Part shown: piece by piece, positions 1 to 64,000 of the stretch
Position numbering within the stretch: the stretch's first letter is position 1
How the letters are laid out: every line of letters starts with the position of its first letter
Source of the DNA: Candidatus Omnitrophota bacterium
Lineage (GTDB): Bacteria > Omnitrophota > Gorgyraeia > 2-01-FULL-45-10
Assembly (NCBI GenBank): GCA_026387175.1
Contig: JAPLME010000006.1
Coordinates: 108,078-172,077, forward strand
Direction of reading: 5' to 3'
Length of the DNA: 64,000 nucleotides
The notes under the pieces: model-generated
Databases searched by the model: none
Seen by the model: the letters and a program-made list of their open reading frames with translations, nothing else
Told to the model about the DNA's origin: nothing
Made by a program: the position numbers and the translations under genes

Positions 1-983
1 ACGATATTATAGGTAAGCAATCTGATCCGATGTTCTTTTATTATAGCCGTCGCGGATTCTATCTGGCCTATGGTCACCTCTTTCTTCAGGATGTCGTTCC
101 TCATATGATCGTCCCCCGATTCGATGCCGAGCCTTATCGAAAAACACCCTGCGCCCTTCATCTTTTTCACAAGGTCCCGCGTTACAAGGTTCGCCCGCGC
201 GGTGCAGCTGAACGGCAGGCCTATCTCATTTTTATAAATACCGAGGAACTCATCCACCCACTGTTTGGACAGTATAAATGTATCGTCAAGAAAGAAGATG
301 TGCCCCAGCCCGGGATTCTCTGTCTTCAAGGCCCTGATCTCATCGATAACATGCCTGACGCTGCGCCGCCTGATCACTTTCCCGTTGTTCCGGTACATAT
401 CGTTATACAGCTTATTGAAACAGAAAGAGCACTGGAAGGGGCAGCCCCTGGCGGTAAGCATGTGCCTGTGTTTCTGTTCTTTGAAAAACCCGTATTTGTC
501 ATAGATGCCTCTGTCCGGATACGGAATCGAATCCAGATCGTCTATCAGAGGCCTGAGGCCGTTGGTATATATACGTCCGTCTTTTTTTACCACAAGGTTC
601 CTGATACCGGTTATATCTTTTCCGGATTCCATCGCGTTGACGATGTCCAGTATCGCGCCCTCCCCCTCTCCGCGACAGATGATATCGAATGACGGGTCCT
701 TTGCGATATCAGGGTAGAATGTGGGGTGCGCTCCTCCGCATATTATCGGCGCATCGATACGTGCCTTGACCTTCCGGGCAAGTTCGGACATCCAGGAATA
801 TTCGCCTGTGGTTATCGAAAAAGCTATGATGTCCGGCCGGCATTCCTCGGCCTTCTTTATCAGGTCCTTTTCAAGGCTCTCGATGAGAACGTCGGCCCCG
901 TGCCCCGCTTTTTTCAGCACGGCCGACAAGGTCGCGATACCGAGCTTTACAAAAGGGTCCCTCTGTAAAAAAAGTACTTTCAT
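1..983 (-). CDS. B12-binding-domain radical SAM protein, N-terminal part (C-terminus truncated by the window edge)
   Basis: The reverse-complement from 983 translates to MKVLFLQRDPFVKLGIATLSAVLKKAGHGADVLIESLEKDL..., which matches the N-terminal cobalamin-binding domain of nine paralogs in this window (MK[IV]L[FL]... followed by GH.V). The start ATG overlaps the stop of the upstream gene as ATGA at 980-983. The gene is not in the ORF track because it lacks a stop inside the window. Confidence 0.6.
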   Translation of the reverse strand, partial: MKVLFLQRDPFVKLGIATLSAVLKKAGHGADVLIESLEKDLIKKAEECRPDIIAFSITTGEYSWMSELARKVKARIDAPIICGGAHPTFYPDIAKDPSFDIICRGEGEGAILDIVNAMESGKDITGIRNLVVKKDGRIYTNGLRPLIDDLDSIPYPDRGIYDKYGFFKEQKHRHMLTARGCPFQCSFCFNKLYNDMYRNNGKVIRRRSVRHVIDEIRALKTENPGLGHIFFLDDTFILSKQWVDEFLGIYKNEIGLPFSCTARANLVTRDLVKKMKGAGCFSIRLGIESGDDHMRNDILKKEVTIGQIESATAIIKEHRIRLLTYNI

Positions 984-2359
984 TCCAGCTCCCATAACAT
1001 CGAAAGGCACTTCTGCATCATACCGAGGCCGTGGCGAAAAGCCTTCATCTTGGATTTACCGCTGATCCTCTTCTTATAGTGAACGGGCATCTCGGCCATC
1101 TTCAATCTCAGCTTTGCGGCTCCATACAGAAGATCAAAGTCGCCCCACTTGCAGTCCTTCATCTCGATATGCCGGTAATGACGCTTCAGGAGCGCCTTGG
1201 TGCCGCAGAGCGTATCGGTATTACGCTGCCCCATTATGATGCTCATCATGATGCCGAACATCTTGTTACCGATATAATTGGCGAACTTCATCGCCTCTTT
1301 CTCCATCGGGTATACCATCCTGGTGCCGTTCACGAACTCAGCGGTCCCGTCGGCGATGGCATTGAAGAACTTGGGGATATCTTCCGGCATTACGGCCATA
1401 TCGGCGTCCAGTATCATAAGCACATCGCCTTTCGCGCTTTCAAAACCCGTGCGCACGGCGTTCCCCTTACCAAGGTTCTTCTCTATGCGTACCACCCTGA
1501 CACCCTCGATCTCTTTCGCCATCTTCCGGGCTATATCATACGTCCTGTCCGTCGACCCGTCATCGACGATGAGGATCTCCGTCTGCGCCCCGACTCTGGG
1601 CACCCTCCTCACGCACTCCTCAACATTGCCCTCCTCGTTATGGCACGGCACTATGACGGAGCACGACAGCTTGTCCCTTTTCGAAAGGCGCTGCCGTTTT
1701 CGGCAGACCGCATATTGGACAAAGGATATATTATTTATAACAAAGACTCGCGGTATGATCTTATTGATGATCTTCGATATCAGCGGGATCCGGACCGGAA
1801 GGGCCAATCTGAACCCTTTCTCGGAAATATCGTAATCCGCCACTTCCAGTATATTGCATATGTCCCTGAGCGTGACAAAATTACGGGGCGCATCCGGCGT
1901 CCTCAACCCAAGCTTCGCGCCCAGCCGTATCACGGGGGCCCACAGGGGATTTATATTATTGATCAATATTTTCGTATCATCGCCGGCCCATTCTCTCAGC
2001 CGGCCGAAGAACAGGCACAGGTCCTCGGTATAATCCAGAAGATTGGAGAGTATTATGTAATCGAAATCCTGCCTCGGTTCGAGCGTCCATATGTCCCCTT
2101 TCACAAGATCCAGGTCCGGATGCTTCTTCTTTGCGGCCTCTATCATATTCCCGCTTATGTCCATACCGAATCCATACAACGGCTTTACGGCAGCCAGTAG
2201 GCTCCCCGTCGCACAACCGACCTCCAGTACCCGCGAATCCGGCGGTATGATCTGGCAGTAAAACCTTGTCACCTGGTCGTGGTAGTACCCGTTCTTCCTT
2301 TTGTAAGAATCGTAATTATCGGCTATGGAATCGAAATGCTTGCGAACCTGATCAATCAT
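980..2359 (-). CDS. Bifunctional class I SAM methyltransferase (N-terminal) fused to a GT2 glycosyltransferase (C-terminal, dolichyl/polyprenyl-phosphate sugar synthase-like)
   Basis: N-terminal MTase motif I VLEVGCATGSLL and later DYIILSNLLDY. C-terminal GT2 motifs CSVIVPCHNEEGNVEECV and ILIVDDGSTDRT with an aspartate-rich catalytic region. Confidence 0.75.
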   Translation of the reverse strand: MIDQVRKHFDSIADNYDSYKRKNGYYHDQVTRFYCQIIPPDSRVLEVGCATGSLLAAVKPLYGFGMDISGNMIEAAKKKHPDLDLVKGDIWTLEPRQDFDYIILSNLLDYTEDLCLFFGRLREWAGDDTKILINNINPLWAPVIRLGAKLGLRTPDAPRNFVTLRDICNILEVADYDISEKGFRLALPVRIPLISKIINKIIPRVFVINNISFVQYAVCRKRQRLSKRDKLSCSVIVPCHNEEGNVEECVRRVPRVGAQTEILIVDDGSTDRTYDIARKMAKEIEGVRVVRIEKNLGKGNAVRTGFESAKGDVLMILDADMAVMPEDIPKFFNAIADGTAEFVNGTRMVYPMEKEAMKFANYIGNKMFGIMMSIIMGQRNTDTLCGTKALLKRHYRHIEMKDCKWGDFDLLYGAAKLRLKMAEMPVHYKKRISGKSKMKAFRHGLGMMQKCLSMLWELE

Positions 2360-3014
2360 TTTTCCTGTATTCTCCTATGCAGTAGAAGCCCAGATCAACC
2401 GGAACATATGCGGGAAATACGCGCGTTCCGCAAAGAGACATCTGTTTATCCAGCGCCCCGAGTATCGAGCTGTGGCTATTCGGGTGTATCTCATCATCAT
2501 CGCGGCCAATGAGCTTAAAGAGCATCTTTGTCACCGCATTCTTTACGGGAAAACCCGCAACCAGGCAACCGCCTTTTTTTATCACTCGCTTCATCTCGCT
2601 GATCGCGTCGCCAAGCTTGACCACATGTTCCAGCACGCTCATGCAGACGACCGTATCAAAGCTCCCGTTCTTGTATGGCAGGCGCAGAATATCCGCCCTG
2701 CTGAAGCCGATCCGTTTCAGGCCCTCCTTTTCCATCGCGCTCTTCACCCTTCCGAGGAGCGGATGGATATCCATCGCATGGAGATCTTTAGCCCTGCGCG
2801 AAAGGGCCGGCAGAAATAATCCGTAACCGCATCCTATCTCCAGCACCTTATCGGACTCCGGCATCCGCGGCAGCGCCATCTTGTAGCGGTGACGGTAAAC
2901 CAGGCCGTAAAGAGGGTGATAGACGAGCTGCGCGAGCAGATCGAGCTCTTCATCTCCCCACGCTTCCTGATAATGCCGATGATCGGGCAGTTTAAAACGC
3001 TGTTTATTCATCAT
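2352..3014 (-). CDS. Class I SAM-dependent methyltransferase
   Basis: Motif I VLEIGCGYGLF and post-I region DTVVCMSVLEHV. Confidence 0.75.
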   Translation of the reverse strand: MMNKQRFKLPDHRHYQEAWGDEELDLLAQLVYHPLYGLVYRHRYKMALPRMPESDKVLEIGCGYGLFLPALSRRAKDLHAMDIHPLLGRVKSAMEKEGLKRIGFSRADILRLPYKNGSFDTVVCMSVLEHVVKLGDAISEMKRVIKKGGCLVAGFPVKNAVTKMLFKLIGRDDDEIHPNSHSSILGALDKQMSLCGTRVFPAYVPVDLGFYCIGEYRKND

Positions 3015-3742
3015 ATAGAAGGGCGAACAGCCTTTATGTACAACGAACCTGAGAACTCGCGCAGAATCGGAGTTGCCTCGAACATACGTCCCATCGCCGA
3101 AACCATACCGATCAAGGACCGGGGCACATACGGATGCAGCCAGTCAAAAGGCGCTATCTCGATCTCCCTAAAGCCCGATTCCCGCAATGTCTTCCTTAAC
3201 TTCCATCGGACAAATGCGGTCTCATTCGGCGAAACTTTAGGAAATAGGCCGCGGAACCTGCGCTCGGCCCAAACTTGCGGATTGAGCATATTGGGTTCGG
3301 TAAAACTGATTATACCATTAGGCTTCAGCAGTCGGAAAATTACTTTGAGCGCTTCCTGGAGATCAAGATGATGTAAGATCGAAGAGCCGATGATCGCGTC
3401 GAACGGGCCGTCCATATCGCAATCCTCAAATCGCCTTTTCACAAAGCGGACCCTGTCTTCCGGCAAATGCCGCGCCCTTGCCTTATTCAGCAGATCTTCC
3501 GAAATATCGACGGCCACTATACAGGCCCCTTTTTTGGCAAAGATCTCGGTGAAGAGCCCTGTGCCGCAACCGATCTCCAGGACACGCGCGCCCGGACGAA
3601 GCCGCGCGCCGGAGGCCACCATCTCCGCGCGCCGTTCGGCGCGCAAACGGCCGGCCGGCGTGGCCCATCCCCAGAGCAGTTCGGTATCGCCTTCGGCGAG
3701 ATATTTTCCATGTTCTATCTCGTGAGCGGCCCGTGTATTCAT
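3011..3742 (-). CDS. Class I SAM-dependent methyltransferase (start re-assigned to MNTRAAHEIEH)
   Basis: Motif VLEIGCGTGLFTEIFAKKGACIVAVDISEDLL and AIIGSSILHHL. The track ORF 3011..3835 overlaps the upstream gene by 97 nt. The internal ATG at 3740-3742 forms an ATGA overlap with the upstream stop at 3739-3741. Confidence 0.7.
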   Translation of the reverse strand: MNTRAAHEIEHGKYLAEGDTELLWGWATPAGRLRAERRAEMVASGARLRPGARVLEIGCGTGLFTEIFAKKGACIVAVDISEDLLNKARARHLPEDRVRFVKRRFEDCDMDGPFDAIIGSSILHHLDLQEALKVIFRLLKPNGIISFTEPNMLNPQVWAERRFRGLFPKVSPNETAFVRWKLRKTLRESGFREIEIAPFDWLHPYVPRSLIGMVSAMGRMFEATPILREFSGSLYIKAVRPSI

Positions 3743-4986
3743 GCGTGAGACCTCGGAGCCAGAGCGCGTATGCCATCTATTATCATAAGTATACCGCCCG
3801 CCGTAAATACTAACAGGAGCGGCTCTACCGACCAACGATGCCGTGCCTCTACGAAATAGAGCGAATGCGTGAACGTGAGCGCGGCGAAGAAGAGGCAGAT
3901 CAGGACAATGGCCGGCTTTTCGCCTTTCTTCGAAACGAATAGACGATAGAAGATCGAGAGAAGCGCCGGAAGGAGAATGGCGAGGTAGTATATCTTATAT
4001 AGGCCCATCCACCGTTTCGGGTAAAGCCCTCCCTGGTGCGGGGAAAAATACCAGAAATAGCCCATCTTTTTGATTATCCTCTTAATGAATCCCATCGGAT
4101 CATCTTTGAAATAACCGACCGTGAGTTTTTTAAGGTACTCTCCCTGCTCCAGCTCGTTCATCTTATAAAACTCTTCCGGAAGCTCCGAAGCCATCTTATC
4201 CACCGTCGTGACATTATCCTCGATATAGAGGGAGCCCGTCGTCCCGGGCGCGTTGCCGCACCAGAGGGCCTCCCATTTATTGGTCTGAAGCAGGACCGGT
4301 TTCCCGAAGACGATCCAGTTCCTGACGATCCACGGAGACAGGATGGCCCCGCTTATCGCCAATATGGCGAATGTCAATGACAACCACTTCCGCAGGGCTT
4401 CATGCGACACGATACAGAACCATGCAAGACCGAGGACCAGGAACGGCAGGGTGGTGAACCTGAAGTTGATCGCCAGCCCGGCGGCGATCCCGACAAATGC
4501 CGCGTTTCTTAAGTCCGGCCTTTCTTTCAGGCGGATGAGCGACCAGGTCAGAAGTATGAACAGGAAAGAATAGACGTTCATAGCATGCAGTTTCGATGTC
4601 GAATAGACGATGAACGGCGGATAGAGCGCCGCGAGGGCCGCGGCAATGATCGCGGCCTTTCTGTCAAATATGCTCCGCGCAATCAGAAAGATCGGCGCAG
4701 ATATAAGCGACGTCACCACGATCTGTATAAAAACGACATAGAGCGGGTTATGTCCGAATAATTTATATATGGTGAAACACAGGAGTATGTATCCGGGGGC
4801 CTCTAGGCCGTAATAATTTGTATGAAAATGCCTGTAATAAAACCCTCCCCCGTTCAGCATGTTATTGACTATCGATTCGTATTCGAAGAGGCCCGGTTTC
4901 ATATAGACGCCTGAACCGAATAAGAAGACGAGCTTCACCACGATCGAAAGGATCACCAGGAGCGCTATTATATTCTTATCACGCAT
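3739..4986 (-). CDS. GT-C fold integral membrane glycosyltransferase, ArnT/PMT_2 (GT39/GT83-like) family
   Basis: Multi-TM protein. The first loop FEYESIVNNMLNGGGF resembles the DE..Y...A..M...G motif. LFGHNPLYVVFIQIVVTSLISAPIFLIARSIFDRKAAIIAAALAALYPPFIVYSTS matches the PMT_2 core pattern. Confidence 0.55.
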   Translation of the reverse strand: MRDKNIIALLVILSIVVKLVFLFGSGVYMKPGLFEYESIVNNMLNGGGFYYRHFHTNYYGLEAPGYILLCFTIYKLFGHNPLYVVFIQIVVTSLISAPIFLIARSIFDRKAAIIAAALAALYPPFIVYSTSKLHAMNVYSFLFILLTWSLIRLKERPDLRNAAFVGIAAGLAINFRFTTLPFLVLGLAWFCIVSHEALRKWLSLTFAILAISGAILSPWIVRNWIVFGKPVLLQTNKWEALWCGNAPGTTGSLYIEDNVTTVDKMASELPEEFYKMNELEQGEYLKKLTVGYFKDDPMGFIKRIIKKMGYFWYFSPHQGGLYPKRWMGLYKIYYLAILLPALLSIFYRLFVSKKGEKPAIVLICLFFAALTFTHSLYFVEARHRWSVEPLLLVFTAGGILMIIDGIRALAPRSHA

Positions 4987-4995
4987 GCTATGGCC

Positions 4996-5910
4996 TCACC
5001 GGTACACTATCCTGTATCTTAAAAGCGCCGCGGCAAGGCTTACGTACGCCTTGTAGTTCATGGGATCTTCCTTGATGGCCCTGAGATACCATCTCCGGCT
5101 CGCCCTGAAATCGCGGTTATGATGATGCATCCTGCCTCCTGCGATCATAACGGACGCCCGGCGCTTCCGTACCATCGCATCGATCCCATCCTGTGATCTG
5201 TCGATCCGGGCAAAGTTCCTGTCGAGGAGCTTTAAAGTATTGACGGCATTGGATTCCGCGCTTCGTAAAAAGGCCCCCGTCTCCGTCACCCTGTAAAACG
5301 CAAGTGAATCCGGCAGGAAATGGAATCGGTATCTCTGCGATAATCGCATCCAGTAATCATAGTCCTCTATCGTAAAAAGCTCTTTGTCTTCGGAGTATTT
5401 CATGCCGTCGTCGAAGACGATCTTCCTCCGGAGGACGACCGCCGAAGAGTGCATGCAATTGCCTTTGAAGAGCAGCTTATTATACATGTTATCCGCGAGC
5501 GGGCCGAACGAAGTATGCCTTAATACCTTTCCGTTGTAGACCACGGCCTCATTATGAAAAACGAGATCGACGCCGGGGTTCTCATCGAGTATCTCCCTGC
5601 AGCGCGCAAGCTTATCTTCGCGCCAGGTATCATCCCCGTCGAGAAGAGCGATATATTTGCCGCGGGCAAGGCTCATACCCCTGTTCCTGCCGCATGCGGG
5701 CAGACCGCTGTTCTCCTGATAAAAATATTTAACTCTTTTATCGTCGATCCCGGCAATGATCTCCCTGGTATCATCTTTAGAGCCATCGTCGAAGACGATG
5801 ACCTCGAGGTCGGCAAAAGTCTGTTTAAGGACGGACCTGACCGTTTCCTCTATATACTTGCCGTGATTATATGCCGCTATTACTACGCTGATCTCAGGCA
5901 CCTTTTCCAC
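4996..5910 (-). CDS. GT2 family glycosyltransferase
   Basis: ISVVIAAYNHGKYIEETVRSVLKQTF...VIVFDDGSKDDT...LLDGDDTW (DXD) motifs. Confidence 0.8.
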   Translation of the reverse strand: MEKVPEISVVIAAYNHGKYIEETVRSVLKQTFADLEVIVFDDGSKDDTREIIAGIDDKRVKYFYQENSGLPACGRNRGMSLARGKYIALLDGDDTWREDKLARCREILDENPGVDLVFHNEAVVYNGKVLRHTSFGPLADNMYNKLLFKGNCMHSSAVVLRRKIVFDDGMKYSEDKELFTIEDYDYWMRLSQRYRFHFLPDSLAFYRVTETGAFLRSAESNAVNTLKLLDRNFARIDRSQDGIDAMVRKRRASVMIAGGRMHHHNRDFRASRRWYLRAIKEDPMNYKAYVSLAAALLRYRIVYR

Positions 5911-6805
5911 AGCGTTCCTTTCTCATGGCCTTCATGGACAAAAGACCTTCCCGCAACCCCAGAGACACGAACCCTATCTCGCTCTCGATCTTCTCTGTGC
6001 GGTATGACGTGTTCTTCGGTCTCGGCGCTATATTCGGAAAGAAACTGCTATCGACGGGCTTGATCAGGCGCGCATCCAGCCCGAACACATCCGCAATGAG
6101 AAGCGCATAATCATAACGGCTGACTATGTCCCGCCCCGCGATATGATAAGTCCCCTTCTTGTCCATTTCGAGAAGCGACCAGATCGCTTCGGCGCAATTA
6201 TAGGCGCACAACGGATTATCGTAAACATCCACGACCATATTGACGTCCTTGCCGGAGCCGAGGGAGTCGATCAGGGCCGTGACGAGGTTCTTCCTTTCGC
6301 CTTCGTGGTTCCATCCGTACATCAGTATCGGCCTGACGATGATATTGTCCTCTAACGCTTTCTTGACCATGATCTCGCAATCTAATTTCATGGCTCCGTA
6401 TTTATTGATCGGGTTGACCTTGTCGTTCTCTCCGTAAGGGGCATGCTCCCCGTCAAAAACGGCATTGGTCGATATATATACAAGCTTTGCCTTTGCTTTT
6501 TCGCACAGTTCGACGATATTCTTTGTCCCCAGCACATTGGACCGGTATGCAAGGTCATAATGCCTCTCGCAAAAATCGACATCCGCCGCGCCTGCAGTAT
6601 GGATGACGGCGTCGATCTTCTTCGCCAGGAATACCGCCTCGAGCGCGCCGCGATCCTGCACGTCCGCCGGATAATACGTTATGTCGGGCCCGTTCGCCAT
6701 CCCATACTTGCCCAAATAGACGCCGGCGACCTTATGCGAAGGTTTTTTTGTATCGATGAGCGCCCTGCCCAACAGCCCCGTAGCGCCGGTTATCAAAATA
6801 TTCAT
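5894..6805 (-). CDS. RmlD-like NAD(P)H-dependent nucleotide-sugar 4-ketoreductase (dTDP-4-dehydrorhamnose reductase family)
   Basis: MNILITGATGLLGRAL Rossmann motif, YISTNAVFDGE, NKYGAMKLDCE (YxxxK) and C-terminal PRPKNTSYRTEKIE, colinear with RmlD. Confidence 0.6.
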   Translation of the reverse strand: MNILITGATGLLGRALIDTKKPSHKVAGVYLGKYGMANGPDITYYPADVQDRGALEAVFLAKKIDAVIHTAGAADVDFCERHYDLAYRSNVLGTKNIVELCEKAKAKLVYISTNAVFDGEHAPYGENDKVNPINKYGAMKLDCEIMVKKALEDNIIVRPILMYGWNHEGERKNLVTALIDSLGSGKDVNMVVDVYDNPLCAYNCAEAIWSLLEMDKKGTYHIAGRDIVSRYDYALLIADVFGLDARLIKPVDSSFFPNIAPRPKNTSYRTEKIESEIGFVSLGLREGLLSMKAMRKERCGKGA

Positions 6806-7863
6806 CTCTGTCCTTTTAAAAAATATCTCAACTTCTTCAGCATGGCACCGCGTCTTGTCGGCGCACCCAGGCAGTGCTGACAGGCGGTAGGAAGGGGCGT
6901 CCCCTTATTCCTGATATTATCCAGCAACGGCGCGCTCTTCTCCAGTATCGCTCCGAGCGTATCTTTCTGGATATTTCCAAGCGAGACTTTACCATCATAC
7001 GCCATGCAGCATGGAACGACATCGCCGCTTGACAGCACCCCCAATATCCTGCTATTGCACGGCCTGGCTTTTTTCACAGGATAGAATTTCTCAATCCTCC
7101 GGCCGTAAATGAAAGGCTTTATCTTCAACGAAATATTATCAGCAACTCTCAACCCCGGCTCCAGCATATAATTCGCACTAACATCTGCAAGATAACCATC
7201 GACAAGGTCGGCGTCGTATCGGTACGAGGGGATCCAAGCCTGCATCTCCCGTAAGAAGCCTTTGCTGTCGATCTTCAGGTCTTTTACAGTATCATATACG
7301 GAAGGATCACCCTGCTCAAGTCCAAGCAGCTGCTTCAATCTGCCGGTCCCGGATATAAAATTGCATGCAATATCAACGGTGACGTTCGAGGTGGTGTTGC
7401 GGACCGCTTTCAGGAATGCAAATATCCCATCCTTGTATTGCTGAAAATCGTATCCTGTCTTACGAACGCGGGAGAACAATCCGGCGCTCAATACCTGCAG
7501 CGACACCTTGATATATTCCGGGCGGGCATCGATTAGCCTATCTATCACCTCTTTTGAATTGAAAAGAAGTCCGTTCGTTACGATCATCACGGGCACCTTG
7601 CGCCCCCTGGCGTAACTGATGAAAGAATATATACGCTGATCGAGCAATGGTTCATTGAACTGGCTAAGGCAGAGATGCCGAAACTCTTCCGTCACACATA
7701 TCGAATCAATGACGCTGAACACGGCCTTATCCGGCAAGATACTGGCCTTATCGCGCCGTAGCGGATAACCGCAAAAATCGCAGTTCATATTGCAAAGGGA
7801 CATTGTCTCGAGTTGGAGGATGGAGAACCCGTATCGCGTTATGTCAACTTGCTGAAGGCTCAT
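6802..7863 (-). CDS. Radical SAM / SPASM-domain protein (start re-assigned to MSLQQVD)
   Basis: CNMNCDFC radical SAM cluster motif. C-terminal auxiliary-cluster cysteines CNSRILGVLSSGDVVPCCMAYDG...CQHCLG. The ATG at 7861-7863 forms an ATGA overlap with the upstream stop at 7860-7862. Confidence 0.65.
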   Translation of the reverse strand: MSLQQVDITRYGFSILQLETMSLCNMNCDFCGYPLRRDKASILPDKAVFSVIDSICVTEEFRHLCLSQFNEPLLDQRIYSFISYARGRKVPVMIVTNGLLFNSKEVIDRLIDARPEYIKVSLQVLSAGLFSRVRKTGYDFQQYKDGIFAFLKAVRNTTSNVTVDIACNFISGTGRLKQLLGLEQGDPSVYDTVKDLKIDSKGFLREMQAWIPSYRYDADLVDGYLADVSANYMLEPGLRVADNISLKIKPFIYGRRIEKFYPVKKARPCNSRILGVLSSGDVVPCCMAYDGKVSLGNIQKDTLGAILEKSAPLLDNIRNKGTPLPTACQHCLGAPTRRGAMLKKLRYFLKGQR

Positions 7864-8945
7864 CCGGCCCTCCTGTTGCGCAAACAGTGAAGCAGCCACG
7901 TAGCGCGGGTATAAAAGTGATGGTCGTGCAGCATCATATCCACCCTGCGTGAAACCGCGCCTGACAGGGAATTTTCACGCCACCGGATAAAACGCATATT
8001 TCTTTCGTATTCCCGCGGAAACGGCAGCGTCTTCTTTACCCGTGCACGCTTAAATATTCCTCTCGCCTTCCCATCCACATAAATCGGTTCCAGACCTTCT
8101 GCAACGCTTATCAATGCATTCCTTGAAAAATGGTACAGGTGAGCTATATGAAGTGAACCGAGATAACTACGGGTGGGGCTGTTATAATACTGGGCATTCT
8201 TGATGCTCGGCACCGATAGGAAGAGGATCCCGCTGTCCTTGAGAAGACCGCATGCCACCATGACCGCTGCCTTCGGATCTGCCAGATGCTCAAGCACATG
8301 GTTCATTATTACCAGGTCGAAGCGATCGCGGATATGCTTCATATCGTCGATGCCACCGTGGCGCAGATCAAGCCCTTTGTTAATGCTTCTGCCATACTCA
8401 AGATAGCTATCGTTTAGGTCATACCCCCGGACCTCAGCGCCTGCGTCCAGGAAGGAGGCCAATATTCCTCCGGCGGAACAACCGATCTCCATGACCGATT
8501 TACCCTTCAATGTAAACGCCTTGTAATGAGCACGGAGAAAATCCATTATGTACAACCCGTTCGTCCGCTGCGCCTTGAAATGCGCGGATATGCTTGACGT
8601 TCCGGAATTGAAATAGAGGTCTTGGTACTCCTTGCTGTAGAATTCTCTTAAAGAACGATCGTCGAGGCGGGGGTCTGTGCGTAATATACCGCAAGACTTG
8701 CAAATCACCGTATTCAAACTGAACCCGTAGCGGTCAGTTTCAGCGATAATCGCCGCATCGCCGGAACCGCACAGACATCGGCAGTGTTCAAGCGCATAGA
8801 TCCCGCTCCCGATCTTCTCCTGGATAGCATCCCGTAGCTTTATCTGTTCATCGCTTAACGGCAGGTGCGCTATGTTCGAGAATTGGTATTTCTTCGATAT
8901 TATTTTGCGATCGTGCGTGCTCATCTTATGACCCATTCGTTGCAA
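7860..8945 (-). CDS. Class I SAM methyltransferase with N-terminal zinc-ribbon (2x CxxC)
   Basis: CRCLCG...CKSCG zinc ribbon, then VMEIGCSAGGILASF and DLVIMNHVLEHL. Paralog of 19804..20805. Confidence 0.7.
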   Translation of the reverse strand: MQRMGHKMSTHDRKIISKKYQFSNIAHLPLSDEQIKLRDAIQEKIGSGIYALEHCRCLCGSGDAAIIAETDRYGFSLNTVICKSCGILRTDPRLDDRSLREFYSKEYQDLYFNSGTSSISAHFKAQRTNGLYIMDFLRAHYKAFTLKGKSVMEIGCSAGGILASFLDAGAEVRGYDLNDSYLEYGRSINKGLDLRHGGIDDMKHIRDRFDLVIMNHVLEHLADPKAAVMVACGLLKDSGILFLSVPSIKNAQYYNSPTRSYLGSLHIAHLYHFSRNALISVAEGLEPIYVDGKARGIFKRARVKKTLPFPREYERNMRFIRWRENSLSGAVSRRVDMMLHDHHFYTRATWLLHCLRNRRAG

Positions 8946-9554
8946 TTATGAAATTTTGGTTATATTTTCGCTATGCTTATAACTTTCTTCAAGCACATCG
9001 GCCACAGCCTTATCCCATTTATTCTGGGCCTTCAGTATGAGCCGTATCGCCTCTGCAACGGCACCTTCGCCGCCGTTCTTCTTCGTAATATAATCGGCGA
9101 CATCTTTCACCTCATCTACCGCGTCGTTTACCGCGATCGCAAGCCCGACGTTTTTCAAGATCGGGAGGTCCAGAAAATCGTCTCCCATATACGCTATAGA
9201 GTCCCGTGTTGCGCTATTATTCTTCATCACCTCATCCAGTGTCTCGAGCTTATTTATCCTGTCCAGATACAACTCATCTATCTTGATCTTGCTTGCCCGC
9301 TTAGACACCGCCTCGGAGGCCCTTCCCGATACCAGCACGATCTTAAGCCCTGCCGCCTTTGCTGCCCAGCAGGAAGACCCGTCATGTATGCAGAAGAGCC
9401 TCGTCTCGAAGAGCTTCTTCTTACCGAGATCGTCGTTACTCCAGATAACAAAAGGTTTCGTCATGACCCCGTCCGTATCTATGATGAGTATCTTGATCTT
9501 TACGATCTTCTCCCTCAACCTGCTGTCCATGCTATTCATGCGTCCCCCTATCAT
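8946..9554 (-). CDS. kdsC: KdsC-like HAD-superfamily phosphatase (3-deoxy-ulosonate 8/9-phosphate phosphatase family)
   Basis: ILIIDTDGVMT (DxDGV), VSGRASEAV, AYMGDDFLDLP, GGEGAVAEAIRLILKAQ. Colinear with E. coli KdsC and immediately downstream of kdsB. Confidence 0.7.
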   Translation of the reverse strand: MIGGRMNSMDSRLREKIVKIKILIIDTDGVMTKPFVIWSNDDLGKKKLFETRLFCIHDGSSCWAAKAAGLKIVLVSGRASEAVSKRASKIKIDELYLDRINKLETLDEVMKNNSATRDSIAYMGDDFLDLPILKNVGLAIAVNDAVDEVKDVADYITKKNGGEGAVAEAIRLILKAQNKWDKAVADVLEESYKHSENITKIS

Positions 9555-10302
9555 TCTTCATCTTTGCGAATATCCTGTTGACTTCAACCAGATCCGACGG
9601 CGTATCGACACTGTAGGTGCGATGTTTCGTCACAACCCCTTTAAGCTTATGCCCGTTCTCCAACACCCTCAAGAGTTCTATCCCTTCGATTATCTCGAGA
9701 GGCGTCTGCTTCATGGCCGCAAAACGCAGAAGATAATCCCGCCTGAATGCGTAAAGCCCGATCTGTTTGTATACGCAGTAATTCTTCCTTGCTTTAGGAT
9801 ACGGTATAGGAGCCCTGCTCATGAACATTATGTTCGCGTTGACATCCATCACGACCTTAACGTTCATCAGGTCTACAAGATCTGCAGGATCTGTTATCCT
9901 GCCGGCTAATGTGACAACATTCACCGCGCGGTCATCCATAAGAGGCCCGGCCGCCTGCGATATCATCTCCGGGTCGAGCAAGGGTTCATCACCCTGAACG
10001 TTGACTATGATGTCCGCCCCGCGTTTCTCTGCGACTTCGGCGATCCGGTCTGTGCCTGTCTGGTGCCGAGAAGACGTCATGACCGCTTTGCCGCCGAAAC
10101 CTTCAACGCACAATAGTATACGTTCATCGTCAGTGGCGACAACTACCTCATCAACTATCTTCGACTTGACGGCGCGATTATATACATGGTAGATCATCGG
10201 TTTACCCGCTATCATCGCCAAAGGTTTTCCTTCGAATCTGGTCGAGGCATAGCGCGCAGGTATGACCACTAAAACCTTCTGTCCAATACCGGTTCTCTTC
10301 AT
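9532..10302 (-). CDS. kdsB: 3-deoxy-manno-octulosonate cytidylyltransferase (CMP-Kdo synthetase family)
   Basis: VIPARYASTRFEGKPL, IVNVQGDEPLL, QIGLYAFRRDYL, EIIEGIELLRVLENGHK. Colinear with KdsB throughout. Confidence 0.85.
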   Translation of the reverse strand: MKRTGIGQKVLVVIPARYASTRFEGKPLAMIAGKPMIYHVYNRAVKSKIVDEVVVATDDERILLCVEGFGGKAVMTSSRHQTGTDRIAEVAEKRGADIIVNVQGDEPLLDPEMISQAAGPLMDDRAVNVVTLAGRITDPADLVDLMNVKVVMDVNANIMFMSRAPIPYPKARKNYCVYKQIGLYAFRRDYLLRFAAMKQTPLEIIEGIELLRVLENGHKLKGVVTKHRTYSVDTPSDLVEVNRIFAKMKNDRGTHE

Positions 10303-10352
10303 AATGGTTTCCCTTTTATTGTCGTGACACTAAATGAACATAACCGGCCTCT

Positions 10353-12299
10353 TTATGATCGGGCCAGCAGCTCTACCGCTTTCCCCGCAATCCTGTCCGA
10401 CGCCATACCGTCCGTTTTATAAAAACACTTGCGCAAGACCAGATCTTTAAGCTTTTCATCGGGCCTTAATGAGTCGGGATCTTCCAGTAATCTCCTGAAC
10501 TCCCGCCTCAGGCTCTCTACAGAATATGCGCTTGGGACTACACCAATATCTCTGAACACAGAGCCATTAAAACCATTAGCCTGCCACCGCACGACCGGTA
10601 TGCCTCTCAAGAACGCCTCTTCTCCGACAGTGGAGTATGTGAATAGAAGAAGGTCCGCGGAGTTAAGGTCTTCTTCAAGCGAAACATTGGATAAAGTAAA
10701 AGCATCTCTGTACCGTTTGTATGCGGGCATCTCCTCCATCTTGGCAAAGGGATGGCTTCGCAGGAATAAACGTATTCTCAGTCCCTCGCTCGCAAGCGGC
10801 GCAGCACGTACCATCTCGAAATCAAGCCGCACATTGAGCGTCGAAACTAAAAGGACTTTTGCCGGATCCGACGCTTTGCCTGATCGAGGTTTATTTCCGG
10901 CATTCTCCATATGATCAAAACGAGCGGATCCCGTCATGAATATCTTTTCGGCGGAAATACCGTTCTCAAGCAGGATATCCCTGCACAATTCTCCCATCAC
11001 GAAAAATCTATCGGGAGACGGCATCGCCTTTCCATCCGGCTTGCCGCTGAATTCCATCTCAGGATCTGCAAGTATAAATGTCTTCTCCCGGGCATAGCTT
11101 GCATGCTGCATATCACATTTTACGGTCGCGGGGCTTCCAAGAATAGCGCCCTGGTTAAAAGCCCTCGCCGACAGATAGAGCTCAAGAAAAGAAAACGATA
11201 CCTTGGGTTTATAAAAAGCGAATGCTCTTTTAAAAGCGGTCTCCATCAAATAATTATGCGGTAAAGAGGAGTCGCAGAACCCATAAGCCAATTTATTGCG
11301 AAAAAGCGGCATCATATCACAGCCGTCTTCCTTAAAGATAGCCTTGAACTCATCGGAACGGCTGAAACGAAGATACCTATAAGCAGGCCGCATGTCAAAA
11401 ACCAGGGAGGGTATATCCATCATCCTTAGAAACTTTTGTACAAAGATAAACTCGGCGTCTACGGTAGCGGATCCAAGGGCATCGATCGCTGATCTGCACC
11501 CTGGGGCATCTCCCGACTTCCGACCTACCCATAAAAACCATGCGCACTTAGCTCCCTTGCCGCGAAGCTTGTCGGGAAGCGCTTTAAAATATTTATCGTC
11601 TGCCTTGCCTGTACTGTCATCTATCTTGAGGCTCCAGCCCCAGAAACCTTGAAACACAATATTGGGCTCTGCGATAGGCACAATGGCGATCCGTTTCATA
11701 TAATGATATGCGCGTAAAGAATCGAATAAATATTTTATCCGCGAAAGAGTCGCCCGTATCAAACTGGTTCCTCTTTCAAATTGGCATTGCATTCCGGTGG
11801 TTTTATATTTCGTCTTCAATACGCTAATGACTTCTACCGGGGCGCCATATATCACGATCTCATAGGCCCCCTCCCTATCAGCTACGTACATGGCCGTGAA
11901 GATCTGCAGGAGCCTGTTAAATGTGTCATCGCGTTCAACCTGCTTTTCGCTCACCGCGTGATACCACCATGGATTGCCGCAACCGGGGATCTCAAGGGCC
12001 TGACGCAATGTTTTTCCATGACATGGCGTTGCCGCGATACGGGAGACTATATCAACGTATTTCTTGCGTGTATTTTCCCGGATCGCATCCATCTCCTTCC
12101 TGCCGAAAAAGAACCGCTGGAAACGCGAAGCCGCCCTGTATTCTTCGTCCGGCGGCATAAAGCTCAATACCGCCTCGCCGGAGACGGGGGAAATAGAGCT
12201 GTCTTTATAAAGAATGTATAATCTTTTCACTATTTTTCCGATCCACTTAACATTTGCATTAAAGAAGCGGGCTTTTGAACAACATGCATTCGCCCACAT
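10353..12299 (-). CDS. Large (about 648 aa) TagF/Glyphos_transf-like GT-B protein; candidate CDP/CMP-activated-substrate transferase
   Basis: C-terminal half carries SADLLLFTYSTVGEEAFLRGIPVV, resembling the TagF-family SDxLITDYSSVxFDxxxLxxPIIFY motif, and RSHP (HP motif). Paralogous to 26740..28653 and 18638..19816. The start is uncertain: the track start overlaps the upstream gene by 41 nt with no RBS, and alternative Met codons lie at 12158 and 12092. Confidence 0.4.
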   Translation of the reverse strand: MWANACCSKARFFNANVKWIGKIVKRLYILYKDSSISPVSGEAVLSFMPPDEEYRAASRFQRFFFGRKEMDAIRENTRKKYVDIVSRIAATPCHGKTLRQALEIPGCGNPWWYHAVSEKQVERDDTFNRLLQIFTAMYVADREGAYEIVIYGAPVEVISVLKTKYKTTGMQCQFERGTSLIRATLSRIKYLFDSLRAYHYMKRIAIVPIAEPNIVFQGFWGWSLKIDDSTGKADDKYFKALPDKLRGKGAKCAWFLWVGRKSGDAPGCRSAIDALGSATVDAEFIFVQKFLRMMDIPSLVFDMRPAYRYLRFSRSDEFKAIFKEDGCDMMPLFRNKLAYGFCDSSLPHNYLMETAFKRAFAFYKPKVSFSFLELYLSARAFNQGAILGSPATVKCDMQHASYAREKTFILADPEMEFSGKPDGKAMPSPDRFFVMGELCRDILLENGISAEKIFMTGSARFDHMENAGNKPRSGKASDPAKVLLVSTLNVRLDFEMVRAAPLASEGLRIRLFLRSHPFAKMEEMPAYKRYRDAFTLSNVSLEEDLNSADLLLFTYSTVGEEAFLRGIPVVRWQANGFNGSVFRDIGVVPSAYSVESLRREFRRLLEDPDSLRPDEKLKDLVLRKCFYKTDGMASDRIAGKAVELLARS

Positions 12300-13020
12300 T
12301 TGGATTAAAGTAGCCCGGCTCTACCGAACGCTTAGTAACAGAGACGAGTTTGTAAGGGGCCATCCAGCTGCCGTATGTTTCCACACTGCGGGCCCTGCTT
12401 ATGAACGAATCACCATCCGTAACATTCTTAGTAGTAAAGTTATCCTCTGCCTTCTCGATCAGCAGGATATGCCCCTTAGGGGCTATCCGCTTTATCTCTT
12501 CCAAGACTGCCTTGCACAGGTCATCCGTAAGATGCTGAAGGACTGTGCAAGTCATCACAAAATCGAACTGGCATTTACCGAAACCTGAAAGCTTGTCCAA
12601 CGAATCAATTTTGCAAAAATCTATGGCGGGCAGCAGCTCTTTGGCTATATCGACCAGGTGCTGCTCCCGCTCAAAACCGACCACTCTCTTGGCATACTCT
12701 TCCATCACCATGATAAGCCGTCCGTAGCCGCACCCGACTTCGCACGCTGAATTGATCGGATATTCCTTGTCGATCCTGTCAAGGATCGAACGTATAGCCT
12801 TTCTCTCCTTGTAGTCTCGGATATTCGCGAAAGGACCTACGGCGTCGCTCACCATATCCACCGTCCATACAAGGCGGGATCTCTTGTCCAGCAGCTTGCC
12901 CCACGTCTTCCTGCGAACCTTCACCAATATAGACTTAAGAAGCACGCTCATTGGCAGCGCTGTGGTATCGAAACATTTCAGCTGCATTTTCTGGAAATAC
13001 TTAAGTTCGTTCAGGTTCAT
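12259..13020 (-). CDS. Class I SAM-dependent methyltransferase
   Basis: ACEVGCGYGRLIMVM and FDFVMTCTVLQHL. Confidence 0.7.
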   Translation of the reverse strand: MNLNELKYFQKMQLKCFDTTALPMSVLLKSILVKVRRKTWGKLLDKRSRLVWTVDMVSDAVGPFANIRDYKERKAIRSILDRIDKEYPINSACEVGCGYGRLIMVMEEYAKRVVGFEREQHLVDIAKELLPAIDFCKIDSLDKLSGFGKCQFDFVMTCTVLQHLTDDLCKAVLEEIKRIAPKGHILLIEKAEDNFTTKNVTDGDSFISRARSVETYGSWMAPYKLVSVTKRSVEPGYFNPNVGECMLFKSPLL

Positions 13021-13048
13021 TTAATACCCTTTCTCTGCTTCTGGAGCG

Positions 13049-13843
13049 TTATTTTATAATGAAACATCCGCCCATAGGAAGCTCGTAGCATAAATAACAT
13101 TTATTTTCCGACAAGAACGTGTCAACGGCTTTCTTAGATCCCGGGAACTTCGTGAATCCGTAATCATCTACGACTATGCACCCTCCGGCAACGATCCTCG
13201 GAAAGAAAAATCTCAGGCTGTCCAGGGTAGGCTGGTACAGGTCCACATCTATATGTACAAACGAGAAAGCATGACCTTCGACCTCTTTGAACCGTTCCGG
13301 TATCCACCCTTTATATAACTTCACAAACTTAAAATCAGACAACACCTTCCGAACCTCATCTTCCGTAGAGCCGAACATCATCTTCTCCTGTGCAACCTCT
13401 TTCGCAGACAATGCAAATCTTTCGTTTTCATCTTCCGGCGTCTTATCCGAAAGCCCATTCTCAAAAGAGTCAAAAACATGGAAAGAAGCCCTGAAATTAT
13501 TGTCCGAGAGAATTTTCGAAATGATATACGTCGAATGTCCCCTCCAGCATCCGCATTCTGCGAAGTCGCCGCCCAGCTCTTTCCCCAGCACCCACCCGGC
13601 CATCTCCTGCAGGCCATAGAACCTGCATTGCTTGGAGAAGTTGTCGGTCCATTCGCCCTTGGTCCGCTTCAATCCGTCATAGTACAACCGCACCCTGCCA
13701 TTATTATTATAAAATGAAGATAACATATTCCTATCGAAGAAGACCATGTCGCTCTTATCCCTTTTCCGGGCGAAATATGCTTTAACTCCCGCCAAGTCAA
13801 ATAATGCCTCCATGCCGGCCTTCACAGATCGCTTGATTTTCAT
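13049..13843 (-). CDS. TylF/MycF-family (macrocin O-methyltransferase-like) sugar O-methyltransferase
   Basis: FAECGCWRGHSTY, VHIDVDLYQPT, GGCIVVDDYG; the hallmark ECG...G / DxDxY / DDY pattern of the TylF family. Confidence 0.65.
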   Translation of the reverse strand: MKIKRSVKAGMEALFDLAGVKAYFARKRDKSDMVFFDRNMLSSFYNNNGRVRLYYDGLKRTKGEWTDNFSKQCRFYGLQEMAGWVLGKELGGDFAECGCWRGHSTYIISKILSDNNFRASFHVFDSFENGLSDKTPEDENERFALSAKEVAQEKMMFGSTEDEVRKVLSDFKFVKLYKGWIPERFKEVEGHAFSFVHIDVDLYQPTLDSLRFFFPRIVAGGCIVVDDYGFTKFPGSKKAVDTFLSENKCYLCYELPMGGCFIIK

Positions 13844-13875
13844 ATTATCCCTGATCCTATTTTATAACCTTAAAA

Positions 13876-15333
13876 TCAATACCTGTTCCATACTATTTTC
13901 ACCACGTACTGTTTGAGCCGCCTGCCGACCTTATTATTGAACGCGGACTTCACGGCGGTGCCGAACCAACTCTTCCACACTGCATCCATCAAAGTCCATA
14001 TATAGTATTTAATCCTATCCTTACCGCCCTTCTCTTTCATTATAAGTCGAACCCAGTTATCATGATAGTACCCGATCTTTTCCTTGGAGAGAGCCGGCAA
14101 GTCAAGGATCGAATCCTTCCTCTCTTCGAAACCATGTTTATCGGGTATGCCGGCAGGCATGAAACCTTTTTCCTCGCATACAGACCTGAGGACCGTACCC
14201 TTATAAGGATAGAATATATTTATGCCGTATGTGGATATCGACGGAAGACCTGCCATAGTCTTTATAGAATCATCTATCATCTCCGCAGTTTCAAAGGGAA
14301 GGCCTATTATGCATGACACCATAGTATTGATTCCGTGCCTGTGGCAGGTCTCGAAAGACTTCACAAGCACCTCTCTAGATATATTCCGTTTCATCACTTC
14401 GTTCCGGATGTAATCATTGCCCGACTCAACGCTCATCATAAGCGTCTTGCAGCCCGCTCGCTTCAATGACGCACAAACGTCATCATTGATGTGATTGGAG
14501 CGGGCCGTACACCAGAAAGGTCTTCTGATGGTCTTCTCATAAATAGCACAGAATTCCGTGATCCACCGTTTGTCGGACAGGAAAAGGTCATCCTGGAAAC
14601 ATAGAAGCTTATCGTTCTGTATCCTGTATTTTGTCAGGGTAGACGTTATCTCGCGCATCACGCTTTCAACGGTCCTGTAGCGCATGCGGTTCGTCGCCAT
14701 GCCGTATACTTTTCCGAGCGCCTCATTCGAACAGAATGTGCAACGATACGGACACCCTCTGTTAAAATGGAACAGGGCTACGTTCTGCCGGTCGATGATA
14801 TCCTGATACGGGAAGAGCTCGGTCGCCGGAAATGGCAAGGCGTCGAGATCGGCCATAAGCGGCGCGAGCTGATTCTTCACTATCCCGCCTGAGACCGAGT
14901 CCCTGTACGCGAGGTTTGGCACACTGCGCCACTCATCACCCTTTTCCAGTTTCGAGACGAGATCTAAAAGCGAGAACTCGCCTTCACCCATAATGACAGC
15001 ATCGAGCGGGCTCGCTTCTTCGATCACCACTTCAGGGAATAAGGTGGTAAAGACGCCGCCGCATACGACCAGACACGGATAGGCGCTCTTAATGCGCCGC
15101 GCGAGATCCCTTACATAAGGAAACTGGGTCTCGACAGCGGTGAATCCGACCACTGCAGGCTTGCGCGCCTTTATACCATCAAGAACACTTCCGATCTTCT
15201 TTACGCTATCTATGTAATTTATCCTGACTTCATGCCCGTTCGCCTTGAGCACGGCGCCTATCGACGCAAGGCCCGGATGATACGGCAGGCCGTGAAACGA
15301 TGACACATCCGGATATATCAACTCAACCTTCAT
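13876..15333 (-). CDS. B12-binding-domain radical SAM enzyme (class B)
   Basis: N-terminal MKVELIYPD...GHEVRINY...VVCGGVFTTLFPE (GGxHxT-like B12 domain). Radical SAM motif FNRGCPYRCTFCSNE. Confidence 0.8.
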   Translation of the reverse strand: MKVELIYPDVSSFHGLPYHPGLASIGAVLKANGHEVRINYIDSVKKIGSVLDGIKARKPAVVGFTAVETQFPYVRDLARRIKSAYPCLVVCGGVFTTLFPEVVIEEASPLDAVIMGEGEFSLLDLVSKLEKGDEWRSVPNLAYRDSVSGGIVKNQLAPLMADLDALPFPATELFPYQDIIDRQNVALFHFNRGCPYRCTFCSNEALGKVYGMATNRMRYRTVESVMREITSTLTKYRIQNDKLLCFQDDLFLSDKRWITEFCAIYEKTIRRPFWCTARSNHINDDVCASLKRAGCKTLMMSVESGNDYIRNEVMKRNISREVLVKSFETCHRHGINTMVSCIIGLPFETAEMIDDSIKTMAGLPSISTYGINIFYPYKGTVLRSVCEEKGFMPAGIPDKHGFEERKDSILDLPALSKEKIGYYHDNWVRLIMKEKGGKDRIKYYIWTLMDAVWKSWFGTAVKSAFNNKVGRRLKQYVVKIVWNRY

Positions 15334-15342
15334 GCCGTTCCC

Positions 15343-17130
15343 TTACTTAGATGCGTTAAACTGAGTTTCATACAATCTTCTGTAAACCCCGTTCTTCGAC
15401 ATAAGCTCCGCGTGGCTCCCACCCTCGACGACATTGCCGTTGTCAAGCACCACAATGTTATCGGAGCCTTGTATTGTAGAGAATCTATGCGCTATAAGAA
15501 TGACCGTCCTGTTCTTGGCAAGCTTATCTATCGCGTTCTGTATCTGCCTTTCGGTCTCACTATCGAGATGGCTCGTCGCCTCATCGAAGATCAGTATCTC
15601 GGGGTTCTGCATGATAGCTCTCGCTATCGATATCCTCTGTCTCTGGCCTCCAGAAAGCTTTACCCCGCGTTCTCCGAGTATCGTATCATATCCCTCAGGA
15701 AGGCTTTCCAGATACCTGTCGATCTCCGCGATCCGGGCGGCCTTCCTCACCTCTTCATCCGATGCATCGCGGCGACCGAAAGCTATATTTTCTCTTGCAG
15801 ACGCATTGAATATGAATACGTCCTGCGAAACCAGGCCGATCCTGGTCCTCCATGAATAGAGGTCGATATCCCTGAGATCCGATCCGTCAACCTCTATCCT
15901 GCCTTCGGTGATCTCATAAAATCCTAAAACTAGATTGATCATCGTCGTCTTGCCAATACCTGAAGAGCCGACTATCGCAGTCATCTTGCCTTTAGGAATT
16001 ACGAGCGAAATCCCTTTCAGTATATCCTTTTCGTCCGAATACCCGAAACGTACATTATTGAACCTTATACCTTCCTTAAGAGCCTCAAAGCGTTGCATCC
16101 CCGGCCTTTCAAAAGTCACCTCCATTGCCTTGTTGAAATTTTCATAGGAATCGAACGAGCCCAGATAACCGGCTGCCTCGGCCCTGCGGTCCTGAAAACT
16201 GCCGAGATCCGTCAATACATTTTTCGATACGTAAAGGTAAGCTACAAGATAGGGTATCACCTTCACGAGATCCAGCCGTGCGACCCTTATAAACAGAAGG
16301 AAGAGCGTCAGAAACACTCCCAAGAACGCAACCTGCGTAATCGGCAATAATAATTCCGACTTTTTCAGGATGGAGTAATTATATTCGTAGCACTTATCCG
16401 CGATCTCCTTAAATCTTCTCCGCTCACGATCGCCGTCCGAGAATATGCGAATGACACGTATCCCGTTTATGATCTCAAGGACGGTGAAGTTAAAATCGGC
16501 TATGGCCCTGTTCACGGATGCGCCCAGCGCCCTTATCGATTTGACGGTCATGCCCAGGGGGATCCTGACCACCGCGAATACTAAAAGGGCGGCTACGGTC
16601 CATTGCCATGATATGAAAAATAGTATCATGACATTAACAATCAGTCTGGCGGCCATCGCGAAAATACGAAGTGCGCAGTTTATAAAATTACCTATCCTAG
16701 TCGTCTCATTATAAAGGCTATTGACGATATAGCCCGTTTTCGTTGAATCGTAGAACTTCATCCCCGAACGCATCAATTTATCGAAAAGATCCAGCTGCAG
16801 GTCCCTGGTGATCAGAAAGCGCTGCTTACTGATCGCGACGTTCCCGAAATAAAAGGCCACGTGTTTCGCCCCGAAAGAGATAATATATACGAGGAGGAGA
16901 AGCGATAAGATATCGGTCCTCGCCCAGCCCTTGAAGATGCTATCCAACCCGCTCAATAAAGGTATACCGGAAAAGATCGAATTGCTTCCTATCACACCCT
17001 GGAGTATCGGGAATAGCAATCCGATATTAAACATCTCAAGGAACGAGCCAAAGACTACGAATAAGAATATAGAGACGGAAAGGAGGTAGTATTTTTTAAG
17101 ATAATATATGACCCGTTCTGTCCTATTCAT
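15343..17130 (-). CDS. ABC transporter, fused permease/ATPase exporter (MsbA/PglK-like lipid-linked glycan flippase type)
   Basis: Six predicted N-terminal TM helices. Walker A GSSGIGKTT, signature LSGGQRQRISIARA, Walker B ILIFDEATSHLD. Confidence 0.9.
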   Translation of the reverse strand: MNRTERVIYYLKKYYLLSVSIFLFVVFGSFLEMFNIGLLFPILQGVIGSNSIFSGIPLLSGLDSIFKGWARTDILSLLLLVYIISFGAKHVAFYFGNVAISKQRFLITRDLQLDLFDKLMRSGMKFYDSTKTGYIVNSLYNETTRIGNFINCALRIFAMAARLIVNVMILFFISWQWTVAALLVFAVVRIPLGMTVKSIRALGASVNRAIADFNFTVLEIINGIRVIRIFSDGDRERRRFKEIADKCYEYNYSILKKSELLLPITQVAFLGVFLTLFLLFIRVARLDLVKVIPYLVAYLYVSKNVLTDLGSFQDRRAEAAGYLGSFDSYENFNKAMEVTFERPGMQRFEALKEGIRFNNVRFGYSDEKDILKGISLVIPKGKMTAIVGSSGIGKTTMINLVLGFYEITEGRIEVDGSDLRDIDLYSWRTRIGLVSQDVFIFNASARENIAFGRRDASDEEVRKAARIAEIDRYLESLPEGYDTILGERGVKLSGGQRQRISIARAIMQNPEILIFDEATSHLDSETERQIQNAIDKLAKNRTVILIAHRFSTIQGSDNIVVLDNGNVVEGGSHAELMSKNGVYRRLYETQFNASK

Positions 17131-17132
17131 AT

Positions 17133-18635
17133 TTAAGTCCTCACCAGCTTCGACAGCATCCTCTTCACGCCCATCGGAAGATACGGCGCTATCGCGCTCC
17201 TGACATTTTGTATCAACGCATACAACGGATAATATTTAGAGTTCCGTCTTGAGTAATGGTCAAGCCTCGTCTCTTTCCGGATCAGATCGGCCCAGCGGCG
17301 CCATTCATTATCATGCGCGGAGGTGAGGTTGACGATAGGCTGCCCGCCGTATTCAGCTACCATATCGAGATACTTCTCAACATCCTTAATCAACCCGGAA
17401 TCTTCGACGCGTCCCCATACAGGCGTCCCCGGCAGAGGCATCAGATAATTGAGCGAATAGTAATGGGCGCCTATCTCTTTCAGAAATTCTATCGTCTCTA
17501 AGATGGTTGCGTGCGTCTCCGATGGAGAGCCTATCACAATCTGTACGACGCTGAATAGGCCTATATCTCTCGTTGTCAGCAACGTGACTTCTTTATTTTG
17601 CCGGCGCGTTATCCCTTTCCGGTATTCCGACAGTATCCGATCCGATCCGGATTCCTGTCCGTACTCGATCTTTATGCAGCCCGTTTCCTTCAGCCGCCTC
17701 AGCAGGCTGGCGTTCACCCTATCGACCCGCGCGCCGGCTATCGTGTAAAACACTTCCAGTTTTTCTCTCTCAAGGGCGTCGCAGAATTCGCGGACCCATT
17801 CGGGCTTCGAATTGAACAGCTCATCCGCTATCAGGAAACCGTCAACACCATACATGTCTTTTAGGTATTTCATGTGCCTGATGACATAGTCTGTGCTGTG
17901 CTGCCTGATGCCGCGCATGTGCCTGTAACAGAAACTGCATCTGTGGGTGCATCCCCTCGCGGTCACGATAGACACATAGGACCTGCCTTCTCCCACGCGC
18001 TCTTTGATCTCGGCATAAAGCGGATTCTCGGCTATCATGCCGCTGTACGCCTTAAAGAGGTCGGTGGTAGAATCAAAGTATCTCTTCAGGTCCACGAGGT
18101 GGTATGCCGGGAACGGTATCGTGTCAAGATATGCGACCTGCTCCGCATCCTGATTCTTTAAAACCTTATCGCCGTTCCTGTATGAGATACCCGGCACGCC
18201 TTCTAACAGCTTCCCGTATGCGATCTTATCCAAAAATACCGGCAAGCTCGCTTCGGTCTCGCCATGAAACACTACGCCGATAGCTGTCTTATTGAGCAAA
18301 AGTCCTGAAACGGATGCAAGCGGCCCGCCGGCTATCTGTATTATACTATTAAACCTTTCCTTAACGGCAAGAGATATCTTCTTGGTCCTCCCGAAAGAGG
18401 TTGCGATACCTCCGTACCCTATAACTGACGGCTTAAAATCATCGATTGCTTTGAATATGCCGCTAAAATCGCCGCTATCCATAACCGTGAGCTCAAGATC
18501 ATCGATATGAGGGTCCAATATCTTCGCCCGGTGTCCAGCACGCTCGATGATCGAGGCTGCATAGAGAAGACCCAGCGGCAGCATCAACCCTCCCGGACCC
18601 CTTCTCGATGGTACATTTATGAGCAGTATATTCAT
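17133..18635 (-). CDS. B12-binding-domain radical SAM enzyme (class B)
   Basis: MNILLINVP...AGHRAKILD B12 domain; VTARGCTHRCSFCYRH. Confidence 0.8.
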   Translation of the reverse strand: MNILLINVPSRRGPGGLMLPLGLLYAASIIERAGHRAKILDPHIDDLELTVMDSGDFSGIFKAIDDFKPSVIGYGGIATSFGRTKKISLAVKERFNSIIQIAGGPLASVSGLLLNKTAIGVVFHGETEASLPVFLDKIAYGKLLEGVPGISYRNGDKVLKNQDAEQVAYLDTIPFPAYHLVDLKRYFDSTTDLFKAYSGMIAENPLYAEIKERVGEGRSYVSIVTARGCTHRCSFCYRHMRGIRQHSTDYVIRHMKYLKDMYGVDGFLIADELFNSKPEWVREFCDALEREKLEVFYTIAGARVDRVNASLLRRLKETGCIKIEYGQESGSDRILSEYRKGITRRQNKEVTLLTTRDIGLFSVVQIVIGSPSETHATILETIEFLKEIGAHYYSLNYLMPLPGTPVWGRVEDSGLIKDVEKYLDMVAEYGGQPIVNLTSAHDNEWRRWADLIRKETRLDHYSRRNSKYYPLYALIQNVRSAIAPYLPMGVKRMLSKLVRT

Positions 18636-18637
18636 CG

Positions 18638-19816
18638 TTATCCAAATTCCTTCACGTTATCCGAAAATATCTGCCAGAATAACCGATCTCCGGAATTCGG
18701 AATTTTTATATATGACTCCGCATACCGTCCATATACCCTGCCATCGATGGCGAGCTCCTTCTCCAGGTCGATTTCAAAACCATCGTTCAAGTTTATCGGA
18801 TTCTTTTCAAAGATCGACGCTATCCGTTCTATGAGCCTTCCCTGCGGGCTCCTCTTCAGATCATCCGTCGTTATGAATATTATCGGTTTCCCGTAGAGGA
18901 CTGCAAAGTTGATGGATGAGCTGTTATGCGCCATAACGAAACGTGACTTCTTCACTAGCTCGATCGTCCTTCCTTTGATGACCGGCCGATCCCCGAAATA
19001 GCCCGGGTGGTCTTCGTATCTCGATCGCGGATGAGCCGCGACAGTTATCTTTATGCCCAATCTATTTTCAAGATGGTCGAAGAAATCACGCAAAAGCGGA
19101 AAATATTCTTCGGCCGTAGAGTACGGTTTTTCATTCCGTATTATATATTCCGGATGAAAACAAACATCCTCATCCAGGAATACTCCCGTCATGCTATCCG
19201 TCGAAATGTTCGCCTTTCCCTCCCTGAGATAGATATCGTAATCGAGCGTATGGATCGGGATCGTCTTCGTGCTATTGTCTCTAGGGTAGAACCTTCCGAA
19301 ATGGACCGATCCGCTCCCGCCCGCCAGGAACATGGCTGCCGGGCGGACCCCTATCAATTTATGCGGAATTCGTAGAAACAGACTGTTCAGCATTCTTCCG
19401 AAACCGCCTTTGTCAAATACGCGGGATATCCTCGGCATGATCGCGCTGTCATTGACCAGGGGTATCGCATTTGCCCCGAACATGCAATACCGTATGTTAT
19501 TGTTCGAAAGCGCCCTGAAGATCGCATATGAGATCAGGCTGTAAGAGATCATACAGACGATCATGCATTCATCCTTATCGATCCGGGAGATCGCGTAACT
19601 CGCTCTCTTCAATGTATTAAACAGTTTGTGGCCGTCCCGATCGCCGGGATCCTCAGCTTTTACATTTCCATGAAGATCGGGATGCAGGAATGGCGTAAAA
19701 TCCCACGCTTCGACCTCAAATCCGTTCTTTCGTATGATATCTACGCCGAACCTCTCGTAGTCGCGCCGGCAAAATGGGGATTCCACGAAGAATATTATCT
19801 TTTTTACTTTAGGCAT
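18638..19816 (-). CDS. TagF/Glyphos_transf-like transferase (candidate CDP/CMP-substrate phosphotransferase or glycosyltransferase)
   Basis: AAHPRS (HP motif) and MAHNSSSINFAVLYGKPIIFI, resembling TagF SDxLITDYSSVxFDxxxLxxPIIFY. Confidence 0.35.
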   Translation of the reverse strand: MPKVKKIIFFVESPFCRRDYERFGVDIIRKNGFEVEAWDFTPFLHPDLHGNVKAEDPGDRDGHKLFNTLKRASYAISRIDKDECMIVCMISYSLISYAIFRALSNNNIRYCMFGANAIPLVNDSAIMPRISRVFDKGGFGRMLNSLFLRIPHKLIGVRPAAMFLAGGSGSVHFGRFYPRDNSTKTIPIHTLDYDIYLREGKANISTDSMTGVFLDEDVCFHPEYIIRNEKPYSTAEEYFPLLRDFFDHLENRLGIKITVAAHPRSRYEDHPGYFGDRPVIKGRTIELVKKSRFVMAHNSSSINFAVLYGKPIIFITTDDLKRSPQGRLIERIASIFEKNPINLNDGFEIDLEKELAIDGRVYGRYAESYIKIPNSGDRLFWQIFSDNVKEFG

Positions 19817-20805
19817 AACGCCCTCAACACGGATTTTATCCGGAATTTGACATTCGACTTCATGATATGCCGGCGCATTTTTTTATAATGGCCCCCGAGA
19901 TCTGCCTGCCGTCCTTCCTTGGCGACTTTCCTGAATATCCCGTACATGTGGATCTTCTGGGCAGGGCCTCTCTTCACCATCTCCAGCCCTCCGAGAGAAC
20001 AGAAGTATTCTAGCGTCTCAGGCGAAAAATAATAGGTATGCGCGTTCTGAAGCTGCAGCATCCCAAAATTCATTATATTCGGGACCGCTATATATACGAC
20101 GGACCCCGTATCAAGATGTTTCGTCAGCTTCTTAAGGAAGCTTACCGGGTTCAGCATATGTTCAAACACATGGTTAAGGATGACCACGTCATAGGTGCCG
20201 TTTATATTTGTTATATCACCCTGCACCATCTCCATCCCATTATCCCGGCCGAACTTTACAAGGCTCGGACTATACTCCACGCCTAGGACCTTGGCTCCCG
20301 CATCCCTGAACGGCACCAGATTCCAGCCGCCCCCGGCGCCCAGCTCCACAATAGTCATGCCAGGCACGATCTCTCTAACTTTTCTTATCTCATCGAATAT
20401 ATAGTAGCCGTACTTAGTATCATATTTGAATTTTGCCGTGTCCAGATAGTCGTCGCCCTCGTAGCACCTCCGGTATAAATCCGAAGAATAGAAGCGCCGA
20501 AGCTCCTCTTCCGTCATCCTTGGGTTCGACTGGATGAGCCCGCATTTTGTGCAAACCACTGAATCCTGTATCATGGCGTACCTGTCCGCTGATGCCAGGA
20601 GATCGAATGCGCGGGCGCCGCACAGACATTCGACAGTCTCGTATTCAATAAGGCCATCCGTCACCTTACGGTTAAACTCCCGTACAAGTTCAGCCTGAGA
20701 TGCCGTGATCTTCATAGCAGCCTTTGAGGGAGAGTGAAATTCGGCGAATGGGATCAGTTTTTTCTTTATCTCGATATCTACGCCTTTTTTTATTTTCGTC
20801 TTCAA
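19804..20805 (-). CDS. Class I SAM methyltransferase with N-terminal zinc-ribbon
   Basis: CLCG...CTKCG ribbon; IVELGAGGGWNL and VVILNHVFEHM. Paralog of 7860..8945. Confidence 0.7.
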   Translation of the reverse strand: MKTKIKKGVDIEIKKKLIPFAEFHSPSKAAMKITASQAELVREFNRKVTDGLIEYETVECLCGARAFDLLASADRYAMIQDSVVCTKCGLIQSNPRMTEEELRRFYSSDLYRRCYEGDDYLDTAKFKYDTKYGYYIFDEIRKVREIVPGMTIVELGAGGGWNLVPFRDAGAKVLGVEYSPSLVKFGRDNGMEMVQGDITNINGTYDVVILNHVFEHMLNPVSFLKKLTKHLDTGSVVYIAVPNIMNFGMLQLQNAHTYYFSPETLEYFCSLGGLEMVKRGPAQKIHMYGIFRKVAKEGRQADLGGHYKKMRRHIMKSNVKFRIKSVLRALCLK

Positions 20806-20806
20806 T

Positions 20807-21949
20807 CTAAACCTCTCTCAGTACCCTAAGGGCTTCTTCGAGCCCGAACTCAACCGGATTATTGCTCAATGCGGGCGTAAGGTCTAAGCCCCTCTTAGCT
20901 ATAAAACCGCGGTTTTTTTCCGTCACACCGTAATCACTGAATTTTTTAGTAAGGCACGATAACGGGCCATAGACTGATAGGTCGCTGCTGAACCTCTCTG
21001 CCTTCATCCTTATCGATAAGCCTTTATCGGCGACATCTATCAGATCATAAAGATCTGCATACAAGTTGCACCCTTTTTCCATATTTATCTTCACGACCGC
21101 CGGTAATAGATATGCCACCGCCAGACCGTGCGGAATATTGTGGTAGAGCCCCATCGCGTAAGATATCGAGTGGCATGCCCCGGTATTGGAGTTAGCGATC
21201 GCTATGCCGGCCAGAGTCGAGCCGAGAAGGACCTTCCTCCGCAAGTCCATATTCTGCCTGTCGTTAAGAACTTTGGGAAGATTGTTATAAACGAGCCTGA
21301 ATGCCTCTTTTGAGTAGATCCTCGTTATATCGTTCGCACACCGTGCCGTATACGACTCCACCGCATGGCCTATAGCATCCATTCCCGTGGAGGCCGTAAT
21401 ACTGTCCGGCATCGTGGCCGTCAACGATGCGTCCAATATGGCATAATCCGGAATGACATACTTGCCCCCGATGCCTCTTTTGAACTTTGTCCTTTCGTTG
21501 ACCAGGACCGCGCCACCTGTCACTTCGCTTCCTGTACCGGCGGTTGTCGGCACCATCATCTTCTTTACGCCAGACGTAAAGATCTTGCCGGTCCCGTGAT
21601 ATTCCTCGACTTTGCCGGCGTTTACGGTCATGACGGAAAGCGCCTTAGTCAGATCAAGCACGCTTCCCCCGCCAATACCTATATACAGGCCCGTCTTCAC
21701 CTTCCTCAATTTTCCGGCATATTCGTTTACCATATCCGTAGTGGGTTCAGCTGATTTCACGGTAACCGCTTTCACCGCGGCAATAGTTTCGATAGCTTCG
21801 AGCATCTTTACTACGCTTTCTTGTCCGGCAATGTTAGCATCGAGTATAACCGTAATATTCTTCGGCATCTCGTCTCTGACGATCGCGCCGATATCGGATG
21901 CCAAGTTATCCGACAATATCAGCTTTGTTGTCGACTCAAACTTTATCAT
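20807..21949 (-). CDS. Iron-containing (group III) alcohol dehydrogenase-family oxidoreductase
   Basis: GIGGGSVLDLTKA, VPTTAGTGSEVT, DAIGHAVESY, HSISYAMGLYHNIPHGLA (metal-binding histidines). Confidence 0.75.
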   Translation of the reverse strand: MIKFESTTKLILSDNLASDIGAIVRDEMPKNITVILDANIAGQESVVKMLEAIETIAAVKAVTVKSAEPTTDMVNEYAGKLRKVKTGLYIGIGGGSVLDLTKALSVMTVNAGKVEEYHGTGKIFTSGVKKMMVPTTAGTGSEVTGGAVLVNERTKFKRGIGGKYVIPDYAILDASLTATMPDSITASTGMDAIGHAVESYTARCANDITRIYSKEAFRLVYNNLPKVLNDRQNMDLRRKVLLGSTLAGIAIANSNTGACHSISYAMGLYHNIPHGLAVAYLLPAVVKINMEKGCNLYADLYDLIDVADKGLSIRMKAERFSSDLSVYGPLSCLTKKFSDYGVTEKNRGFIAKRGLDLTPALSNNPVEFGLEEALRVLREV

Positions 21950-23150
21950 TCTTTTGTCCCCTCAGCTTCATTAAGGCTTTCTTGGTGCTATTCACCATGT
22001 ACCCAAAATCTTCATCGGACATCCATTGATGGAAAGGAAACGAGACCATGTTGTCGAATAAGTTATCCGTATTCGGGCATTCGGCCTTCCCCTGGCCGCA
22101 TTTCTTGTAGAGATCATATCTGTACAAAGGATAATACTGGACTATCGCCTGTACCTTATACTCAAAAGCCAGCGCTTTTATAAGATCGTCTCTCGTCGAT
22201 GCTATTCCGTGCTTCCGGCCTTCATACTTTGCTGGCAATAGATGATATGATGGTTCACATCCATCCGGCACCTTCTGAAAGACCAGTTCAGGGAATGCGG
22301 ATAGCGCCTTCCTGAACTCGAGATACCGCGCTTTCCTGGAATTATTAAGGCTCTCTATTCTTTTGAGAAGCTTATACCCTATCGCGCATTGTATTTCAGA
22401 AATCGTAAATTTATAGGGAAGTTCATTGTCGAGAACCGTATCTATGTTTGTCATAGCCGGCTTCCAGTAGAACTCTTTCTTATCGAACGGCTTTGCGCCG
22501 AAATTTCTCATACCGGGCACCTTGGCCGCAATACCCGCATCCTTAACATATAGTGCTCCGCCTTCGCCGAAAGTCGTCATGTTCTTCTGTGCATGGAAGC
22601 TGAATACCCCGAAATCGGCGAGTGTGCCCGCTCTTTTTCCGGCATGCATCGCCCCGAATGCCTGGGCGGCGTCTTCCACTATAAGTATCTTTTTATCGGC
22701 GCCTATCTTTATGAACTTACCGACATCAGCGGTCACGCCGTATAAGTGGACCAGCACTATCGCTTTCGTCCGTTTCGTGATCTTATTAATTACATCATCG
22801 GCGCTTATAACCCAGGTCAAAGGGTCAATATCCGCCCAGATGATCCTTGCTCCCCTCCTTAAGAATGGCAAGGCCGAAGCGGTGAATGTATGGCCGGGGA
22901 CTATAACTTCATCCCCTTCTTTAAGGCCGCAGAACGCCGCTACGAGTTCAAGCGCAGATGTCGCGCTGTTCAGGGCGCAAACGCTGCCGGTATCTGCCCC
23001 CAGGTATCTGGTAAGCTCTTCTTCGAATAATTTCAGGTATTTACCCTGTGTAAGCGGATCAGCCGTCTTCATAACATTTACAATAAAGGATATCTCCTCA
23101 TCGGTAAAATCATGAGCCTTTCCGCTCCACGGTATTTTCCAGCTATCCAC
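21936..23150 (-). CDS. DegT/DnrJ/EryC1/StrS-family PLP-dependent sugar aminotransferase
   Basis: CALNSATSALELV, GDEVIVPGHTFTAS, LIVEDAAQAFG, FSFHAQKNMTTFGEGG (PLP lysine region). Confidence 0.8.
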   Translation of the reverse strand: MDSWKIPWSGKAHDFTDEEISFIVNVMKTADPLTQGKYLKLFEEELTRYLGADTGSVCALNSATSALELVAAFCGLKEGDEVIVPGHTFTASALPFLRRGARIIWADIDPLTWVISADDVINKITKRTKAIVLVHLYGVTADVGKFIKIGADKKILIVEDAAQAFGAMHAGKRAGTLADFGVFSFHAQKNMTTFGEGGALYVKDAGIAAKVPGMRNFGAKPFDKKEFYWKPAMTNIDTVLDNELPYKFTISEIQCAIGYKLLKRIESLNNSRKARYLEFRKALSAFPELVFQKVPDGCEPSYHLLPAKYEGRKHGIASTRDDLIKALAFEYKVQAIVQYYPLYRYDLYKKCGQGKAECPNTDNLFDNMVSFPFHQWMSDEDFGYMVNSTKKALMKLRGQKNDKV

Positions 23151-23182
23151 AACATTCCTCCATCATTTAAAGGCCAACGGGA

Positions 23183-24700
23183 TCATGGCACGAAAGCGTC
23201 GAGCGCCTCTTTTACGCCTATGCTCATCCTGCCGCGGCCCGCAGCAGAACCATCGCTTCCCGGGGCGGGAAGGTTGAACTTCTCCGGTATTGAGATGCGC
23301 CCATCCACGTAATCGATAAATTTATAGAATATATCCATGAGCCTTTCAGCTGAGATCTCAGGATTCTGTATAACAGGACCGTATCTCATATTGATCTGTC
23401 TCGACATGCCCTTAAAACCGGGCCTATCAGACACCTCTATATAGCCGAATTTCTTCGAGACGGAATATATCGCTGTCCCGGCGTACGGCGCGACGAAAGT
23501 GACATCGCAGCTCTTCGGCTTTATGCGTTTATTGAGCTTTATTGTCTCAAAAATATCTTCCTCGTATTCACCGGGAAAACCTATCATATTATTCGCAGTA
23601 GTGCGTATGCCGAACTCGTGTATAAGTCCAAACACATCTTCTATCTTCTTATTAGTAACCGAGCGGCGCAGGATGTGCCTTCTCATCCATTCACTGCCGG
23701 ACTCTATCCCTATTCCAATGCCGCAGCATCCGGACGCTTTAAGCATCTCCAGCTTCTGCCTCGTGAGCGTTTCGACGGTAGTGTTTATCCAGTAAGGCAG
23801 GGTTACCTTCAGCTTCCACAATGCCGCAAATTGCGCCATCTTCCTATCCGGTAATAGGAGAAAGTTGTCGTCGCAGAAGAATATGATGTCGAATCCGTAC
23901 CTTTCCTTTAAAGACTTTATCTCGCCGATAGCCCTTTCAACCGACTTCCTGCGATGGTAGCTGCCTGAATCGCGGAATAATTTCTGATATGAATCATTTA
24001 TGCAATAAGAGCACCTGTTGAGGCAGCCTCGCGACATCTCGAAATATCCGGCTTTATAAAGTTTCCCGTTGTACGCCTTCACAAAGTGGCGGCTGTCCCA
24101 AAAGTCGAGATCCTGAAATGGAAGCGTATCAAGATCCACGAACGGCCTTAACGGGTTACGCCGCACCTTTCCGTTATCCTTAAACCATAGGCCCTTTACA
24201 CCCCTGACATCTTTATGGGCAGACAAGAGGCCGCAGAACTCAGCCATAGCATCTTCTCCTTCACCCTGGATTATATAATCGATATTGGGGTTGTCGATAA
24301 GGATATGCGGCACTATGGTCGGTGTAGAACCTCCCGCGATTACCGGTATATCCTTGTCTATGCCGTTGATGATACTGAGAAGATGGTCCGCATATTGATA
24401 ATTGTCTTCCACTATGCTTATCGCTATAAGGTCAGGTGAAAACCTCATGAACTTTTCTTCCAGCATTCTGTCCACTTTTTCCGGCGAAAGCCCCTCGTAA
24501 AGGTTTGACGTATCCGTAGGAAGGACCAGTTTCGCCTTCTCCCTGACAGCATTATCGGCGTGTTCTGTCTTCAGTATAAATGTCGTGTCAAAGAGCTCTA
24601 TCTTGTGGCCGCGGACGGACAGCATGGTCATAATAACCGAAATCCCAATAGGGATCCTGCCATAACCGTTGGCATTCGGATAGATAAACAGTATCTTCAC
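23183..24700 (-). CDS. B12-binding-domain radical SAM enzyme (class B)
   Basis: MKILFIYPN...RGHKIELFD; EMSRGCLNRCSYCIND. Confidence 0.8.
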   Translation of the reverse strand: MKILFIYPNANGYGRIPIGISVIMTMLSVRGHKIELFDTTFILKTEHADNAVREKAKLVLPTDTSNLYEGLSPEKVDRMLEEKFMRFSPDLIAISIVEDNYQYADHLLSIINGIDKDIPVIAGGSTPTIVPHILIDNPNIDYIIQGEGEDAMAEFCGLLSAHKDVRGVKGLWFKDNGKVRRNPLRPFVDLDTLPFQDLDFWDSRHFVKAYNGKLYKAGYFEMSRGCLNRCSYCINDSYQKLFRDSGSYHRRKSVERAIGEIKSLKERYGFDIIFFCDDNFLLLPDRKMAQFAALWKLKVTLPYWINTTVETLTRQKLEMLKASGCCGIGIGIESGSEWMRRHILRRSVTNKKIEDVFGLIHEFGIRTTANNMIGFPGEYEEDIFETIKLNKRIKPKSCDVTFVAPYAGTAIYSVSKKFGYIEVSDRPGFKGMSRQINMRYGPVIQNPEISAERLMDIFYKFIDYVDGRISIPEKFNLPAPGSDGSAAGRGRMSIGVKEALDAFVP

Positions 24701-25572
24701 TTAAGCTTCTTCCTAATCTCCAGCTCTTTCTCCGTGATCCTCTTGACGCCATCCCCAAGAAGCATATCTATATCCTTTATGCGCTTATAGAGCATATTCA
24801 TCGCATGGACCTCAAGGCTGGCAGCATGGTCAGAACCCCACATGCCGTGATCAAGCGTTATGTGTCTCTCCACGACTTTCGCTCCCAAGACGCTTGCGAT
24901 AACGGTGGGTTCAAGGTCATACTCGTGTCCGCTGTAGCCGACTATGCATCCGTATCTTTTCTGCAAAAGCGGTATAACCCGCAAGTTCACTTCAGCGGCC
25001 GGTGTAGGGTATGTGGAGTTAGTATGCATAATGACATAGTTCCCTTTCGAATACTTCTCCAGCACCTCAACGGCCTCATCGACCTCCTCTATTGTGCTCA
25101 TCCCGGTCGACAGGATCACGGGCTTACCGACCCTGCAGGCCTGGCCAATAAGCTCCTTGTCGGTCAGCTTGGCCGACGGTATCTTGATAAAAGAGATGTC
25201 ATACTTCAATATAAAATCCAGGCTGGGCAGATCCCATATTGAAGCGGTCCATGCCAGAGGCTTTTCTTTGCAATACCTGTCGATGTAAGAATATTCCGCG
25301 TCCCCGAACTCGACCTTATGCCGATATTCAAGATACGTCATCCTTCCCCATGGGGTATCGCGCATCACGCCTTTCTGGTGCTCCGGGACGCATATCTCGG
25401 GAGTCCTCTTCTGGAATTTCACACAATCCCAGTTGCAAGCGAAGGCCGCGTCAATAAGCCTCTTGGCGATATCGAGGTTTCCGTTGTGGTTGATCCCTAT
25501 TTCGGCGATCATGAATACCGGGGAACCTTCTCCGATAGTATGATCAGCGACCTTTATCACTTTCTGCGCCAT
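24697..25572 (-). CDS. NeuB-family nonulosonic/ulosonic acid synthase (N-acetylneuraminate synthase-like TIM barrel, no SAF/AFP domain)
   Basis: VFMIAEIGINHNGNLDIAKRLIDAA...VKFQ; the barrel is colinear with NeuB/PseI/LegI. The protein ends at GDGVKRITEKELEIRKKLK, which corresponds to the very start of the NeuB SAF domain. Confidence 0.75.
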   Translation of the reverse strand: MAQKVIKVADHTIGEGSPVFMIAEIGINHNGNLDIAKRLIDAAFACNWDCVKFQKRTPEICVPEHQKGVMRDTPWGRMTYLEYRHKVEFGDAEYSYIDRYCKEKPLAWTASIWDLPSLDFILKYDISFIKIPSAKLTDKELIGQACRVGKPVILSTGMSTIEEVDEAVEVLEKYSKGNYVIMHTNSTYPTPAAEVNLRVIPLLQKRYGCIVGYSGHEYDLEPTVIASVLGAKVVERHITLDHGMWGSDHAASLEVHAMNMLYKRIKDIDMLLGDGVKRITEKELEIRKKLK

Positions 25573-25575
25573 AGC

Positions 25576-26271
25576 TTATCCCCGCTTTTTTAAAATATTA
25601 TTTTTCATGAAATATTCACACACTTTTAAATCCTCGGCATTATCTATCTCGTACGATCTCCAGAAGTCCATAATATACATGCGCATCCTGCCGCCCAAAC
25701 GGTTCTTGCATCGTTTTAGTATCTCCGGTTTAAAAAGATATATCGAGCCGTTCTCCAGATAAAGCGGTTCCCTGTCCTGCCTGCGGCCTCTCTCCTTATA
25801 ATTAAAACTGACGCTCTTAAGCCGGGGGCCGATCTTCTTCCAAATGGTATAATCCTCCAGGATGGCCGCCGAAAACATCGAGTCGGCCTTCGTCGCGCGA
25901 AACTGCGCTATGGCCATATCTATATCTTTTGCGCGGCGAAGCGGCGAAGTAGCCTGAAGGAAGACCACCAGATCTATCCCGGCGCCTCTCTTCTCTATCT
26001 CCGATAGGGCATGCATAAGGGCATCTTCCGAGCTCGCAGTATCGGTCGATAGACGTTTCGGGCGCCTTATCACCTTCGCGCCGTATTTCTCCGAGACGGC
26101 GGCGATCGTATCGTCATCCGTTGTCACATATACGTCATCGATAAGGCTGCTCTCGAGCGCCTGCCGGATCGTCCAGGCTATCAGCGGCTTTCCACAGAAA
26201 TCCACAATATTCTTTTTCGGTATCGACTTCGAGCCGCCCCTGGCGGGAACGATGCAGATTATATGCGCCAT
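25576..26271 (-). CDS. neuA: CMP-N-acylneuraminate-type cytidylyltransferase (NeuA/CTP_transf_3 family)
   Basis: IVPARGGSKSIPKKNI, VYVTTDDD, FLQATSPLR, YLENGSIYLF. Confidence 0.85.
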   Translation of the reverse strand: MAHIICIVPARGGSKSIPKKNIVDFCGKPLIAWTIRQALESSLIDDVYVTTDDDTIAAVSEKYGAKVIRRPKRLSTDTASSEDALMHALSEIEKRGAGIDLVVFLQATSPLRRAKDIDMAIAQFRATKADSMFSAAILEDYTIWKKIGPRLKSVSFNYKERGRRQDREPLYLENGSIYLFKPEILKRCKNRLGGRMRMYIMDFWRSYEIDNAEDLKVCEYFMKNNILKKRG

Positions 26272-26771
26272 ATCCCACCGAAGATACAGCCCGCAAGCTC
26301 ACGAACGGCTCCAGAGCCCGAGGGGGTCTTTAAGATCATCCGCGACACGTCCTTGATCGCTCTATATGCGTCGGAAGGGCAGACGGGCCAGCCAACGACT
26401 GCCATCGCGTCAAGATCATTCACGTCATTACCTACATAAACGACCTTCCCGAGCGGGATGCCTTTAATTTTGCAATATCTTTCAAGGGCATCCCTCTTAT
26501 CGTCGATACCGTACTTGATGGGGATGCGAAGCTTGCGCGCGCGAAAGACCGCCGTCTTATTCTTTTCTGTAGTGAGGATGACCTGTTCGACCCCGGAGCG
26601 GCGCATCATATCGATCGCCAGGCCGTCCGACCTGTTGACCATCACGCCCTCCGCCCCTTTCTCGCTGACGATCGCCCTATTATCCGTAAGCACACCGTCA
26701 AAATCGTATACGATCAGCCCTACATCTTTCAACTGTATCTTATGCACACGCTTTTTCAAATGAACCTCCAC
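26259..26771 (-). CDS. KdsC/YrbI-like HAD phosphatase (ulosonate-phosphate phosphatase family)
   Basis: LIVYDFDGVLTDN, TTEKNKTAV, VYVGNDVNDL, GSGAVRELAGCIFGG. Confidence 0.7.
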   Translation of the reverse strand: MEVHLKKRVHKIQLKDVGLIVYDFDGVLTDNRAIVSEKGAEGVMVNRSDGLAIDMMRRSGVEQVILTTEKNKTAVFRARKLRIPIKYGIDDKRDALERYCKIKGIPLGKVVYVGNDVNDLDAMAVVGWPVCPSDAYRAIKDVSRMILKTPSGSGAVRELAGCIFGGIWRI

Positions 26772-28653
26772 GAACGCCTGAAGAAAGGCCGTTCTCTTCC
26801 ATGTATCTTTCGACCGAATATTTTAACGATGGCCGGATCTCGTCGGTAGCGGAGAGCCTGTCCATAAAAGTCATTATGAAGCGCCCGACCCTTGCGGGCG
26901 CAGCAAGATCGTTAAAATAGTTAAACTCGCGCGCCCAATTTGAAAAATCTCCTATAGACGTATCGCCCGCAGCAGAGAGTCTGATCGCTTCCTTCATCTC
27001 ATCGAGCGTCTTGAAGAAGAAACGCTGCTGGACATCTTCATAAAATGCGAACCTGCCCACGCCACCGCAATCCCAGTGCACGGCGGGAGTCCCATAAACG
27101 GCGGCGACGATACCGGCTGAATTCAGGCCGTAACATACTGCGAGGTCCGCCTCCCTCGAAACGGCAAGCGGGCTCTGGCCGTGATCGATGACCGCCAGCC
27201 GGCCTTCCTTGCCGAGAGATTCCACCTTCGAAACGATCTCTTCGCCGCGCGGCAGCTGCCTCAACGCAGCGATATCGTAGGACTTGCTCTTGATGATGCC
27301 TCCCCATCGCGGGTTCTGCTCTAATAACTCCAGCATCTCCAGATAGAACCTCGCGAGAGACCCGGGAGAATGGAGCACTTTATATCCCGCGGAATTATCG
27401 AATATCGCCATGATAAAATCAAGGCCGCCGGCCATCTTTTGAAGCCCAGCAGGGGTCTCTTTCCCGGGCGTAAGCCAGAGCCCGGAAGGCAGGATGTTCA
27501 TCGACATATTGCCCAGCTTCATCATGCTCTCTTTAATGTTGTCTCCCCATACGAAATAGACGTGCTGAGGGAAGATGTGCGTAGGCAGGGGATAAAAATA
27601 GTAATTGGACCAATTATATCCGAACATGATGCCGCCGGCGTCTTCGATCGCGCGCGACTGGACGTCCTGTCTCCACGAAGTCTCCTGATGCTGTATAAGC
27701 ATCCTAGCTTTAAAGCGCACAAATACGGCCCGATATAGAATGTACAATATTTCGTACTCGAAGGTGTATATCGCAAACCATCGCGGCTCGTTGGAGCTTC
27801 GAAGACGTCTCTTAAAAAAGATGGGCGCCAGATCGGATGGCTTCAATCGCGCCAGCTTCATCAGCGCGACGATGTCCAGCCTGAGCCACTTGAAGGCCCG
27901 GTCCGTGATATCATCGACCGTCTCTTTAAAATGGCCGCGGTCATCTCTATCTATGTAATTTATTATGTCGAATGTCTCCGCAACTATATGCCTGCGCCAG
28001 AAGGCGAAGTCGAATACATCCGTCTTCACGTACTCCACCCAGACCGAGGGCTTCGTTTGGCAGGCATTACCGAGACCCCTTTGCGGAATGAATCTTACCA
28101 GGAGGGCTAAGAACGCATAGTACAACGGTTTCAGGTAATGCTTGATCGTATCCTTGAGACCGTATTCCTTGATGCAGTAGTTCCGCCTATCGTAAAATCC
28201 ATCGAGGGCCCTGTTTGCGGGATGCCGCGTTATATAAAGTATATTATCGCAATCGACCGCGCCGTCGATCTTCAGTTCGACCATACCGATGAATTCGCAT
28301 TGGCTGCGGACTATCGCCGCAAGATATGACTTGATCGTCTTCCGTGACCGTCCGTCGGCTCCGGCGCAACAGTCATCGCAGAAACGGTCGATGCTCTTAT
28401 CCATGCGCTCCCAGATGCCCTGAGACGCGGCAAAACCTTCCCCATCCCTCTGGCTTATCGATAGCTCCGCAGGCCGCAAAAGAGAACCTGCGCCAACGGC
28501 TGCAATAGCTTTCATGATGAGCTTTGCCGTAGGCGTTACGCAATGTTCGTCGTAAAATATCTCTGACGATCCTGCGATCCTCCTGAAAAGCATGGAGACT
28601 ATCTGTGGCGAGCCCAGCCTCTGGATCCATATAACGTTCTTTTGCCTCTTCAT
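26740..28653 (-). CDS. Large (about 637 aa) TagF-like GT-B protein, paralog of 10353..12299
   Basis: C-terminal ADLAVCYGLNSAGIVAAVYGTPAVHW is the same degenerate TagF-like motif. Length and architecture are similar to 10353..12299. Confidence 0.35.
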   Translation of the reverse strand: MKRQKNVIWIQRLGSPQIVSMLFRRIAGSSEIFYDEHCVTPTAKLIMKAIAAVGAGSLLRPAELSISQRDGEGFAASQGIWERMDKSIDRFCDDCCAGADGRSRKTIKSYLAAIVRSQCEFIGMVELKIDGAVDCDNILYITRHPANRALDGFYDRRNYCIKEYGLKDTIKHYLKPLYYAFLALLVRFIPQRGLGNACQTKPSVWVEYVKTDVFDFAFWRRHIVAETFDIINYIDRDDRGHFKETVDDITDRAFKWLRLDIVALMKLARLKPSDLAPIFFKRRLRSSNEPRWFAIYTFEYEILYILYRAVFVRFKARMLIQHQETSWRQDVQSRAIEDAGGIMFGYNWSNYYFYPLPTHIFPQHVYFVWGDNIKESMMKLGNMSMNILPSGLWLTPGKETPAGLQKMAGGLDFIMAIFDNSAGYKVLHSPGSLARFYLEMLELLEQNPRWGGIIKSKSYDIAALRQLPRGEEIVSKVESLGKEGRLAVIDHGQSPLAVSREADLAVCYGLNSAGIVAAVYGTPAVHWDCGGVGRFAFYEDVQQRFFFKTLDEMKEAIRLSAAGDTSIGDFSNWAREFNYFNDLAAPARVGRFIMTFMDRLSATDEIRPSLKYSVERYMEENGLSSGVRGGSFEKACA

Positions 28654-30044
28654 GTATGGCGCAGCCCCCTGAACGAGGTATCGTTATGGCAATACATCTT
28701 TTCGAATTGCTCCACCGATGCCGCAAATTTCTTTTTAAAATAGTTCTCGAGAAGCATCTTGTTAGCTTCAAATAGCGATGCGTGAAATTCATTGTCGGTC
28801 ATGTCTGTAAAATTAACACTTAACAGGTCGGAGTTCCGGTGTTTATGCTCATAAAAATCCGCGCAATCTTTCAGCAGGCCTTTTTCGATCGCATAATAAT
28901 ATAGCGGGGACCCTGGATATGGCGTAACCGGCCGTATGGTCCTTATCTGCGCCATATCGTCATATTTCAGCAGGAATTCAACGCCCTTCATGAGGGTCTC
29001 TCTGCTCTCGCCGAGATTGCCGAAAATAATATTAAGCCCGGGGCTTATGCCGGCCTCAAGCGTGTTTTCAACGCCCCTTATGATCTGTGCCGTAGTAAGC
29101 TGTTTCTCCATCTTTTCAAGGGCGAGGTCATCCATGGCTTCTATGCCGTAGTTGATAAAAACACATCCTGCCCTTTTCATAAGTTTCAGAACCTTCCCGG
29201 AAGCGTAATTAAGTCTTCCGTTACAGTACCAGTTTATACCGAGATTCGCCTTCAGGAATTGATCGCACAGCTCGATCGTTCTCGCTTCCGAAGACATTAA
29301 GAGTTCGTCCGAAAATGTTATATAAGTGATGCCATATCTCTCCTTGAGTATCTTTATCTCATCGATAATGCTTTGCGGCCGCCTCGGACGGAACCCTTTA
29401 TCCATCCTGTAGCAAAAATTACATCTGTATGGACATCCCCGCCCCGTGATCATGGGCAGTCCGCGCTGGTTATGCCTTATATTAGGATACCGGAATAACG
29501 CGTAATAATTTATGTCGAACAACTCCCATGCCGGATGAGTTATCAGATCGAGATCTTTTATCAGCGCCCTCTCTCCGTTCGTCTGAAACTTTCCGCGCTT
29601 ATTATCCATGTAGGCGATGCCTTTAACGTCTTCCCACGGGCTCTTGCTTTCAATGGCCCGGCATAATTCGACTATGGTATTTTCGCCCTCGCCTATCACC
29701 ACGGCATCGGCCCCCGTCTTCTTTAAAAAATAGGCGGGCTCGGGAGACGGTCCGTGGCCTCCGATCACATAAAGGGGTCTCTTTCTCGATCTATTTATAC
29801 TGTCCGATATCTTGAGCAGTTTACGATATTGATAGTAACCGCCTATCACCCCCACGCCGACCATATCATAATTATTGCCGTCAAGGTGCGCAGTAAGGTG
29901 ATCTTCGGGCATATGGTATACATCCTGCTGATATATCGTGACATCATGCCCGGCCTTCCTCAGGGCAGCGGCTATATACGCCGTCCCTAAAGGGAACTGG
30001 TGCAAAAACGCGTCATTATCATAAACCACTAACAATATCTTCAA
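28650..30044 (-). CDS. B12-binding-domain radical SAM enzyme (class B)
   Basis: MKILLVVYDN...AGHDVTIYQ; ITGRGCPYRCNFCYRM. Confidence 0.8.
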   Translation of the reverse strand: MKILLVVYDNDAFLHQFPLGTAYIAAALRKAGHDVTIYQQDVYHMPEDHLTAHLDGNNYDMVGVGVIGGYYQYRKLLKISDSINRSRKRPLYVIGGHGPSPEPAYFLKKTGADAVVIGEGENTIVELCRAIESKSPWEDVKGIAYMDNKRGKFQTNGERALIKDLDLITHPAWELFDINYYALFRYPNIRHNQRGLPMITGRGCPYRCNFCYRMDKGFRPRRPQSIIDEIKILKERYGITYITFSDELLMSSEARTIELCDQFLKANLGINWYCNGRLNYASGKVLKLMKRAGCVFINYGIEAMDDLALEKMEKQLTTAQIIRGVENTLEAGISPGLNIIFGNLGESRETLMKGVEFLLKYDDMAQIRTIRPVTPYPGSPLYYYAIEKGLLKDCADFYEHKHRNSDLLSVNFTDMTDNEFHASLFEANKMLLENYFKKKFAASVEQFEKMYCHNDTSFRGLRHT

Positions 30045-30700
30045 GGCTTCTCCACGAACGATATGGCGTTGGCATACGGCAATTTATTGATCCTGGTCTT
30101 CTTGTCGGCAAAGAAATCGTCTATAGCCTTATTGGCGCCCGCAAATGCGCCATAATCGTCAAGTATGACTATCCCGCCTCTTGAGACAAGCGGATAGAGT
30201 TCCTCGAGACAGACCGCCGTGGCCTCATGAAGATCGACGTCTATATGCAGAAGTGATATTTTGAGGTGCGGATTCTTCGACTTGTATTCCGGCACGGTCT
30301 TTAAAATATCCCCTTCGACCAGTTCTATGTTCTGGTAAAGCTCGAGCTTCTTAAGGAGGGTGATGAATTCCTCTTTCCCTATGCTCCTGCTTCCGGCTTC
30401 ACGGATGAACTGCGCCCTCTTCGCTACGTCCTTTTCAAACCTGGCTTCCGGGAACTCCCCGAATATGTCGAAACCTATTATCTTCTTTGAGTAAACATTC
30501 TCGAAAAGAGCCCTGAACTTGATGAGCCTGGAGAGGGATACGCCTTTAAAGACACCGCATTCCACTATGTCGCCCGCAATGTTCGATACCTTCCTGAATA
30601 GCTCAAGATGCGTCGCGAACTTGCTTATCCTGTTTATCGGAGCGGTCAGGTAAAAATTATTTTCGTAATAGAACTGCTTGGAAAGATCGAGCTCTATCAT
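30041..30700 (-). CDS. TylF-family sugar O-methyltransferase
   Basis: IVECGVFKGVS, LLHIDVDLHEAT, GGIVILDDYG. Confidence 0.65.
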   Translation of the reverse strand: MIELDLSKQFYYENNFYLTAPINRISKFATHLELFRKVSNIAGDIVECGVFKGVSLSRLIKFRALFENVYSKKIIGFDIFGEFPEARFEKDVAKRAQFIREAGSRSIGKEEFITLLKKLELYQNIELVEGDILKTVPEYKSKNPHLKISLLHIDVDLHEATAVCLEELYPLVSRGGIVILDDYGAFAGANKAIDDFFADKKTRINKLPYANAISFVEKP

Positions 30701-31362
30701 GCTGCTCTCCTTTTGGCTATCTTTTTGGCCTCTTTAAAATCCTCTTCGGTATTTATATCGACTAAAGACTCCAGCCTCTTCTGTTCATAAAGCATAGTTC
30801 CATTTCCATACCAACTGCTCCTCCTGCGGAAATAACCGACATTCATAATATAGAACATGCCGTTCTCGACCGCATACTGTTTCTTGAAATCCTGAGTGTT
30901 CGGCCGCTTGCCGCTGGTCGGGAACAACGGCCTATCGCCTTTCCATATGAACGGGCTTACCCCCGTAACCGATATCACCGCTTTCGGCCTTTCTTCCCTG
31001 ATCAGTTGCGAGATCTCGCGGTAATCTTTAAGGCTCCTGAACGGCGAGGTCGGGTTCAAAAGCCAAAGGTAGTCGGAATCACGCATCCCGTATTCCTTAA
31101 TGATCACCTTAATGAGATCCATGACGGACGAATCTTCTCCGGCCAACTCTTTACCTCTGAGATGTGCACTTACCCCTTTCGGAACGGAATAGCCCTTTTT
31201 ATCGGTCGAGACGATCACGGTATCGAAGATGCCTTCCGGCGTGGTCTTCACGGCGAAATCGACCAGCGAATAGCCGCCCGTGAAGTCCCGCCAGTTCTTG
31301 TTATGGCACCGCGAAGATCTTTCCTTGGCCGGTATGAGCGCGTAATTCCTCATAGCCTTCAT
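30697..31362 (-). CDS. NeuA-like CMP-sugar cytidylyltransferase (CTP_transf_3 family)
   Basis: IPAKERSSRCHNKNW (compare IPARGGSK..KN), VIVSTD, LLNPTSPFR. Confidence 0.6.
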   Translation of the reverse strand: MKAMRNYALIPAKERSSRCHNKNWRDFTGGYSLVDFAVKTTPEGIFDTVIVSTDKKGYSVPKGVSAHLRGKELAGEDSSVMDLIKVIIKEYGMRDSDYLWLLNPTSPFRSLKDYREISQLIREERPKAVISVTGVSPFIWKGDRPLFPTSGKRPNTQDFKKQYAVENGMFYIMNVGYFRRRSSWYGNGTMLYEQKRLESLVDINTEEDFKEAKKIAKRRAA

Positions 31363-31366
31363 CTCT

Positions 31367-32719
31367 TTAGCATGTTCCTTTCGCGATTATATAGGTCGTC
31401 TTGTTGTTCAAAGTATCGCGCGAGAATATATCCTGGCCGGAAAGGTTGAAAAAGGCCGCTTTCCGGAAATACGACTTCATTAATTTATTTATCTCCTCAT
31501 ATGTCATCTCGCTTATATGGAACGGATTATCGACATGCTTTACCGACTTATCGGCAAGGGGGCATGTAAGCCATAGCTCCCCTTTCGGCTTAAGCCATCC
31601 TTTCGCGCGGGACAGGAACGCGGCCGGATCCGTAAGGTGCTCTATAGTCTCTACGGATATTATCTTGTCATATCGGCATTTCGGGCAGAACATCTCTGCG
31701 GATGACGCCTGGAACGCGATATTCTCTCTGGAGTGGTGACGTTTGGCATATTCGATCGTCTTCGCATCGCCGTCCACACCGGTCACCAGACGTGCTTTTT
31801 CCGCGATAAGCTCCGAACCATATCCGCTGCCGCATGCGATGTCGAGCACAGAATCCGAAGGCTCTATGTGATCCAGGAAGAAGCGGTAGCGCGCAAAATG
31901 CCTCTCATAGGCGGCCGCATCGAATATCGTCCTTCTGATGCCGAGCGCGGCGTCATCGTGCATATAAAATCGCTGGACGTTGAACCCGCCCCTCGATTCC
32001 CAACTTATGCGCTCTTTCCGAAACGATAGCATTGCTTCGGCAAAAGGGATATCGTAAAGAGTCTCCACATTTACGCTATCTGCCTCATCCATTTCGAATC
32101 CATACGAATCTTTACCGAGTAGGAGATCATTCAGCTTCTGGACATCCCTTGCCTTCACAATCCAGATAGCGCCATTCAGTTTATATGTTACCGGCTGGTC
32201 CTGGCGTCTGAAATACTTCGGTCCATCCTTAAGAAGGAACTTTGCCCTATTCCGCCCGTCAAGTTTAAGCCCGCCGTAAGGAGAGAATCTCGTACGTGTA
32301 ACGCTCACCACGCTATCGAACGACTTGAGCGAAATGGCGAACTCTACGGATCTATCGACATGAGAGGCTGTCCTGAGCGGCGCTGACGGAAATAGCAGGG
32401 CCAGTATATCCGGCTTATTCTTGTCCATTGCGCTTAGGGCGTGTAATATAACATCCTTTATCGAGACATCGTCTCCGGACAAAACTTTGGGCCTTTCGAT
32501 AATCCTTATGCCGTGATAGCCCTTATACTTAGAGAGCAGGTCCGGTTCATCCGTAGTAAGATAGACATGTCTTATATGTTTCGCGCCCACCGCCGCGTCA
32601 AGCGTATACTCGATTAGGGGCTTAAAATCCAAAAGCACCATGCTCTTCCTGTAAAGGCCCTTCGACCCGCTGCGGGAAGGTATGAGAATATCGATCTTCG
32701 GCGTTTTTAAGTCCGGCAA
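31367..32719 (-). CDS. Bifunctional protein: NeuA-like cytidylyltransferase (N-terminal) fused to a class I SAM methyltransferase (C-terminal)
   Basis: N-terminal ILIPSRSGSKGLYRKSM, VYLTTDEPD, LLFPSAPLR. C-terminal VLDIACGSGYGSELIA and IISVETIEHL. Confidence 0.7.
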   Translation of the reverse strand: MPDLKTPKIDILIPSRSGSKGLYRKSMVLLDFKPLIEYTLDAAVGAKHIRHVYLTTDEPDLLSKYKGYHGIRIIERPKVLSGDDVSIKDVILHALSAMDKNKPDILALLFPSAPLRTASHVDRSVEFAISLKSFDSVVSVTRTRFSPYGGLKLDGRNRAKFLLKDGPKYFRRQDQPVTYKLNGAIWIVKARDVQKLNDLLLGKDSYGFEMDEADSVNVETLYDIPFAEAMLSFRKERISWESRGGFNVQRFYMHDDAALGIRRTIFDAAAYERHFARYRFFLDHIEPSDSVLDIACGSGYGSELIAEKARLVTGVDGDAKTIEYAKRHHSRENIAFQASSAEMFCPKCRYDKIISVETIEHLTDPAAFLSRAKGWLKPKGELWLTCPLADKSVKHVDNPFHISEMTYEEINKLMKSYFRKAAFFNLSGQDIFSRDTLNNKTTYIIAKGTC

Positions 32720-32734
32720 GTTGCCTCCATATTT

Positions 32735-33259
32735 TTATTGAGCATCTCTTCGATCAGGCAACACCGATAGAAATTTATCCGCGAGATTTATGGCACTGAT
32801 GGCAATGCTCTTAAGCTCCTCTATATTCTTCATCCTTTCCTGATAGAGCTTGGCTGTCTTCTGCTCTTCTTCGGTAAGCTCGCCGCCTGCCGACCGGACG
32901 ATCGCGTTAAACTCATCCAGCATACTGGAAACCTCATTCGCCCTCTTCTGGATGCCGCTCTTGATCTTATTAGCGATTATATTCTTAACATCCAGGTTTG
33001 CCTCATAATAGTCTCTGCGCGATCCTTTGATCCAGATATTCTTGACGGCCCCCCATTTTTCAAGCTCCCGTATGTTGAGACTTATCGAACCTTTGCTGAC
33101 TTTCAGCTTACCCATCAGGTCATCGAGCGATAAAGGCTTGTCGCTTAAATAAAGCACCGCATACAACTGAGCTATAAATCGGTTTAATCCAAAACTGTCG
33201 CACATCTTACCTATGCTCTCTATAAACTTATCTTGCGCACTTTCTAGTTTAGAATTCAT
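32735..33259 (-). CDS. GbsR/MarR-type winged-helix transcriptional regulator
   Basis: 174 aa with an HTH core FIAQLYAVLYLSDKPLSLDDLMGKLKVSKGSISLNIRELEKWGAV, typical of the GbsR/MarR fold. Strong RBS AAAGAGGAGACA 5 nt upstream of the ATG. Confidence 0.55.
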   Translation of the reverse strand: MNSKLESAQDKFIESIGKMCDSFGLNRFIAQLYAVLYLSDKPLSLDDLMGKLKVSKGSISLNIRELEKWGAVKNIWIKGSRRDYYEANLDVKNIIANKIKSGIQKRANEVSSMLDEFNAIVRSAGGELTEEEQKTAKLYQERMKNIEELKSIAISAINLADKFLSVLPDRRDAQ

Positions 33260-33283
33260 TGTCTCCTCTTTAGTATTTATATT

Positions 33284-33301
33284 GTTTAAAACATATTAAA
33301 C
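33284..33301. promoter_or_regulatory. Inverted repeat GTTTAA-N6-TTAAAC (candidate operator), just downstream of the promoter -10
   Basis: Perfect 6-bp arms with a 6-bp spacer. A near-identical copy, GTTTAG-N6-TTAAAC, lies at 41710..41727 in the same position relative to a second promoter. Confidence 0.45.
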
Positions 33302-33309
33302 GTTGAATA

Positions 33310-33338
33310 AGTATACTACACCACTGATATCGTGTCAA
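33310..33338 (-). promoter_or_regulatory. Sigma70-like promoter for the regulator gene (TTGACA-N17-TATACT on the minus strand)
   Basis: The minus-strand -35 TTGACA is the reverse complement of 33333-33338, and the -10 TATACT is the reverse complement of 33310-33315. The spacer is 17 nt. The element lies in the 87-bp intergenic gap upstream of the regulator. Confidence 0.5.
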
Positions 33339-33346
33339 TTAATATG

Positions 33347-34849
33347 TTATAATCTAGTTCTGAACTCTTCCAATAGCCTTTTATACACCAAATCATCTGT
33401 TTCTGCCTCTTTTATCTCATCATACCTGTCTTTTGGGAAGCGAACATAAAATGAAAAGGTTCGAAATAGGCCCTCAAGCTCTTTGCGGGTCATCCCTTTT
33501 GGCACAAATTGAACGCCGATAAAAGCCGTCGCATCGTAATCAGGGTCCAAACCCTCCTCCTCGCACAATTTTCTGATAGGAGTACCTTTAAAAGGCGCTA
33601 ATAAGCTGACTGAGAAGGAATCGGGCTTTACCAATCTATTCAGCTCTATGGTATCGAAGATATGCTTTCTGGTTTCACGAGGCAGGCCTATTATGTTATA
33701 TGAAGATACCCTTATGCCTAATGAGCTGACGATCCTGAACTTCTCTATTATCTCCTCGTTAGTCATCCTTCTGTTCATGACTTCTCTTCTTATGAAATCA
33801 TTGCCGCTCTCTATCCCTATTGCGAATGTCCTGCACCCCATCTCTTTCAATATCCCTGCCTTCTCCTCAGTGATAGTGCTTACGCGCGCATAGATAAGAA
33901 ACGGAAGACCGATCTCCTTTTTGTAGGCATCGGCGTATTCTCTTATATAAGCGGCATTCAAAGAAGTGAAATCCTCATCCCAAAAGCGGATAAAGTTGAA
34001 ATTATATTTAGCGATTAGGTTTTTAAGCTCTTCAATGCTCCTGGGTATTTTTTTTACCCTGCGATAAACTCCGAGTTCCTTAAACCTTGTTTTAAAGACA
34101 CTGTTCACGCAATATGAGCAATCGAACAGGCATCCTCTTGACAGTTCATAATTAAGCATCTTATATTGTTCTCCGTCAAACGGCCTGTAAAAATGAATCG
34201 GGTCAAAAGATCCGTAATCCGGGTCCGGCAGGCTCGAGATATCTTCCAGCGGCATGCCGGGATTTTTTATTATAACGCCGTCCTGCTTGAACCATATCCC
34301 ACGCACCGTGCTCAACGGTTTCGCATGCTCGAGCGCATCCATCATGGCCAATATCGTCTTCTCACCTTCTCCGGTACAAATTATATCGCATGCCGGAGAA
34401 GCAAGCGTTTCCTCGGGCAGCAGTATGGCCTGGCAGCCTCCGTAGATGACCTGTATATTATATTTTTTCTTGAACGGCAGCAGGAACCGGCTGCTGAATT
34501 TAAAATCCACGGTTAATGCGCTTACGCCTATCAGATCCGGACGAAAATCGTTCAAAAGCTTATCGAAATCGGCTTTGTAGTCCGTTCTCTTCAAATCGCA
34601 ACCTTCGACCATGATACCGAAATCGTATTTATAAAAATCCTTCCTGTCGCGTATGACCTGATCGGCATCGAGCGGCGCGCTCTTAAAGAACATCTTTTTG
34701 TAAAGTTCGTAGCTAAATTTCTCGTAATCCGGAAAATCGAACAGCCGGACTTCGTGGCCGTGGCTTTTCAGTACGCTGATCAGGATAGGGATATTAAGCG
34801 GAATGTTCCCTTGGCCTGCCCGTGACGGGTTAACAAATAAAACCTTCAT
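33347..34849 (-). CDS. B12-binding-domain radical SAM enzyme (class B)
   Basis: MKVLFVNPS...HGHEVRLFDF; ELSRGCLFDCSYCVNS. Confidence 0.8.
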   Translation of the reverse strand: MKVLFVNPSRAGQGNIPLNIPILISVLKSHGHEVRLFDFPDYEKFSYELYKKMFFKSAPLDADQVIRDRKDFYKYDFGIMVEGCDLKRTDYKADFDKLLNDFRPDLIGVSALTVDFKFSSRFLLPFKKKYNIQVIYGGCQAILLPEETLASPACDIICTGEGEKTILAMMDALEHAKPLSTVRGIWFKQDGVIIKNPGMPLEDISSLPDPDYGSFDPIHFYRPFDGEQYKMLNYELSRGCLFDCSYCVNSVFKTRFKELGVYRRVKKIPRSIEELKNLIAKYNFNFIRFWDEDFTSLNAAYIREYADAYKKEIGLPFLIYARVSTITEEKAGILKEMGCRTFAIGIESGNDFIRREVMNRRMTNEEIIEKFRIVSSLGIRVSSYNIIGLPRETRKHIFDTIELNRLVKPDSFSVSLLAPFKGTPIRKLCEEEGLDPDYDATAFIGVQFVPKGMTRKELEGLFRTFSFYVRFPKDRYDEIKEAETDDLVYKRLLEEFRTRL

Positions 34850-35589
34850 CTCTTTTCCTTCTTCCCATCGAATATCTTCCCGAATTCGAACAGGATACGC
34901 CTTAACGGCATCTGCTTCTGGGTCCTGAACTTCATCTGTTCTTCGATCTGGTCCAGATTATAATAGAACGTCTTATACGGGACGCCTTTTATAAAAATAG
35001 AATCTACGTCCCCGCCGCTCACTATAGAGTGGTCGCCTGATATATCTTCCACAGACGCGATCTTTCCTTCTTTATTCCTGAAATACTTACCGTAATAAGC
35101 GTCGAATACCCGCAACTTTTTATCCAGCGTCACAAAGGAAAGAGTGTATTTAACTTTACGGTCTTCGCCGTAAACCCTTCCCCAAAATGCCGGAACGCCC
35201 GAATAGGCGCAAAGCGTGGTAAAGACATCCTGAAACTGCTCCTGCACACCGTAGCCTCTTATAATGATATTCAAAATATGGTCGTCGATGACCGGCATGC
35301 CGGGCGGAATCTCTTTAATATTTTCACGCGTCCATTTCAGGATAGCCAGCACTTTTTGCTCATCGGTGCTACAGCCCGCGGTTACGTCTTTAGCCAACCT
35401 GATGTACTCAAGGTGCCTGGTTAAGAACTCCGCACCCTTTGCATAAAGGGGCATATGGATCTCCCTGACACGGCCATCGACACCCTGCTTTATCGAAACG
35501 TCAATAGTGAGAACGGCCGCCGCGGCTGCCGCGAGGATCAGTAACAACAGGAAACGCCGCATCTTCTTGCTTATTGTGAATTGCTTCAT
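34846..35589 (-). CDS. Membrane-anchored or secreted transglutaminase-like domain protein, likely catalytically inactive
   Basis: N-terminal hydrophobic anchor LLLLILAAAAAAVL. The core GVQEQFQDVFTTLCAYSGVPAFWGRVYG aligns to the transglutaminase-core pattern [27 protein letters not shown], with the nucleophile Cys replaced by Gln. The following YTLSFV lies where HAWVEV is expected, with His replaced by Tyr. Confidence 0.45.
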   Translation of the reverse strand: MKQFTISKKMRRFLLLLILAAAAAAVLTIDVSIKQGVDGRVREIHMPLYAKGAEFLTRHLEYIRLAKDVTAGCSTDEQKVLAILKWTRENIKEIPPGMPVIDDHILNIIIRGYGVQEQFQDVFTTLCAYSGVPAFWGRVYGEDRKVKYTLSFVTLDKKLRVFDAYYGKYFRNKEGKIASVEDISGDHSIVSGGDVDSIFIKGVPYKTFYYNLDQIEEQMKFRTQKQMPLRRILFEFGKIFDGKKEKR

Positions 35590-36833
35590 GCCTTCCCTTC
35601 TGAGCGCGATAAAATGCCGTATATCTTTTCGTATTTATCCGCTCCTTCACTCAGGGAAAGGCAGCGCATCGCCGCATCTCTGCATCTGCGCTTAAGGGTC
35701 TCACCTTCGCCTTTCATCGCCATCAGGCGTAATGCCGCATCCTTGTAATCTCTTTCTTCGAAACCTTCGACCACGACCCCGATATTGTTATTTCGCACAA
35801 GCTCCTCCGTATCCCCCACCCCGGGATTTATGACAACAGGGACTCCCGAAGCAAGGAACTCACCCATCTTGATGGGCGATGAACCAATCTTCTTGTATGG
35901 GTTGATAAAGAATATTCCTGCGTCGGCTACGGCCATATAACGCGGCATCTCTTCAAACCGGATGCCACGTACGATCTTAATGCCCCGTTCATCGATGCCG
36001 ATAGCCCTCGCTTTTTCGAGAACGGCGGCGGTGTCGTCATTTGTCAATATCAAAAATACGGCCTTGGGCAGATGAGCAGTTAAAACTTTATAGAATTCGA
36101 GCATCTCCTTCATCAAATAGAACGTGCCGATCTTGCCCGGGTACATAATAACAAATGAGCCATCGATCCCCAACTCTGAGCGGGTCGTATCGTTATCTCG
36201 ATTATATCCGAATCGATCCATATCCACGCAGCATGGGATAACATCCATGGGGACATCTCTATCCTTTAAATAATCCAGGGTCCTGTTGAATTCGAGGTGT
36301 TTCTGCGTAAGCACCGTTATCGCATCGGCGCGCAATAGCATATTTCTTTCGGCCATTTTGACCGCCCTGAAGGCAAGGCTGTCCTCCTTCCATAATCCGC
36401 CTCCCACATATTCCTCAGCGAGAAGCCCTCTCATATCGAAAAGGACCTTCACCTTTAATAATCTCGAGAGCATGAGCACGATAATGCCGGGCGTGATCCC
36501 TCTTACATGTATTATGTCGACCTTCTCTTTTCGGACAAGGCGCGATACGGCGGCGGCGCCTGCGGCAAGGTCAAACAGCGTCGACAACAAAGGGGGCCGT
36601 TTATGGTAGGGCAGATATCTCCAATCTATGCCCTTCGACCTTAACTCGCCTTTCAGGATTTCTATCTTTCCCTTCCCGACCCTCTCCAGATCCCGTTTCT
36701 TCTCATAGGTAAAGAGCATGAAGCCAAATCCCTTTGCGACCAATTTCTCCAGATACGGAACGGCCTGGGAAGGCAGGATCGGCTCGAGCAGGCCATTATA
36801 GGATAAGAAAAGGATCTTCGCTTTATTTTGCAT
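35586..36833 (-). CDS. GT4 family (GT-B) glycosyltransferase
   Basis: N-terminal ILFLSYNGLLEPI...IIHVRG; C-terminal EFLASGVPVVINPGVGDTEELV (E-x7-E-like region). Confidence 0.8.
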   Translation of the reverse strand: MQNKAKILFLSYNGLLEPILPSQAVPYLEKLVAKGFGFMLFTYEKKRDLERVGKGKIEILKGELRSKGIDWRYLPYHKRPPLLSTLFDLAAGAAAVSRLVRKEKVDIIHVRGITPGIIVLMLSRLLKVKVLFDMRGLLAEEYVGGGLWKEDSLAFRAVKMAERNMLLRADAITVLTQKHLEFNRTLDYLKDRDVPMDVIPCCVDMDRFGYNRDNDTTRSELGIDGSFVIMYPGKIGTFYLMKEMLEFYKVLTAHLPKAVFLILTNDDTAAVLEKARAIGIDERGIKIVRGIRFEEMPRYMAVADAGIFFINPYKKIGSSPIKMGEFLASGVPVVINPGVGDTEELVRNNNIGVVVEGFEERDYKDAALRLMAMKGEGETLKRRCRDAAMRCLSLSEGADKYEKIYGILSRSEGKA

Positions 36834-38307
36834 GTGAGGCCTTATTCAGCGTCGAAAGCCTGATAAACGACCTGCACGTCTTGATCAGGACCCCGCGGAA
36901 CTGCGTCAGGGCTATCCGGATAAGCCGTGCGGGATTCCGGATGTTATCCGCAATGAATGCCTTCAGATTAAGCGGCAATATCAGCTTCAGCCGCGCTTCC
37001 AGGTAGAGCCTTTCGAACGTCTCCCGCGGCATATCCGCGTAATTTATATGCGGCATCTCCGGATCGCCTATATCGTCCCATTTCGGGAGAGTTTTCTTAT
37101 CGCGCTTCAGCGCCTCGTAGCTCGACGTGCCGGGAAGTGGCATGAAGATGTTGAAACCCACCATATTCGGTTTCACTCTCTTTATGAACGACAGCGTCTC
37201 TTTGAAATCTTCTTCCTTCTCGCCCGGATATCCGACGATGATATTCGCCTGGAAACGCAGCCGGGCCTTGCGCGTCAGGGTGGCGGCCCTCAGGCTTTCG
37301 TCGATCTTCAGGCGCTTGTTCATAAGGTCCAGCACCCTCTGCGATCCCGATTCGAACCCGTATTCTATGCCGACGCAGCCCGCATCCTTCATGAGGCCAA
37401 GCAGATCATCCGTAATGATGCTCGCTTTTGCCTGCGCCATCCATCGGATCGTCTTATTTAGGCCTTTTTTGATAAATATATTCAGAAGCTCTTCGGCCCT
37501 TTCCTTCGAGCTCAGGAACATGTCTTCCGCGAAATAGAGGGCCTCTATACCGTAGCGCGACACGAGCTCCTCTATCTCCGCCACAACACGCCCGGGCGAA
37601 TGAAAGCGGACCTTACCGCTGAAGATGAGCGGCCCCGCGCAAAAAGTACAGCGGTACGGGCACCCTCTGGCCGTAAAGATCGAAGTTGTCCTTAAACTCA
37701 GGTTCCTTGAAGTGAAGCGGCTTGGCCTGGTATAGAATTTCATATCGAGCAGATGTCGCGCCGGCATGGGTAGATCGTCTATATTCTTGATCACTTCGCG
37801 CGGCGCGGTAGAGGCGACCGAGCCGCCGTCCCTGTAGTATATCCCTTTTATATCTTTCCGGAGAAGGCCTTCCGCGATATCGAGCAATGCGAACTCTCCT
37901 TCGCCCTTCACGACTATATCGACACACGGATTTTCATCGAGACTGAGCGCAGGCTCACCGGAAGGATGCGGGCCGCCCAGGACGATGGCGGCATTACCGC
38001 ACGAGTCCTTAATGAGCTTTGAGATGTGCCCGACATCGGACATATTAGGCGTCGTAGCGCTTATACCGACGAGATCCGAACCGGATGACCGTATCTCGTC
38101 GATCATGATAGCATCGACCTTGTCAAAATCCATCGCGTTCTTCCGCAAGGATGCGTCCCTATCGATGATTCTGACCCGGTGTCCGCCTTTTTCGAGGACT
38201 GCCGCGATATAGGCAAGCCCGAGGGGAGGCCAGAACTGCTTATTCTCGTCTATCCTGCTCCGGTGCTTCGACAGGAGAGGATATATAAGCGTTATATTCA
38301 TCTTCAC
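36823..38307 (-). CDS. B12-binding-domain radical SAM enzyme (class B)
   Basis: MKMNITLIYP...GGHRVRIID; FTARGCPYRCTFCAGP. Confidence 0.8.
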   Translation of the reverse strand: MKMNITLIYPLLSKHRSRIDENKQFWPPLGLAYIAAVLEKGGHRVRIIDRDASLRKNAMDFDKVDAIMIDEIRSSGSDLVGISATTPNMSDVGHISKLIKDSCGNAAIVLGGPHPSGEPALSLDENPCVDIVVKGEGEFALLDIAEGLLRKDIKGIYYRDGGSVASTAPREVIKNIDDLPMPARHLLDMKFYTRPSRFTSRNLSLRTTSIFTARGCPYRCTFCAGPLIFSGKVRFHSPGRVVAEIEELVSRYGIEALYFAEDMFLSSKERAEELLNIFIKKGLNKTIRWMAQAKASIITDDLLGLMKDAGCVGIEYGFESGSQRVLDLMNKRLKIDESLRAATLTRKARLRFQANIIVGYPGEKEEDFKETLSFIKRVKPNMVGFNIFMPLPGTSSYEALKRDKKTLPKWDDIGDPEMPHINYADMPRETFERLYLEARLKLILPLNLKAFIADNIRNPARLIRIALTQFRGVLIKTCRSFIRLSTLNKASHAK

Positions 38308-39626
38308 GCATCCTTGCCGCTGGTGTTGATTATTACAGCTATAACGGGCGAGGCCAATACCAGGAAGAACGGCGTGAAGAGGTCTCTGTGCCTGAATGCC
38401 GCGCCGATATTACCCTCTGCCATCGCATGAACGATCACGCCCGCAAACAGCATAATTCCGATCAAGATGGCCGCCCTTGTCTTGTCGCAGGCAAGCTTGA
38501 AATAACCGAAGACCGCGAGAAAAAGCACAAGATACCACAGGAGCATCTGAGGATAAGCTACGGCCCTCTCGCGGGACGTCATCTGCCACGGAAACGGCGT
38601 AAGCATAAAATAGGAAGTGCTCAGGAAAACCGACTTCAGGAATTCGGGCGGCGGCATCTTGCCGTTCTTTATCGACCTCATGAAATCATCCGAATAAAAA
38701 TGGTAACCCGCGTAGTCGGATTTCGCAATTGTAAACTGCTTCTCTTCACACGCCTGTATCAATTTGATAAGCGGTTTCGTGTTAACGGAAAAGAAGTATA
38801 CGCCGCCTGCCAAAAAAATAATTACCGTCATGGATAAGATAGCCATCCTCGATTTCATATTCAAAACGGTAAAAGCTCTTAACGCCACCGCTGCGGCCAC
38901 CCCTCCCAGGGCAAGCACGAAATGGAAGCGTTGAACGAAAAAATATAGAGTTACTATAGATAAAACCAGGACGCCATATTTCCATATGGCCATTCTGTTA
39001 TATATAAGGGCAACGCATATATAAACACAGACCATAAAAGAGAGTATGGTCAGGGAATCCTTAAGATTCGCGATGGACCACCGTATCAGGGACGGGTAAA
39101 ACATCGATATCAGCATAGCTATCCTGCCCGCCTTCCGGCCGAACAGCTCCTTTCCTATCAAGTATGACATCCACCCTATCAGGGTACCTATGATGCAATT
39201 TATGATCTTGACGGACATCGGATGGAAACCGAATACTTTATAAAAAAGCGCCATAATAAAAGTAAACGGGTTAACTCCGTACTCTAATGAGCCGCTAAGG
39301 TCCTGCACCCAGGAGTAAGGCTTCCCTTCCCATTTGAAGACGATCGCCCAGCTTCTGACGGTATAAAGCAGATCGTCCCCGGAGGTAGCTCCCTCGTATC
39401 CCTTGAGATAACTGAACGCATGCAGCGACATGGCTACGCCAAGGCGTATCAGGAAACCGGCTATAAGCACTGAAAGTATAAATCTCCTGTCCTCCAACGG
39501 CGCGTTTTTTAAGATAAGGTAACAGACCGACCCGAAGACAATTAAAAGAAATACCGCGCCGGTGAAAAAGAAGCTCGCAGTAGCAAGAGATATAGCGATC
39601 AAAACAACGTATAATTTATCTCTCAT
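38304..39626 (-). CDS. GT-C fold polytopic membrane glycosyltransferase (PMT_2/ArnT-like), partner of the upstream GT2
   Basis: At least 11 predicted TM helices. Periplasmic loop YEGATSGDDLLY. Positioned immediately after a GtrB/ArnC-type GT2, the classic polyprenyl-P-sugar synthase plus GT-C pair. Confidence 0.45.
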   Translation of the reverse strand: MRDKLYVVLIAISLATASFFFTGAVFLLIVFGSVCYLILKNAPLEDRRFILSVLIAGFLIRLGVAMSLHAFSYLKGYEGATSGDDLLYTVRSWAIVFKWEGKPYSWVQDLSGSLEYGVNPFTFIMALFYKVFGFHPMSVKIINCIIGTLIGWMSYLIGKELFGRKAGRIAMLISMFYPSLIRWSIANLKDSLTILSFMVCVYICVALIYNRMAIWKYGVLVLSIVTLYFFVQRFHFVLALGGVAAAVALRAFTVLNMKSRMAILSMTVIIFLAGGVYFFSVNTKPLIKLIQACEEKQFTIAKSDYAGYHFYSDDFMRSIKNGKMPPPEFLKSVFLSTSYFMLTPFPWQMTSRERAVAYPQMLLWYLVLFLAVFGYFKLACDKTRAAILIGIMLFAGVIVHAMAEGNIGAAFRHRDLFTPFFLVLASPVIAVIINTSGKDA

Positions 39627-39633
39627 AAAGACG

Positions 39634-40593
39634 TTAGCCCCATAACTTTACGCCGAGCCTTCCCGTTAAATACCTGGCCCATCCCGCGAACATGGCGCAA
39701 TCTATGCTAAATATCAGGAACCCGGATATCACGGCATATGCCGGAACATTCATGAGCTTGAAATATGGCTCGTTGATGTTAATAAGTATTTTTTTTATCA
39801 CTCTTGCCGCAAAACCGATAACCGGTAAAATAAAAAATATGGGCGACATGAAAGCACCCAATAGGATGCAAATAAACACGGCGATATACATCTTTAATAC
39901 GGGTATGTGCCAATCTCTCGAGCGGCCGGCCCTCATATCATGATATGAGTAGCTGCAGAATCTCCGGATAACTCTCTTGAGGTTTTCCGGAATATCCCAT
40001 ATCACAAAGGCCTTCGGATTATATAAAACTTTGAACCCCTTATCTTCGACTCTCTCCATAAATATCCTGTCCTCCGCGGCCCTCAGGTCCGGAAAGGCCC
40101 CCACCCCTTCCCATACGGATCTCTTCATAAGCGAAGAGGCGATGAAGCGCGTTCTCATGCAAACGCCGTTCCTCGAGGTGAACGGCGGGACTACTGCTAT
40201 CGCCAGGCATTCCTTAAATAACGTATCGGTCCTCGGAAAATAGCTGCCGTATACTACATCGCAGGAGGCGTCCTTTTCCATAAAAGAATTTAGCTCTTTC
40301 AGCCAATCGTTATCGAGCTCTATTCCCCCATCGGTAAACGCGATCAGGTCATGCTTCGCCTCTTTGATGCCTGCGTTTCTTGCCTTGCCGGGGTAGGCCG
40401 GACCTATCGAAATGACCTTGACCGCAAGCTTATCGTCTTTACGTGTTTCTATCAGATACCGCGTCTTATCGGCCGATCCGGCGTCGATAAATATGACTTC
40501 GTCGGGGGATCTCGTCTGTCCGGCAATGGACGCAAGCAGCCTCGATATGCTGCGCTCTTCGTCTCTGACCGGGATAACTAATGAGATATTCAT
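39634..40593 (-). CDS. GT2 polyprenyl-phosphate sugar synthase (GtrB/ArnC-like, with C-terminal TM helices)
   Basis: ISLVIPVRDEERSI, VIFIDAGSADKT, TDGGIELDNDW. Two C-terminal TM segments (IAVFICILLGAFMSPIFFILPVIGF...). Confidence 0.8.
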   Translation of the reverse strand: MNISLVIPVRDEERSISRLLASIAGQTRSPDEVIFIDAGSADKTRYLIETRKDDKLAVKVISIGPAYPGKARNAGIKEAKHDLIAFTDGGIELDNDWLKELNSFMEKDASCDVVYGSYFPRTDTLFKECLAIAVVPPFTSRNGVCMRTRFIASSLMKRSVWEGVGAFPDLRAAEDRIFMERVEDKGFKVLYNPKAFVIWDIPENLKRVIRRFCSYSYHDMRAGRSRDWHIPVLKMYIAVFICILLGAFMSPIFFILPVIGFAARVIKKILININEPYFKLMNVPAYAVISGFLIFSIDCAMFAGWARYLTGRLGVKLWG

Positions 40594-40599
40594 AGCTCT

Positions 40600-41664
40600 T
40601 TAAGTCCTGTGAGCTTCCTTTCTGTGTCCTTTAAATATATCCTCTATTATCCTGCTTACATCGTATTTGAACTGCCACGACGGATAGTGCTCCTTAAACT
40701 TCGAAACATCCGATATCCACCATATGTGGTCGCCTATCCTGTTCTTATCTACATATTCATAATTGAACTTTTTACCGCAGATCTTCTCGCATAGTTCTAT
40801 CGCCTCAAGCACCGAGCAATTCGAGAACCTTGAGCCACCCATATTATAGACCTCACCCTGGCGGGGCTTGAGATAGAAATGATAAAAGGCGTTTACGAGG
40901 TCTTGAGAGTGTATGTTATCGCGCACCTGTTTCCCTTTATAGCCGTAGACCGTATATCTCTTGCCTTCGATACAGCATTTTACCAGATACGCCAGAAAAC
41001 CGTGAAGTTCTGCGCCCGAATGAGCGGGCCCCGTGAGGCATCCGCATCTGAATGCGGCCGTATTGAGGCCAAAGTACCTTCCGTACTCCTGCACAAGCAT
41101 ATCCGCGGCGACCTTAGAAGCGCCGAACAGGCTGTGGAGGCAATTATCTATGCTCATCGACTCATCGATACCGTTATAATACTTGTGGTCCTTGCGTAAT
41201 TCGTAGCGTTTATCAAGCTCTACCAGAGGAAGCGAATTCGGGTTATCACCGTAGACTTTGTTCGTCGAAGTGAATATAAAAGCGGCCGCGGGAGCGAAGC
41301 GCCTGAAAGATTCAAGAAGCACCAATGTGCCATCGGCATTTATGCTGAAATCCGTATATGGATCGCGCGCCGCCCAGTCATGCGACGGCTGCGCCGCGGT
41401 ATGCACTATAAGGTCGAAACTGTATTCGCCAAACAGTTTCTCGATGGCGGACCTGTCCCTTATATCGGCATCATAATGGGTATAATCGGCGACCGTTTCG
41501 ATGAGCAGCTTCTTGTTCCAGTTAACAGAGGCCTCCTCTCCAAAGAACGACCTGCGCATGTCATTATCTACCCCGACTATCTTGAACCCTTTCTGAGAAA
41601 AAAACTTGACGCACTCAGACCCTACCAGGCCCGCCGAACCTGTGATTAGCGCTATTTTACTCAT
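40600..41664 (-). CDS. NAD-dependent nucleotide-sugar epimerase, CDP-paratose 2-epimerase (Tyv/RfbE)-like extended SDR
   Basis: [42 protein letters not shown]; colinear with Tyv. Confidence 0.65.
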
Positions 41665-41709
41665 ATTTTATGGCATCCCATTTCTCAAATTTCCTTATGT
41701 TTTCATATC

Positions 41710-41727
41710 GTTTAGAACGTTTTAAAC
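41710..41727. promoter_or_regulatory. Inverted repeat GTTTAG-N6-TTAAAC (second copy of the candidate operator)
   Basis: 5 of 6 arm positions match, with the same 6-bp spacing as the copy at 33284..33301, and it has the same placement downstream of a -10 element. Confidence 0.4.
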
Positions 41728-41736
41728 ATTCTGTGA

Positions 41737-41766
41737 ATTGTACCCTATTCACATACCGATTGTCAA
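41737..41766 (-). promoter_or_regulatory. Sigma70-like promoter (TTGACA-N18-TACAAT on the minus strand) in the 119-bp gap upstream of 40600..41664
   Basis: The -35 is the reverse complement of 41761-41766 and the -10 is the reverse complement of 41737-41742. It is followed by the inverted repeat at 41710..41727. Confidence 0.45.
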
Positions 41767-41783
41767 CATGCTTTAATCTTGGA

Positions 41784-43169
41784 CTATGAGAAAAAGCATT
41801 TATTGCATATCGGGATCTTGCCATGCAGCATATTTTTGCGAAACCGCCTGTATTTCGGCGAGTTCCAGATATCCCTTATGGAAACATCTCGATCTATCTT
41901 CAATCCGTCCAAAAGGACCGTATTGAAGTCTATGCAGCATGGGGTGACGTTTCCGTTACACATGATTGAAATGGCCCTGTAGGCCCAACCGCACAAATTC
42001 TTTTTTCCTTCTATTATGGCTTTCTTATCCTTCTCGTTCAGCGTAAGGTCCTTTTGCAGCGGAGCTATCGAATATCCGTCCTCATCCGATAAACCGGTAA
42101 ATTCATGGAAAAAGCCTTTAAAGAGCAGCCTGTCCGCACCCAGCTCCTCCTTAAGCCTCTTAGCGCCTCCTTTCTGGCTCTCCGAATACCTTGTAAGGAT
42201 CATCTGGACGACTACCTCCGGCTTTAAGAGGCCCTTCTCCTTTTTTGCGGCGGTGAGGTTCTTTACAAATTCGAAGACAAGCTCAAAATTTCCGCCCTTC
42301 CTGAAGCTCTCGTATGCTGTCTTGTCCGTCCCGTCGACCGAAATACTGATCAGGTCCACACCTGTTCCTAACAGCCTGCGAACCAATTCTTTCGAGTCCG
42401 GTATATTGCCGTTTGTGTGCAGCTCTATGCGCGTGTAAGGAGATGATATCCTGCGCAGCTTTTTCAGGTAATCGATCATCTTATTATTCAAAAGCGGCTC
42501 GCCGAAGATGAAGGGATATATCGTGTCGAAATATCTGAAATTTATCCTGTTCTTTTCCGTTATATTGTCGAATAGCTCCTGCGGTATAAGCATCGGCGGC
42601 CTGTTAAGCTGCCCGAGGCCGGTAGGGCAACCCCTGCATTGCAGATTGCATATAGTGGTCGTCTCGATCGATATCTCCGAAGGGAACCCCAGGCTCACTC
42701 CCATCCTGAATCCCATCGAAATATGTATCAGTATCTTATTCACAAAAAAATAGAGCTTCTTCCGGAATGTTGCGAGAAATTGCCCCTTTGTTATGGCCCG
42801 CACTATCTCTTTGCTGCCGAAATCTATCATGAATATCTTTTTAAAGTTCATGAACAACAGCAGGAAAGCGGTATTAAGGCTGAAGCCGTAATCTATTATA
42901 GCGGCATCGAAGCCCATCCCTTTAAATATCTTCAATTGTTTCACAACTGAGGGTGCGCCTTTAGGCTCAAGGCTTGCCAGCTCAAGGACCGTTATTCCAA
43001 AGTCGTGATTTTTTGCCACATCTTCGGTGTTCGCGGTGATAAGCGTTATATCGTTTTCGGGAAAATATTTTCTGGCAACGGTTGCCGACGTATAGGCCCA
43101 GGAATAATTCGAAAAAAGGGCTATCTTCTTAAGGTTACTCATTTGCTCAGGGGCCTCCATGTCGATCAT
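41784..43169 (-). CDS. Radical SAM / SPASM-domain protein with an about 165-aa N-terminal extension of unknown function
   Basis: ETTTICNLQCRGCPTG radical SAM motif. C-terminal CGWAYRAISIMCNGNVTPCCIDFN...CNKCFFS auxiliary-cluster region. The N-terminal 165 aa has alternating beta-alpha character and no recognised motif. Confidence 0.6.
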   Translation of the reverse strand: MIDMEAPEQMSNLKKIALFSNYSWAYTSATVARKYFPENDITLITANTEDVAKNHDFGITVLELASLEPKGAPSVVKQLKIFKGMGFDAAIIDYGFSLNTAFLLLFMNFKKIFMIDFGSKEIVRAITKGQFLATFRKKLYFFVNKILIHISMGFRMGVSLGFPSEISIETTTICNLQCRGCPTGLGQLNRPPMLIPQELFDNITEKNRINFRYFDTIYPFIFGEPLLNNKMIDYLKKLRRISSPYTRIELHTNGNIPDSKELVRRLLGTGVDLISISVDGTDKTAYESFRKGGNFELVFEFVKNLTAAKKEKGLLKPEVVVQMILTRYSESQKGGAKRLKEELGADRLLFKGFFHEFTGLSDEDGYSIAPLQKDLTLNEKDKKAIIEGKKNLCGWAYRAISIMCNGNVTPCCIDFNTVLLDGLKIDRDVSIRDIWNSPKYRRFRKNMLHGKIPICNKCFFS

Positions 43170-44647
43170 TTTCCTTTCTTATTAAAGTATACCGATACGG
43201 CCTCGGCGCATCTCCTCGCCTCGTCCTTTGAAATAGTGAGCGCGATCCATCCCAGGCCGACTGCTATCTTTATAATAACACTGCCGATATTCACATCCGG
43301 TATGAAATATATAATTCCAAGAAATACCACGCTCTTCATGATCCGCGCGATATTATTCCCTGTTAATACAAATCCCGTGTCATACTTCGAATAGATCATG
43401 TAGACCGCCACAAGCATAAGATTCGTGAACGCGATAGACAGGTTAAGGCTGCGAAAACCGATTATGGAAAAATGTGTTAATGTCAGGTATGACAACAATA
43501 GCACCGCATTATATCCTATCGTCGAAATAAGTATAACCCCCTTAAACTGCTTTCGGGCCATCAGGGCCGTACTGAACATACAGAAGAGTATAAAAAATAT
43601 ATCTCCTATGGCCTGAATTGCCAGAAGATCATATGCTTTCATAAATTGCCCGGAAAACAAAATAAGGATGATATATTTCCTGAAGATGATACAGCCGGCC
43701 GCTATCGCCGTAGAAACAAGGACAGCAAACCGCACAAACTGGTTCAGCTCCCGGTTGATGTCCTTATTATCTTTTAAGGCGCACATCTCAGGATAGAAAT
43801 GCCCCCAGATGCCATTCGTCACAAAAGGAAGATAGTAAGCGCTTATACCATAAGCGACCTGGTAATATCCGTTCGCGTCCGCGCTATATTGTTTCATAAA
43901 AAGGCTTCTCAGGTAAAGAATAACGAACATATTAACGTTAGCCGGTATAAAAGATATGAGCCCGTATTTAAAAAGCTGCTTCGAAACCGCACGCGATTCT
44001 TTGTCCTTGAACAGTCCCCATCGGATCCTCGGCGCTAACGCTATCTTATTCTTGAGGAAATACGACGCCATGCCGAACCCTATAGCAGAAACTATAAGTA
44101 TCTGTACAAGCACCCCATCCACTCTGTAAAAGTAAACGGCCGCTATAAGAATAACGAGCGTTGCCACCGTATACCAGATCATCAGCTTCGTGTACTCAGC
44201 AATCTTTCTGAACCCGTAAAAAATAGGATCGGCCATGCCGATCATATATAGCGCAAGCGGAGTTACCAGGGTAATGCCCACAAAATATATCCAGTACCTG
44301 CTGTCCGAAAAAACGAATTTCGTAAGGTCTTTTGAAAAAGGCAATACCGCGGCTATGAGCAGTAAGGATGCCGCAAGTTGAAATGTACCGGCTGTATTGA
44401 TTATGAGCGGTATCTTATCTTCTCTCTTTTCCGCAATGCTTTCAGAGATATATTTAGTTATGCCCATACCCATATTAAGCGAACAGAATTGTATCGTAAG
44501 GCCGGAGTACATGAGGGCCTGGCTGATGACCCCGACGCCGGCAGGGCCCAGATAACATGCAAGAAATTTCGCCCGGATCGCGCCGGCGAATATCTTGACA
44601 AGCGTAGCTACGCCCAAAATCGAAGCGACCTTTAATATCCTTCTCAT
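43166..44647 (-). CDS. wzx: Wzx-like polysaccharide flippase (MOP/PST family)
   Basis: About 14 TM helices. N-terminal ARFLACYLGPAGVGVISQ matches the PST-family RxLGPxxxG motif. Confidence 0.6.
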   Translation of the reverse strand: MRRILKVASILGVATLVKIFAGAIRAKFLACYLGPAGVGVISQALMYSGLTIQFCSLNMGMGITKYISESIAEKREDKIPLIINTAGTFQLAASLLLIAAVLPFSKDLTKFVFSDSRYWIYFVGITLVTPLALYMIGMADPIFYGFRKIAEYTKLMIWYTVATLVILIAAVYFYRVDGVLVQILIVSAIGFGMASYFLKNKIALAPRIRWGLFKDKESRAVSKQLFKYGLISFIPANVNMFVILYLRSLFMKQYSADANGYYQVAYGISAYYLPFVTNGIWGHFYPEMCALKDNKDINRELNQFVRFAVLVSTAIAAGCIIFRKYIILILFSGQFMKAYDLLAIQAIGDIFFILFCMFSTALMARKQFKGVILISTIGYNAVLLLSYLTLTHFSIIGFRSLNLSIAFTNLMLVAVYMIYSKYDTGFVLTGNNIARIMKSVVFLGIIYFIPDVNIGSVIIKIAVGLGWIALTISKDEARRCAEAVSVYFNKKGK

Positions 44648-45951
44648 ATGCTCATAAGGCTGTCATATATCGTCTTCTCATTCTCGATCGATCTTTCCCG
44701 CGAATAACCGGATACGGCGGCCTTGCGGCAATAATCGCCCATCGCGAGCCTGAGCGATTCATCCTTCAGGATATCGACGGCCTTTTCCGCCATGGTTCGG
44801 ACATCACGAAAAGGAACTATGTACCCCATCTTACCGTCTTCGAGGAACTCCCCGTGCCAGTCAAAATCATAAGTGACGATCGGCGTCGACGCGAGCGCTG
44901 ATTCCACCAGCGTAACGCCGCCATGCGGGGCGAGCAGGAGATCCGCCGTATAAAGAATATCGATAAGCTCTTCGTACTTCTTCGGTCCAAGGAAGATAAC
45001 GCTCTCCTGGAGCCCTTCCCGGCGGGCCATCTCCTTCAGCGGTTCCTCCAATATCCCTGAGCCGGCCACGAGGAGCACGGCGTCGCCGACCGATCGCCTT
45101 ATGATGGCGAGCGCCTTTAATGCGTCTTCAGGATATTTGACCGGATGCAGCCTGCCGACGTAAAGCAGGATCTTTTTATTATCCAGGCCCATCGCGCCTT
45201 TCAGGTCTTTTCTGGAATCCGGATCGCTGTAGTGCAGCCTCTCGACGCGGACTCCGAACGCCCTGTACTTCCTCAGGCTCCTTTTCGGGAAACTCGCCGA
45301 CTTTGAATAGAACTTCCTGTCCGCCATCACTATGTCATATGAATTTATTATGGCGGACTCGAAAAGCTTCTCCAGCCCTCTTGAAATGAATATGGGAGCC
45401 GACACCTTCCCCGTCCCCCGATACTTCATGCCGAAATCGGAGTTCATGTGCAGCACGCATGGAAGCCTGAACCATCGGGAGACCATAAGGCCGTTGAAGC
45501 CCAGGAGATGCGGGTCGTGCGCTTTAACGAAACTTATATTTTCACGCCGCGCTATCCGGAACGCCGCTGCCAATATCTTCAGCTCGGTGAAGAGCATGCT
45601 CATCATGGTAAATCCGGAATTATACAATGTATTGTCGGGATGCGCGGCCACACTGTAAAAAAATATCTTATCCTCCATCTTCTCGAACCTGTCATACCTG
45701 TTATTAAAATCCAGATAGATGTAGTGGTGCTTCGAAATATAACCGTTCAGGAGCGCATCCTCGAACATGCTCGAATATTTATTGCTTATGAGGTCGAATA
45801 CGGCGAATGAGAGCTCATTGACGGGCCCCGCGCCATGTCTTTTCTTCTTAAAAAAAGCGAGCGCGGCAAACGCTGCGGCCGTAATAATGCCGAAGATGAC
45901 GCCGAACAGGACAAATGCCGCCCTATCGCAGATCTGTATTACTCTCTTCAC
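44644..45951 (-). CDS. GT4 family (GT-B) glycosyltransferase with N-terminal TM anchor
   Basis: ILLYVGRLHPVKYPEDALKA...VLLVAGSG...GGVTLVESALASTPIV pattern of the GT4 C-domain. Confidence 0.75.
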   Translation of the reverse strand: MKRVIQICDRAAFVLFGVIFGIITAAAFAALAFFKKKRHGAGPVNELSFAVFDLISNKYSSMFEDALLNGYISKHHYIYLDFNNRYDRFEKMEDKIFFYSVAAHPDNTLYNSGFTMMSMLFTELKILAAAFRIARRENISFVKAHDPHLLGFNGLMVSRWFRLPCVLHMNSDFGMKYRGTGKVSAPIFISRGLEKLFESAIINSYDIVMADRKFYSKSASFPKRSLRKYRAFGVRVERLHYSDPDSRKDLKGAMGLDNKKILLYVGRLHPVKYPEDALKALAIIRRSVGDAVLLVAGSGILEEPLKEMARREGLQESVIFLGPKKYEELIDILYTADLLLAPHGGVTLVESALASTPIVTYDFDWHGEFLEDGKMGYIVPFRDVRTMAEKAVDILKDESLRLAMGDYCRKAAVSGYSRERSIENEKTIYDSLMSI

Positions 45952-45954
45952 TCT

Positions 45955-46875
45955 TCAGCCCTTCTCGATTACCAGCCCTATAGAGTACCCGATATTTTTT
46001 ATCAATGGGAGGCCGCCGAGCCTGTCATTAAGATAGTGCGATCGGTGAGATAGAAACCTGACTACCGAAGTCCCCAGAATATCGAAAACCCCCAGCGGCA
46101 GTATCTGTGTGGAAAAAGTGTTCACCACTTTAAACCCGTTCCTCTCGAATAACTTTTTCCATGAACCCGGCGTATGCCTGAACATCTCTTCCATAAAACT
46201 TTTGTATGCGCCGTCCGGCCTCAACAATAACTGGTCTCTCAGCGCCGCGAGTTTATCCTGTGCGCAGGCGCTCTGAGGGCAGCCAGCGCCGCCCTGCGCG
46301 GCCGATACCGCTTTCGCATGGCCGCTCTTGAATATACGGGACAGGATCCGCTGTGCCGCATATTTATACTTCATAATGGGCGAGAAGACGCGCTCCATAA
46401 AATTTGGCACCACCATTATAATACGGCCATCGTCAGTCAGCACCCGGTGCATTTCCATAAGGGCTTTATCCTTATTCTTCACGTACTGCAGCGCGTACTC
46501 CGAGAATATGAGGCGGAACGATCCGTCCTTGAAGGGCAGCGTTTCAGCTGAACCCCCGGTGACATGCACATTTATGCTATTCAATCTCTTCACAAGCTCA
46601 TTAGCGGCCCCTATGCCCATCGAATGGCTCACAGGATCCTTGAGCGGCAAATCGAACGCCTCCACCCTCTTCGCCTTCTCGGACAGGAGCAAAGCCGTAA
46701 AACCGTTACCGCATCCTATCTCCAATACCGAATCGGCATCGCCGCATCCGGAAAAACGAAGTATCGTCCTTAACTCTCTCGCCTTGGATTCGAAATAGTC
46801 ATGCCACGGCTGAAGGTCGGAAGCCTCCGCCTTAGCCTTATAGAGCGTATCATCTATCCACTTATCGCTTATCAT
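45955..46875 (-). CDS. Class I SAM-dependent methyltransferase
   Basis: VLEIGCGNGFTALLL, RLIFSEYALQYV, DDGRIIMVVPN. Confidence 0.7.
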   Translation of the reverse strand: MISDKWIDDTLYKAKAEASDLQPWHDYFESKARELRTILRFSGCGDADSVLEIGCGNGFTALLLSEKAKRVEAFDLPLKDPVSHSMGIGAANELVKRLNSINVHVTGGSAETLPFKDGSFRLIFSEYALQYVKNKDKALMEMHRVLTDDGRIIMVVPNFMERVFSPIMKYKYAAQRILSRIFKSGHAKAVSAAQGGAGCPQSACAQDKLAALRDQLLLRPDGAYKSFMEEMFRHTPGSWKKLFERNGFKVVNTFSTQILPLGVFDILGTSVVRFLSHRSHYLNDRLGGLPLIKNIGYSIGLVIEKG

Positions 46876-47743
46876 GGTGCCGCTCTTCTCGCATATCTAA
46901 AATATCCATCCAGACAACGCTCTCCCCGGACATCTGCAGCGCTTTGACATTGGACCATATATTACGACGATGCTTCGGCACGTCCCAGTCATGAAGCGGA
47001 AATACAAAGGACAGGCCTTCATCCTTATTCTTGTCCAGATATCGCGACAGGTGCCCTTTCATAATAGGAGCGGGCATAATCGGCCCGAATACGCTCTCTA
47101 TCTCGACTATATTCTTCGAAGGGGGAAGTATAAATTGCCTGCCATGCTCCGGAATGACCCCATCGTCCAGGTATCTCCCGCCGAAGGTATTGAGCTTCCC
47201 TTTCCTCACGGACAGATCCACTAATATGCCCGCGCGCTCCAGCTCAAGCACTATATCTTCCGTCAGGAACCACCATCCCCCTATATATATTTTCGGAGCG
47301 ATACCCATATCTTTGAGCCAGCCGGTCTCGGCCCTGATCTGAGCCCTTACAACATCTTTATCATAATTATCGCCGGATACTTGAGTCGGCCCATTCCGGC
47401 CCTCTAGATAAAAATGTCCGTGATACCCTATATCCGCGAATTTCGCAATATCGGCAATCCTCCGTCCTATAAGCTCCTGCGGCATCCCGATCCTGTCGAT
47501 AGCGATCTTGACCGCCGGACAATGAGGTGTGCTGACACAGACAGCTATCTTTTTTCCGGTGAGATTAGTAAAATCTCTTGAGAACCCGAGAAGCGTTCCG
47601 GAGATCTTCTCGTCATACAGCATCTCCGTATGTATGCAAAAATTTATTCGCGCGGGCGCCTGCCGGTGTGGAAGCCCTGGGTCCTTGAGATACCACCCGG
47701 CCTTGGTGAACTTATCCAGTAAAATCTCTTTGATCCCGGCCAT
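46862..47743 (-). CDS. Hypothetical protein, possibly carbohydrate esterase/deacetylase-like
   Basis: No firm motif. HGHFYLEG and C-terminal FPLHDWDVPKH loosely resemble NodB-type His/Asp motifs. Confidence 0.25.
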   Translation of the reverse strand: MAGIKEILLDKFTKAGWYLKDPGLPHRQAPARINFCIHTEMLYDEKISGTLLGFSRDFTNLTGKKIAVCVSTPHCPAVKIAIDRIGMPQELIGRRIADIAKFADIGYHGHFYLEGRNGPTQVSGDNYDKDVVRAQIRAETGWLKDMGIAPKIYIGGWWFLTEDIVLELERAGILVDLSVRKGKLNTFGGRYLDDGVIPEHGRQFILPPSKNIVEIESVFGPIMPAPIMKGHLSRYLDKNKDEGLSFVFPLHDWDVPKHRRNIWSNVKALQMSGESVVWMDILDMREERHHDKR

Positions 47744-47745
47744 AT

Positions 47746-48477
47746 CTATTTATCCTGAAATGTTTTCGAACGCGCGACCGCCCGTATAACGCCGGGGCCC
47801 CTTGAGGAGACAACGTCCGTCCATCCGCTCTGCTCAAGCTCGTCCTTCAGAAAATTGTCGTTGTATAGCTTTATATGCTTGTCGTCTCCGATATCCTCGA
47901 TATCCATATCTTCCAAGAGCTCGGCCACCCAGTCCGATTCTTCGCTGGGGGTCTCGACCACTATATTTCGCGCCAATGCCGATAACTTTTTCAATATGGC
48001 ATCGCTCTTCTCCATGTGTTCTATGGCGTGCACCATGACAGCGACGTCGAAGGGCTCTTCGAATTCAAGATCCAGTACATCGCCTGTTATGAACTCGACG
48101 TTCTTCAGTCCCCTGACATCTTTATCGATATTCTCTATATAGTTCTTATCGATATCTACGCCCACTACGCTGCGCGCCTTGACAGCAACGATACCGGACA
48201 GATGGCCCTCTGCGCATCCCACATCCAGCACCCTGTCGCCCGGCTTTATCTGCGACAATATGAATTCATCTATACCGCCCCTGTACTTGACAACCGCCGG
48301 CCCGTAGTATTTGCATGCGAGCCGCCATGTCACCGTTCGAAGCACATAGGTCAGGTAAGAATAAAATCTTAATACGGCCCTCTTCGGCAGTATCGCATAA
48401 AATAGATCCGCGGAACGGCAGATAAAACTCTTTAATGCCCTCCAGAAAATACCGATTCTCTTTTTACGCTCCGGCAT
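47746..48477 (-). CDS. Class I SAM-dependent methyltransferase
   Basis: VLDVGCAEGHLSGIV, VAVMVHAIEHM. Confidence 0.7.
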   Translation of the reverse strand: MPERKKRIGIFWRALKSFICRSADLFYAILPKRAVLRFYSYLTYVLRTVTWRLACKYYGPAVVKYRGGIDEFILSQIKPGDRVLDVGCAEGHLSGIVAVKARSVVGVDIDKNYIENIDKDVRGLKNVEFITGDVLDLEFEEPFDVAVMVHAIEHMEKSDAILKKLSALARNIVVETPSEESDWVAELLEDMDIEDIGDDKHIKLYNDNFLKDELEQSGWTDVVSSRGPGVIRAVARSKTFQDK

Positions 48478-48480
48478 GAT

Positions 48481-49809
48481 CTATGCCCTCGCCCTGTCAA
48501 TAAGTGAATCGAAAATACCGGCAAGTTCCCCCGCCCTGAGCTTTCGGGACAGATTTCGTATCTCCGTCTCCTTCCCATCGTATCGCACATTGCCATTTCG
48601 TGTAAATTCATCATACAGGCCGGCCAGCGCAGAGCGCAGATCTTCCCCTGTATCTGCCGTCAGGCCGCAGGATGTCTTTCGGATCAGTTCGTCCACTATG
48701 CTTCCCTTTCTGGCCAATGCCAGTATGGGCCTGCGCGATCCTATGTAGTCGTAAAGTTTCGCCGAATACCAGCCCTCGCCGCCTCTTCCCTGCCACTGGA
48801 CGAAGAGAAGCGCATCGGCCGACCTCTGCGCCTCCAGAGATTCCCGGTAACCGAGCTTTCCCATGTCTCTGACTATCCCGCTTAAATTATACGATACGGC
48901 CATTCCCTCTATGTCGGGCTTATCATAGCCAAGGACATGAAACCTGACATCCATCTTTCTGCCGTCTATACGGCCCTCCGCCATAAGATCCCTCATCGTC
49001 TTAAAGAGAAGATCCAAAGGCTGTTTGTCACGGTGAAGTTTTCCCGTATATGTTATGGTGAACTTATCGTTCGACTTATATGTGAACGGCTTAAAGTCCT
49101 CCTCATCGAATGCATTCTCAACGACCTTCACTTTACCGGGAGGACCCCCTATGGATCGGCGAAGCGTCTCTGCCCATGGCTCCGAAACGGTGATCACGGC
49201 ATCGGCGTCCTTCAGAACGCGCCTTTCGATCGACTTCAGAACCATCTTCTTTATCATGGGCCTTTGCCTGAAGTGGTCCTCCGCCCAGAGGTCTCTCAGG
49301 TCCGCTACCCACGGTATGCCGAACATCTTTTTCAATCTTCTTCCTATCAGATGCGCCGTCTCGGGCGGCGAGGTGCTAAAGATCATATCCACATGTTCGG
49401 CGGCGATGATCTTTCCGCCCTCTTCGATGCCAAACTTGTGCCATCCTATCTGGTCGTCCGGCATCAGTATGAGCTCGCGTAATAGAGACGGCCTGCGCGA
49501 GCATCCGGCCGGAGTTTCGGCTCTTGCAGCGGACGGAGCGCCGCATGCGCATCCATTCCGCCTGAAAGGCGACAGCTTTCTGATCTCTTCGATCGGATCC
49601 CTGTAATCGGTCCTGAATACACGCACATCAGGTAGAGATATCGTATCATTATTGCCGGTGCTCGATCCGGACTTCGCGGTCAACACAAGAGGCTGCCAGC
49701 CATACGCAGGAAGGTACTTGGCGAACTTAAGCGCCCTGACCAGCCCCACGCCTTCCATCGGCGGCCATACGTACGAGATGATCAGCACCTTTTTATCATT
49801 CACCGGCAT
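48481..49809 (-). CDS. GT4 family (GT-B) glycosyltransferase
   Basis: N-terminal VLIISYVWPPMEGVGLVRALKFAKYL; C-terminal domain with LGYRESL...ADALLFVQ pattern. Contains a GC-rich Ala/Arg/Cys-rich insertion at residues about 83-108. Confidence 0.65.
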   Translation of the reverse strand: MPVNDKKVLIISYVWPPMEGVGLVRALKFAKYLPAYGWQPLVLTAKSGSSTGNNDTISLPDVRVFRTDYRDPIEEIRKLSPFRRNGCACGAPSAARAETPAGCSRRPSLLRELILMPDDQIGWHKFGIEEGGKIIAAEHVDMIFSTSPPETAHLIGRRLKKMFGIPWVADLRDLWAEDHFRQRPMIKKMVLKSIERRVLKDADAVITVSEPWAETLRRSIGGPPGKVKVVENAFDEEDFKPFTYKSNDKFTITYTGKLHRDKQPLDLLFKTMRDLMAEGRIDGRKMDVRFHVLGYDKPDIEGMAVSYNLSGIVRDMGKLGYRESLEAQRSADALLFVQWQGRGGEGWYSAKLYDYIGSRRPILALARKGSIVDELIRKTSCGLTADTGEDLRSALAGLYDEFTRNGNVRYDGKETEIRNLSRKLRAGELAGIFDSLIDRARA

Positions 49810-51355
49810 CGACCTCTGACATGGTAAGGCGTTTTAGATCGAGAAAATACCGTTTTTGCGGCAGGGGCTTCTCTTGAACTGTCCGGCTGTCGCCGCTGAC
49901 TCCCCATTTACCGTCGGGCAGCCTTGTAAAATATATCCCGCGCCTCAGATTAATGCTGTCGACGCTTGTCCTGTAATTTTTCCTGTACGATACGGACTGC
50001 TTCAGCCTTTTGAAAAAGTTCCGATAATCGTACCTCAGGATCAGCAGCCATTTTTTGATCTTAAACAGGATCGGATGCATATCCGGCTCATTGTAGCTTC
50101 CGCTTCTTATATTCAGGATGCGCCTGGCCTTTATGCGTTCTTTCAACGGGAAATCTTTGGTCTCGTAAGCGATGCTGCCGTACCGCGTGCCTATCGACGA
50201 GATGTTATAAGCGTCGGCAAGCATCACGGCGTTGTCCTTCGCCCATCGTTCGATCCCTGTACCGGTGAAGGGCACGCAAGAAGCGTACGCCAGGAGATCG
50301 AGATCCAGCTTCCTCGCGTTTTCAAACGACCTCAATGTCTTTTTGAAGGTATCGCCCGGGAGCCCCATAAGCATATATCCGAAGATCTCTATATTATGTT
50401 TCTTCATCAGCGCGATCCCTTTCCGGATCTGCTCTATGGTCTCGCCTTTATTGATCTTCTTAAAGACATCCTCTTCAAGCGTCTCTATACCGACCCATAT
50501 GCGCCGGCAGTTCGCGTCCTTAAGGCTCTGCATCAGGCCCTCCGTCATCCTGTCGGCCCTGAATCCCTGTACGACCCACGGCATATCGAGTTTCTCTTCC
50601 ACTAAAAGCCTGCAGAATTTTTCCACGCGGCCTATATCGACATTGAACGACGCGTCGCATACATGGAACATCTTCGCTCCATATCGCTCCTTTGCCGCCC
50701 TGATCTCCTTTATGATATTCTCCGGAGAGCGCGCCCTCCACTTCTTCCCTAAGTGCGAGAAACAGAATACGCAGCCATACGGACAGCCGCGGGTGGTAAC
50801 GATAGGATAGACATCCATCTTGTCGACGCCGAATACGCCGTAATCGGGGAATTCGATCGAGTCGAGATCGCCTATGAATTCCCTGGGAGGATTGATCGTG
50901 ATATCCCGCCCGTTCCGCCAGGCCAGGCCCTTGACGGGACCGAGTGCTGCCTTTTTGTCCAAGGCATTCAGCAGTTCTACAAGCGTCAGCTCGCCTTCGC
51001 CTATGACTGCAATGTCGGCTTCCGGGATAAGCTCGAGCGCCTTGCCCTTAAGCGCGGACACCTCGGGGCCGCCCAATATCACGGTGCCCTTAAAATATTT
51101 TTTCATCTCTTTCACGTAGGCCTTCACGTTGTTGAAGCTCATATTGGTGACCGATATCCCTATCGCGTCCGGTTTGAAGGCATCCACCGCGTCCCTGATG
51201 GACTTGAGCGGCTCATCCACCCGAATATTGACAAAATCCAGAACGCTGACGATATGGCCGCGCCTCAGGGCGCTGGTCGCGCAATACGCTATACCGATAT
51301 TGAGCCCCGTCGATTCCTTGTCACCCATCGGATCTATGAAAAGTATCTTCATCAC
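49796..51355 (-). CDS. B12-binding-domain radical SAM enzyme (class B)
   Basis: MMKILFIDPM...RGHIVSVLDF; VTTRGCPYGCVFCFSH. Confidence 0.8.
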   Translation of the reverse strand: MMKILFIDPMGDKESTGLNIGIAYCATSALRRGHIVSVLDFVNIRVDEPLKSIRDAVDAFKPDAIGISVTNMSFNNVKAYVKEMKKYFKGTVILGGPEVSALKGKALELIPEADIAVIGEGELTLVELLNALDKKAALGPVKGLAWRNGRDITINPPREFIGDLDSIEFPDYGVFGVDKMDVYPIVTTRGCPYGCVFCFSHLGKKWRARSPENIIKEIRAAKERYGAKMFHVCDASFNVDIGRVEKFCRLLVEEKLDMPWVVQGFRADRMTEGLMQSLKDANCRRIWVGIETLEEDVFKKINKGETIEQIRKGIALMKKHNIEIFGYMLMGLPGDTFKKTLRSFENARKLDLDLLAYASCVPFTGTGIERWAKDNAVMLADAYNISSIGTRYGSIAYETKDFPLKERIKARRILNIRSGSYNEPDMHPILFKIKKWLLILRYDYRNFFKRLKQSVSYRKNYRTSVDSINLRRGIYFTRLPDGKWGVSGDSRTVQEKPLPQKRYFLDLKRLTMSEVDAGE

Positions 51356-52833
51356 GCCGCTCCTTTTGCAGAATATTTAGGGTTATAGTATCTGTTGAAC
51401 CGGTGCAGCACCTCTATCTCCCAGGGGAAAGCGAAGAACTTTGTCTTTAGCCTTGCTTTGCTTATCCTGTAAAATATCTCTTTTCCGAAAGTCCGTATCA
51501 TATTGGATCCCTTGGAATGTGTCAATAGCTTGCCGTATTTATCTATCCTGTAGAAGAGCGTCTTCGTATCTTTATCCGCCCATGGAAGCCAGCTGAGGTG
51601 CATCTTTCCGGTGAACGTGTCGAAGGTATCGTAATCCGCCATATTCGCCGGCAGGTTGAACCCGTTCTCGATCGCAAGCTGGTAGAGATACGATCCCGGA
51701 TACGGTATGAATGTCTGGAACGTCACGACTATGTCGGAAAATATTTCCGACAACGTAACTCCGAGGTCCACTGTCTGCCATATCTCATCCATGGTTTCCG
51801 TAGGAAAACCTATTATCATCGCGGCCGTTACGGATATATTCGGAAACTTCGACAGGAGCTTGAACTGTTTCAATATGAGTTCGCGCGTCAGCCCCTTATT
51901 GATCAGCTCCAGGACACGGCTCGATCCCGACTCCACCCCCACGAATATCCGCCTCACCCCCAGCGCCTCCAGGCGCCTCAATATCGGTTCCGTCAATACC
52001 TCGAGCCGTATCATGCACGATGTGGCCACCACATCCATCTCTTTCAACTTCTCAAGGATATTGAATGCCCTGTCCATATCAACAAAGAAGTTGTCATCAT
52101 GAAATTGTATCGCCCTTATATTATGATGTCTCCTGAGATACCCTATCTTGTCTATAACGTATTCCGGCGAATGCTTGCGCCATCTCCTGTCATTGAACTT
52201 CAGGTTATAGCAGAAACTGCAGTTATAGGGACAGCCCCTCGATGCGACGAAATCCACCTGCCTTCTGCCGTCGGGCAGGACCGTGACGCATTTCTCAAAA
52301 TCATTCTCGAGGCTCCAGTCAGGTTCGTATTTATCGAGCTCACCTATGAACGGCCTCCTCGAATCTATGACAAATTTACCGTTCTCTTTATATCCTATGC
52401 CCCTGACGCCTTTCAGCTCTTTACCCTGCGCCAGGCAACCCGCCAGCTCCGCCACCATCTCCTCGCCCTCGCCCATTGCGACTATGTCCACGCAATCTTC
52501 TTTGAGGCAGTCCTCCGGCAGAAGGGTCGGATGGACGCCGCCCCAGACTATGGTCACATCTTTGTCGCGAGCCTTGATGGCCTTCGATATTTCATAGCTA
52601 TATTTTGTCTGGGCCCCCGTGAGAGTGGATATCCCGACGAAGAGCGGCTGCATGGCCGTTATCTCATCCGCCGCGGTGCCTATATCCTCTTTAAAAATGT
52701 TAAAGAGGCGCACGTCATACCCGGATTTTTTAAGCGTGCTTCCGAGATAGATGAGCCCGAGCGGGTGTATGACCACGTCCGACTCGATACGCACGAGGGC
52801 CACGATCTTATTATTTTTAATTTTCTTCTCCAT
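51352..52833 (-). CDS. B12-binding-domain radical SAM enzyme (class B) (start re-assigned to MEKKIKNNKIVAL)
   Basis: VASRGCPYNCSFCYNL. The track ORF start at 52980 would overlap the upstream gene by 143 nt. The ATG at 52831-52833 leaves a 4-bp gap and has a GGAGCG RBS. Confidence 0.75.
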   Translation of the reverse strand: MEKKIKNNKIVALVRIESDVVIHPLGLIYLGSTLKKSGYDVRLFNIFKEDIGTAADEITAMQPLFVGISTLTGAQTKYSYEISKAIKARDKDVTIVWGGVHPTLLPEDCLKEDCVDIVAMGEGEEMVAELAGCLAQGKELKGVRGIGYKENGKFVIDSRRPFIGELDKYEPDWSLENDFEKCVTVLPDGRRQVDFVASRGCPYNCSFCYNLKFNDRRWRKHSPEYVIDKIGYLRRHHNIRAIQFHDDNFFVDMDRAFNILEKLKEMDVVATSCMIRLEVLTEPILRRLEALGVRRIFVGVESGSSRVLELINKGLTRELILKQFKLLSKFPNISVTAAMIIGFPTETMDEIWQTVDLGVTLSEIFSDIVVTFQTFIPYPGSYLYQLAIENGFNLPANMADYDTFDTFTGKMHLSWLPWADKDTKTLFYRIDKYGKLLTHSKGSNMIRTFGKEIFYRISKARLKTKFFAFPWEIEVLHRFNRYYNPKYSAKGAA

Positions 52834-52837
52834 GATC

Positions 52838-53911
52838 CTACGCTCCGATACGGATGCCTTTATTGTCGGGACAGACCTTGCAGGGATCCGGGATCCGGCA
52901 ATTATCCTTAGACAGGAAGGCCCTCCGCATATCTTTAAAGAAAGCGTTGTTCCAGACATTTTCGTCTTTGTAGCTGCCATGCCCGGACATATTGAGCAGC
53001 ATCATCGAACAGCTGGAGACGTTGCCGTCCCCGTCGAACCTTATCTGGGAAAAATGCGTTTCGCAGTTATTTTCGCTCATATTCCTATCGACCAATAGCG
53101 GCGGAGTAAGCTTCCTCCTGATGGCGGCAGGATAGGACGCGAATATGGCTCTCATCTCGTCGATAACCTTCTTATCGGCCATAAGGGACCTCTCCTCGGC
53201 CCTGAGGCCGTCATAAGGGGCCGACAGGAAGTTGCAGAAGAAAGAGTGGTCGGCGCCCAGCGCAATACTGACATCCACCATATAGGGAATGAATTTGTAG
53301 TTATGCCTATCGATTATATATGACAACTTTACCTTCACACTTGAAGACCTCCGCCTCTTCTCTTCGACCAGCATCCTGACGGAGTCGTAAATCTCCTGAT
53401 AGGTTTCCGGGCCCATGCCGGTCATACGGCTGAACTCTTCCGAATTGTGCCCGTTTATGCTTATAGTGATGCCGTCCAGGGCCGAATTCAATATATTATC
53501 GATATTCTTCCGGATCATCGTGCCGTTGGAGAAGGTCTTTACGGTCATCTTCTTGAGCGCCGCGTAATCGACCATCTTGAAAAAATCCTTGTTCAGAAGC
53601 GGCTCGCCGGAACCTATTATATGCACCGTCGCAGCGTTCTTGAATCGGTTTATGATCTCCTTGAACCTTGCCAGGTCCATATCCTTTATGGACTGCTGGG
53701 CGTGGGCGTAGTCGCCGGGGACGCGCCCCGAATGCGTCGGACACATGTCACAGGAGAGCGTGCAACGGCCGGTCGCCACTATGGAGATGGTGACGGGATC
53801 GTAATGCAGCATCTCCTTCTTCCCTGAAAGAAGGTACCGTAAGTAATTGCTCTTTTGGGCCAGGGTATGAGGGGCCAGGACCATGTTGATCATATCTCTT
53901 GCGATACTCAT
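52838..53911 (-). CDS. Radical SAM / SPASM-domain protein
   Basis: ATGRCTLSCDMCPTHSG radical SAM motif. C-terminal CETHF...SSCSMML...CRIPDPCKVCPDN auxiliary-cluster cysteines. Confidence 0.65.
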   Translation of the reverse strand: MSIARDMINMVLAPHTLAQKSNYLRYLLSGKKEMLHYDPVTISIVATGRCTLSCDMCPTHSGRVPGDYAHAQQSIKDMDLARFKEIINRFKNAATVHIIGSGEPLLNKDFFKMVDYAALKKMTVKTFSNGTMIRKNIDNILNSALDGITISINGHNSEEFSRMTGMGPETYQEIYDSVRMLVEEKRRRSSSVKVKLSYIIDRHNYKFIPYMVDVSIALGADHSFFCNFLSAPYDGLRAEERSLMADKKVIDEMRAIFASYPAAIRRKLTPPLLVDRNMSENNCETHFSQIRFDGDGNVSSCSMMLLNMSGHGSYKDENVWNNAFFKDMRRAFLSKDNCRIPDPCKVCPDNKGIRIGA

Positions 53912-53912
53912 A

Positions 53913-55394
53913 TCACACCGCGCTTCTTATCTTCTCGGCCGCCATCCGGTTCTTTAACCGTTTCCGCAGGTTTGAGATGAATTTATTGTTAACGATATGC
54001 TCATAGACTATGCCGCTGGCGTATATGCGCGCCAGGGCCGAGGCCGTGCGGGGCCCGAGCCCCATATCCCGGAATTTCCGGTACGCGTTATTCCTGGAAT
54101 ACGCGCGCCTCGTCCTCTTAATATGCCCCGAAGTCGAGCGGTAAGCGTAATCGAACGCCTTCTTCCTGAGCTCGTAGGGAAATTCCGGCGTCGACAAAAA
54201 AGGCGTATTCCTGCGCTGCGATCCGTCATTGAGGTATTCCTCGGGGCTCCTCAGCAGATATCCGGACTTTTTGACGGACTCGAAAAGCTCCGTGCGCGGA
54301 TAAGGAAGTATATGATAGAAGCTGGCTATCATGACAGGATACTTGGTTGCCAGGCTGACAGTCTTCTCGAAATCCTTCCACGTCTCACCCGGGGCGCCGA
54401 TCAGAAAATAGAGTTCGACTATATAACCGAGATCGCAGGCCGTCTTAATGGCCTCTTCCATGGTCTTCACGGTGGAACTCTTCTTAAGGCTCTTGAGTAT
54501 CCCGTCGTCGCCGGACTCCACGCCGAGCCCTATCATCCTGAACCCGACCTCCTTCATGCGTTTCAGTATCTTATGGTCTATCTTATCGGCCCTGACGCCG
54601 TTATCGCACATCAGGTACAGGCCCTTTAATCTACGCCGTTCGATCTCATCGCATACCTGATACACCCTCTCTTGAACCAATGTGAAATTATCGTCCCGAA
54701 AACTGAACTCGCGGCGGCCAAGATTATAATGGTATTCGAGCTCATCGGCCACGCTCTTCGCGGAACGCGTAACGAACCTTCTTCCTATGGCAAGCTGAAC
54801 GGGACAATAGGTGCACTCGAAAGGGCATCCGCGCGAAGAGAAAAGGGATATCAGCGACGAATAATCGGTTTTGTCGAATTTCTCATACTTCGGATACGGC
54901 AGGCTGTCCAGATCCTGCAGGAATGGCCTGTCGCCGTTATAGACTATCCTGCTGCCGTCTCTATGTATCAACCCCTTTATCCCGGCGATATCTCCGTCTC
55001 CGGCCAGTTCCACAAGAGCGTGCTCGCCCTCTATCACTATGCCGTAATCTATGGCAGGGCAATCTCTCAGCACCTCTTCGCGCATAGTGGAGACATGCGC
55101 TCCGCCGGCAACGATCCGTATCTCCGGAAAGAGCGCCTTGACGCGCCCGAGCATGCCGTAATTATATTTATAATTCAGGCTCATCATGCTGAGGCCGAAT
55201 AGATTCGGCTTGAAGCGCCTTATCTTGTCGAAGAGCCCCTTCTCGGTATTCTTCGCTACGTTCAGATCGAATACGTCATTCTCGATGCCATTTGCCGTAA
55301 GGAATTCGGACAGATATCCTATTCCCGCCGGAAGGACGTTCGAAAAGACGGAATCGTATTTGGCCTGGGCCAATAATATATTTTTAAATCTCAT
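53913..55394 (-). CDS. B12-binding-domain radical SAM enzyme (class B)
   Basis: MRFKNILLAQAKYD...NGIENDVFD; FSSRGCPFECTYCPVQ. Confidence 0.8.
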   Translation of the reverse strand: MRFKNILLAQAKYDSVFSNVLPAGIGYLSEFLTANGIENDVFDLNVAKNTEKGLFDKIRRFKPNLFGLSMMSLNYKYNYGMLGRVKALFPEIRIVAGGAHVSTMREEVLRDCPAIDYGIVIEGEHALVELAGDGDIAGIKGLIHRDGSRIVYNGDRPFLQDLDSLPYPKYEKFDKTDYSSLISLFSSRGCPFECTYCPVQLAIGRRFVTRSAKSVADELEYHYNLGRREFSFRDDNFTLVQERVYQVCDEIERRRLKGLYLMCDNGVRADKIDHKILKRMKEVGFRMIGLGVESGDDGILKSLKKSSTVKTMEEAIKTACDLGYIVELYFLIGAPGETWKDFEKTVSLATKYPVMIASFYHILPYPRTELFESVKKSGYLLRSPEEYLNDGSQRRNTPFLSTPEFPYELRKKAFDYAYRSTSGHIKRTRRAYSRNNAYRKFRDMGLGPRTASALARIYASGIVYEHIVNNKFISNLRKRLKNRMAAEKIRSAV

Positions 55395-56194
55395 AGCCTC
55401 TTCCGCAGCAAGACGCTGATCTCGCTGCCCTGTTTCAAAATGGACGGCGTAAGCCTGTCCATTAAAAAGAATATTGCGGCGCTCACCTTGCCGAAACAGG
55501 CTTCGATCGCGTTTCGCGAGGGGCGCTCGATGGAATCATTAAAACAATAAGGACATAGGGCCCCTTCGGCGCTGTACACCTTGCCGAGCTTCCGGGCCGC
55601 ACGGACAACGGCCGAGGGCCTGGCATCCCGTCTCTTTCCGAATACCTTCATGTTTACGATATCGAACTCCGCTTTTGGAAAGAGGCGGTTTATCAATTTC
55701 TCGTTCACCGCCCTTATGTGGCCGTAAACATTGAATTCTCTATTGCACTTGTTGCAAAGCGCGACCGGCCAATCGATAGCGTCCTTGAACGGGCTGTTTA
55801 TCAATATATATTTACGCGATACTCTTTTAAGCTCGGAAACGCTCTCGTCGAAATACTCATCTTTGAGATGCTCAAGGATATCGGCGGCCAGGACAAGGTC
55901 GAACTGACGGTCCTTAAAAGGGATGTTCTTAGCGTCGGCAACGCAGACGCGTGGATCCTTGAGCCTGCCGACAAGTTCGGGTGACAGGTCGATCCCGAAG
56001 CACCTGACACCGTTTTTCCTCTTAAGCTCCCCGAAGATGAACCCGCCGCCGAGGCCCACATCCAGGATCGCCCTCGCATCTTCCGGTATCGCGCCGACTA
56101 TGTTGCGTAAACGCTCCTCATCGAAACTGTCTGCCGGCGACGGATGGACGAACCTCTCCACCCACTCCTTGCGGCTGTAGATATTATCGCCCAT
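55391..56194 (-). CDS. Class I SAM-dependent methyltransferase
   Basis: ILDVGLGGGFIFGEL, DLVLAADILEHL. Confidence 0.7.
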   Translation of the reverse strand: MGDNIYSRKEWVERFVHPSPADSFDEERLRNIVGAIPEDARAILDVGLGGGFIFGELKRKNGVRCFGIDLSPELVGRLKDPRVCVADAKNIPFKDRQFDLVLAADILEHLKDEYFDESVSELKRVSRKYILINSPFKDAIDWPVALCNKCNREFNVYGHIRAVNEKLINRLFPKAEFDIVNMKVFGKRRDARPSAVVRAARKLGKVYSAEGALCPYCFNDSIERPSRNAIEACFGKVSAAIFFLMDRLTPSILKQGSEISVLLRKRL

Positions 56195-58079
56195 CGATAA
56201 ACTTCCTGAGCCATAGCTCCAGGTTCACCCAGCTCCATATCGTGAAATGACCACTTTCGCCGGCTCCGCCTTTTCCGGACATAAAATCATCCAGCTTCCT
56301 CTGGACCCTTGCCTGATTAAAATAGGGGCGCTTCTTGAATGAATCGGAATTGATTATGCCGTATACCTTCGTTTTGAGGTCCGTCCTGAACCATTTTTCG
56401 AGCGGAGTCGCGAACCCCATCTTATCGGTGCGCGTCCTTACCTCTTCGGGCAGGATCCCTTTCATGGACCGTCTCAACATATATTTGGTGATCCCGTCCC
56501 GTATCTTGTATTCGGGACCGAGAGAGAAAGCGTATTCCACAAGGCGGTAATCTAAAAACGGCGAGCGCGACTCGACCGAATGGGCCATGCTGGAGCGGTC
56601 GTCGATATGGAGAAGCGACGGAAGCGGCGATATCTTGAGCGCATTATAAAGATCGTTGTTCAATATACTGCCGAACCGCTTCTCGGTAAACACCCGGTTT
56701 GTGTTGTGACCTGCGAAGTCCTTATCGAGATATGCCGGGGCGCCCTGGGCGTTAAAGCGCTTCAAAATATTCTTGACGCCCTGCGGCGCGATATGGGAAG
56801 CCATGATCTTAAAGACCTTGCCCGCCACCAGCGCGTCGTCGCCCTTTAGTTCCCGGTATCGCCTGATCTCATTTTGGGCGGCGCCCCATTTACCCGAAGC
56901 TACGAGATCGGCTAGGAGATAGAAATAGTACTTATGGTATCCGCCCAGCACCTCATCGCCGCCCTGGCCGGTCAAGAGCACCTTGACTCCCTTCTGATGA
57001 GCGAGCTTCATGACATACCACTGCGGGAATATGCTCAGGGTGCTGTACGGCTCCTCCTGGTGCCACATGATCTCTTCCATCTCATCGAACAGGTTCTCGG
57101 GCCTCGTGAATATGAAGTTGGCCTTTGCCTTTGTCTTATCCAGCACCTGCGCTATGTATTCCCGCTCGTCATACTCCGCTTCGTCGAAACAGGATGAGAA
57201 TGCTTCGATGGCGCCGCCTTTTAGCAGCCTAGCGGAGACGCATGCGATCGACGATGAATCGAGGCCGCCGCTCAAACTGACTCCGAGAGGGACGTCGCTG
57301 CGCAGCCTGAGCTTTATGGAGTCCTCGAACAGATCCCGAAAGTTCTCATAGGCTTCCTCTTCATTGTTAAGGCGCAGCTTCTTGTGCGGAGCGAGGTTCC
57401 AGTAGCGCTTCTGCGAAAATTGCCGCCCTCCGTCGAGAGGTACGGTCGCGTAGTGTGCCTGCTTGAGCTGCCTGATGCCCTTAAAGAACGTCTCGTCGGA
57501 TATATCCATATATCCGTACCCTGAGGCGAGATAATTGAAGACGGTGCTATCGTTCGGCTGCCTTCTTACCTTCGGATGACAAAGTAACGACTTTATCTCG
57601 GACGCGAATATGAATATATCCTTATCGAGATGATAGTAAAACGGCTTTACGCCGAATCTGTCCCTTGCGCAAAATAACACTCTCTTATTCAGGTCCAGTA
57701 TCGCAAAGGCCCACATACCGTTGAAGCGCGACAGGCAATCCTCTCCCCACTCCTCGTATGCGTGTAGGATGACTTCCGTATCGCTTCTGGATCTGAAGGC
57801 ATGCCCAAGGCCGGCAAGCTCGTCTTTAAGCTCAAGATAGTTATATATCTCGCCGTTATGCACTATGAAGAGGCGCGAGTCCTCATTATGCATCGGCTGG
57901 CCCGCGTCTTTCGAAAGGTCGATGATGGAAAGGCGCACGTGCCCAAGCCCCACATGGCCGTTCACGTAAAGGCCACTATCGTCGGGACCGCGGTGGCGCT
58001 CGGAGCATATCATCTTTTCGATTATGCCGCCGTCCAGAGGCGATTTATCCAGATTTATAATGCCTGCTATACCGCACAT
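56184..58079 (-). CDS. asnB: Asparagine synthase (glutamine-hydrolysing) family amidotransferase, likely a sugar-uronate amidotransferase (WbpS-like role)
   Basis: N-terminal MCGIAGI (Ntn Cys), HRGPDDSG, and a synthetase-domain SLSGGLDSS PP-loop. Confidence 0.8.
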   Translation of the reverse strand: MCGIAGIINLDKSPLDGGIIEKMICSERHRGPDDSGLYVNGHVGLGHVRLSIIDLSKDAGQPMHNEDSRLFIVHNGEIYNYLELKDELAGLGHAFRSRSDTEVILHAYEEWGEDCLSRFNGMWAFAILDLNKRVLFCARDRFGVKPFYYHLDKDIFIFASEIKSLLCHPKVRRQPNDSTVFNYLASGYGYMDISDETFFKGIRQLKQAHYATVPLDGGRQFSQKRYWNLAPHKKLRLNNEEEAYENFRDLFEDSIKLRLRSDVPLGVSLSGGLDSSSIACVSARLLKGGAIEAFSSCFDEAEYDEREYIAQVLDKTKAKANFIFTRPENLFDEMEEIMWHQEEPYSTLSIFPQWYVMKLAHQKGVKVLLTGQGGDEVLGGYHKYYFYLLADLVASGKWGAAQNEIRRYRELKGDDALVAGKVFKIMASHIAPQGVKNILKRFNAQGAPAYLDKDFAGHNTNRVFTEKRFGSILNNDLYNALKISPLPSLLHIDDRSSMAHSVESRSPFLDYRLVEYAFSLGPEYKIRDGITKYMLRRSMKGILPEEVRTRTDKMGFATPLEKWFRTDLKTKVYGIINSDSFKKRPYFNQARVQRKLDDFMSGKGGAGESGHFTIWSWVNLELWLRKFIDGR

Positions 58080-59188
58080 GATTTTTTAGAGTAGAACTCC
58101 TCTATTTTACTCACGATGTATCCGCGCTCTTGGGCCGTCATCTCCGGATAAACGGCTATCGCGAATGTCGTATTGCATGCGCCTTCGGATTCGGGGAGAT
58201 CGCCCTTCTTATAGCCGAGGCCCCTGTAACATTCCTGCAGATGAAGCGGAACCGGATAGTACGTCCTCGTCTCAATTCCGCTGTCTATCAGGAATTTCAT
58301 GAGCTTTTCGAGGCCGTCTTTGACGCGCAGCACGTATTGATGATATGTATGCACATTATGATCCGGCACATACGGCAAAGCGATCGGCAGACCTTTTAAC
58401 TCTTCGCTGTAATGCGCGGCGTTATTTCTCCTGGCTTCAAGCCAGCCGTCGAGACGCCTGAGCTTCACCCTCAATACGGCGGCCTGCAGGTTATCGAGTC
58501 GGGAATTCATCCCTATCTCGGAATGGATATATCTCCGGGCGCTGCCGTGTACTCTCAGCATCCCGATCCTCTCCGCGATCTCCTTATCATCGGTGACTAC
58601 CATACCGGCGTCACCGAACGCGCCAAGGTTCTTGCTGGGGAAGAAGCTGAGCGTCCCGATATCTCCGATCGAACCGGCCTTCCTGCCCTTATACGTAGCG
58701 CCTATGGCCTGAGCCGTATCCTCTATGACCTTCAATTTGTATTTCCCGGCGATGACCATTATCGGGTCCATATCGGCGCACTGCCCGTAAAGATGGACAG
58801 GGATGATCACCTTTGTCCGGGAAGTTATGGCCTTCTCTATCGATCGCGGATCAATATTATAAGTCCTGGGCTCAATATCGACAAATACCGGTTTCGCGCC
58901 GAGGAGCGATGCCGCCTCCGCGGTGGCAAAAAATGTGAATGGCGTGGTTATCACCTCATCGCCGGGGCCGATATCCAGCGCCCTGAGGGCCAATATCAGC
59001 GCATCCGTTCCGGACGCCACACCGACAGCATATTTTGAGCCGCAATATTCGGCAATCTCTTTCTCCAAGAGACGACCTTCCTCGCCCAATATAAAGTCCT
59101 GCCTCTCTATGACCTTTTTCAGGACCTCCTCTACCTCTGACTTGATGGACCTATATTGCCCTTTAAGGTCCAGTAACGGAATCTTCAC
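58067..59188 (-). CDS. DegT/DnrJ/EryC1-family PLP-dependent nucleotide-sugar aminotransferase
   Basis: GVASGTDALILAL, GDEVITTPFTFFAT, VIEDTAQAIGA, LSFFPSKNLGAFGDAG. GTG start preceded by RBS AAAGGAGAG. Confidence 0.85.
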   Translation of the reverse strand: MKIPLLDLKGQYRSIKSEVEEVLKKVIERQDFILGEEGRLLEKEIAEYCGSKYAVGVASGTDALILALRALDIGPGDEVITTPFTFFATAEAASLLGAKPVFVDIEPRTYNIDPRSIEKAITSRTKVIIPVHLYGQCADMDPIMVIAGKYKLKVIEDTAQAIGATYKGRKAGSIGDIGTLSFFPSKNLGAFGDAGMVVTDDKEIAERIGMLRVHGSARRYIHSEIGMNSRLDNLQAAVLRVKLRRLDGWLEARRNNAAHYSEELKGLPIALPYVPDHNVHTYHQYVLRVKDGLEKLMKFLIDSGIETRTYYPVPLHLQECYRGLGYKKGDLPESEGACNTTFAIAVYPEMTAQERGYIVSKIEEFYSKKSCAV

Positions 59189-59370
59189 TTTCTTACTCTC
59201 CTTTGTTCATTAATTGTCCGGTATTACTGTCGGATACTGCCCGTTTTGCAGTCTTTAATGCGGCATATTCCATAATATATTAGTATAATATGTTACTATA
59301 AACGGCTCTTTTTAGCAAGCATAACGCACGAAGGGCTTTGTCAGGATAAATACAGGTTTTTGGGCTATGC

Positions 59371-60663
59371 CTAATGCAGATAGGCAGGCCTATCGGGCCC
59401 AAAAAAGGCGGGCATGACCGCCGACAGCAATCTGTCCAACGCCATAAAAGCGAATACCAGCACGAAAAATATGGCAGGGATGAGCATCCTGAAACCGTAA
59501 TTATGAACGGTTGTGGTCAGAACGAGCGATCCATAATAGCAGAATATATACAGATGCACGGAGACTTCCCAGATCTCCCACTTCTCGCGGTTCCTGATAT
59601 GCAGAAATAGATATGTAAAGTAGCCCGCCCACATGGCCATCCAGCGAAGGCGCGGACCGTACGATCCCGCCAGAAGGCTTGGCAGGTAGCCGAGGCAAAA
59701 CAATACCTTTTTAAAGTAGAACTGGAAGAAGAGGCCCGGCTCCTGCCTTATATACTCGACATAGTTGACTATTAATTTATCGATATGCAGTTTCGTGTAT
59801 AATAAATTCCCGGCCACTCTCGACAGGTCGACGGATGACGGTATCGGATGAAAATTTCTTAAGCCGTCTATGGACGACATGTTCGTCGGCAGAAAAATAA
59901 ATTGTTTAAGGAACAGGTAATTCCGTATTCCCAAAAATGAAGATCCCGCGATAAGCGCCAAGGCAAATATCAATAAATTCCTGTAGCCCGCCCCTCCTCT
60001 CTTGACGTAATATAACGCGACAAGAGGCATCAACGCGATCCCATATACAAATATATTCGGACGGGTCAGGATGGACAGCCCCAGTAAGAACGCGGCCATG
60101 ATCTGCAGGAATAGGTTATCTTTCTCAAAACCTTTAATGAAGCAAAAGAAAAATAGCGCGACCGTAAAGAGGGCGAGATTTTCGCTCAGCAGTAAAGGCG
60201 AATAATTTTTGTAAACATCCTTCAGCGCAAAGAAGAACAAGACGCAGAGAAATAAGATGCCTGTAAGGCCCCTCATCTTATCCCGAAAGGTCCAATAGAC
60301 CAGCGCCACGGAGAACCCCAGCATAAGGTGCTGCACGACAAAGATGGGCAGGCTCTTCTCTCCGAATATCACCAGGCATAGGGCGATAAAATAGTTATAC
60401 AAAAAACCGGCGGGACTGCAATAGGCCGATATCGCCGAAGGCATAAGCATGCCATTATGTTTTATATCTAAAGCATGCTGAGCGTATATGCCCCAGTCAT
60501 CCCCGGTAGCGTTAAGGATGCTTTCAAAGCTTTTGTAATCGTAGTTTCGCGTCAGGGATAGAATGAAGAATACTGCTATAAAAGATATGGCGAGAATGGT
60601 TCCGGCGCGTTTTGTGCAGCATAAATCCAATAGATTATCTATCAGCGTGTATGCCTTACGCAT
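59371..60663 (-). CDS. Polytopic membrane protein, PMT_2/GT-C-like candidate glycosyltransferase
   Basis: At least 10 TM helices. WGIYAQHALDIKHNGMLMP loop, then FIALCLVIFGEKSLPIFVVQHLMLGFSVALVYWTF resembling the ArnT-family core. Confidence 0.4.
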   Translation of the reverse strand: MRKAYTLIDNLLDLCCTKRAGTILAISFIAVFFILSLTRNYDYKSFESILNATGDDWGIYAQHALDIKHNGMLMPSAISAYCSPAGFLYNYFIALCLVIFGEKSLPIFVVQHLMLGFSVALVYWTFRDKMRGLTGILFLCVLFFFALKDVYKNYSPLLLSENLALFTVALFFFCFIKGFEKDNLFLQIMAAFLLGLSILTRPNIFVYGIALMPLVALYYVKRGGAGYRNLLIFALALIAGSSFLGIRNYLFLKQFIFLPTNMSSIDGLRNFHPIPSSVDLSRVAGNLLYTKLHIDKLIVNYVEYIRQEPGLFFQFYFKKVLFCLGYLPSLLAGSYGPRLRWMAMWAGYFTYLFLHIRNREKWEIWEVSVHLYIFCYYGSLVLTTTVHNYGFRMLIPAIFFVLVFAFMALDRLLSAVMPAFFGPDRPAYLH

Positions 60664-61456
60664 AACGGCTGAGCAGCTCTTCCCTCTTCTTTACCAGCAT
60701 TTCAGGGCTCCCGATAAGATCCGTTCCGCTCCAGGCGTCGGAGCAGTGCCGCTTAAGATACTCATATTTAATATACCCATAACCTTTGTCTCCCCACCCC
60801 TGGCTCCATGAATTCTTGAACTTGAATATCTTATCGGAGTCATCATATCCCATAATACATATGGCATGGCCGCCCTGCAGTTCATCGCGCGATTTCGGTA
60901 TAGGTATAACTCCGGTCTTTGAAACTTTATCCGTAAACCAGGACGCGAATACATCCACTCCCGCGAGGAACGGCCCGTTGACTACGAGGCTCCGCTTCAT
61001 ATCCTGTACGGAATTCAATCTCGCGTATGCCTTTATCACGTAGGTCTTCGCGGCTTTATCGGCTCCGGGCTTACAGGCGTCTTTTTGGTGGGGCCGGTAC
61101 GGCCAATAGGATTCGGGAGAGACGCCGTATTTCAACAGCATCTTCATGGCAACTCTGGGATACGTTCCTTCTTCGCCTGGTATGCCGTCATTGGCCTTAC
61201 ATAAATTGTAGAGATAGCGAGGAGAGAGCTCTATGTCCTTCCGGTATTCTTTGGTATCCTGGTATTCTTTCACCCCTACAACGCTCGCGAACGCGACGCA
61301 GGTACCTTCATCGCCCTGATCTCTTACGGCAGTCATTTCCTTTGAGTAATCAACTTGGGCGGGCACCTTTATCGGCGGGAGAACCAGCCCCATCGGGATA
61401 TCGCGCAGGTCCTTTCTGTCCTTGAAGCAGCCTAACTTATATGGTTTTATCGGCAC
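60656..61456 (-). CDS. Papain-family (C1) cysteine peptidase, intracellular (no signal peptide)
   Basis: [14 protein letters not shown] (Gln/Cys), [11 protein letters not shown] (His) and [17 protein letters not shown] (Asn). The C1A catalytic residues are all in place. Confidence 0.65.
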
Positions 61457-62403
61457 GGGCTCTTGTCTTTTATGGATATGAAATAATCTATGGTCCTTGA
61501 TAACCCTTCTTCAAGACGGATCTTCGGCGTCCAATTCAGGATCTTTTTGGCCTTCGCTATATTCGGCCGTCTGACCTTCGGGTCATCGACCGGAAGCGGC
61601 ATATATACGATCCGGCTTTCTGAATCTGTCAGTTTAATTATAACCTTGGCAAGCTTTAAAAGCGACATTTCGTTGGGATTGCCGATATTAACCGGGTCGG
61701 ATTCTTTTGACATTAAAAGTTTATATAAACCGCCAACTAAATCTGAAACATAGCAGAAGCTTCTCGTCTGCTTGCCGCTACCGTAAACGGTTATAGGCTT
61801 ATTTTTGAGCGCTTGACTGATGAAATTAGGGATCGCGCGGCCATCTTCTTCCCTCATCCGCTCGCCGTAAGTATTGAATATACGCACTATCCTGGTATCG
61901 AGCTTATGATATCTATGGTAAGCCATCGTTATCGCTTCGGCAAAACGCTTGGCCTCGTCGTACACGCCGCGTGGGCCTATCGGGTTTACATTACCCCAGT
62001 AACTCTCAGGCTGCGGATTTATGAGCGGATCGCCGTAAACTTCGCTCGTTGAGGCCAGCAGAATCCTGGCGCCTTTCGCCTTCGCTAAGCCCAGCGCATT
62101 ATGAGTTCCTAGAGAGCCGACTTTCAAGGTCGGTATCGGGTATTTCAGGTAATCTATGGGACTGGCCGGGGAAGCAAAGTGCAGAATATAGTCTATCTTG
62201 CCTTTGATATCAATATATTCGGAGACGTTATGCTTAATGAACTTGAAGTTCAGATCCTTCATGTGGTGCCTAATATTTTCGACCTTTCCGGTTATAAGGT
62301 TATCCATGCATATAACGTTGTAACCCTTTTCCAGAAACAGGTCGCATAGGTGCGAACCGATAAAGCCCGCGCCGCCTGTAATGAGCGTTATTTTTACTCT
62401 CAT
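61447..62403 (-). CDS. UDP-glucuronate decarboxylase-like extended SDR (UXS family)
   Basis: [82 protein letters not shown]. Near-perfect colinearity with UXS. Confidence 0.85.
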
Positions 62404-63383
62404 ATATTACCAAACCATTCGACCGTGCGCCGCAAGCCCTCTTTGAAACCGATGATATTCTTTATCTTTAAGAGACGCTTCATCTTCGATATGTCGGCGT
62501 ATGTCTTGCGGACATCCCCTCTCCTCTTTGGCGCATGTTTGGGCTTTATCTTTGTCCCCAATATCTTATTGAGCTCGTTCACGATATCTATGATAGATGT
62601 AGTCGTGCCGCAAGCGACGTTGAATACCTCTCCCGAAATACCCGGAATTACACAGGCTCTCAGATTTGCCTCGACTACATTGCCTACATACGTGAAATCC
62701 CGTGATTGTTTACCGTCCCACTCCACAATAGGCGATCCGCCCTTTGCCATCGTGAATAAAAATGCCGGGATAACGGCGGAATACTTGGAATCCGGATTCT
62801 GCCTCGGACCGAACACATTGAAGTACCTTAAGGACACGGTCTCTAAACCGAATGTCCTGGCAAATGCCACGCAATAATGCTCGGCGGCCAATTTAGCTAC
62901 ACCGTAAGGTGAGATAGGAGCCGGAATGTCGGTCTCTCTCTGCGGAAAATGCTTCGCGTCACCGTATGCGGAGCTTGATGAGGCATAAACTACCCTCTTA
63001 ACCTTGTGATCGCGCGCAGCAACGAGGAGGTTCAGCGTGCCATGGACGTTGATGTCATTCGTCGTAAAGGGATCATCGACCGATTTCGGGACCGACCGCA
63101 AGGCCGCCTGATGTATGACGTAGTCTACGCCCTTCAGGGCCCTGTCCAGGTCTTTCCTGTTTCTTATATCGCCCTTTACTAGTGTGATCCGCGTCAAGAA
63201 AGGCTTCAGGTTCTCCATCTTGCCGGTGATGAAGTTATCGAGGACGACTACCTCGCCGACTTTAGGGACAGTCCCCACCTTGTGAAGACTACCGTCTGGG
63301 GACAGTCCCTTCCGCCGGACTAGTTCCTCTACTATATTAGAGCCTATGAAACCCGCGCCGCCTGTAACGAGATATTTAGCCAT
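62400..63383 (-). CDS. UDP-GlcNAc / UDP-GlcNAcA 4-epimerase-like extended SDR (WbpP/TviC/CapD family) with a 17-aa insertion after the first beta-strand
   Basis: [46 protein letters not shown] (YxxxK), [33 protein letters not shown]. Confidence 0.85.
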
Positions 63384-63387
63384 AGTT

Positions 63388-64000
63388 TTATAATTTGATT
63401 ATGTTGCTCCTATCCTCAACGCTTTTCAGAATATTTCTGGTATCCACTATCAATTTCGAATTTTTGACTATGAAGCCGTAATCTACCTTCGTGTGATCGG
63501 CAACAATCACGACGCAGTCAGCGGACTTAAACGTCTCTTTCGAGAATTTCGCGCATTTGAGATTAATGCTATGTATCTTAAGGTACGAAAAGAATGGGTC
63601 GTAATATGAAACATCCGCTCCCTTTTTGACCAGCATCTCTATTATCTCAAGCGCCGGGGATTCGCGCAGGTCCTTAACGTCCTTTTTATACGCGACTCCG
63701 ACCACAAGCACCTTCGATCCCTTAAGAGGCTTCCTATGTTCATTCAGGCCCTCGGCCACCTTCGATACCGCGTAATGCGGCATCTCGGAATTGACTTGAG
63801 AGGCGAGATCGATGAAGCGCGCCTCGAATCCATGCATCCGCGCCTTCCACGATAAGTATATGGGATCGATCGGGATGCAATGGCCCCCGACGCCCGGGCC
63901 CGGATAAAACGGCATGAAACCGTAAGGCTTCGTCTTAGCGGCGTCGATGACTTCCCATGCGTCTATCTTCAGCTTATCGCACATGAGTAATATCTCGTTT
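63388..64000 (-). CDS. UDP-sugar 6-dehydrogenase (UDP-glucose/UDP-GlcNAc/UDP-ManNAc dehydrogenase family), C-terminal part; the gene continues past the window end
   Basis: Catalytic motif GGHCIPIDP and the C-terminal UDP-binding domain (VLVVGVAYKKDVKDLRESPA). Confidence 0.75.
   Translation of the reverse strand, partial: NEILLMCDKLKIDAWEVIDAAKTKPYGFMPFYPGPGVGGHCIPIDPIYLSWKARMHGFEARFIDLASQVNSEMPHYAVSKVAEGLNEHRKPLKGSKVLVVGVAYKKDVKDLRESPALEIIEMLVKKGADVSYYDPFFSYLKIHSINLKCAKFSKETFKSADCVVIVADHTKVDYGFIVKNSKLIVDTRNILKSVEDRSNIIKL

Follow-up and report, generated by a model that had tools for sequence, protein, structure and literature searches.

Ten B12-binding radical SAM enzymes, putative sugar-tailoring enzymes, in a glycan locus of an uncultured Omnitrophota bacterium

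GenK and GenD1 of the gentamicin pathway and MoeK5 of the moenomycin pathway are cobalamin-dependent radical SAM sugar C-methyltransferases and take part in the assembly of oligosaccharides from nucleotide sugars. The MoeK5 pathway yields a lipid-linked oligosaccharide and also uses AsnB-type amidotransferases. Two further class B enzymes contract rings of sugar moieties: HpnJ (hopanoid cyclitol ether), for which contraction of a lipid-bound glucosamine is proposed, and OxsB (oxetanocin), for which contraction of a deoxyribose has been shown. AprD4 (apramycin), a radical SAM sugar 1,2-diol dehydratase that acts on an aminoglycoside sugar, is not known to use cobalamin. GenK/GenD1 and MoeK5 are classed with the single-methylation enzymes (PMC9204698), and C-methyltransferases are described as the best represented group of the class (PMC9204698, PMC12931638), methylases being much the largest group among its characterised enzymes (PMC12931638). 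The main similarity cluster of the class mixes the methylases Fom3, MoeK5 and GenK with the non-methylases HpnJ, BchE and the ladderane enzyme, and the function of its members is not readable from sequence (PMC9204698). Here we describe a glycan locus with ten genes of this domain architecture.

Ten B12-binding radical SAM genes in a glycan locus

The window, that is, the whole 64-kb stretch of DNA analysed, comes from a Candidatus Omnitrophota MAG, an uncultured bacterium. It carries about 57 tightly packed consecutive glycan genes, including ten for B12-binding radical SAM enzymes, three for radical SAM enzymes without a B12 domain and about 12 for class I methyltransferase-domain proteins, and may represent most of a surface-glycan biosynthesis supercluster of more than 68 kb. 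Since independent Logan assemblies match positions 1-25333 and 52400-64000 at 100% and a 242-kb NCBI MAG contig encodes identical proteins, an assembly artefact is ruled out for the window sequence. All ten genes, confirmed at the positions given in an earlier note on this DNA, are intact and lie on the minus strand, with no decay in cluster or SAM motifs; the single-number positions in that note are their low (3') ends. Given an assumed background of 1% of the genome's genes being of this type, ten among 57 consecutive genes is far above chance (binomial P ~3e-10). The main features are as follows (all on the minus strand).

1..983: g0, B12-binding radical SAM, N-terminal 327 aa with the C-terminus outside the window (full gene 472 aa at L007 11377-12795); CPFQCSFC motif; PF02310 65.6 and PF04055 68.9 bits
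980..3835: g1, methyltransferase-GT2 fusion; g2 and g3, class I SAM methyltransferases
6802..7899: g7, radical SAM/SPASM without B12 domain (PF04055 + PF13186)
8946..12299: second CMP-sugar module; g11 (648 aa, distantly like the TIGR04326 surface-carbohydrate family), g10 (KdsB-like cytidylyltransferase), g9 (HAD phosphatase)
13876..15333: g14, B12-binding radical SAM, 485 aa (PF02310 + PF04055)
15343..17130: g15, fused TMD-NBD ABC exporter (PF00664 + PF00005)
17133..18635: g16, B12-binding radical SAM, maximal ORF 500 aa (public gene call in L001: 483 aa, start 18584); PF04055 62.5, PF02310 37.8 bits (marginal)
20807..26771: putative ulosonic-acid module around g21; g19 (Fe-ADH), g20 (DegT aminotransferase), g22 (short NeuB-family synthase), g23 (CMP-transferase), g24 (HAD phosphatase)
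23183..24700: g21, B12-binding radical SAM, 505 aa (PF02310 + PF04055)
28650..30044: g26, B12-binding radical SAM, 464 aa (PF02310 + PF04055), flanked by TylF-type methyltransferase g27 and PFTS-motif protein g25; 65% ortholog in L038
33347..34849: g31, B12-binding radical SAM, 500 aa; PF04055 81.3, PF02310 37.9 bits (marginal); insertion in the N-terminal domain, as seen in the alignment of the ten
35586..36833: g33, GT4 glycosyltransferase, fusion partner of g34
36823..38307: g34, B12-binding radical SAM, 494 aa (PF02310 + PF04055)
38304..40593: g36, GT2 that ends in two transmembrane helices and is similar to polyprenyl-phosphate sugar synthases, and g35, GT-C (PMT_2) with ~10 transmembrane helices; conserved core with g34 and g33
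41784..43169: g38, radical SAM/SPASM without B12 domain, conserved backbone; 52% ortholog in L022
43166..44647: g39, Wzx-like flippase, ~12-14 transmembrane segments (WzxE model 101 bits, sub-cutoff; weak MatE match)
49796..51355: g45, B12-binding radical SAM, 519 aa, accessory (PF02310 + PF04055)
51352..52833: g46, B12-binding radical SAM, accessory, 493 aa by public gene call (maximal ORF 542 aa)
52838..53911: g47, radical SAM without B12 domain, conserved backbone (public gene call: 348 aa, start 53884); 63% ortholog in L022
53913..55394: g48, B12-binding radical SAM, 493 aa, accessory (PF02310 + PF04055), downstream of g50 and methyltransferase g49
56184..58079: g50, AsnB-type glutamine amidotransferase
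7860-8945, 12259-13020, 13049-13843, 19804-20805, 30041-30700, 31367-32719, 45955-46875, 47746-48477, 55391-56194: further class I methyltransferase-domain genes

As the earlier note held, the ten are embedded among glycan genes: three GT2, three GT4 and three GT-C/PMT_2 glycosyltransferases, four CTP_transf_3 cytidylyltransferase-type proteins, NeuB, HAD phosphatases, two DegT aminotransferases, SDR epimerases/dehydratases and a UDP-glucose dehydrogenase are interleaved with them. A papain-like peptidase and a transglutaminase-like protein are also encoded. The coding fraction is 99.7%, with 32 overlapping gene junctions and only four intergenic gaps (50-182 bp). The single operon proposed earlier is doubtful and probably incorrect, because two of the four gaps contain the best promoter-like sites of the window and one follows a terminator-like hairpin. 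Within the window, we found no cobalamin synthesis or uptake genes, no cobalamin riboswitch, no hopanoid genes, and no fatty-acid, isoprenoid or polyketide genes. Since neither an initiating phosphoglycosyltransferase nor a Wzy polymerase was recognised in it, its gene content leaves open whether the glycan is an O-antigen, a capsule or a protein glycan. To our knowledge, no Omnitrophota glycan has a known chemical structure.

HMM searches and fold comparison revealed that the ten proteins are class B-type enzymes. The B12-binding signature, on which the earlier reading depended, is present throughout: every protein passed the Pfam gathering scores of both PF02310 (37.8-82.1 bits against 32.1), g16 and g31 only barely, and PF04055 (62.5-94.5 bits against 29.5). 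Each contains one CxxxCxxC motif, and the class B signatures GG, GEGE, RGCxxxCxxC and GxES are invariant in their alignment. They had been called paralogous, which stands at the superfamily level but not beyond it; given pairwise identities of only 23-35%, they appear to be distinct ancient subfamilies rather than recent duplicates. None of the ten reached the NCBIfam equivalog cutoff of any named family (best scores 99-177 bits against 480-750). The best sub-threshold models spread over BchE, HpnJ, ApyD and PhpK, a few bits apart, with Sden_1168 also close; HpnJ or BchE ranks top for seven of the ten, and the RiPP enzyme ApyD for g14 and g16. HpnJ gives the best sub-threshold score of g48 (167 bits, cutoff 578), and the ladderane lipid model scores a sub-threshold 141 bits on g26. 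HpnJ orthology of the ten was rejected, their scores on its model being 98-172 bits where 577.6 is required. An AF2 model of g34 (pLDDT 91) adopts a class B fold, with TsrM, MgmA/QCMT, CysS, OxsB and TokK as structural neighbours (TM 0.63-0.71) and the highest TM-score for AprD4 (0.71). A profile of the ten retrieved the same solved structures from the PDB; its top match, AprD4 (1.9e-46), covers the radical SAM core only (profile positions 155-408).

Related loci and conserved partners

Comparison with related Omnitrophota loci showed that the glycosyltransferase/flippase backbone is kept, whereas g48, g46, g45 and several methyltransferases are variably missing; the radical SAM genes thus behave as accessory tailoring genes of the glycan. 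In locus L022, the contiguous backbone g50-g47-g44-g40-g39-g38-g36-g35-g34/g33-g32 is found without g49, g48, g46, g45, g43, g42, g41 and g37. Of the eight missing genes, six encode methyltransferases or B12-radical SAM enzymes, the other two being g42 (no known domain) and g37 (epimerase). Another locus (L015) lacks g45, g38 and g37 and retains g46 at 78% identity. Genes of the g50 type recur beside B12-radical SAM genes in six loci (L020, L024, L025, L081, L087 and L092).

Three of the subfamilies were examined further, and their orthologs occur elsewhere at 45-80% identity. First, g34 is a core member kept across Omnitrophota, with 14 orthologous loci. Its coding sequence overlaps that of g33 in the window, and g34-like and g33-like GT4 proteins are fused in five other genomes (P0004, P0045, P0067, P0093 and L022, the last as a single 903-aa ORF). 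Hence g34 probably works together with g33 as a complex. Second, g14 directly follows the gene of the ABC exporter g15 and precedes that of the TylF-type methyltransferase g13 in the direction of transcription, and the exporter adjacency is kept in the P0354 context. Its orthologs share 53-73% identity with it within Omnitrophota, and those in Methylophilales and Tara Oceans (TARA) contigs 45-49%. Its homologs sit in sugar loci in every context examined, and one subfamily member (P0363) carries a fused class I methyltransferase.

Third, members of the g21 subfamily are accompanied by sialic-acid-like sugar genes in different phyla. Homologs of 45-64% identity occur in eight differently named lineages, and NeuB plus CTP_transf_3 lie within 7 kb of a g21-subfamily gene in five of six contexts, the window counted in; by contrast, NeuB is found in one of 66 generic B12-radical SAM loci (Fisher p = 2.5e-5). 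Homologs 47-53% identical to g21 stand beside NeuB and CTP_transf_3 in Magnetovibrio, where the locus adjoins flagellar genes, in Bacteriovoracaceae, in an archaeal MAG and in a Deltaproteobacteria MAG. In those loci with DNA at hand, NeuB is 45-49% identical to g22, and the Bacteriovoracaceae contig holds the g21 homolog amid the same gene families as g19-g24, including Fe-ADH and DegT. Judged by this gene context, g21 may modify a ulosonic acid made by NeuB, either free or activated with CMP.

The earlier note knew of no comparable system. Our neighbourhood search, however, recovered one to four B12-radical SAM genes per 21 kb in other Omnitrophota loci, and arrays of four to seven in 10-19 kb, as dense as that of the window, in contigs with links to MAGs of Bacteroidales, Elusimicrobiota and Nitrospirae and in two contigs without a taxonomic link. 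These arrays adjoin GT2, methyltransferase, DegT or related sugar genes. No publication on comparable dense arrays was found; comparable unstudied B12-radical SAM/sugar clusters exist in several other phyla. The oxygen-sensitive lifestyle once deduced from the ten is a weak inference, the same subfamilies occurring in Methylophilales and Magnetovibrio MAGs and in Tara Oceans metagenome scaffolds.

Putative tailoring mechanism and its rivals

Domain content, fold and gene context, together with the accessory pattern in related loci, the g34-GT4 fusions and the cross-phylum co-occurrence of g21 with NeuB, favour the tailoring role assigned to the ten before. We therefore propose a putative model in which they act as glycan-tailoring enzymes, mostly by class B C-methylation, and give this reading as a whole a probability of roughly 0.55. 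The conserved backbone would build and export a lipid-linked heteroglycan by means of GT4 and GT2 transferases, a GtrB/ArnC-like GT2 paired with a GT-C transferase, a Wzx-like flippase, an ABC exporter, nucleotide-sugar enzymes and two CMP-ulosonic-acid modules. In the cytoplasm, the ten would each modify specific substrates, predicted to be CMP/UDP-activated or polyprenyl-linked sugar intermediates, alongside the ~12 SAM methyltransferase-domain proteins and the three other radical SAM enzymes. Their most likely chemistry is C-methylation, with cobalamin as the predicted cofactor. Initially, the [4Fe-4S] cluster of most of the ten would split SAM to a 5'-deoxyadenosyl radical, which would abstract hydrogen from an unactivated sugar carbon. 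Afterwards, methylcobalamin would give its methyl group to the substrate radical, and the resulting cob(I)alamin would be re-methylated by a second SAM. The product would be a glycan bearing C-methyl (branched-chain) sugars on top of O- and N-methyl groups. GenK/GenD1, MoeK5 and Fom3, which acts on cytidylyl-HEP, provide precedents for C-methylation of sugars or CMP-linked substrates (PMC9204698, PMC12931638).

The most serious rival, possible though clearly less probable, is that the ten tailor the glycan chiefly through radical reactions in which no methyl group is transferred, such as ring contraction, AprD4-type 1,2-diol dehydration/deoxygenation, epimerisation or formation of C-C bonds that build higher-carbon sugars. 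It draws on the top ranks of HpnJ or BchE, on the fold and profile searches that place AprD4 first and the ring-contracting OxsB beside methylases, and on the grouping of HpnJ, BchE and the ladderane enzyme with methylases in the main similarity cluster (PMC9204698); moreover, with ~12 ordinary methyltransferases present, radical enzymes are not needed as a methyl source. Yet these family matches are far under their cutoffs and a few bits from the methylase models ApyD, PhpK and Sden_1168, the AprD4 profile match stops at the radical SAM core, and methylases dominate the characterised enzymes (PMC12931638). The methyltransferase fusion in the g14 subfamily fits a shared methylation task, without proving it.

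It is unlikely that the ten act instead on a peptide or protein, by RiPP-like C-methylation as in PoyC and ApyD, or on a lipid anchor, by a ladderane, hopanoid or GDGT type of modification, before glycosylation. The ApyD and ladderane matches would fit such targets, as would the peptidase, the transglutaminase-like protein, the exporter and the AsnB homolog, and lipid-modifying B12-radical SAM enzymes such as Grs and Hgm are known (10.1101/2023.10.20.563219). However, the dense packing leaves no space for a precursor-peptide gene beyond the annotated ORFs, lipid-pathway genes are missing from the window, all homolog contexts examined are sugar loci, and g34 and g21 are tied to a glycosyltransferase and to NeuB with a CMP-transferase, respectively. 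Least probable of all is a hypervariable and often exchanged surface-antigen cassette that would hold many of the ten as redundant, alternative or decaying genes, so that few radical modifications reach the final glycan: gene content does differ strongly between related genomes, and a preprint reports polysaccharide cassettes as hypervariable regions of Omnitrophota genomes (10.64898/2026.06.07.730766), but the ten are full-length with intact motifs, the subfamilies examined have orthologs elsewhere, and the overlapping junctions are typical of co-expressed functional genes.

Comparison with known systems

The putative ulosonic-acid module resembles nonulosonic-acid pathways (NeuB/PseI/LegI plus CMP-synthetase, in flagellin, capsule and LPS islands), whose families are matched by g22, g23 and g24. 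Unlike the usual NeuB, g22 is short (291 aa), lacks the C-terminal SAF domain and scores under the NeuB and PseI equivalog cutoffs. The Fe-ADH g19 and aminotransferase g20 recall the logic of KdnB/KdnA, which make Kdo8N in Shewanella by oxidation and then transamination, as PMC5125639 relates from Gattis 2013. In the literature searched, no described nonulosonic-acid pathway with a B12-radical SAM enzyme was found, whereas the window module includes g21. Fom3, said in PMC9204698 (citing Sato 2017) to recognise a CMP-activated substrate, is comparable in that B12-radical SAM genes adjoin CTP_transf_3 cytidylyltransferases in the window and related loci, a likeness of context; the Fom3 substrate, however, is a phosphonate rather than a sugar acid.

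Of the ring-contracting enzymes, HpnJ takes first or second place among the NCBIfam models for several of the ten, and OxsB is structurally close to the g34 model. AprD4, not known to use cobalamin, differs from the B12-binding ten, which score 46-105 bits on its model NF033070 against a cutoff of 500. A further parallel is to GenK/GenD1 and MoeK5, likened to the ten by domain architecture and by pathway (oligosaccharides from nucleotide sugars). The AsnB-type amidotransferases of the MoeK5 pathway have a counterpart in g50 near g48. Those pathways employ one or two such enzymes per actinomycete secondary-metabolite cluster, whereas the window encodes ten in what is probably a cell-surface glycan locus.

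Class membership of the ten enzymes

The ten genes that the earlier note named as B12-binding radical SAM (class B) enzymes (g0, g14, g16, g21, g26, g31, g34, g45, g46 and g48) are indeed present as ORFs, each with a single CxxxCxxC motif. All ten products score above the Pfam gathering thresholds for both the N-terminal Rossmann-type B12-binding domain (PF02310; 37.8–82.1 bits against 32.1, with g16 and g31 marginal) and the radical SAM core (PF04055; 62.5–94.5 bits against 29.5). Alignment of the ten proteins revealed that the cluster cysteines are invariant, as are the class-typical GG, GEGE, RGCxxxCxxC and GxES motifs. Public gene calls shorten g46 and g16 to 493 and 483 aa, respectively, and give the truncated first gene, g0, a full length of 472 aa. 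The AlphaFold (AF2) model of g34, the one enzyme modelled, is of high confidence (pLDDT 91.2), and Foldseek matched it to class B structures with E-values of 1e-19 to 6e-26 and TM-scores of 0.63–0.71. It is about equally close to TsrM, AprD4, MgmA/QCMT, CysS, OxsB and TokK, and a profile of the ten proteins recovered the same chains from the PDB. AprD4 possesses a similar N-terminal domain but is not known to use cobalamin; thus the domain alone is no proof of cobalamin use.

The best NCBIfam class B scores are 99–177 bits against cutoffs of 480–750, spread over the BchE, HpnJ, ApyD and PhpK models, and the runner-up models, including the ladderane-lipid one, follow within a few bits. With every class B model far under its curated cutoff, a named NCBIfam subfamily was rejected for each of the ten. 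The rejected identities comprise BchE (TIGR02026; 91–177 bits against an equivalog cutoff of 481; no chlorophyll genes), HpnJ (TIGR03471; 98–172 bits against 577.6; no hopanoid genes in the window), and, far below cutoff for all ten, the PhpK/Sden_1168 P-methyltransferases, ApyD, KedN5, HpnR, the MCR Gln C-methyltransferase, AprD4, the ladderane-lipid enzyme and the other NCBIfam class B models. The JGI labels on homologs ("anaerobic Mg-protoporphyrin cyclase", "YgiQ") are generic transfers. Given the structural neighbors of g34 and the sub-cutoff scores spread over several families, sequence and predicted fold establish the class of these enzymes, not their reaction. This outcome agrees with the main similarity cluster described in PMC9204698, in which methylases (Fom3, MoeK5, GenK) are mixed with non-methylases (HpnJ, BchE, the ladderane enzyme).

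Pairwise identity among the ten is 23–35%, whereas g34, g21 and g14 each have homologs elsewhere at 45–80%, which rules out recent duplication within the locus. Because of these values, the locus is taken to have been put together from old, distinct subfamilies rather than by local duplication.

Organization and reliability of the locus

The window contains 57 ORFs, all on the minus strand and covering 99.7% of the sequence, with 32 overlapping junctions and four gaps longer than 35 bp. Since domain-bearing minus-strand genes occupy nearly all of it, the plus-strand ORFs overlapping them (20 or more, of at least 150 aa) are regarded as shadow ORFs.

Features of the window (gene counts from the window annotation)
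10302–10353, first intergenic gap
33259–33347, second intergenic gap
41664–41784, third intergenic gap
59188–59371, fourth intergenic gap
33310–33338, minus strand, sigma-70-like site
41737–41766, minus strand, sigma-70-like site
59422–59407, GC-rich hairpin followed by a T-run
6802–7899, minus strand, radical SAM enzyme without B12 domain
41784–43169, minus strand, radical SAM enzyme without B12 domain
52838–53911, minus strand, radical SAM enzyme without B12 domain
Minus strand, glycosyltransferases: three GT2, three GT4, three GT-C (PMT_2)
Minus strand, export: one Wzx-like flippase, one ABC exporter
Minus strand, nucleotide-sugar genes: UDP-glucose dehydrogenase, four SDR epimerases/dehydratases, two DegT aminotransferases
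Minus strand, one AsnB-type amidotransferase and one Fe-alcohol dehydrogenase
Minus strand, acid-sugar genes: one NeuB-family synthase, four CTP_transf_3 proteins, two HAD phosphatases
Minus strand, about 12 class I methyltransferase-domain proteins, including two TylF-type

The two best minus-strand sigma-70-like matches within 30–45 kb (11 of 12 positions) sit inside the second and third gaps, and g52 ends, just before the fourth, in the terminator-like hairpin. This evidence is only suggestive, because the overall counts are not above those of shuffled controls. It favors three or four co-directional transcription units over the one operon previously described. No cobalamin or SAM riboswitch was found (zero Rfam matches in the window), nor any tRNA, and hence no tRNA-flanked island borders.

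The cluster extends past both window ends, with a GDSL/SGNH protein, a methyltransferase and a polysaccharide deacetylase beyond position 1 and the remainder of the UDP-glucose dehydrogenase beyond position 64000. The Wzx-like protein scores 101 bits against the WzxE model (cutoff 325); no Wzy and no Bac_transf or Glycos_transf_4 initiating enzyme were recognized within the window, the cluster running beyond both ends. The locus is real and not chimeric, because a 242-kb NCBI MAG contig (Candidatus Omnitrophica bacterium) encodes identical proteins, and independent Logan assemblies from several sequencing runs match window positions 1–25333 and 52400–64000 at 100%. An assembly artefact is thereby ruled out.

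The radical SAM enzymes that lack a B12 domain, three in number and two of them with SPASM, have tungsten-cofactor maturase and NirJ-type models as their top sub-threshold matches. Their homologs recur in related loci (L014, L022, L026, L055, L073 and others), and they are therefore probably part of the same tailoring toolkit. Positions 56184–64000 and 38304–40593, together with a gene past position 1 (L007 14726–15499), hold a set resembling that for 4-amino-arabinose (Arn): UDP-glucose dehydrogenase, SDR, DegT, a GT2 with two membrane helices, GT-C transferases and a polysaccharide deacetylase. Each score stays under its equivalog cutoff (SDR, 112 bits with the ArnA model; DegT, 219 bits with the ArnB model). 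A papain-family cysteine peptidase (Peptidase_C1; 60656–61456) and a membrane-anchored transglutaminase-like protein (34846–35589) also lie inside the locus; their homologs are adjacent in L014 (12742–14229), next to an ortholog of the GT4 gene g33. Four proteins of 293–648 aa carry no Pfam domain (10353–12299, 26740–28653, 18638–19816 and 46862–47743). Two of them weakly match NCBIfam models, namely the TIGR04326 surface-carbohydrate family (BFO_1060-like C-terminus) and a PFTS-motif polysaccharide protein. Because each of the two adjoins a CMP-transferase/HAD pair, they may be transferases for CMP-activated acids.

Conserved neighborhoods of g34, g14 and g21

Orthologs of g34 were found in 14 loci in Omnitrophota MAGs, some labelled Planctomycetota, each with one to four B12-radical SAM genes in at most 21 kb. 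The 14 loci share a core of GT2 (g36), GT-C (g35), g34 and GT4 (g33), and in many cases the transglutaminase-like g32 comes next. Given that g36 ends in two membrane helices, as in polyprenyl-phosphate sugar synthases, and that g35 is a GT-C protein with 10 helices, this core may make, modify and transfer a lipid-linked sugar. In the syntenic Omnitrophota locus L022, the backbone g50-g47-g44-g40-g39-g38-g36-g35-g34/g33-g32 is free of gaps, and the window has in addition g49, g48, g46, g45, g43, g42, g41 and g37. Six of these eight extra genes encode methyltransferases or B12-radical SAM enzymes, the others being g42, without a recognized domain, and the epimerase gene g37. A second such locus, L015, lacks g45, g38 and g37. 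Judged by these differences, the genes of the radical enzymes behave like interchangeable decorating units added to an assembly line that is itself conserved. Moreover, g34-like and g33-like sequences are fused into one polypeptide of 785–903 aa in P0004, P0045, P0067, P0093 and L022 (10004–12715), whereas in the window (35586–38307) they are separate genes, the start codon of g33 lying within the end of g34. The five fusions and the overlapping genes argue for a physical or functional pairing of radical enzyme and glycosyltransferase.

Homologs of g14 likewise occur within sugar loci. One of them, P0363 (713 aa), carries a class I SAM methyltransferase domain in the same polypeptide; two free-standing methyltransferase genes, g13 and g12, come after g14 in the window.

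Contexts of g14 homologs
Context 1, repeated adjacency to an ABC exporter, with a PFTS-motif protein, a CMP-transferase and three B12-radical SAM genes in 17 kb
Context 2, dTDP-sugar locus of a Methylophilales MAG
Context 3, Tara Oceans (TARA) contig with two cytidylyltransferases

Homologs of g21 are found in MAGs named Omnitrophica, Chloroflexota, archaeon, Bacteriovoracaceae, Deltaproteobacteria, Magnetovibrio, Alphaproteobacteria and Brocadiales, and five contexts outside the window were inspected.

Contexts of g21 homologs outside the window
Magnetovibrio, g21 homolog, NeuB, methyltransferase and CMP-transferase in this order, beside flagellar genes
Bacteriovoracaceae, CMP-transferase abutting the g21 homolog; Fe-ADH, DegT and NeuB at 3–5 kb, the families of g19, g20 and g22 in the window
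Archaeal MAG, CMP-transferase and several NeuB genes near the g21 homolog
Deltaproteobacteria MAG, g21 homolog with CMP-transferase, NeuB, a second B12-radical SAM gene and GT-C
Chloroflexota, g21 homolog on a contig that stops too early to judge its neighbors

NeuB is thus present in four of these five contexts versus one of 66 other B12-radical SAM loci (Fisher p = 2.5e-5, with slightly different detection methods for the two sets). Where DNA was at hand, the neighboring NeuB proteins are 45–49% identical to g22, a conservation similar to that of the radical enzyme. The window's own synthase g22 (PF03102, 237.7 bits) belongs to the NeuB family, and it stays under the equivalog cutoffs of both NeuB_NnaB (237 against 400) and PseI (171 against 340); the adjacent CMP-transferase g23 matches PF02348 with 105.8 bits. 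Given these neighbors and their frequencies, we conclude that g21 probably takes part in making a NeuB-derived ulosonic acid.

Distant lineages share the combination of a g21-type B12-radical SAM enzyme, a CMP-transferase and a short NeuB of about 290 aa that lacks the SAF domain; Fe-ADH, DegT, HAD or SIS proteins often join them.

Sites of the g21 module
20807–26771, window
9001–13355, contig L115
Contexts of P0215, L117 and L118

The module may encode an undescribed modified ulosonic acid, and with three to six genes it is small enough to make the question directly testable. The Fe-ADH/aminotransferase pair g19/g20 recalls, as a resemblance only, the KdnB/KdnA route to 8-amino-Kdo as outlined in PMC5125639 (citing Gattis 2013). 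Our literature search found no description combining nonulosonic acids with radical SAM enzymes in such loci.

Comparable loci, predicted chemistry and known systems

A metagenome scan with the ten-protein profile recovered at least 579 relatives, with several dense arrays among contigs of at least 9 kb.

Dense arrays of B12-radical SAM genes
L057, seven in 18.2 kb, including a tandem of five (4031–12415); 34% GC; two Pfam-confirmed
L071, six in 18.4 kb
L060, five in 18.6 kb; Bacteroidales MAGs by exact protein look-up
L040, five in 10 kb; 90%-cluster fragment from a Nitrospirae MAG
L053, four in 19 kb; Elusimicrobiota MAGs by exact protein look-up

The array contigs range from 30% to 61% GC. 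In view of them, the locus is not unique, and the density in the window (1.8 per 10 kb) is ordinary for such loci; its total of ten is the highest found here, though the other contigs are short. L057 also carries GT2, methyltransferases, a TPP enzyme, a radical SAM/SPASM enzyme and an acyltransferase. The TPP enzyme (389 aa; POR_N and TPP_enzyme_C), which follows the tandem, may act as a phosphonopyruvate-type decarboxylase, a hint that this glycan could be decorated with phosphonate. Literature searches (Omnitrophota/Omnitrophica radical SAM with glycosyltransferase; B12-binding radical SAM with polysaccharide) yielded no publication on such loci, and radical SAM enzymes go unmentioned in the papers on the Kuenenia S-layer glycan. 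An Omnitrophota preprint (10.64898/2026.06.07.730766) describes hypervariable polysaccharide cassettes and the joint occurrence of radical SAM and GT1 domains in long proteins, with nothing further on such loci. The phenomenon is widespread and unstudied.

A setting in sugar or oligosaccharide pathways is seen in the window, in the contexts of homologs and in the GT4 fusions. The ten enzymes very probably tailor a lipid-linked surface glycan and its CMP/UDP-activated precursors. Most of them are predicted to methylate an unactivated sugar carbon, with methylcobalamin as the methyl donor; to this joint reading, tailoring of the glycan mostly by radical C-methyltransferases, we assign a probability of roughly 0.55. 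Methylation is favored because methylases predominate among the characterized members of the class (PMC12931638), because GenK, GenD1, MoeK5 and Fom3 are precedents on sugar and CMP substrates (PMC9204698), and because methyltransferases are associated with these genes, in one case by fusion. The chief rival is radical chemistry on the sugar that transfers no methyl group, for example ring contraction or dehydration. No sequence motif is diagnostic of radical C-methyl transfer (PMC9204698), and the fold search could not part methylases from non-methylases, g34 having structural neighbors of both kinds; we consider this rival unlikely against the predominance of methylases. A peptide or lipid target in place of a sugar is less likely than such chemistry and altogether improbable: both candidates were rejected on the window annotation, which leaves no room for the precursor-peptide gene of a RiPP and includes no lipid genes. 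Also less likely than non-methylating sugar chemistry, and the most improbable of all, is a largely redundant cassette.

If whole sets of these enzymes decorate cell-surface glycans, surface sugars with carbon–carbon-bonded methyl branches would be expected, which would resist glycosidases and alter hydrophobicity and antigenicity, and in Omnitrophota and other ultra-small, host-associated bacteria the structure of the envelope would be coupled to cobalamin supply. On a broader scale, we tentatively propose, at somewhat below even odds, that glycan loci dense in class B radical SAM genes represent an unrecognized cross-phylum class of radically tailored surface glycans, with C-alkylated or rearranged sugars, in bacteria and archaea that are mostly uncultured. 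Among its members would be a new family of B12-radical-SAM-modified nonulosonic/ulosonic acids made by the module of g21, short NeuB and CMP-transferase (here, in the Magnetovibrio flagellar locus, the Bacteriovoracaceae contig, the archaeal MAG and the Deltaproteobacteria MAG).

To our knowledge, the cobalamin-dependent radical SAM enzymes are among the largest enzyme groups with almost no assigned functions, and we know of no characterized sugar-modifying member from outside antibiotic pathways. If batteries of them decorate surface glycans, this would supply a physiological setting for much of the "dark" sequence space of class B. Class B enzymes and their use in sugar pathways are already known, whereas their presence in numbers in surface-glycan loci, their fusion to a glycosyltransferase and their conserved pairing with a NeuB-type synthase have not been described.

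Follow-up and report, generated by a model that had tools for sequence, protein, structure and literature searches.

A twitch-domain radical SAM protein in a CMP-Kdo-type gene cluster of an Omnitrophota bacterium is a likely carbohydrate-tailoring enzyme

The window analysed here is a 64,000-nt stretch of a Candidatus Omnitrophota contig, and a run of minus-strand genes for sugar enzymes lies in it around a radical SAM gene (Table 1). The order is 648-aa protein, KdsB, KdsC, methyltransferase, radical SAM, RmlD-like reductase and GT2; neighbours either overlap or lie no more than 50 nt apart, and the order around the radical SAM gene is repeated at the locus of a 66%-identical homologue. A prior sequence-only reading had already named the gene at 6802-7863 as radical SAM, and this holds: it matches Pfam Radical_SAM, and a Candidatus Omnitrophica "radical SAM protein" deposited from a metagenome-assembled genome matches its 353-aa product at 100% identity.

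Table 1. Positions in the window of the genes, motifs and junctions discussed in the text
Feature	Position	Strand	Basis or detail
Radical SAM gene, twitch domain, 353 aa	6802..7863	minus	Pfam, AF2, profile and fold matches
CX3CX2C (C24, C28, C31; CNMNCDFC), predicted SAM-cleaving [4Fe-4S] site	7771..7794	minus	translation and homologues
Twitch region C269-X10-G-X4-C285-C286...C328-X2-C331, one predicted auxiliary [4Fe-4S] site	6871..7059	minus	
Shine-Dalgarno AGGAGG	7869..7874	minus	5 nt ahead of the radical SAM ATG (sequence reading)
ATGA overlap, methyltransferase stop TGA / radical SAM ATG	7860..7863	minus	plus strand reads tcat
Second ATGA overlap, radical SAM stop / RmlD-like start	6802..6805	minus	plus strand reads tcat
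RmlD-like NAD(P)H-dependent keto-sugar reductase, 303 aa	5894..6805	minus	Pfam RmlD_sub_bind 2e-59
Class I SAM methyltransferase with N-terminal Cys4 zinc ribbon	7860..8936	minus	Pfam Methyltransf_23/11/12
Zinc ribbon C54-x-C56...C79-x2-C82 of the methyltransferase	8691..8777	minus	homologue alignment
KdsC-type HAD phosphatase	8946..9539	minus	TIGR01670, 122.8 bits (cutoff 106.95)
KdsB-type CMP-Kdo synthetase (CTP_transf_3)	9532..10302	minus	NF003952, 291 bits (cutoff 193)
648-aa distant TIGR04326 / BFO_1060-like protein, putative CMP-ulosonate transferase	10353..12299	minus	
GT2 glycosyltransferase	4996..5910	minus	Pfam Glycos_transf_2 5e-31
PMT_2 (GT-C) membrane glycosyltransferase	3739..4986	minus	Pfam PMT_2 3e-15
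Second twitch/SPASM radical SAM gene, 461 aa, N-terminal extension	41784..43169	minus	Pfam SPASM match
Third radical SAM gene, 348 aa, Cys-rich tail	52838..53884	minus	Pfam Radical_SAM only

The longest form of the open reading frame begins at a GTG (6802..7899, minus strand); we assigned the start to the ATG at 7863..7861, ahead of which stands the AGGAGG at 7869-7874. The ATGA that had been read as linking the gene to the methyltransferase is present, and a second one, absent from that reading, links it to the RmlD-like reductase. Such 4-nt overlaps occur at 16 of the roughly 56 gene junctions in the window, so coupling characterises the cluster as a whole rather than the methyltransferase/radical SAM pair in particular; taken alone, it does not discriminate between readings of the radical SAM gene.

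The protein belongs to the radical SAM superfamily (PF04055) by its CX3CX2C motif, by its Pfam score (residues 20-162, 53.9 bits against a cutoff of 29.5) and by an AF2 model (pLDDT 90.9) that resembles radical SAM structures. Across 38 aligned homologues C28 and C31 never vary, and conservation of C24 is at least 90%. The C-terminal region matches Pfam SPASM (residues 271-331, 39.7 bits against 21.5). Here C269, C285, C286 and C328 are invariant in the same homologues and C331 is at least 90% conserved; in a profile alignment C269/C285/C328/C331 fall on the auxiliary ligands C169/C187/C232/C235 of BtrN. The auxiliary-cluster cysteine pattern is thus present on alignment, in twitch form.

The SPASM seven-cysteine motif reads CX9-15GX4C, gap, CX2CX5CX3C, gap, C. 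In our protein only CX10GX4CC...CX2C is found, and the CX2CX5CX3C block of the second cluster is absent from all 38 homologues aligned. Two auxiliary clusters define the SPASM domain (PMC9012708). Judged by the position and conservation of its four cysteines, for which cluster binding is predicted, the C-terminal domain is a one-cluster twitch rather than a full SPASM domain. Pfam SPASM matches all the same because the model covers the first half of the motif, which twitch and SPASM domains have in common. The earlier label "SPASM-domain" protein therefore stands as regards the Pfam match and the auxiliary-cluster cysteines, but has to be narrowed to twitch.

Several other features are peculiar to the family or fixed within it. 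C286, in a PCC motif, is an invariant cysteine additional to the four predicted cluster ligands; C167 reaches at least 90% conservation, being Ser or Tyr in some of the 38 sequences. R77, R134, K247, K249 and a GAPTRRG motif make up a set of invariant basic residues that would suit an anionic sugar acid or a nucleotide-sugar. A large insertion at residues ~170-240 is specific to the family. Among the best 25 of 36 matches to curated NCBIfam radical SAM equivalogs, which include NirJ, the W-cofactor maturase, MoaA, MftC, PqqE and viperin, none comes near its cutoff (the top one scores 47.1 bits against 380), and by these models no named NCBIfam family appears to apply.

The nearest genes give the setting a specific character. 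The KdsB- and KdsC-type neighbours both exceed curated NCBIfam cutoffs; KdsA and KdsD are not in the window. The sequence-only reading had placed the gene in a nucleotide-sugar pathway, and the sugar enzymes agree with it; what they describe is more specifically a CMP-Kdo-type ulosonic-acid module than a generic pathway of that kind. The 648-aa protein matches TIGR04326 at E 1e-17, below cutoff, and a BFO_1060 domain weakly; it has no Pfam match and no significant sequence match to a solved structure (best E 0.95), and a transferase role is accordingly only putative. The reductase has dTDP-4-dehydrorhamnose reductases (RmlD; 4-keto-sugar reductases) as its best PDB sequence matches and scores 191.8 bits with TIGR01214, below the cutoff of 224. 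A DprE1/DprE2-like epimerisation of a polyprenyl-phosphate sugar was considered since GT2 and PMT_2 genes lie downstream of the radical SAM gene, and was set aside because the GT2 there is devoid of C-terminal membrane helices.

Two more radical SAM genes lie further along the window, and all three had been taken for SPASM proteins. This is right in Pfam terms for the gene at 41784-43169; the one at 52838-53884 has a Radical_SAM match and a Cys-rich tail, with no Pfam SPASM match. Identities among the three proteins are 22-25%: the second is 22% identical to the protein studied here, and the third 25% over 97 aa. The second gene is followed by the same epimerase, GT2 and PMT_2 series, with an SDR gene after the radical SAM gene, and its GT2 does have C-terminal membrane helices. 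An Rfam scan of the window returned no RNA family.

The zinc ribbon attributed to the partner methyltransferase is well founded, as C54, C56, C79 and C82 are invariant in 30 homologues. In Foldseek the AF2 model (pLDDT 89.3) finds KijD1, MtmC or TcaB9 in all of its top 18 PDB matches (E 2e-13 to 3e-11), so that folds of keto-sugar 3-C-methyltransferases stand four orders of magnitude ahead of UbiG; the TM-scores to TcaB9-type enzymes are 0.45-0.51, at 17-21% identity. A profile search of the PDB gives the same family at 3e-15 to 8e-12 (MtmC 3e-15, KijD1 1e-13). The closest match by sequence is the uncharacterised methyltransferase 3cc8. Relatives of the protein at 40-47% identity have a twitch radical SAM gene of another subfamily directly downstream, within Kdo-type clusters.

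A single-sequence PDB search with the radical SAM protein gives marginal matches only, and a profile search was needed to reveal BtrN, the top PDB match of the family profile (E 4e-13), aligned in two stretches that cover the radical SAM core and the twitch. By fold, DesII ranks first (Foldseek E 6e-12, TM 0.56) and the peptide epimerase EpeE second (E 2e-9; profile 9e-7). MoaA, BlsE, AbmM, viperin and BtrN are also among the nearest folds, which are mostly small-molecule or sugar-nucleotide enzymes.

The family is rare (91 clusters at E<=1e-30 among 1.84 billion clusters at 50% identity) and phylogenetically scattered, occurring in surface-glycan loci of Omnitrophota, Elusimicrobia, archaea and SAR11. 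We counted neighbours at 50 homologous loci that have 8 kb or more of flanking sequence. A CTP_transf_3 gene for a CMP-ulosonate cytidylyltransferase is present at 37 of them, and a large TIGR04326 / LIC12162 / BFO_1060-like protein, putatively an ulosonate transferase, at 39, often directly adjacent; full KdsA/KdsD/KdsC/KdsB sets adjoin homologues in one archaeal locus and others. The methyltransferase (8/50) and the RmlD-like reductase (7/50) are not constant partners, and the core reaction of the family cannot depend on them. Partners vary between lineages: an AroB/DHQS-like gene stands directly upstream at 16 of 90 loci, and B12-radical SAM genes are adjacent at some others; an AroB-like neighbour is seen with some SAR11 and Elusimicrobia homologues. 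The SAR11 members directly follow an AroB-like sugar-phosphate cyclase gene and a KdsB-like gene, next to a 5S rRNA gene, in what we take to be a hypervariable surface-glycan region. The literature searched yielded nothing on either this family or the action of radical SAM enzymes on ulosonic acids, and the Omnitrophota papers make no mention of the present cluster.

Taken together, these results indicate that the protein is very probably a carbohydrate-tailoring twitch enzyme of an ulosonic-acid pathway and not a peptide maturase. The alternative, that it modifies a ribosomal peptide or a protein side chain as most SPASM enzymes do, could draw on the Pfam SPASM match, on weak NCBIfam similarity to peptide and cofactor maturases (all far below cutoff among the best 25 of 36 matches), and on the ABC transporter, papain-like peptidase and Asn-synthase homologue elsewhere in the window. 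We nevertheless regard it as highly improbable. No precursor-peptide gene lies beside the radical SAM gene, both flanks of which are 4-nt overlaps. The window contains just three intergenic gaps longer than 60 nt (33260-33346, 41665-41783 and 59189-59370), and their small ORFs are unremarkable, with no plausible peptide. Across 99 related loci no small ORF of the precursor kind is conserved; the largest recurring families are translations of tRNA-Val and 5S rRNA genes, and each remaining one is confined to at most four closely related loci. No RRE or PqqD-type domain is matched in Pfam, and there is no room for one at the N-terminus, as only 23 residues precede the CX3CX2C motif. Add to this the single predicted auxiliary cluster in place of two, and conserved neighbours that are all sugar enzymes. 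The two proposals made from the sequence alone, that no precursor peptide is present and that the chemistry is carbohydrate-directed and of BtrN type, are both supported, the latter also by the BtrN profile match and the DesII fold match.

The most likely substrate of the radical SAM enzyme is a Kdo-type acidic sugar destined for a cell-surface polysaccharide, and the adjacent methyltransferase and reductase are its probable partners. From the gene structure, motifs, fold relationships and conserved neighbourhoods observed here we infer a substrate, an oxidation step, C- over O-methylation and an order of steps. The enzyme would cleave SAM at one [4Fe-4S] cluster, carry a single BtrN-type auxiliary cluster besides, and act on a Kdo-type (2-keto-3-deoxy) ulosonic acid. 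The KdsC-like phosphatase would release Kdo or a close analogue, from which the radical SAM enzyme would take a hydrogen at a carbinol carbon, passing an electron to the auxiliary cluster and turning a sugar hydroxyl into a ketone in a BtrN/DesII-like dehydrogenation. The zinc-ribbon methyltransferase may then C-methylate the carbon beside the ketone, and the RmlD-like enzyme may reduce the ketone with NAD(P)H. CMP activation of the branched (or epimerised) ulosonic acid would fall to the KdsB-like enzyme, and the activated sugar would be transferred by the 648-aa TIGR04326-like protein. The product of such a cassette would be a branched Kdo derivative. We propose the full sequence of oxidation, C-methylation and reduction by the radical SAM protein, the methyltransferase and the RmlD-like reductase tentatively, as somewhat short of probable. 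Counting against it, the C2 carbonyl of Kdo could itself activate C3 for methylation with no radical step; the methyltransferase is devoid of PF08421 and PF08484, resembles its fold relatives at modest TM-scores and has 3cc8 as its best sequence match; both partner genes are infrequent in the family; the likeness to BtrN is confined to core and twitch; and the window has neither KdsA nor KdsD.

Three other radical reactions on the sugar have to be weighed against this cassette. The invariant C286 would also suit a NeoN-type epimerase, in which hydrogen is abstracted from a sugar carbon and a non-ligand cysteine returns one to the opposite face, so that Kdo or a related sugar would be epimerised and not oxidised overall. 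NeoN works in this way in neomycin biosynthesis, and EpeE/YydG uses the same cysteine hydrogen return on peptides. Epimerisation would explain the conserved C167 and C286, is in keeping with EpeE as second-best fold match and a top profile match, and as a self-contained, redox-neutral reaction fits the lack of an adjacent reductase in most family members. Yet C167 is replaced in some members, C286 adjoins the ligand C285 and may simply be an alternative ligand, and a keto intermediate accounts better for the tight, recurrent pairing with a C-methyltransferase-like gene and for the keto-reductase coupled through ATGA; we consider epimerisation unlikely. By analogy with AprD4/AprD3, a radical 1,2-diol dehydratase would remove water from a vicinal diol and leave a deoxy-keto sugar for the RmlD-like enzyme to reduce, with a deoxygenated ulosonic acid as the end product. 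Ulosonic acids bear several vicinal diols, an ATGA overlap couples the radical SAM gene to that of an NAD(P)H keto-sugar reductase, and an SDR gene also follows the second twitch radical SAM gene of the window; against this stand the few family loci that have the reductase, and the predicted auxiliary cluster, as BtrN-type clusters with full Cys ligation are known best for two-electron oxidations (PMC9012708). This outcome seems to us distinctly unlikely.

A similarly low probability attaches to some other transformation of the sugar, such as decarboxylation (as in BlsE), C-C bond formation or ring rearrangement, for which the substrate might be the methyltransferase product or, in SAR11, the product of the AroB-like cyclase. 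BlsE, MoaA and AbmM occur among the fold and profile neighbours, partners change with lineage, and the large family-specific insertion would be in keeping with a different reaction; no specific feature, however, favours any one of these, and CMP activation downstream needs an intact C1 carboxylate and C2 centre, which counts against decarboxylation. Viperin-like chemistry on CTP was also considered, because a cytidylyltransferase gene adjoins the radical SAM gene, and was rejected: viperin ranks only midway among the fold neighbours, and with the viperin NCBIfam model the protein reaches 26, where the cutoff is 180.

Beyond this locus, SPASM/twitch radical SAM enzymes are routinely flagged as RiPP maturases in genome mining, and the present family points to surface-glycan chemistry. 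We suggest as an annotation rule that a twitch cysteine pattern with no RRE and with CTP_transf_3/TIGR04326 neighbours be read as sugar tailoring and not as RiPP. If the proposed cassette is correct, it would install a keto group on an ulosonic acid independently of oxygen and then a carbon branch, and it would predict a sugar type that is absent from the literature searched and not otherwise known to us. Genes in the surface-glycan regions of SAR11 and Omnitrophota would then also gain a function; variation of the cell surface in such regions is believed to influence phage/host interactions. A more speculative reading, which we consider unlikely, is that a zinc-ribbon C-methyltransferase-like protein and a twitch radical SAM protein together make C-branched or otherwise remodelled ulosonic acids, C-methyl-Kdo for instance, by a two-enzyme route that would be widespread and new to the literature. 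Radical oxidation would provide the keto group on Kdo in this route, a step that by our reasoning is beyond an RmlB-type 4,6-dehydratase. With the same reservation, the AroB-like, KdsB-like and radical SAM layout in SAR11, the ocean's most abundant bacteria, suggests a possible BtrC/BtrN-style carbocyclic or oxidised ulosonate on their surface.

Among known systems, BtrN, the butirosin 2-deoxy-scyllo-inosamine dehydrogenase (PDB 4M7T), is likewise a twitch radical SAM protein and aligns over core and twitch. It oxidises a secondary alcohol to a ketone on a carbohydrate-like small-molecule substrate (PMC9012708). Our protein is not a BtrN orthologue: single-sequence similarity is marginal (phmmer E ~0.005), it is ~100 residues longer (353 against 269-270 aa), and it differs in its extra invariant cysteine (PCC motif) and family insertion. 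BtrN serves a 2-deoxystreptamine pathway, whereas the window holds no such genes, and no DHQS-like gene next to the target, and its context is CMP-Kdo-type. DesII (dTDP-4-amino-4,6-dideoxyglucose deaminase/dehydrogenase, PDB 8HZV) is also a radical SAM enzyme, acting on a nucleotide-activated sugar; at 12-15% identity, with a profile match of only 2e-4 over the core and no DesII NCBIfam model among the best 25 of 36 matches, it is more distant, is ~120 residues longer, and has dTDP as its handle where the context here offers CMP or none.

The SPASM peptide maturases anSME, PqqE, SuiB, CteB and EpeE have the radical SAM core and CX9-15GX4C in common with the protein and are fold neighbours, but differ in the second-cluster block, RRE and precursor peptide, all missing here, and in the sugar context. 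NeoN, compared through its descriptions, is a radical SAM enzyme that epimerises sugars in aminoglycoside pathways and combines an auxiliary cluster with a catalytic cysteine, a logic that the extra conserved cysteines of the target would allow. AprD4/AprD3, also compared by description, pairs a radical SAM diol dehydratase with an NADPH reductase in apramycin biosynthesis; here too a radical SAM enzyme stands with a keto-sugar reductase, which is however not a constant partner of the family. The NDP-4-keto-sugar 3-C-methyltransferases TcaB9, KijD1 and MtmC have a Cys4 zinc site at the N-terminus and a class I methyltransferase domain after it, and the partner methyltransferase has both. It is ~50 residues shorter, its C-terminus is predicted to be helical, and neither the zinc domain PF08421 nor the NDP-sugar-binding C-terminal domain PF08484 is found in it (Pfam E<=0.01). 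We therefore treat it as a distant relative that may work like these enzymes, and not as a member of their family.

ORF calling recovered, on the minus strand, the radical SAM gene that the sequence-only reading had reported, with a longest frame of 6802..7899 opening on GTG. We place its start at the ATG at 7863..7861, which has AGGAGG ahead of it at 7869-7874; the resulting 353-aa product matches a deposited 'radical SAM protein' of a Candidatus Omnitrophica MAG (242-kb contig) at 100% identity. The proposed translational coupling to the zinc-ribbon methyltransferase holds: the plus strand reads tcat at 7860-7863, where the methyltransferase TGA overlaps the radical SAM ATG. A second ATGA, at 6802-6805 and absent from that reading, overlaps the radical SAM stop with the start of the RmlD-like gene. 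Because 16 of the ~56 gene junctions across the window are 4-nt overlaps by ORF coordinates, such an overlap is not peculiar to the methyltransferase and radical SAM pair.

Nearly the entire window is one minus-strand glycan cluster, in which the genes around the enzyme were assigned from Pfam and NCBIfam. It also encodes an ABC transporter, a Wzx-like flippase and, besides the KdsB-type gene, three more CTP_transf_3 genes, one of which adjoins NeuB, an HAD phosphatase, Fe-ADH and a DegT aminotransferase. With at least 12 methyltransferases (class I or TylF-type) within the ~63-kb cluster, the nine B12-radical SAM genes represent an unusually large methylation capacity, unactivated carbons included.

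Genes around the twitch-domain radical SAM enzyme, and further radical SAM genes of the window
Feature	Position	Strand	Remark
PMT_2 (GT-C) glycosyltransferase	3739-4986	-	
GT2 glycosyltransferase	4996-5910	-	
RmlD-like reductase	5894-6805	-	
Twitch-domain radical SAM enzyme	6802-7863	-	
Zinc-ribbon methyltransferase	7860-8936	-	
KdsC-type phosphatase	8946-9539	-	above NCBIfam cutoff
KdsB-type cytidylyltransferase	9532-10302	-	above NCBIfam cutoff
Distant TIGR04326 / BFO_1060-like protein	10353-12299	-	648 aa
Further twitch-like radical SAM	41784-43169		Pfam SPASM match
Further twitch-like radical SAM	52838-53884		no Pfam SPASM match
B12-binding (class B) radical SAM, nine genes	13876-15333, 17133-18635, 23183-24700, 28650-30044, 33347-34849, 36823-38307, 49796-51355, 51352-52833, 53913-55394		

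Several other parts of the cluster deserve mention. At 20807-26771, Fe-ADH and DegT aminotransferase genes lie beside a B12-radical SAM gene, a NeuB-type synthase, a PseF-like cytidylyltransferase and an HAD phosphatase; this is a second ulosonic-acid module, and resembles the KdnB/KdnA oxidation-amination logic of Kdo8N biosynthesis. The order twitch radical SAM, SDR (RmlD-like or epimerase), GT2, PMT_2 (GT-C) is present twice (3739-7863 and 38304-43169); the radical SAM genes of the two series are non-orthologous (22% identity), and the GT2 of the latter has C-terminal membrane helices, as in polyprenyl-phosphate sugar synthases. At 30697-32719 are two CTP_transf_3 genes, of which one is a weak match of 221 aa and the other a cytidylyltransferase/class I methyltransferase fusion of 450 aa. 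A papain-family Peptidase_C1 gene (60656-61456) and a transglutaminase-core gene (34846-35589) are found inside the sugar cluster. A small MarR/HTH-like protein (32735-33346, 174 aa) follows an 87-nt gap, one of only three sizeable ones, and the cluster may have an internal promoter or regulatory boundary here. At 1-983, two plus-strand ORFs (30-692 and 726-968) are probably spurious: on a longer contig, this stretch is covered by a minus-strand B12-radical SAM gene of 472 aa, which extends past the window start.

Pfam matches on the enzyme, Radical_SAM (residues 20-162, 53.9 bits) and SPASM (271-331, 39.7 bits), both exceed their gathering scores, and no NCBIfam model came near its cutoff, the top score among the best 25 of 36 matches being 47 bits against 380. 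In an alignment of 38 homologues (36-70% identity), C28 and C31 are invariant and C24 is at least 90% conserved; towards the C-terminus, C269, C285, C286 and C328 are invariant, and C331, together with C167, is at least 90% conserved. The C-terminal pattern is CX10GX4CC ... CX2C, in which the CX2CX5CX3C block, the second auxiliary cluster site of true SPASM domains, was not found. The name twitch stands for a shortened form of the SPASM domain with one auxiliary cluster (PMC9012708), and the domain here is accordingly of the twitch type; the SPASM domain of the sequence-only reading is not borne out in full, as the defining two-cluster feature is missing. That reading had counted three SPASM radical SAM enzymes in the window; of the other two, the first in the table retains a Pfam SPASM match and the second lacks one. 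All three twitch-like proteins share pairwise identities of only 22-25%.

Against all PDB sequences, the family profile ranks BtrN first (E 4e-13), aligning in two segments, one in the core and one in the twitch domain, with C269, C285, C328 and C331 placed on BtrN C169, C187, C232 and C235, its four auxiliary-cluster ligands. The confident AlphaFold model (pLDDT 90.9, pTM 0.89) has DesII, a sugar-nucleotide enzyme, as its best Foldseek match in the PDB (E 6e-12, TM 0.56), followed by EpeE, MoaA, PqqE, BlsE, SuiB, AbmM, viperin and BtrN; structural likeness to any PDB entry is distant, at TM <=0.56.

Could the enzyme instead act on a peptide? Only 23 residues precede its CX3CX2C motif, leaving no space for a peptide-recognition (RRE) domain. 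As the sequence-only reading had it, there is no precursor peptide nearby: both flanks overlap, and the window has only three gaps above 60 nt, whose small ORFs are unremarkable. Across the family, the radical SAM gene is flanked by a median gap of 13.5 nt on the upstream side and of 7 nt on the downstream side. Among recurring sets of small ORFs around family loci, the largest are translated tRNA-Val and 5S rRNA genes, close to which the SAR11 homologues are located; other recurring small ORFs occur in at most four closely related loci. An Rfam scan found no RNA families in the window. The enzyme fails every test of a RiPP maturase that was applied, and we consider peptide maturation highly improbable.

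An exhaustive profile search among 1.84 billion representatives returned only 91 clusters at E<=1e-30, so that the family is rare; its members come from Omnitrophota, Elusimicrobia, an archaeal MAG, Actinomycetota, Halobacteriovoraceae and many Pelagibacteraceae. For 99 homologous loci we called and clustered ORFs, labelling large clusters by Pfam and NCBIfam, and counted neighbours in the 50 loci that have 8 kb of flank or more, a sample dominated by marine SAR11-type contigs in which fractions are indicative only. The large TIGR04326 / LIC12162 / BFO_1060-like protein, often directly adjacent, is found in 39 of these, CTP_transf_3 in 37, GT2 in 29 and NeuB in 14; the zinc-ribbon methyltransferase (8/50) and RmlD-like reductase (7/50) are less frequent. 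Complete Kdo sets (KdsD, KdsA, KdsC, KdsB) adjoin homologues at several loci, the archaeal one included, and the gene order of the window is identical around a 66%-identical homologue.

SAR11-type loci carry a conserved block of SDR, KdsB-like, AroB/DHQS-like, radical SAM and 442-aa unknown genes (L014, 7346-12449; L015; L006, 10404-10518; L045, L055, L076 and L087), and the AroB/DHQS-like gene directly precedes the radical SAM homologue in 16 of 90 cases; an AroB-like cyclase next to a BtrN-like enzyme is reminiscent of BtrC/BtrN. In an Elusimicrobia-type locus (L023, 4528-15925), the homologue is preceded by Aminotran_3, SDR, TIGR04425 AroB-related cyclase (above cutoff) and HpcH/HpaI pyruvate aldolase genes and followed by B12-radical SAM, TIGR04326-like, HAD and KdsB-like genes, a set suggestive of a 2-keto-3-deoxy acid being made by an aldolase-based route.

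The methyltransferase has ribbon cysteines (C54, C56, C79, C82) that are invariant among 30 homologues. All top 18 PDB fold matches of its AlphaFold model (pLDDT 89.3) are KijD1, MtmC and TcaB9, keto-sugar 3-C-methyltransferases (E 2e-13 to 3e-11; TM ~0.5), with UbiG the next fold family (6e-9). A profile search likewise gave MtmC (3e-15), KijD1 (1e-13) and TcaB9 (8e-12), all ranking below the uncharacterised methyltransferase 3cc8; Pfam did not detect the zinc (PF08421) or C-terminal (PF08484) domain of the 3-C-methyltransferases. We treat it as a distant relative of these enzymes. Two homologues on unrelated contigs (40-47% identity) each have, as the next gene, a twitch radical SAM enzyme from a different subfamily. 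The surrounding clusters contain CTP_transf_3 genes and unannotated proteins of ~600 aa, to which one cluster adds KdsA and B12-radical SAM genes and the other adds genes of HMGL-like, Fe-ADH/DHQS-like and SDR type. The pairing is seen in further loci, and its recurrence makes methyltransferase then twitch radical SAM a conserved two-gene unit when viewed from the methyltransferase. At L106 (7001-8959) and the P0143 locus, the partners are 324-327-aa enzymes of another subfamily, that of L106 sharing 28% identity with the '310-aa' paralogue and 21% with the window enzyme; the pairing thus spans radical SAM subfamilies.

We conclude that the enzyme is very probably a twitch enzyme that tailors sugars in an ulosonic-acid pathway. 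Sugar ketones are reduced by RmlD-type enzymes, and TcaB9-type enzymes place a methyl group on the carbon beside such a ketone. BtrN converts a secondary alcohol into a ketone by oxidation (PMC9012708). With these three chemistries represented in three translationally linked genes, an oxidise, C-methylate and reduce cassette is the most economical reading. From the observed gene anatomy, one-cluster BtrN-type architecture, fold relationships and conserved neighbourhoods, we infer a mechanism in which the local KdsC would supply Kdo or a close analogue, the radical SAM enzyme would oxidise a hydroxyl to a ketone, the methyltransferase would methylate the adjacent carbon and the RmlD-like enzyme would reduce the ketone; the local KdsB would then activate the product for transfer by the 648-aa protein. 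CMP-Kdo is similar by ring position to the 2-deoxy-NDP-hexoses used by TcaB9-type enzymes. By our own reasoning, however, it cannot gain a keto group via an RmlB-type 4,6-dehydratase, which would be why a radical oxidant is needed.

The full cassette is tentative, its chance somewhat short of even. Its main weakness is that methyltransferase and reductase are found beside only a minority of the family, so that the family's core reaction must stand alone. A NeoN-like epimerase working through the extra invariant cysteine is an unlikely alternative to oxidation; an AprD4/AprD3-like dehydratase-reductase pair is slightly less likely again, on a par with some other radical chemistry.

Within a literature coverage that is incomplete, no publication turned up that deals with radical SAM chemistry acting on Kdo or nonulosonic acids. 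We rate the enzyme as a carbohydrate-directed twitch radical SAM protein of a new family, in a new context (CMP-ulosonic acids) and with a recurrent C-methyltransferase-like partner. In our view it acts like BtrN and DesII, yet belongs to neither.

What the first reader, a model, noticed from the sequence alone, without database searches (positions are those of the whole stretch)
20807..23150. Overlapping Fe-alcohol dehydrogenase and DegT aminotransferase: candidate Kdo8N-type (KdnB/KdnA-like) oxidation-transamination pair
A group III metal-dependent ADH homolog and a DegT-family aminotransferase overlap by 14 nt. In Shewanella, a metal-dependent ADH homolog (KdnB) plus an aminotransferase (KdnA) convert Kdo-8-phosphate into 8-amino-3,8-dideoxy-octulosonate. 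The presence of KdsB/KdsC homologs in the same operon makes an analogous amino-ulosonic acid route plausible here, though this is inference only.
Basis: inference. Interest (0 to 1): 0.6.

Follow-up and report, generated by a model that had tools for sequence, protein, structure and literature searches.

The report
Amino-sugar-acid tailoring gene pair
Two overlapping genes, an alcohol dehydrogenase and an aminotransferase, belong to a five-enzyme cassette found in many bacteria and archaea that probably makes an undescribed amino derivative of a sialic-acid-like sugar, using the same chemical logic as the known Kdo8N pathway but different enzyme lineages.

Summary
On the minus strand, a DegT-family aminotransferase (21936..23150) overlaps a group III Fe-alcohol dehydrogenase (20807..21949) by 14 nt. 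Both have intact catalytic motifs and their own ribosome-binding sites.

The ADH is not a glycerol-1-phosphate dehydrogenase or a dehydroquinate-synthase-like enzyme. Neither protein is an orthologue of KdnB or KdnA, which rank 32nd of 41 and 22nd of 56 in profile searches of solved structures.

- The pair travels with a short NeuB-type synthase, a KdsC-type phosphatase and a NeuA/PseF-type cytidylyltransferase in 10 of 11 independent relatives' loci, from Omnitrophota to methanogens. None of 74 generic Fe-ADH loci has these neighbours.
- One lineage fuses the ADH to the phosphatase.
- In Leptospira interrogans the same aminotransferase clade sits beside a genuine KdnB-family enzyme (48% identical) inside the published nonulosonic-acid cluster.

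The most likely function is to oxidise and then aminate the terminal CH2OH of a NeuB-made ulosonic acid before CMP activation. The carbon backbone and the position of the amino group are inferred, not shown. I rate this a new variant of a known kind, with interest 0.6.

The parts
21936..23150 (-). DegT-family PLP-dependent aminotransferase (404 aa, GTG start), the upstream gene of the pair
   Evidence: PF01041 3e-84. PLP Lys189 is invariant. It belongs to a 100%-bootstrap clade that includes the L. interrogans NulO-cluster aminotransferase. The best solved relative is 7b0d at 243 bits; KdnA scores 172 bits and ranks 22/56.
20807..21949 (-). Group III (Fe-type) NAD-dependent alcohol dehydrogenase (380 aa), the downstream gene of the pair
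   Evidence: PF00465 and PF25137. GGGS, D37 and D191/H195/H260/H274 are invariant. Its clade has 99% bootstrap support and is separate from the KdnB family. The best solved relatives are methanol DH, DhaT and FucO; KdnB scores 122 bits and ranks 32/41.
21936..21949 (-). 14-nt overlap between the aminotransferase stop and the ADH start (translational coupling)
   Evidence: Sequence read directly. Homologous pairs overlap by 4 nt or are separated by 2-34 nt in 8 other loci.
24697..25572 (-). Short NeuB-type PEP-condensing ulosonic-acid synthase (291 aa, no SAF domain)
   Evidence: PF03102 2e-70. It keeps the equivalents of NmNeuB E25, K53, Q55, K129, S132, S154, Y186, S213, H215, E234, H236 and D247, but E134 is Lys here. 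It is 60-71% identical in the core related cassettes (35-40% in the Pacearchaeota and Latescibacterota loci).
25576..26271 (-). NeuA/PseF-type CMP-ulosonic-acid cytidylyltransferase
   Evidence: PF02348 4e-30. NCBIfam PseF scores 147 bits, below the 206 cut-off, against KdsB at 72 bits. A CTP_transf_3 gene is present in 11/11 related loci.
26259..26771 (-). KdsC-type (C0 HAD) ulosonate-phosphate phosphatase
   Evidence: DFDGVLTD motif. NCBIfam KDN-9-P phosphatase scores 83 bits and KdsC 80 bits, both below cut-off. The best solved relative is 3mmz at 146 bits. It is fused to the ADH in P0059 and to the cytidylyltransferase in L084, L087 and L090.
23183..24700 (-). B12-binding radical SAM enzyme between the synthase and the aminotransferase (accessory, probable C-methylation)
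   Evidence: PF04055 and PF02310. Homologues lie next to the cassette in L003 (37%) and L084 (32%). The function is inferred.
19804..20805 (-). SAM methyltransferase immediately after the ADH (accessory, possible N-methylation of the new amine)
   Evidence: PF13489. A 31%-identical homologue follows the cassette in L087, and DREV-like methyltransferases follow it in L001, L084 and L094. The function is inferred.
18638..19816 (-). 392-aa protein of unknown family, a candidate dedicated transferase for the product
   Evidence: No Pfam or NCBIfam hit. Homologues lie directly after the ADH in L084 (42%) and L087 (37%), and in L006 (29%). The role is inferred.

Best explanation
The two genes are the tailoring pair of a conserved five-function cassette that makes a CMP-activated amino-ulosonic acid.

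Shown: the pair is a metal- and NAD-type group III alcohol dehydrogenase and a PLP aminotransferase with intact active sites. The genes are translationally coupled and inherited together with a short NeuB-type synthase, a KdsC-type phosphatase and a NeuA/PseF-type cytidylyltransferase.

Inferred mechanism:
1. The NeuB-type enzyme condenses PEP with a sugar phosphate. Mannose-6-phosphate is the most parsimonious candidate, because the window has no ManNAc-forming enzyme. The product is an omega-phospho-ulosonic acid.
2. The phosphatase exposes the terminal CH2OH.
3. The ADH oxidises it with NAD+ to the aldehyde.
4. The aminotransferase pulls this unfavourable step forward by converting the aldehyde to CH2NH2.
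5. The cytidylyltransferase makes the CMP-sugar.
6. The neighbouring methyltransferase, B12-radical-SAM enzymes and an unknown 392-aa protein then modify and transfer it.

This is the Kdo8N logic (KdsC, KdnB, KdnA, KdsB) carried out on a NeuB-derived backbone by non-orthologous enzymes.
For: Cassette conservation. Aminotransferase and ADH are adjacent in 11/11 independent relatives' loci. A cytidylyltransferase is present in 11/11. The short NeuB and the KdsC-like HAD are present in 10/11. Hosts include Treponema primitia, Prevotella, Latescibacterota, Methanoregula and Pacearchaeota. Identities of the five genes rise and fall together.

Specificity control. Of 80 Fe-ADH loci from reference genomes, only clade members and a sister clade have an aminotransferase or NeuB within 10 kb. 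The other 74 have none.

Fusions. An ADH-HAD phosphatase fusion, P0059, occurs on 3 contigs from 2 sources. Cytidylyltransferase-HAD fusions also occur.

Non-orthologous replacement. In L. interrogans the same aminotransferase clade (53% identity, nested in the clade at 100% bootstrap) lies next to a cytidylyltransferase and a KdnB-family enzyme. That enzyme is 48% identical to KdnB (382 bits, E = 2e-113), and the locus is inside the published NulO cluster (PMC3438082).

Minimal locus. L091 has only the aminotransferase, the ADH and the cytidylyltransferase. This ties the pair to the activation step and not to the synthase.

Enzyme type. The nearest solved relatives of the ADH all interconvert primary alcohols and aldehydes.

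Operon structure. Gene spacing from 26771 to 17133 runs from a 14-nt overlap to a 32-nt gap.
Against: There are no biochemical data. Neither protein is a KdnB or KdnA orthologue. The closest solved relatives of the aminotransferase (7b0d, perosamine synthases, DOI aminotransferases) act on ring ketones and not on aldehydes. The synthase substrate and chain length are unknown, and the synthase has Lys, Leu or Met where NmNeuB has Glu134, a residue reported as catalytic (PMC8208679). Bacteroidota-type cassettes add a UDP-GlcNAc-2-epimerase-family gene, so the backbone may differ between lineages. Gene fusion and synteny show a shared pathway but not the order of steps or the carbon attacked. The role of KdnB as acting on free Kdo at C8 is recalled from Gattis et al. 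2013, which I could not read here.
Confidence: 0.55

Rival explanations
1. The pair belongs to the same cassette but oxidises and aminates a secondary hydroxyl of the finished ulosonic acid. Examples are C5 of Kdn, which would give neuraminic acid by a ManNAc-independent route, or C7/C8 of the side chain.
For: The closest solved relatives of the aminotransferase act on ring or cyclitol ketones. The synteny evidence fits this reading equally well. Neu5Ac was detected in L. interrogans, which carries the related module (PMC3438082).
Against: The ADH clade sits among primary-alcohol/aldehyde Fe-ADHs and not among glycerol-dehydrogenase-type enzymes (GldA NCBIfam only 5e-6). In Leptospira the partner is a KdnB-family enzyme. 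As I recall it, the known KdnB reaction is at the terminal CH2OH. No conserved N-acetyltransferase accompanies the cassette.
Confidence: 0.15
2. The pair acts before the synthase. It oxidises and aminates a sugar phosphate, as in the NtdC/NtdA kanosamine logic, and the amino-sugar phosphate is then condensed with PEP by the NeuB-type enzyme.
For: The cassette contains no other enzyme that could supply an unusual NeuB substrate. The short NeuB lacks the SAF domain and Glu134, which suggests a non-standard substrate. DegT enzymes such as NtdA act on sugar phosphates (one search lists NtdA among the hits).
Against: Locus L091 and the Leptospira arrangement link the pair to the cytidylyltransferase and not to NeuB. 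The ADH-phosphatase fusion fits a phosphatase-then-ADH order. No Fe-ADH of this subgroup is known to oxidise sugar-phosphate secondary alcohols (own knowledge). The KdnB-family partner in Leptospira points to a finished ulosonic acid.
Confidence: 0.12
3. The pair makes genuine Kdo8N for the LPS core, acting on Kdo supplied by KdsA (encoded elsewhere) and the KdsC/KdsB encoded in the same window.
For: A bona fide KdsB (291 bits against a 193 cut-off) and KdsC (123 against 107) lie at 8946..10302 in the same minus-strand cluster. Omnitrophota are diderm bacteria (own knowledge, not checked here).
Against: The pair is 11 kb from kdsB/kdsC and is embedded among its own synthase, phosphatase and cytidylyltransferase. 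The same cassette occurs in archaea (Methanoregula, Pacearchaeota) that have no LPS. Neither enzyme is KdnB- or KdnA-type.
Confidence: 0.05
4. The pair builds or trims a non-sugar substituent that is later attached to the glycan, for example an amino-alcohol or aminoalkyl group made from a small aldehyde. Alternatively, the ADH works reductively as an aldehyde reductase.
For: The top NCBIfam similarities of the ADH are to small-molecule enzymes, all far below cut-off: ErcA, sulfoacetaldehyde reductase, lactaldehyde reductase and the phosphonate-linked PsrA. The window is rich in tailoring enzymes.
Against: This does not explain the strict co-inheritance with NeuB, HAD and the cytidylyltransferase in 10/11 loci, the ADH-HAD fusion, or the KdnB-family replacement in Leptospira. 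No PEP mutase or other small-molecule pathway gene was found in the window.
Confidence: 0.08

Closest known systems
KdnB/KdnA of Shewanella oneidensis (Kdo8N pathway; PDB 5k8c, 5k8b)
   Same: A group III metal-dependent ADH-fold enzyme is paired with a DegT-family PLP aminotransferase. The genomic and functional setting includes a KdsC-type phosphatase and a CMP-ulosonate synthetase. The proposed chemistry is the same: CH2OH to CHO to CH2NH2 on a 3-deoxy-2-ulosonic acid.
   Different: The window proteins are not orthologues. KdnB scores 122 bits against 230 for methanol DH, and KdnA 172 bits against 243 for 7b0d. They form separate clades. The backbone synthase is NeuB-type and not KdsA. The hosts include anaerobes and archaea, so an NAD+-dependent dehydrogenase is expected, whereas KdnB is annotated as an O2-dependent oxidase.
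Leptospira interrogans NulO cluster segment: NeuB fusion (YP_002104), aminotransferase (YP_002103), CMP-synthetase (YP_002102) and a kdnB-like gene (PMC3438082; L094)
   Same: The aminotransferase clade is the same (53% identity). The set of functions is the same: NeuB-type synthase, putative phosphatase, cytidylyltransferase, Fe-ADH-fold oxidoreductase and a DREV-like methyltransferase.
   Different: The Leptospira oxidoreductase is KdnB-family (48% identical to KdnB, 32% to the window ADH). Its synthase is a 753-aa fusion with SAF and AP_endonuc_2 domains. The published paper leaves the aminotransferase as '?' and does not mention the oxidoreductase.
Phosphorylated-intermediate NulO routes: Bacteroides thetaiotaomicron KDN-9-P synthase and phosphatase (BT1714/BT1713, PDB 3e8m), and the animal NANS/NANP route
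   Same: A NeuB-type synthase is combined with a KdsC-type or HAD phosphatase and a CMP-synthetase, which implies a sugar-6-phosphate substrate. The window phosphatase hits BT1713 (70 bits) and the KDN-9-P phosphatase NCBIfam model (83 bits).
   Different: Those routes have no ADH or aminotransferase. The window phosphatase is below every equivalog cut-off, and the synthase lacks the SAF domain and Glu134.
Dehydrogenase / DegT aminotransferase / N-methyltransferase / B12-radical-SAM C-methyltransferase tailoring sets in aminoglycoside pathways (GenD2/GenS2/GenN/GenD1 of gentamicin; recalled from memory)
   Same: The window shows the same order of chemical logic: oxidise a hydroxyl, transaminate, then methylate. 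The gene order is B12-rSAM, aminotransferase, ADH, methyltransferase.
   Different: The enzyme families for the oxidation step and the substrates both differ. This is a resemblance of logic only.

Membership tests
Group III (iron-type) alcohol dehydrogenases, PF00465/PF25137 | Domain match above the Pfam gathering score, a GGGS dinucleotide-binding motif, and Asp/His/His/His metal ligands | tested here: met
   97.5 bits against 31.3, and 122.4 against 27. G93-S96, D191, H195, H260 and H274 are invariant in 27 sequences.
KdnB subfamily (3-deoxy-D-manno-octulosonate 8-oxidase, cd08184) | Closer in sequence to KdnB than to other Fe-ADH subfamilies, and in one clade with KdnB | tested here: not met
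   KdnB scores 88 bits (single sequence) and 122 bits (profile), ranking 32/41, against 230 bits for methanol DH. In the NJ tree, KdnB, 3rf7 and the Leptospira ADH group at 100%, and that group joins the window clade in only 14% of bootstraps.
KdnB subfamily | Oxidises the terminal CH2OH of a free 3-deoxy-2-ulosonic acid | not testable with these tools
   This is inferred only from synteny, the ADH-phosphatase fusion and replacement by a KdnB-family gene in Leptospira.
   PF13685 scores only 28.9 bits over residues 14-106. G1PDH gives 3e-6 and GldA 5e-6, against 5e-62 for classical Fe-ADH models. There is no DHQ_synthase hit.
DegT/DnrJ/EryC1/StrS aminotransferases, PF01041 | A full-length domain match, and the catalytic PLP lysine (not the histidine of the dehydratase members) | tested here: met
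   283.6 bits, covering residues 23-388. K189 in SFHxQK is invariant in 14 sequences.
KdnA subfamily (Kdo8N transaminase) | Closest solved or characterised relative is KdnA | tested here: not met
   KdnA 5k8b scores 99 bits (single sequence) and 172 bits (profile), ranking 22/56. 7b0d scores 243 and perosamine synthases 215.
Nucleotide-sugar 4-aminotransferase equivalogs (PseC, WecE, ArnB, LegC, DesI) | Score above the curated NCBIfam cut-off | tested here: not met
   PseC 217/423, PRK11706 207/375, WecE 162/435, LegC 149/420 and ArnB 146/631. The aminotransferase forms its own 100%-bootstrap clade apart from LegC-like and other DegT genes of the same loci.
NeuB-type ulosonic-acid biosynthesis cassette (synthase plus CMP-synthetase, with or without phosphatase) | The pair is co-located and co-inherited with a NeuB-family synthase, a CTP_transf_3 enzyme and a KdsC-type HAD | tested here: met
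   The window gene order is HAD, cytidylyltransferase, NeuB, rSAM, aminotransferase, ADH. All functions are present in 10/11 independent related loci, and in 0/74 generic Fe-ADH loci.
NeuB/PseI/LegI equivalogs (for the neighbouring synthase) | Score above the NCBIfam cut-off, a SAF domain with Arg314, and Glu134 | tested here: not met
   NeuB 237/400 and PseI 171/340. There is no SAF domain. Position 134 is Lys. The PEP and metal ligands are conserved.

The most novel reading that the evidence does not exclude
The cassette makes a sugar not yet described in nature: an omega-amino nonulosonic acid, for example 9-amino-3,9-dideoxy-nonulosonic acid ('Kdn9N'), possibly N- or C-methylated afterwards. 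The cassette has spread by horizontal transfer through Omnitrophota, Thermodesulfobacteriota, termite-gut Treponema, gut Prevotella, Latescibacterota, methanogens and DPANN archaea. A KdnB-family variant is present in the NulO cluster of pathogenic Leptospira. Three different Fe-ADH lineages (the window clade, its sister clade and the KdnB family) would then have been recruited for the same oxidation step.
Probability: 0.4. Interest if true: 0.75.

Novelty: new variant of a known kind. Interest (0 to 1): 0.6.

Why it matters
If the inference holds, it defines a whole class of surface sugars that carry both a positive charge (amine) and a negative charge (carboxylate). These would occur across many uncultured bacteria and archaea and in pathogenic Leptospira. 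As I recall, loss of Kdo8N in Shewanella increases sensitivity to polymyxin, so a terminal amine on an acidic surface sugar could plausibly affect resistance to cationic peptides, phage and lectin recognition, and serology. The finding assigns a testable function to the aminotransferase left as '?' in the Leptospira NulO cluster and to the unremarked kdnB-like gene beside it. It also offers a compact five-gene set for making a new CMP-sugar enzymatically. Finally, it shows that automatic labels such as 'iron-containing alcohol dehydrogenase' or 'dTDP-4-amino-4,6-dideoxygalactose transaminase' hide a coherent pathway.

Tried and rejected
- A genome-contig scan with the ADH alignment chose generic Fe-ADH motifs and returned only two true clade members. 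I reused the other 78 loci as a negative control.
- A metagenome-contig scan with the single ADH found only one distant relative.
- The papers on Kdo8N biosynthesis (Gattis 2013) and KDN9P/KDO8P phosphatase specificity (Lu 2009) are not held. What I say about the KdnB substrate and phosphatase specificity residues therefore rests on memory, and I did not attempt to- versus 9-carbon specificity.
- Literature searches for this cassette found nothing relevant: nonulosonic + Fe-ADH + aminotransferase, Leptospira + nonulosonic + alcohol dehydrogenase, and 7B0D.
- I considered Lys135 of the synthase, at the NmNeuB Glu134 position, as a phosphate-binding signature. I rejected it as diagnostic because the position is K, L, M or D within the cassette clade.
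- I considered the ADH-B12-rSAM 'fusion' P0104 as Rosetta-stone evidence. I rejected it because the ADH part is truncated at about residue 290 on a 3-kb contig.
- Clade-specific ADH residues such as R353 could not be placed relative to the active site, because the structure tool returns no coordinates. I ran no structure prediction.
- A phosphonate route, suggested by the PsrA-like and P-methyltransferase-like weak hits, was rejected because no PEP mutase or related gene is in the window.
Full report
**Observation**

The window carries two minus-strand ORFs at the stated coordinates.
- The upstream ORF, 21936..23150 (404 aa), starts at a GTG preceded by GGAGGA. It is a full-length DegT/DnrJ/EryC1 aminotransferase (PF01041, 3e-84).
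- The downstream ORF, 20807..21949 (380 aa), starts at an ATG preceded by GAGGGG inside the aminotransferase gene. It is a group III alcohol dehydrogenase (PF00465 8e-28, PF25137 2e-35).
- The two overlap by exactly 14 nt (ATGATAAAGTTTGA).
- Identical proteins are recorded from a Candidatus Omnitrophica MAG.
- The catalytic apparatus is intact. In the ADH, GGGS 93-96, Asp37 and the metal ligands D191/H195/H260/H274 are invariant in 27 relatives. By analogy with FucO Asp39, Asp37 marks NAD over NADP preference; that is established knowledge and was not tested here. In the aminotransferase, the PLP lysine K189 is invariant in 14 relatives.

**What the two proteins are not**

The ADH is not a glycerol-1-phosphate dehydrogenase, a glycerol dehydrogenase or a dehydroquinate-synthase-like enzyme.

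It is also not a KdnB orthologue.
- Against solved structures, KdnB (5k8c) scores 88 bits with the single sequence and 122 bits with a clade profile, ranking 32 of 41.
- Methanol dehydrogenases, AdhE-type domains, 1,3-propanediol oxidoreductase and lactaldehyde reductase score 188-230 bits.
- In a neighbour-joining tree of 55 Fe-ADHs (380 columns, 500 bootstraps), the window clade has 99% support.
- KdnB, 3rf7 and a Leptospira enzyme group at 100%, and the two groups join in only 14% of replicates.

The aminotransferase reaches no NCBIfam equivalog cut-off (PseC 217/423, WecE-type 207/375, LegC 149/420, ArnB 146/631). KdnA (5k8b) ranks 22 of 56 with a clade profile, at 172 bits against 243 for 7b0d.

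Membership in the KdnA and KdnB families is therefore tested and not met.

**Context in the window**

All 64 kb form one minus-strand glycan cluster. Around the pair, gene spacing ranges from a 14-nt overlap to a 32-nt gap. The order is:
1. KdsC-type HAD phosphatase (26259..26771)
2. NeuA/PseF-type cytidylyltransferase (25576..26271)
3. Short NeuB-type synthase without SAF domain (24697..25572)
4. B12-radical-SAM enzyme (23183..24700)
5. Aminotransferase
6. ADH
7. SAM methyltransferase (19804..20805)
8. A 392-aa protein of unknown family (18638..19816)
9. Another B12-radical-SAM enzyme
10. An ABC exporter

The true KdsB and KdsC of the organism lie elsewhere in the window (9532..10302 and 8946..9554) and pass the curated cut-offs. 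The cytidylyltransferase next to the pair scores 147 bits on PseF and only 72 on KdsB.

The synthase keeps the PEP- and metal-binding residues of Neisseria NeuB: the equivalents of E25, K53, Q55, K129, S132, S154, Y186, S213, H215, E234, H236 and D247. It lacks the SAF domain with Arg314. It has Lys at the position of Glu134, a residue described as catalytic in PMC8208679. That position is K, L or M in the core clade, which I cannot explain.

**Comparative genomics**

The ADH belongs to a clade of 40-61% identical proteins. Members come from Omnitrophota, Thermodesulfobacteriota, Treponema primitia, Prevotella, Elusimicrobiota, Verrucomicrobia, Latescibacterota, Methanoregula and a Pacearchaeota archaeon.

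I looked up eleven independent loci of clade members.
- The aminotransferase and the ADH are adjacent in all eleven.
- A CTP_transf_3 gene is in the module in all eleven.
- The short NeuB and the KdsC-type HAD are present in ten. The exception, L091, has only the aminotransferase, the ADH and the cytidylyltransferase.
- Sequence identities of the module genes rise and fall together. In most loci NeuB is 60-71%, the cytidylyltransferase 56-59%, the aminotransferase 50-63%, the ADH 51-60% and the HAD 42-55% identical; the Pacearchaeota NeuB is only 35%. All are lower in the Latescibacterota loci.

As a control, I used 80 Fe-ADH loci drawn from one genome per species.
- Only the two clade members and four members of a sister clade have a DegT gene or a NeuB gene within 10 kb.
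- The sister clade has 99% bootstrap support and joins the window clade at 86%.
- The remaining 74 loci have neither gene nearby.

The sister-clade loci again show ADH, DegT, cytidylyltransferase and NeuB together.

**Fusions**

In one lineage the ADH carries the KdsC-type phosphatase as a C-terminal domain. This is P0059 (546 aa), found on three contigs from two data sources, 34% identical to the window phosphatase with E = 4e-31. In three other loci the phosphatase is fused to the cytidylyltransferase. These fusions tie all the functions to one pathway. The ADH-phosphatase fusion is what one would expect if the phosphatase product is the ADH substrate.

**The Leptospira link**

The aminotransferase clade includes proteins of L. 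interrogans, L. weilii, L. santarosai and others (53% identity). In a tree with other DegT genes from the same loci, the clade including Leptospira has 100% support, and the Leptospira sequences are nested inside it.

In the L. interrogans chromosome this gene lies in the nonulosonic-acid cluster described by Ricaldi et al. (PMC3438082). In that paper it is YP_002103/NP_711795, with the function listed as '4, 13, or ?'. The local gene order is:
1. A 753-aa NeuB fusion. The authors interpret its C-terminal domain as a phosphatase, implying a phosphorylated intermediate.
2. The aminotransferase
3. A 209-aa cytidylyltransferase
4. A 355-aa Fe-ADH-fold protein
5. A SPASM radical-SAM enzyme
6. A DREV-like methyltransferase

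That 355-aa protein is a genuine KdnB-family member. It scores 382 bits (E = 2e-113) and is 48% identical over the full length to KdnB 5k8c, but only 32% identical (113 bits) to the window ADH. An annotation pipeline has already labelled it kdnB in one comparative paper, without comment (PMC8510873).

So the same aminotransferase lineage works beside a KdnB-type enzyme in Leptospira and beside the window-type ADH elsewhere. This non-orthologous replacement is the strongest available argument that the window ADH does the KdnB-type job.

**Proposed mechanism**

Shown: the identity and integrity of the two enzymes, their translational coupling, and their co-inheritance with the synthase, phosphatase and cytidylyltransferase.

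Inferred:
1. The NeuB-type synthase condenses PEP with a sugar phosphate. No ManNAc-forming enzyme or kinase is present in the window, so mannose-6-phosphate and a Kdn-type product are the most parsimonious guess.
2. The phosphatase frees the terminal hydroxymethyl group.
3. The ADH oxidises it with NAD+.
4. The aminotransferase converts the aldehyde to an amine and drives the equilibrium.
5. The cytidylyltransferase activates the amino-ulosonic acid.
6. The adjacent methyltransferase and B12-radical-SAM enzymes may N- and C-methylate it. The 392-aa protein, conserved after the ADH in L084, L087 and L006, may transfer it.

My confidence that the pair tailors the cassette's ulosonic acid by oxidation and transamination is about 0.75. 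My confidence in the specific terminal-carbon, post-phosphatase version is about 0.55.

**Rivals**
- A secondary hydroxyl of the finished acid could be the target, for example C5 of Kdn to give neuraminic acid. The nearest solved relatives of the aminotransferase act on ring ketones, which favours this. The ADH's relatives are primary-alcohol enzymes and the Leptospira partner is KdnB-type, which argue against it (0.15).
- The pair could act before the synthase on a sugar phosphate (0.12).
- It could make true Kdo8N from the window's KdsB/KdsC. The cassette's presence in archaea and the distance to kdsB/kdsC argue against this (0.05).
- It could make a small non-sugar substituent (0.08).

Bacteroidota-type cassettes carry an extra UDP-GlcNAc-2-epimerase-family gene, so the backbone may not be the same in all lineages.

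**Comparison with the known, and novelty**

The system works like the Kdo8N pathway. It is not a member of the KdnA or KdnB families, and it is built on a NeuB-type backbone and not a KdsA-type one.

I found no paper in the held library that describes the cassette or an omega-amino nonulosonic acid. The library is incomplete, so this is absence of evidence only.

I classify it as a new variant of a known kind. Interest is 0.6: a specialist would find the breadth of distribution, the three independently recruited ADH lineages and the Leptospira connection noteworthy. The prediction can be tested directly with five genes. It remains an inference without chemistry.

Noticed in passing
window 1-64000 (e.g. 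13876..15333, 17133..18635, 23183..24700, 28650..30044, 33347..34849, 36823..38307, 49796..51355, 51352..52980, 53913..55394): The whole window is one minus-strand glycan super-cluster. It holds about 9-11 B12-binding radical-SAM genes, three SPASM/twitch radical-SAM genes (6802..7899, 41784..43169, 52838..53911) and more than twelve SAM methyltransferases. This is an unusually large methylation capacity for a polysaccharide locus.
   Followed up: partly
window 8946..9554 and 9532..10302 (minus strand): Genuine KdsC (TIGR01670, 123 bits against a 107 cut-off) and KdsB (NF003952, 291 against 193) lie here. They are distinct from the phosphatase and cytidylyltransferase next to the finding, and no KdsA is in the window.
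   Followed up: yes
window 24697..25572 (minus strand): The NeuB-type synthase lacks the SAF domain. It has Lys where Neisseria NeuB has Glu134, reported as one of three catalytic residues (PMC8208679). The position is K, L or M in the core cassette clade and D in Latescibacterota. I have no explanation.
   Followed up: partly
window 30697..31362 and 31367..32719 (minus strand): Two further weak PseF-like cytidylyltransferase homologues lie here, the second fused to a SAM methyltransferase. That makes four CTP_transf_3 genes in the window.
   Followed up: no
window 60656..61456 and 34846..35589 (minus strand): A papain-family cysteine protease (PF00112, 3e-26) and a transglutaminase-like protein are embedded in the glycan operon.
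   Followed up: no
window 10353..12299 and 26740..28653 (minus strand): Two large proteins (648 and 637 aa) have only weak matches to Leptospira O-antigen-associated families of unknown function: TIGR04326 (64 bits) and the TIGR04417 PFTS-motif family (33 bits). Related Pfam families (Lept_O_ant_chp1, LIC12162) recur in the relatives' loci.
   Followed up: no
L092:6382-8022 and L093:2177-3817 (protein P0059): A natural fusion joins the ADH (N-terminal) to the KdsC-type phosphatase (C-terminal). It occurs in a cassette that also has a UDP-GlcNAc-2-epimerase-family gene after NeuB.
   Followed up: yes
L090:1109-12344 (Pacearchaeota contig): One archaeal contig carries two ADH-aminotransferase pairs. 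One is with a short NeuB and a cytidylyltransferase-HAD fusion. The other is with a GT2, a cytidylyltransferase and a NeuB-SAF-cytidylyltransferase fusion.
   Followed up: no
L094:11893-12960 (L. interrogans chromosome CP047506.1): A KdnB-family gene, 48% identical to Shewanella KdnB, sits inside the published Leptospira NulO cluster. It is not discussed in PMC3438082 and is only auto-labelled kdnB in PMC8510873.
   Followed up: yes
window 20807..21949, residues G146, N151, T256, R353-G354-x-D356: These residues are at least 90% conserved in the cassette ADH clade and rare in generic Fe-ADHs. R353 is a candidate carboxylate binder, but its position relative to the active site was not determined.
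   Followed up: partly
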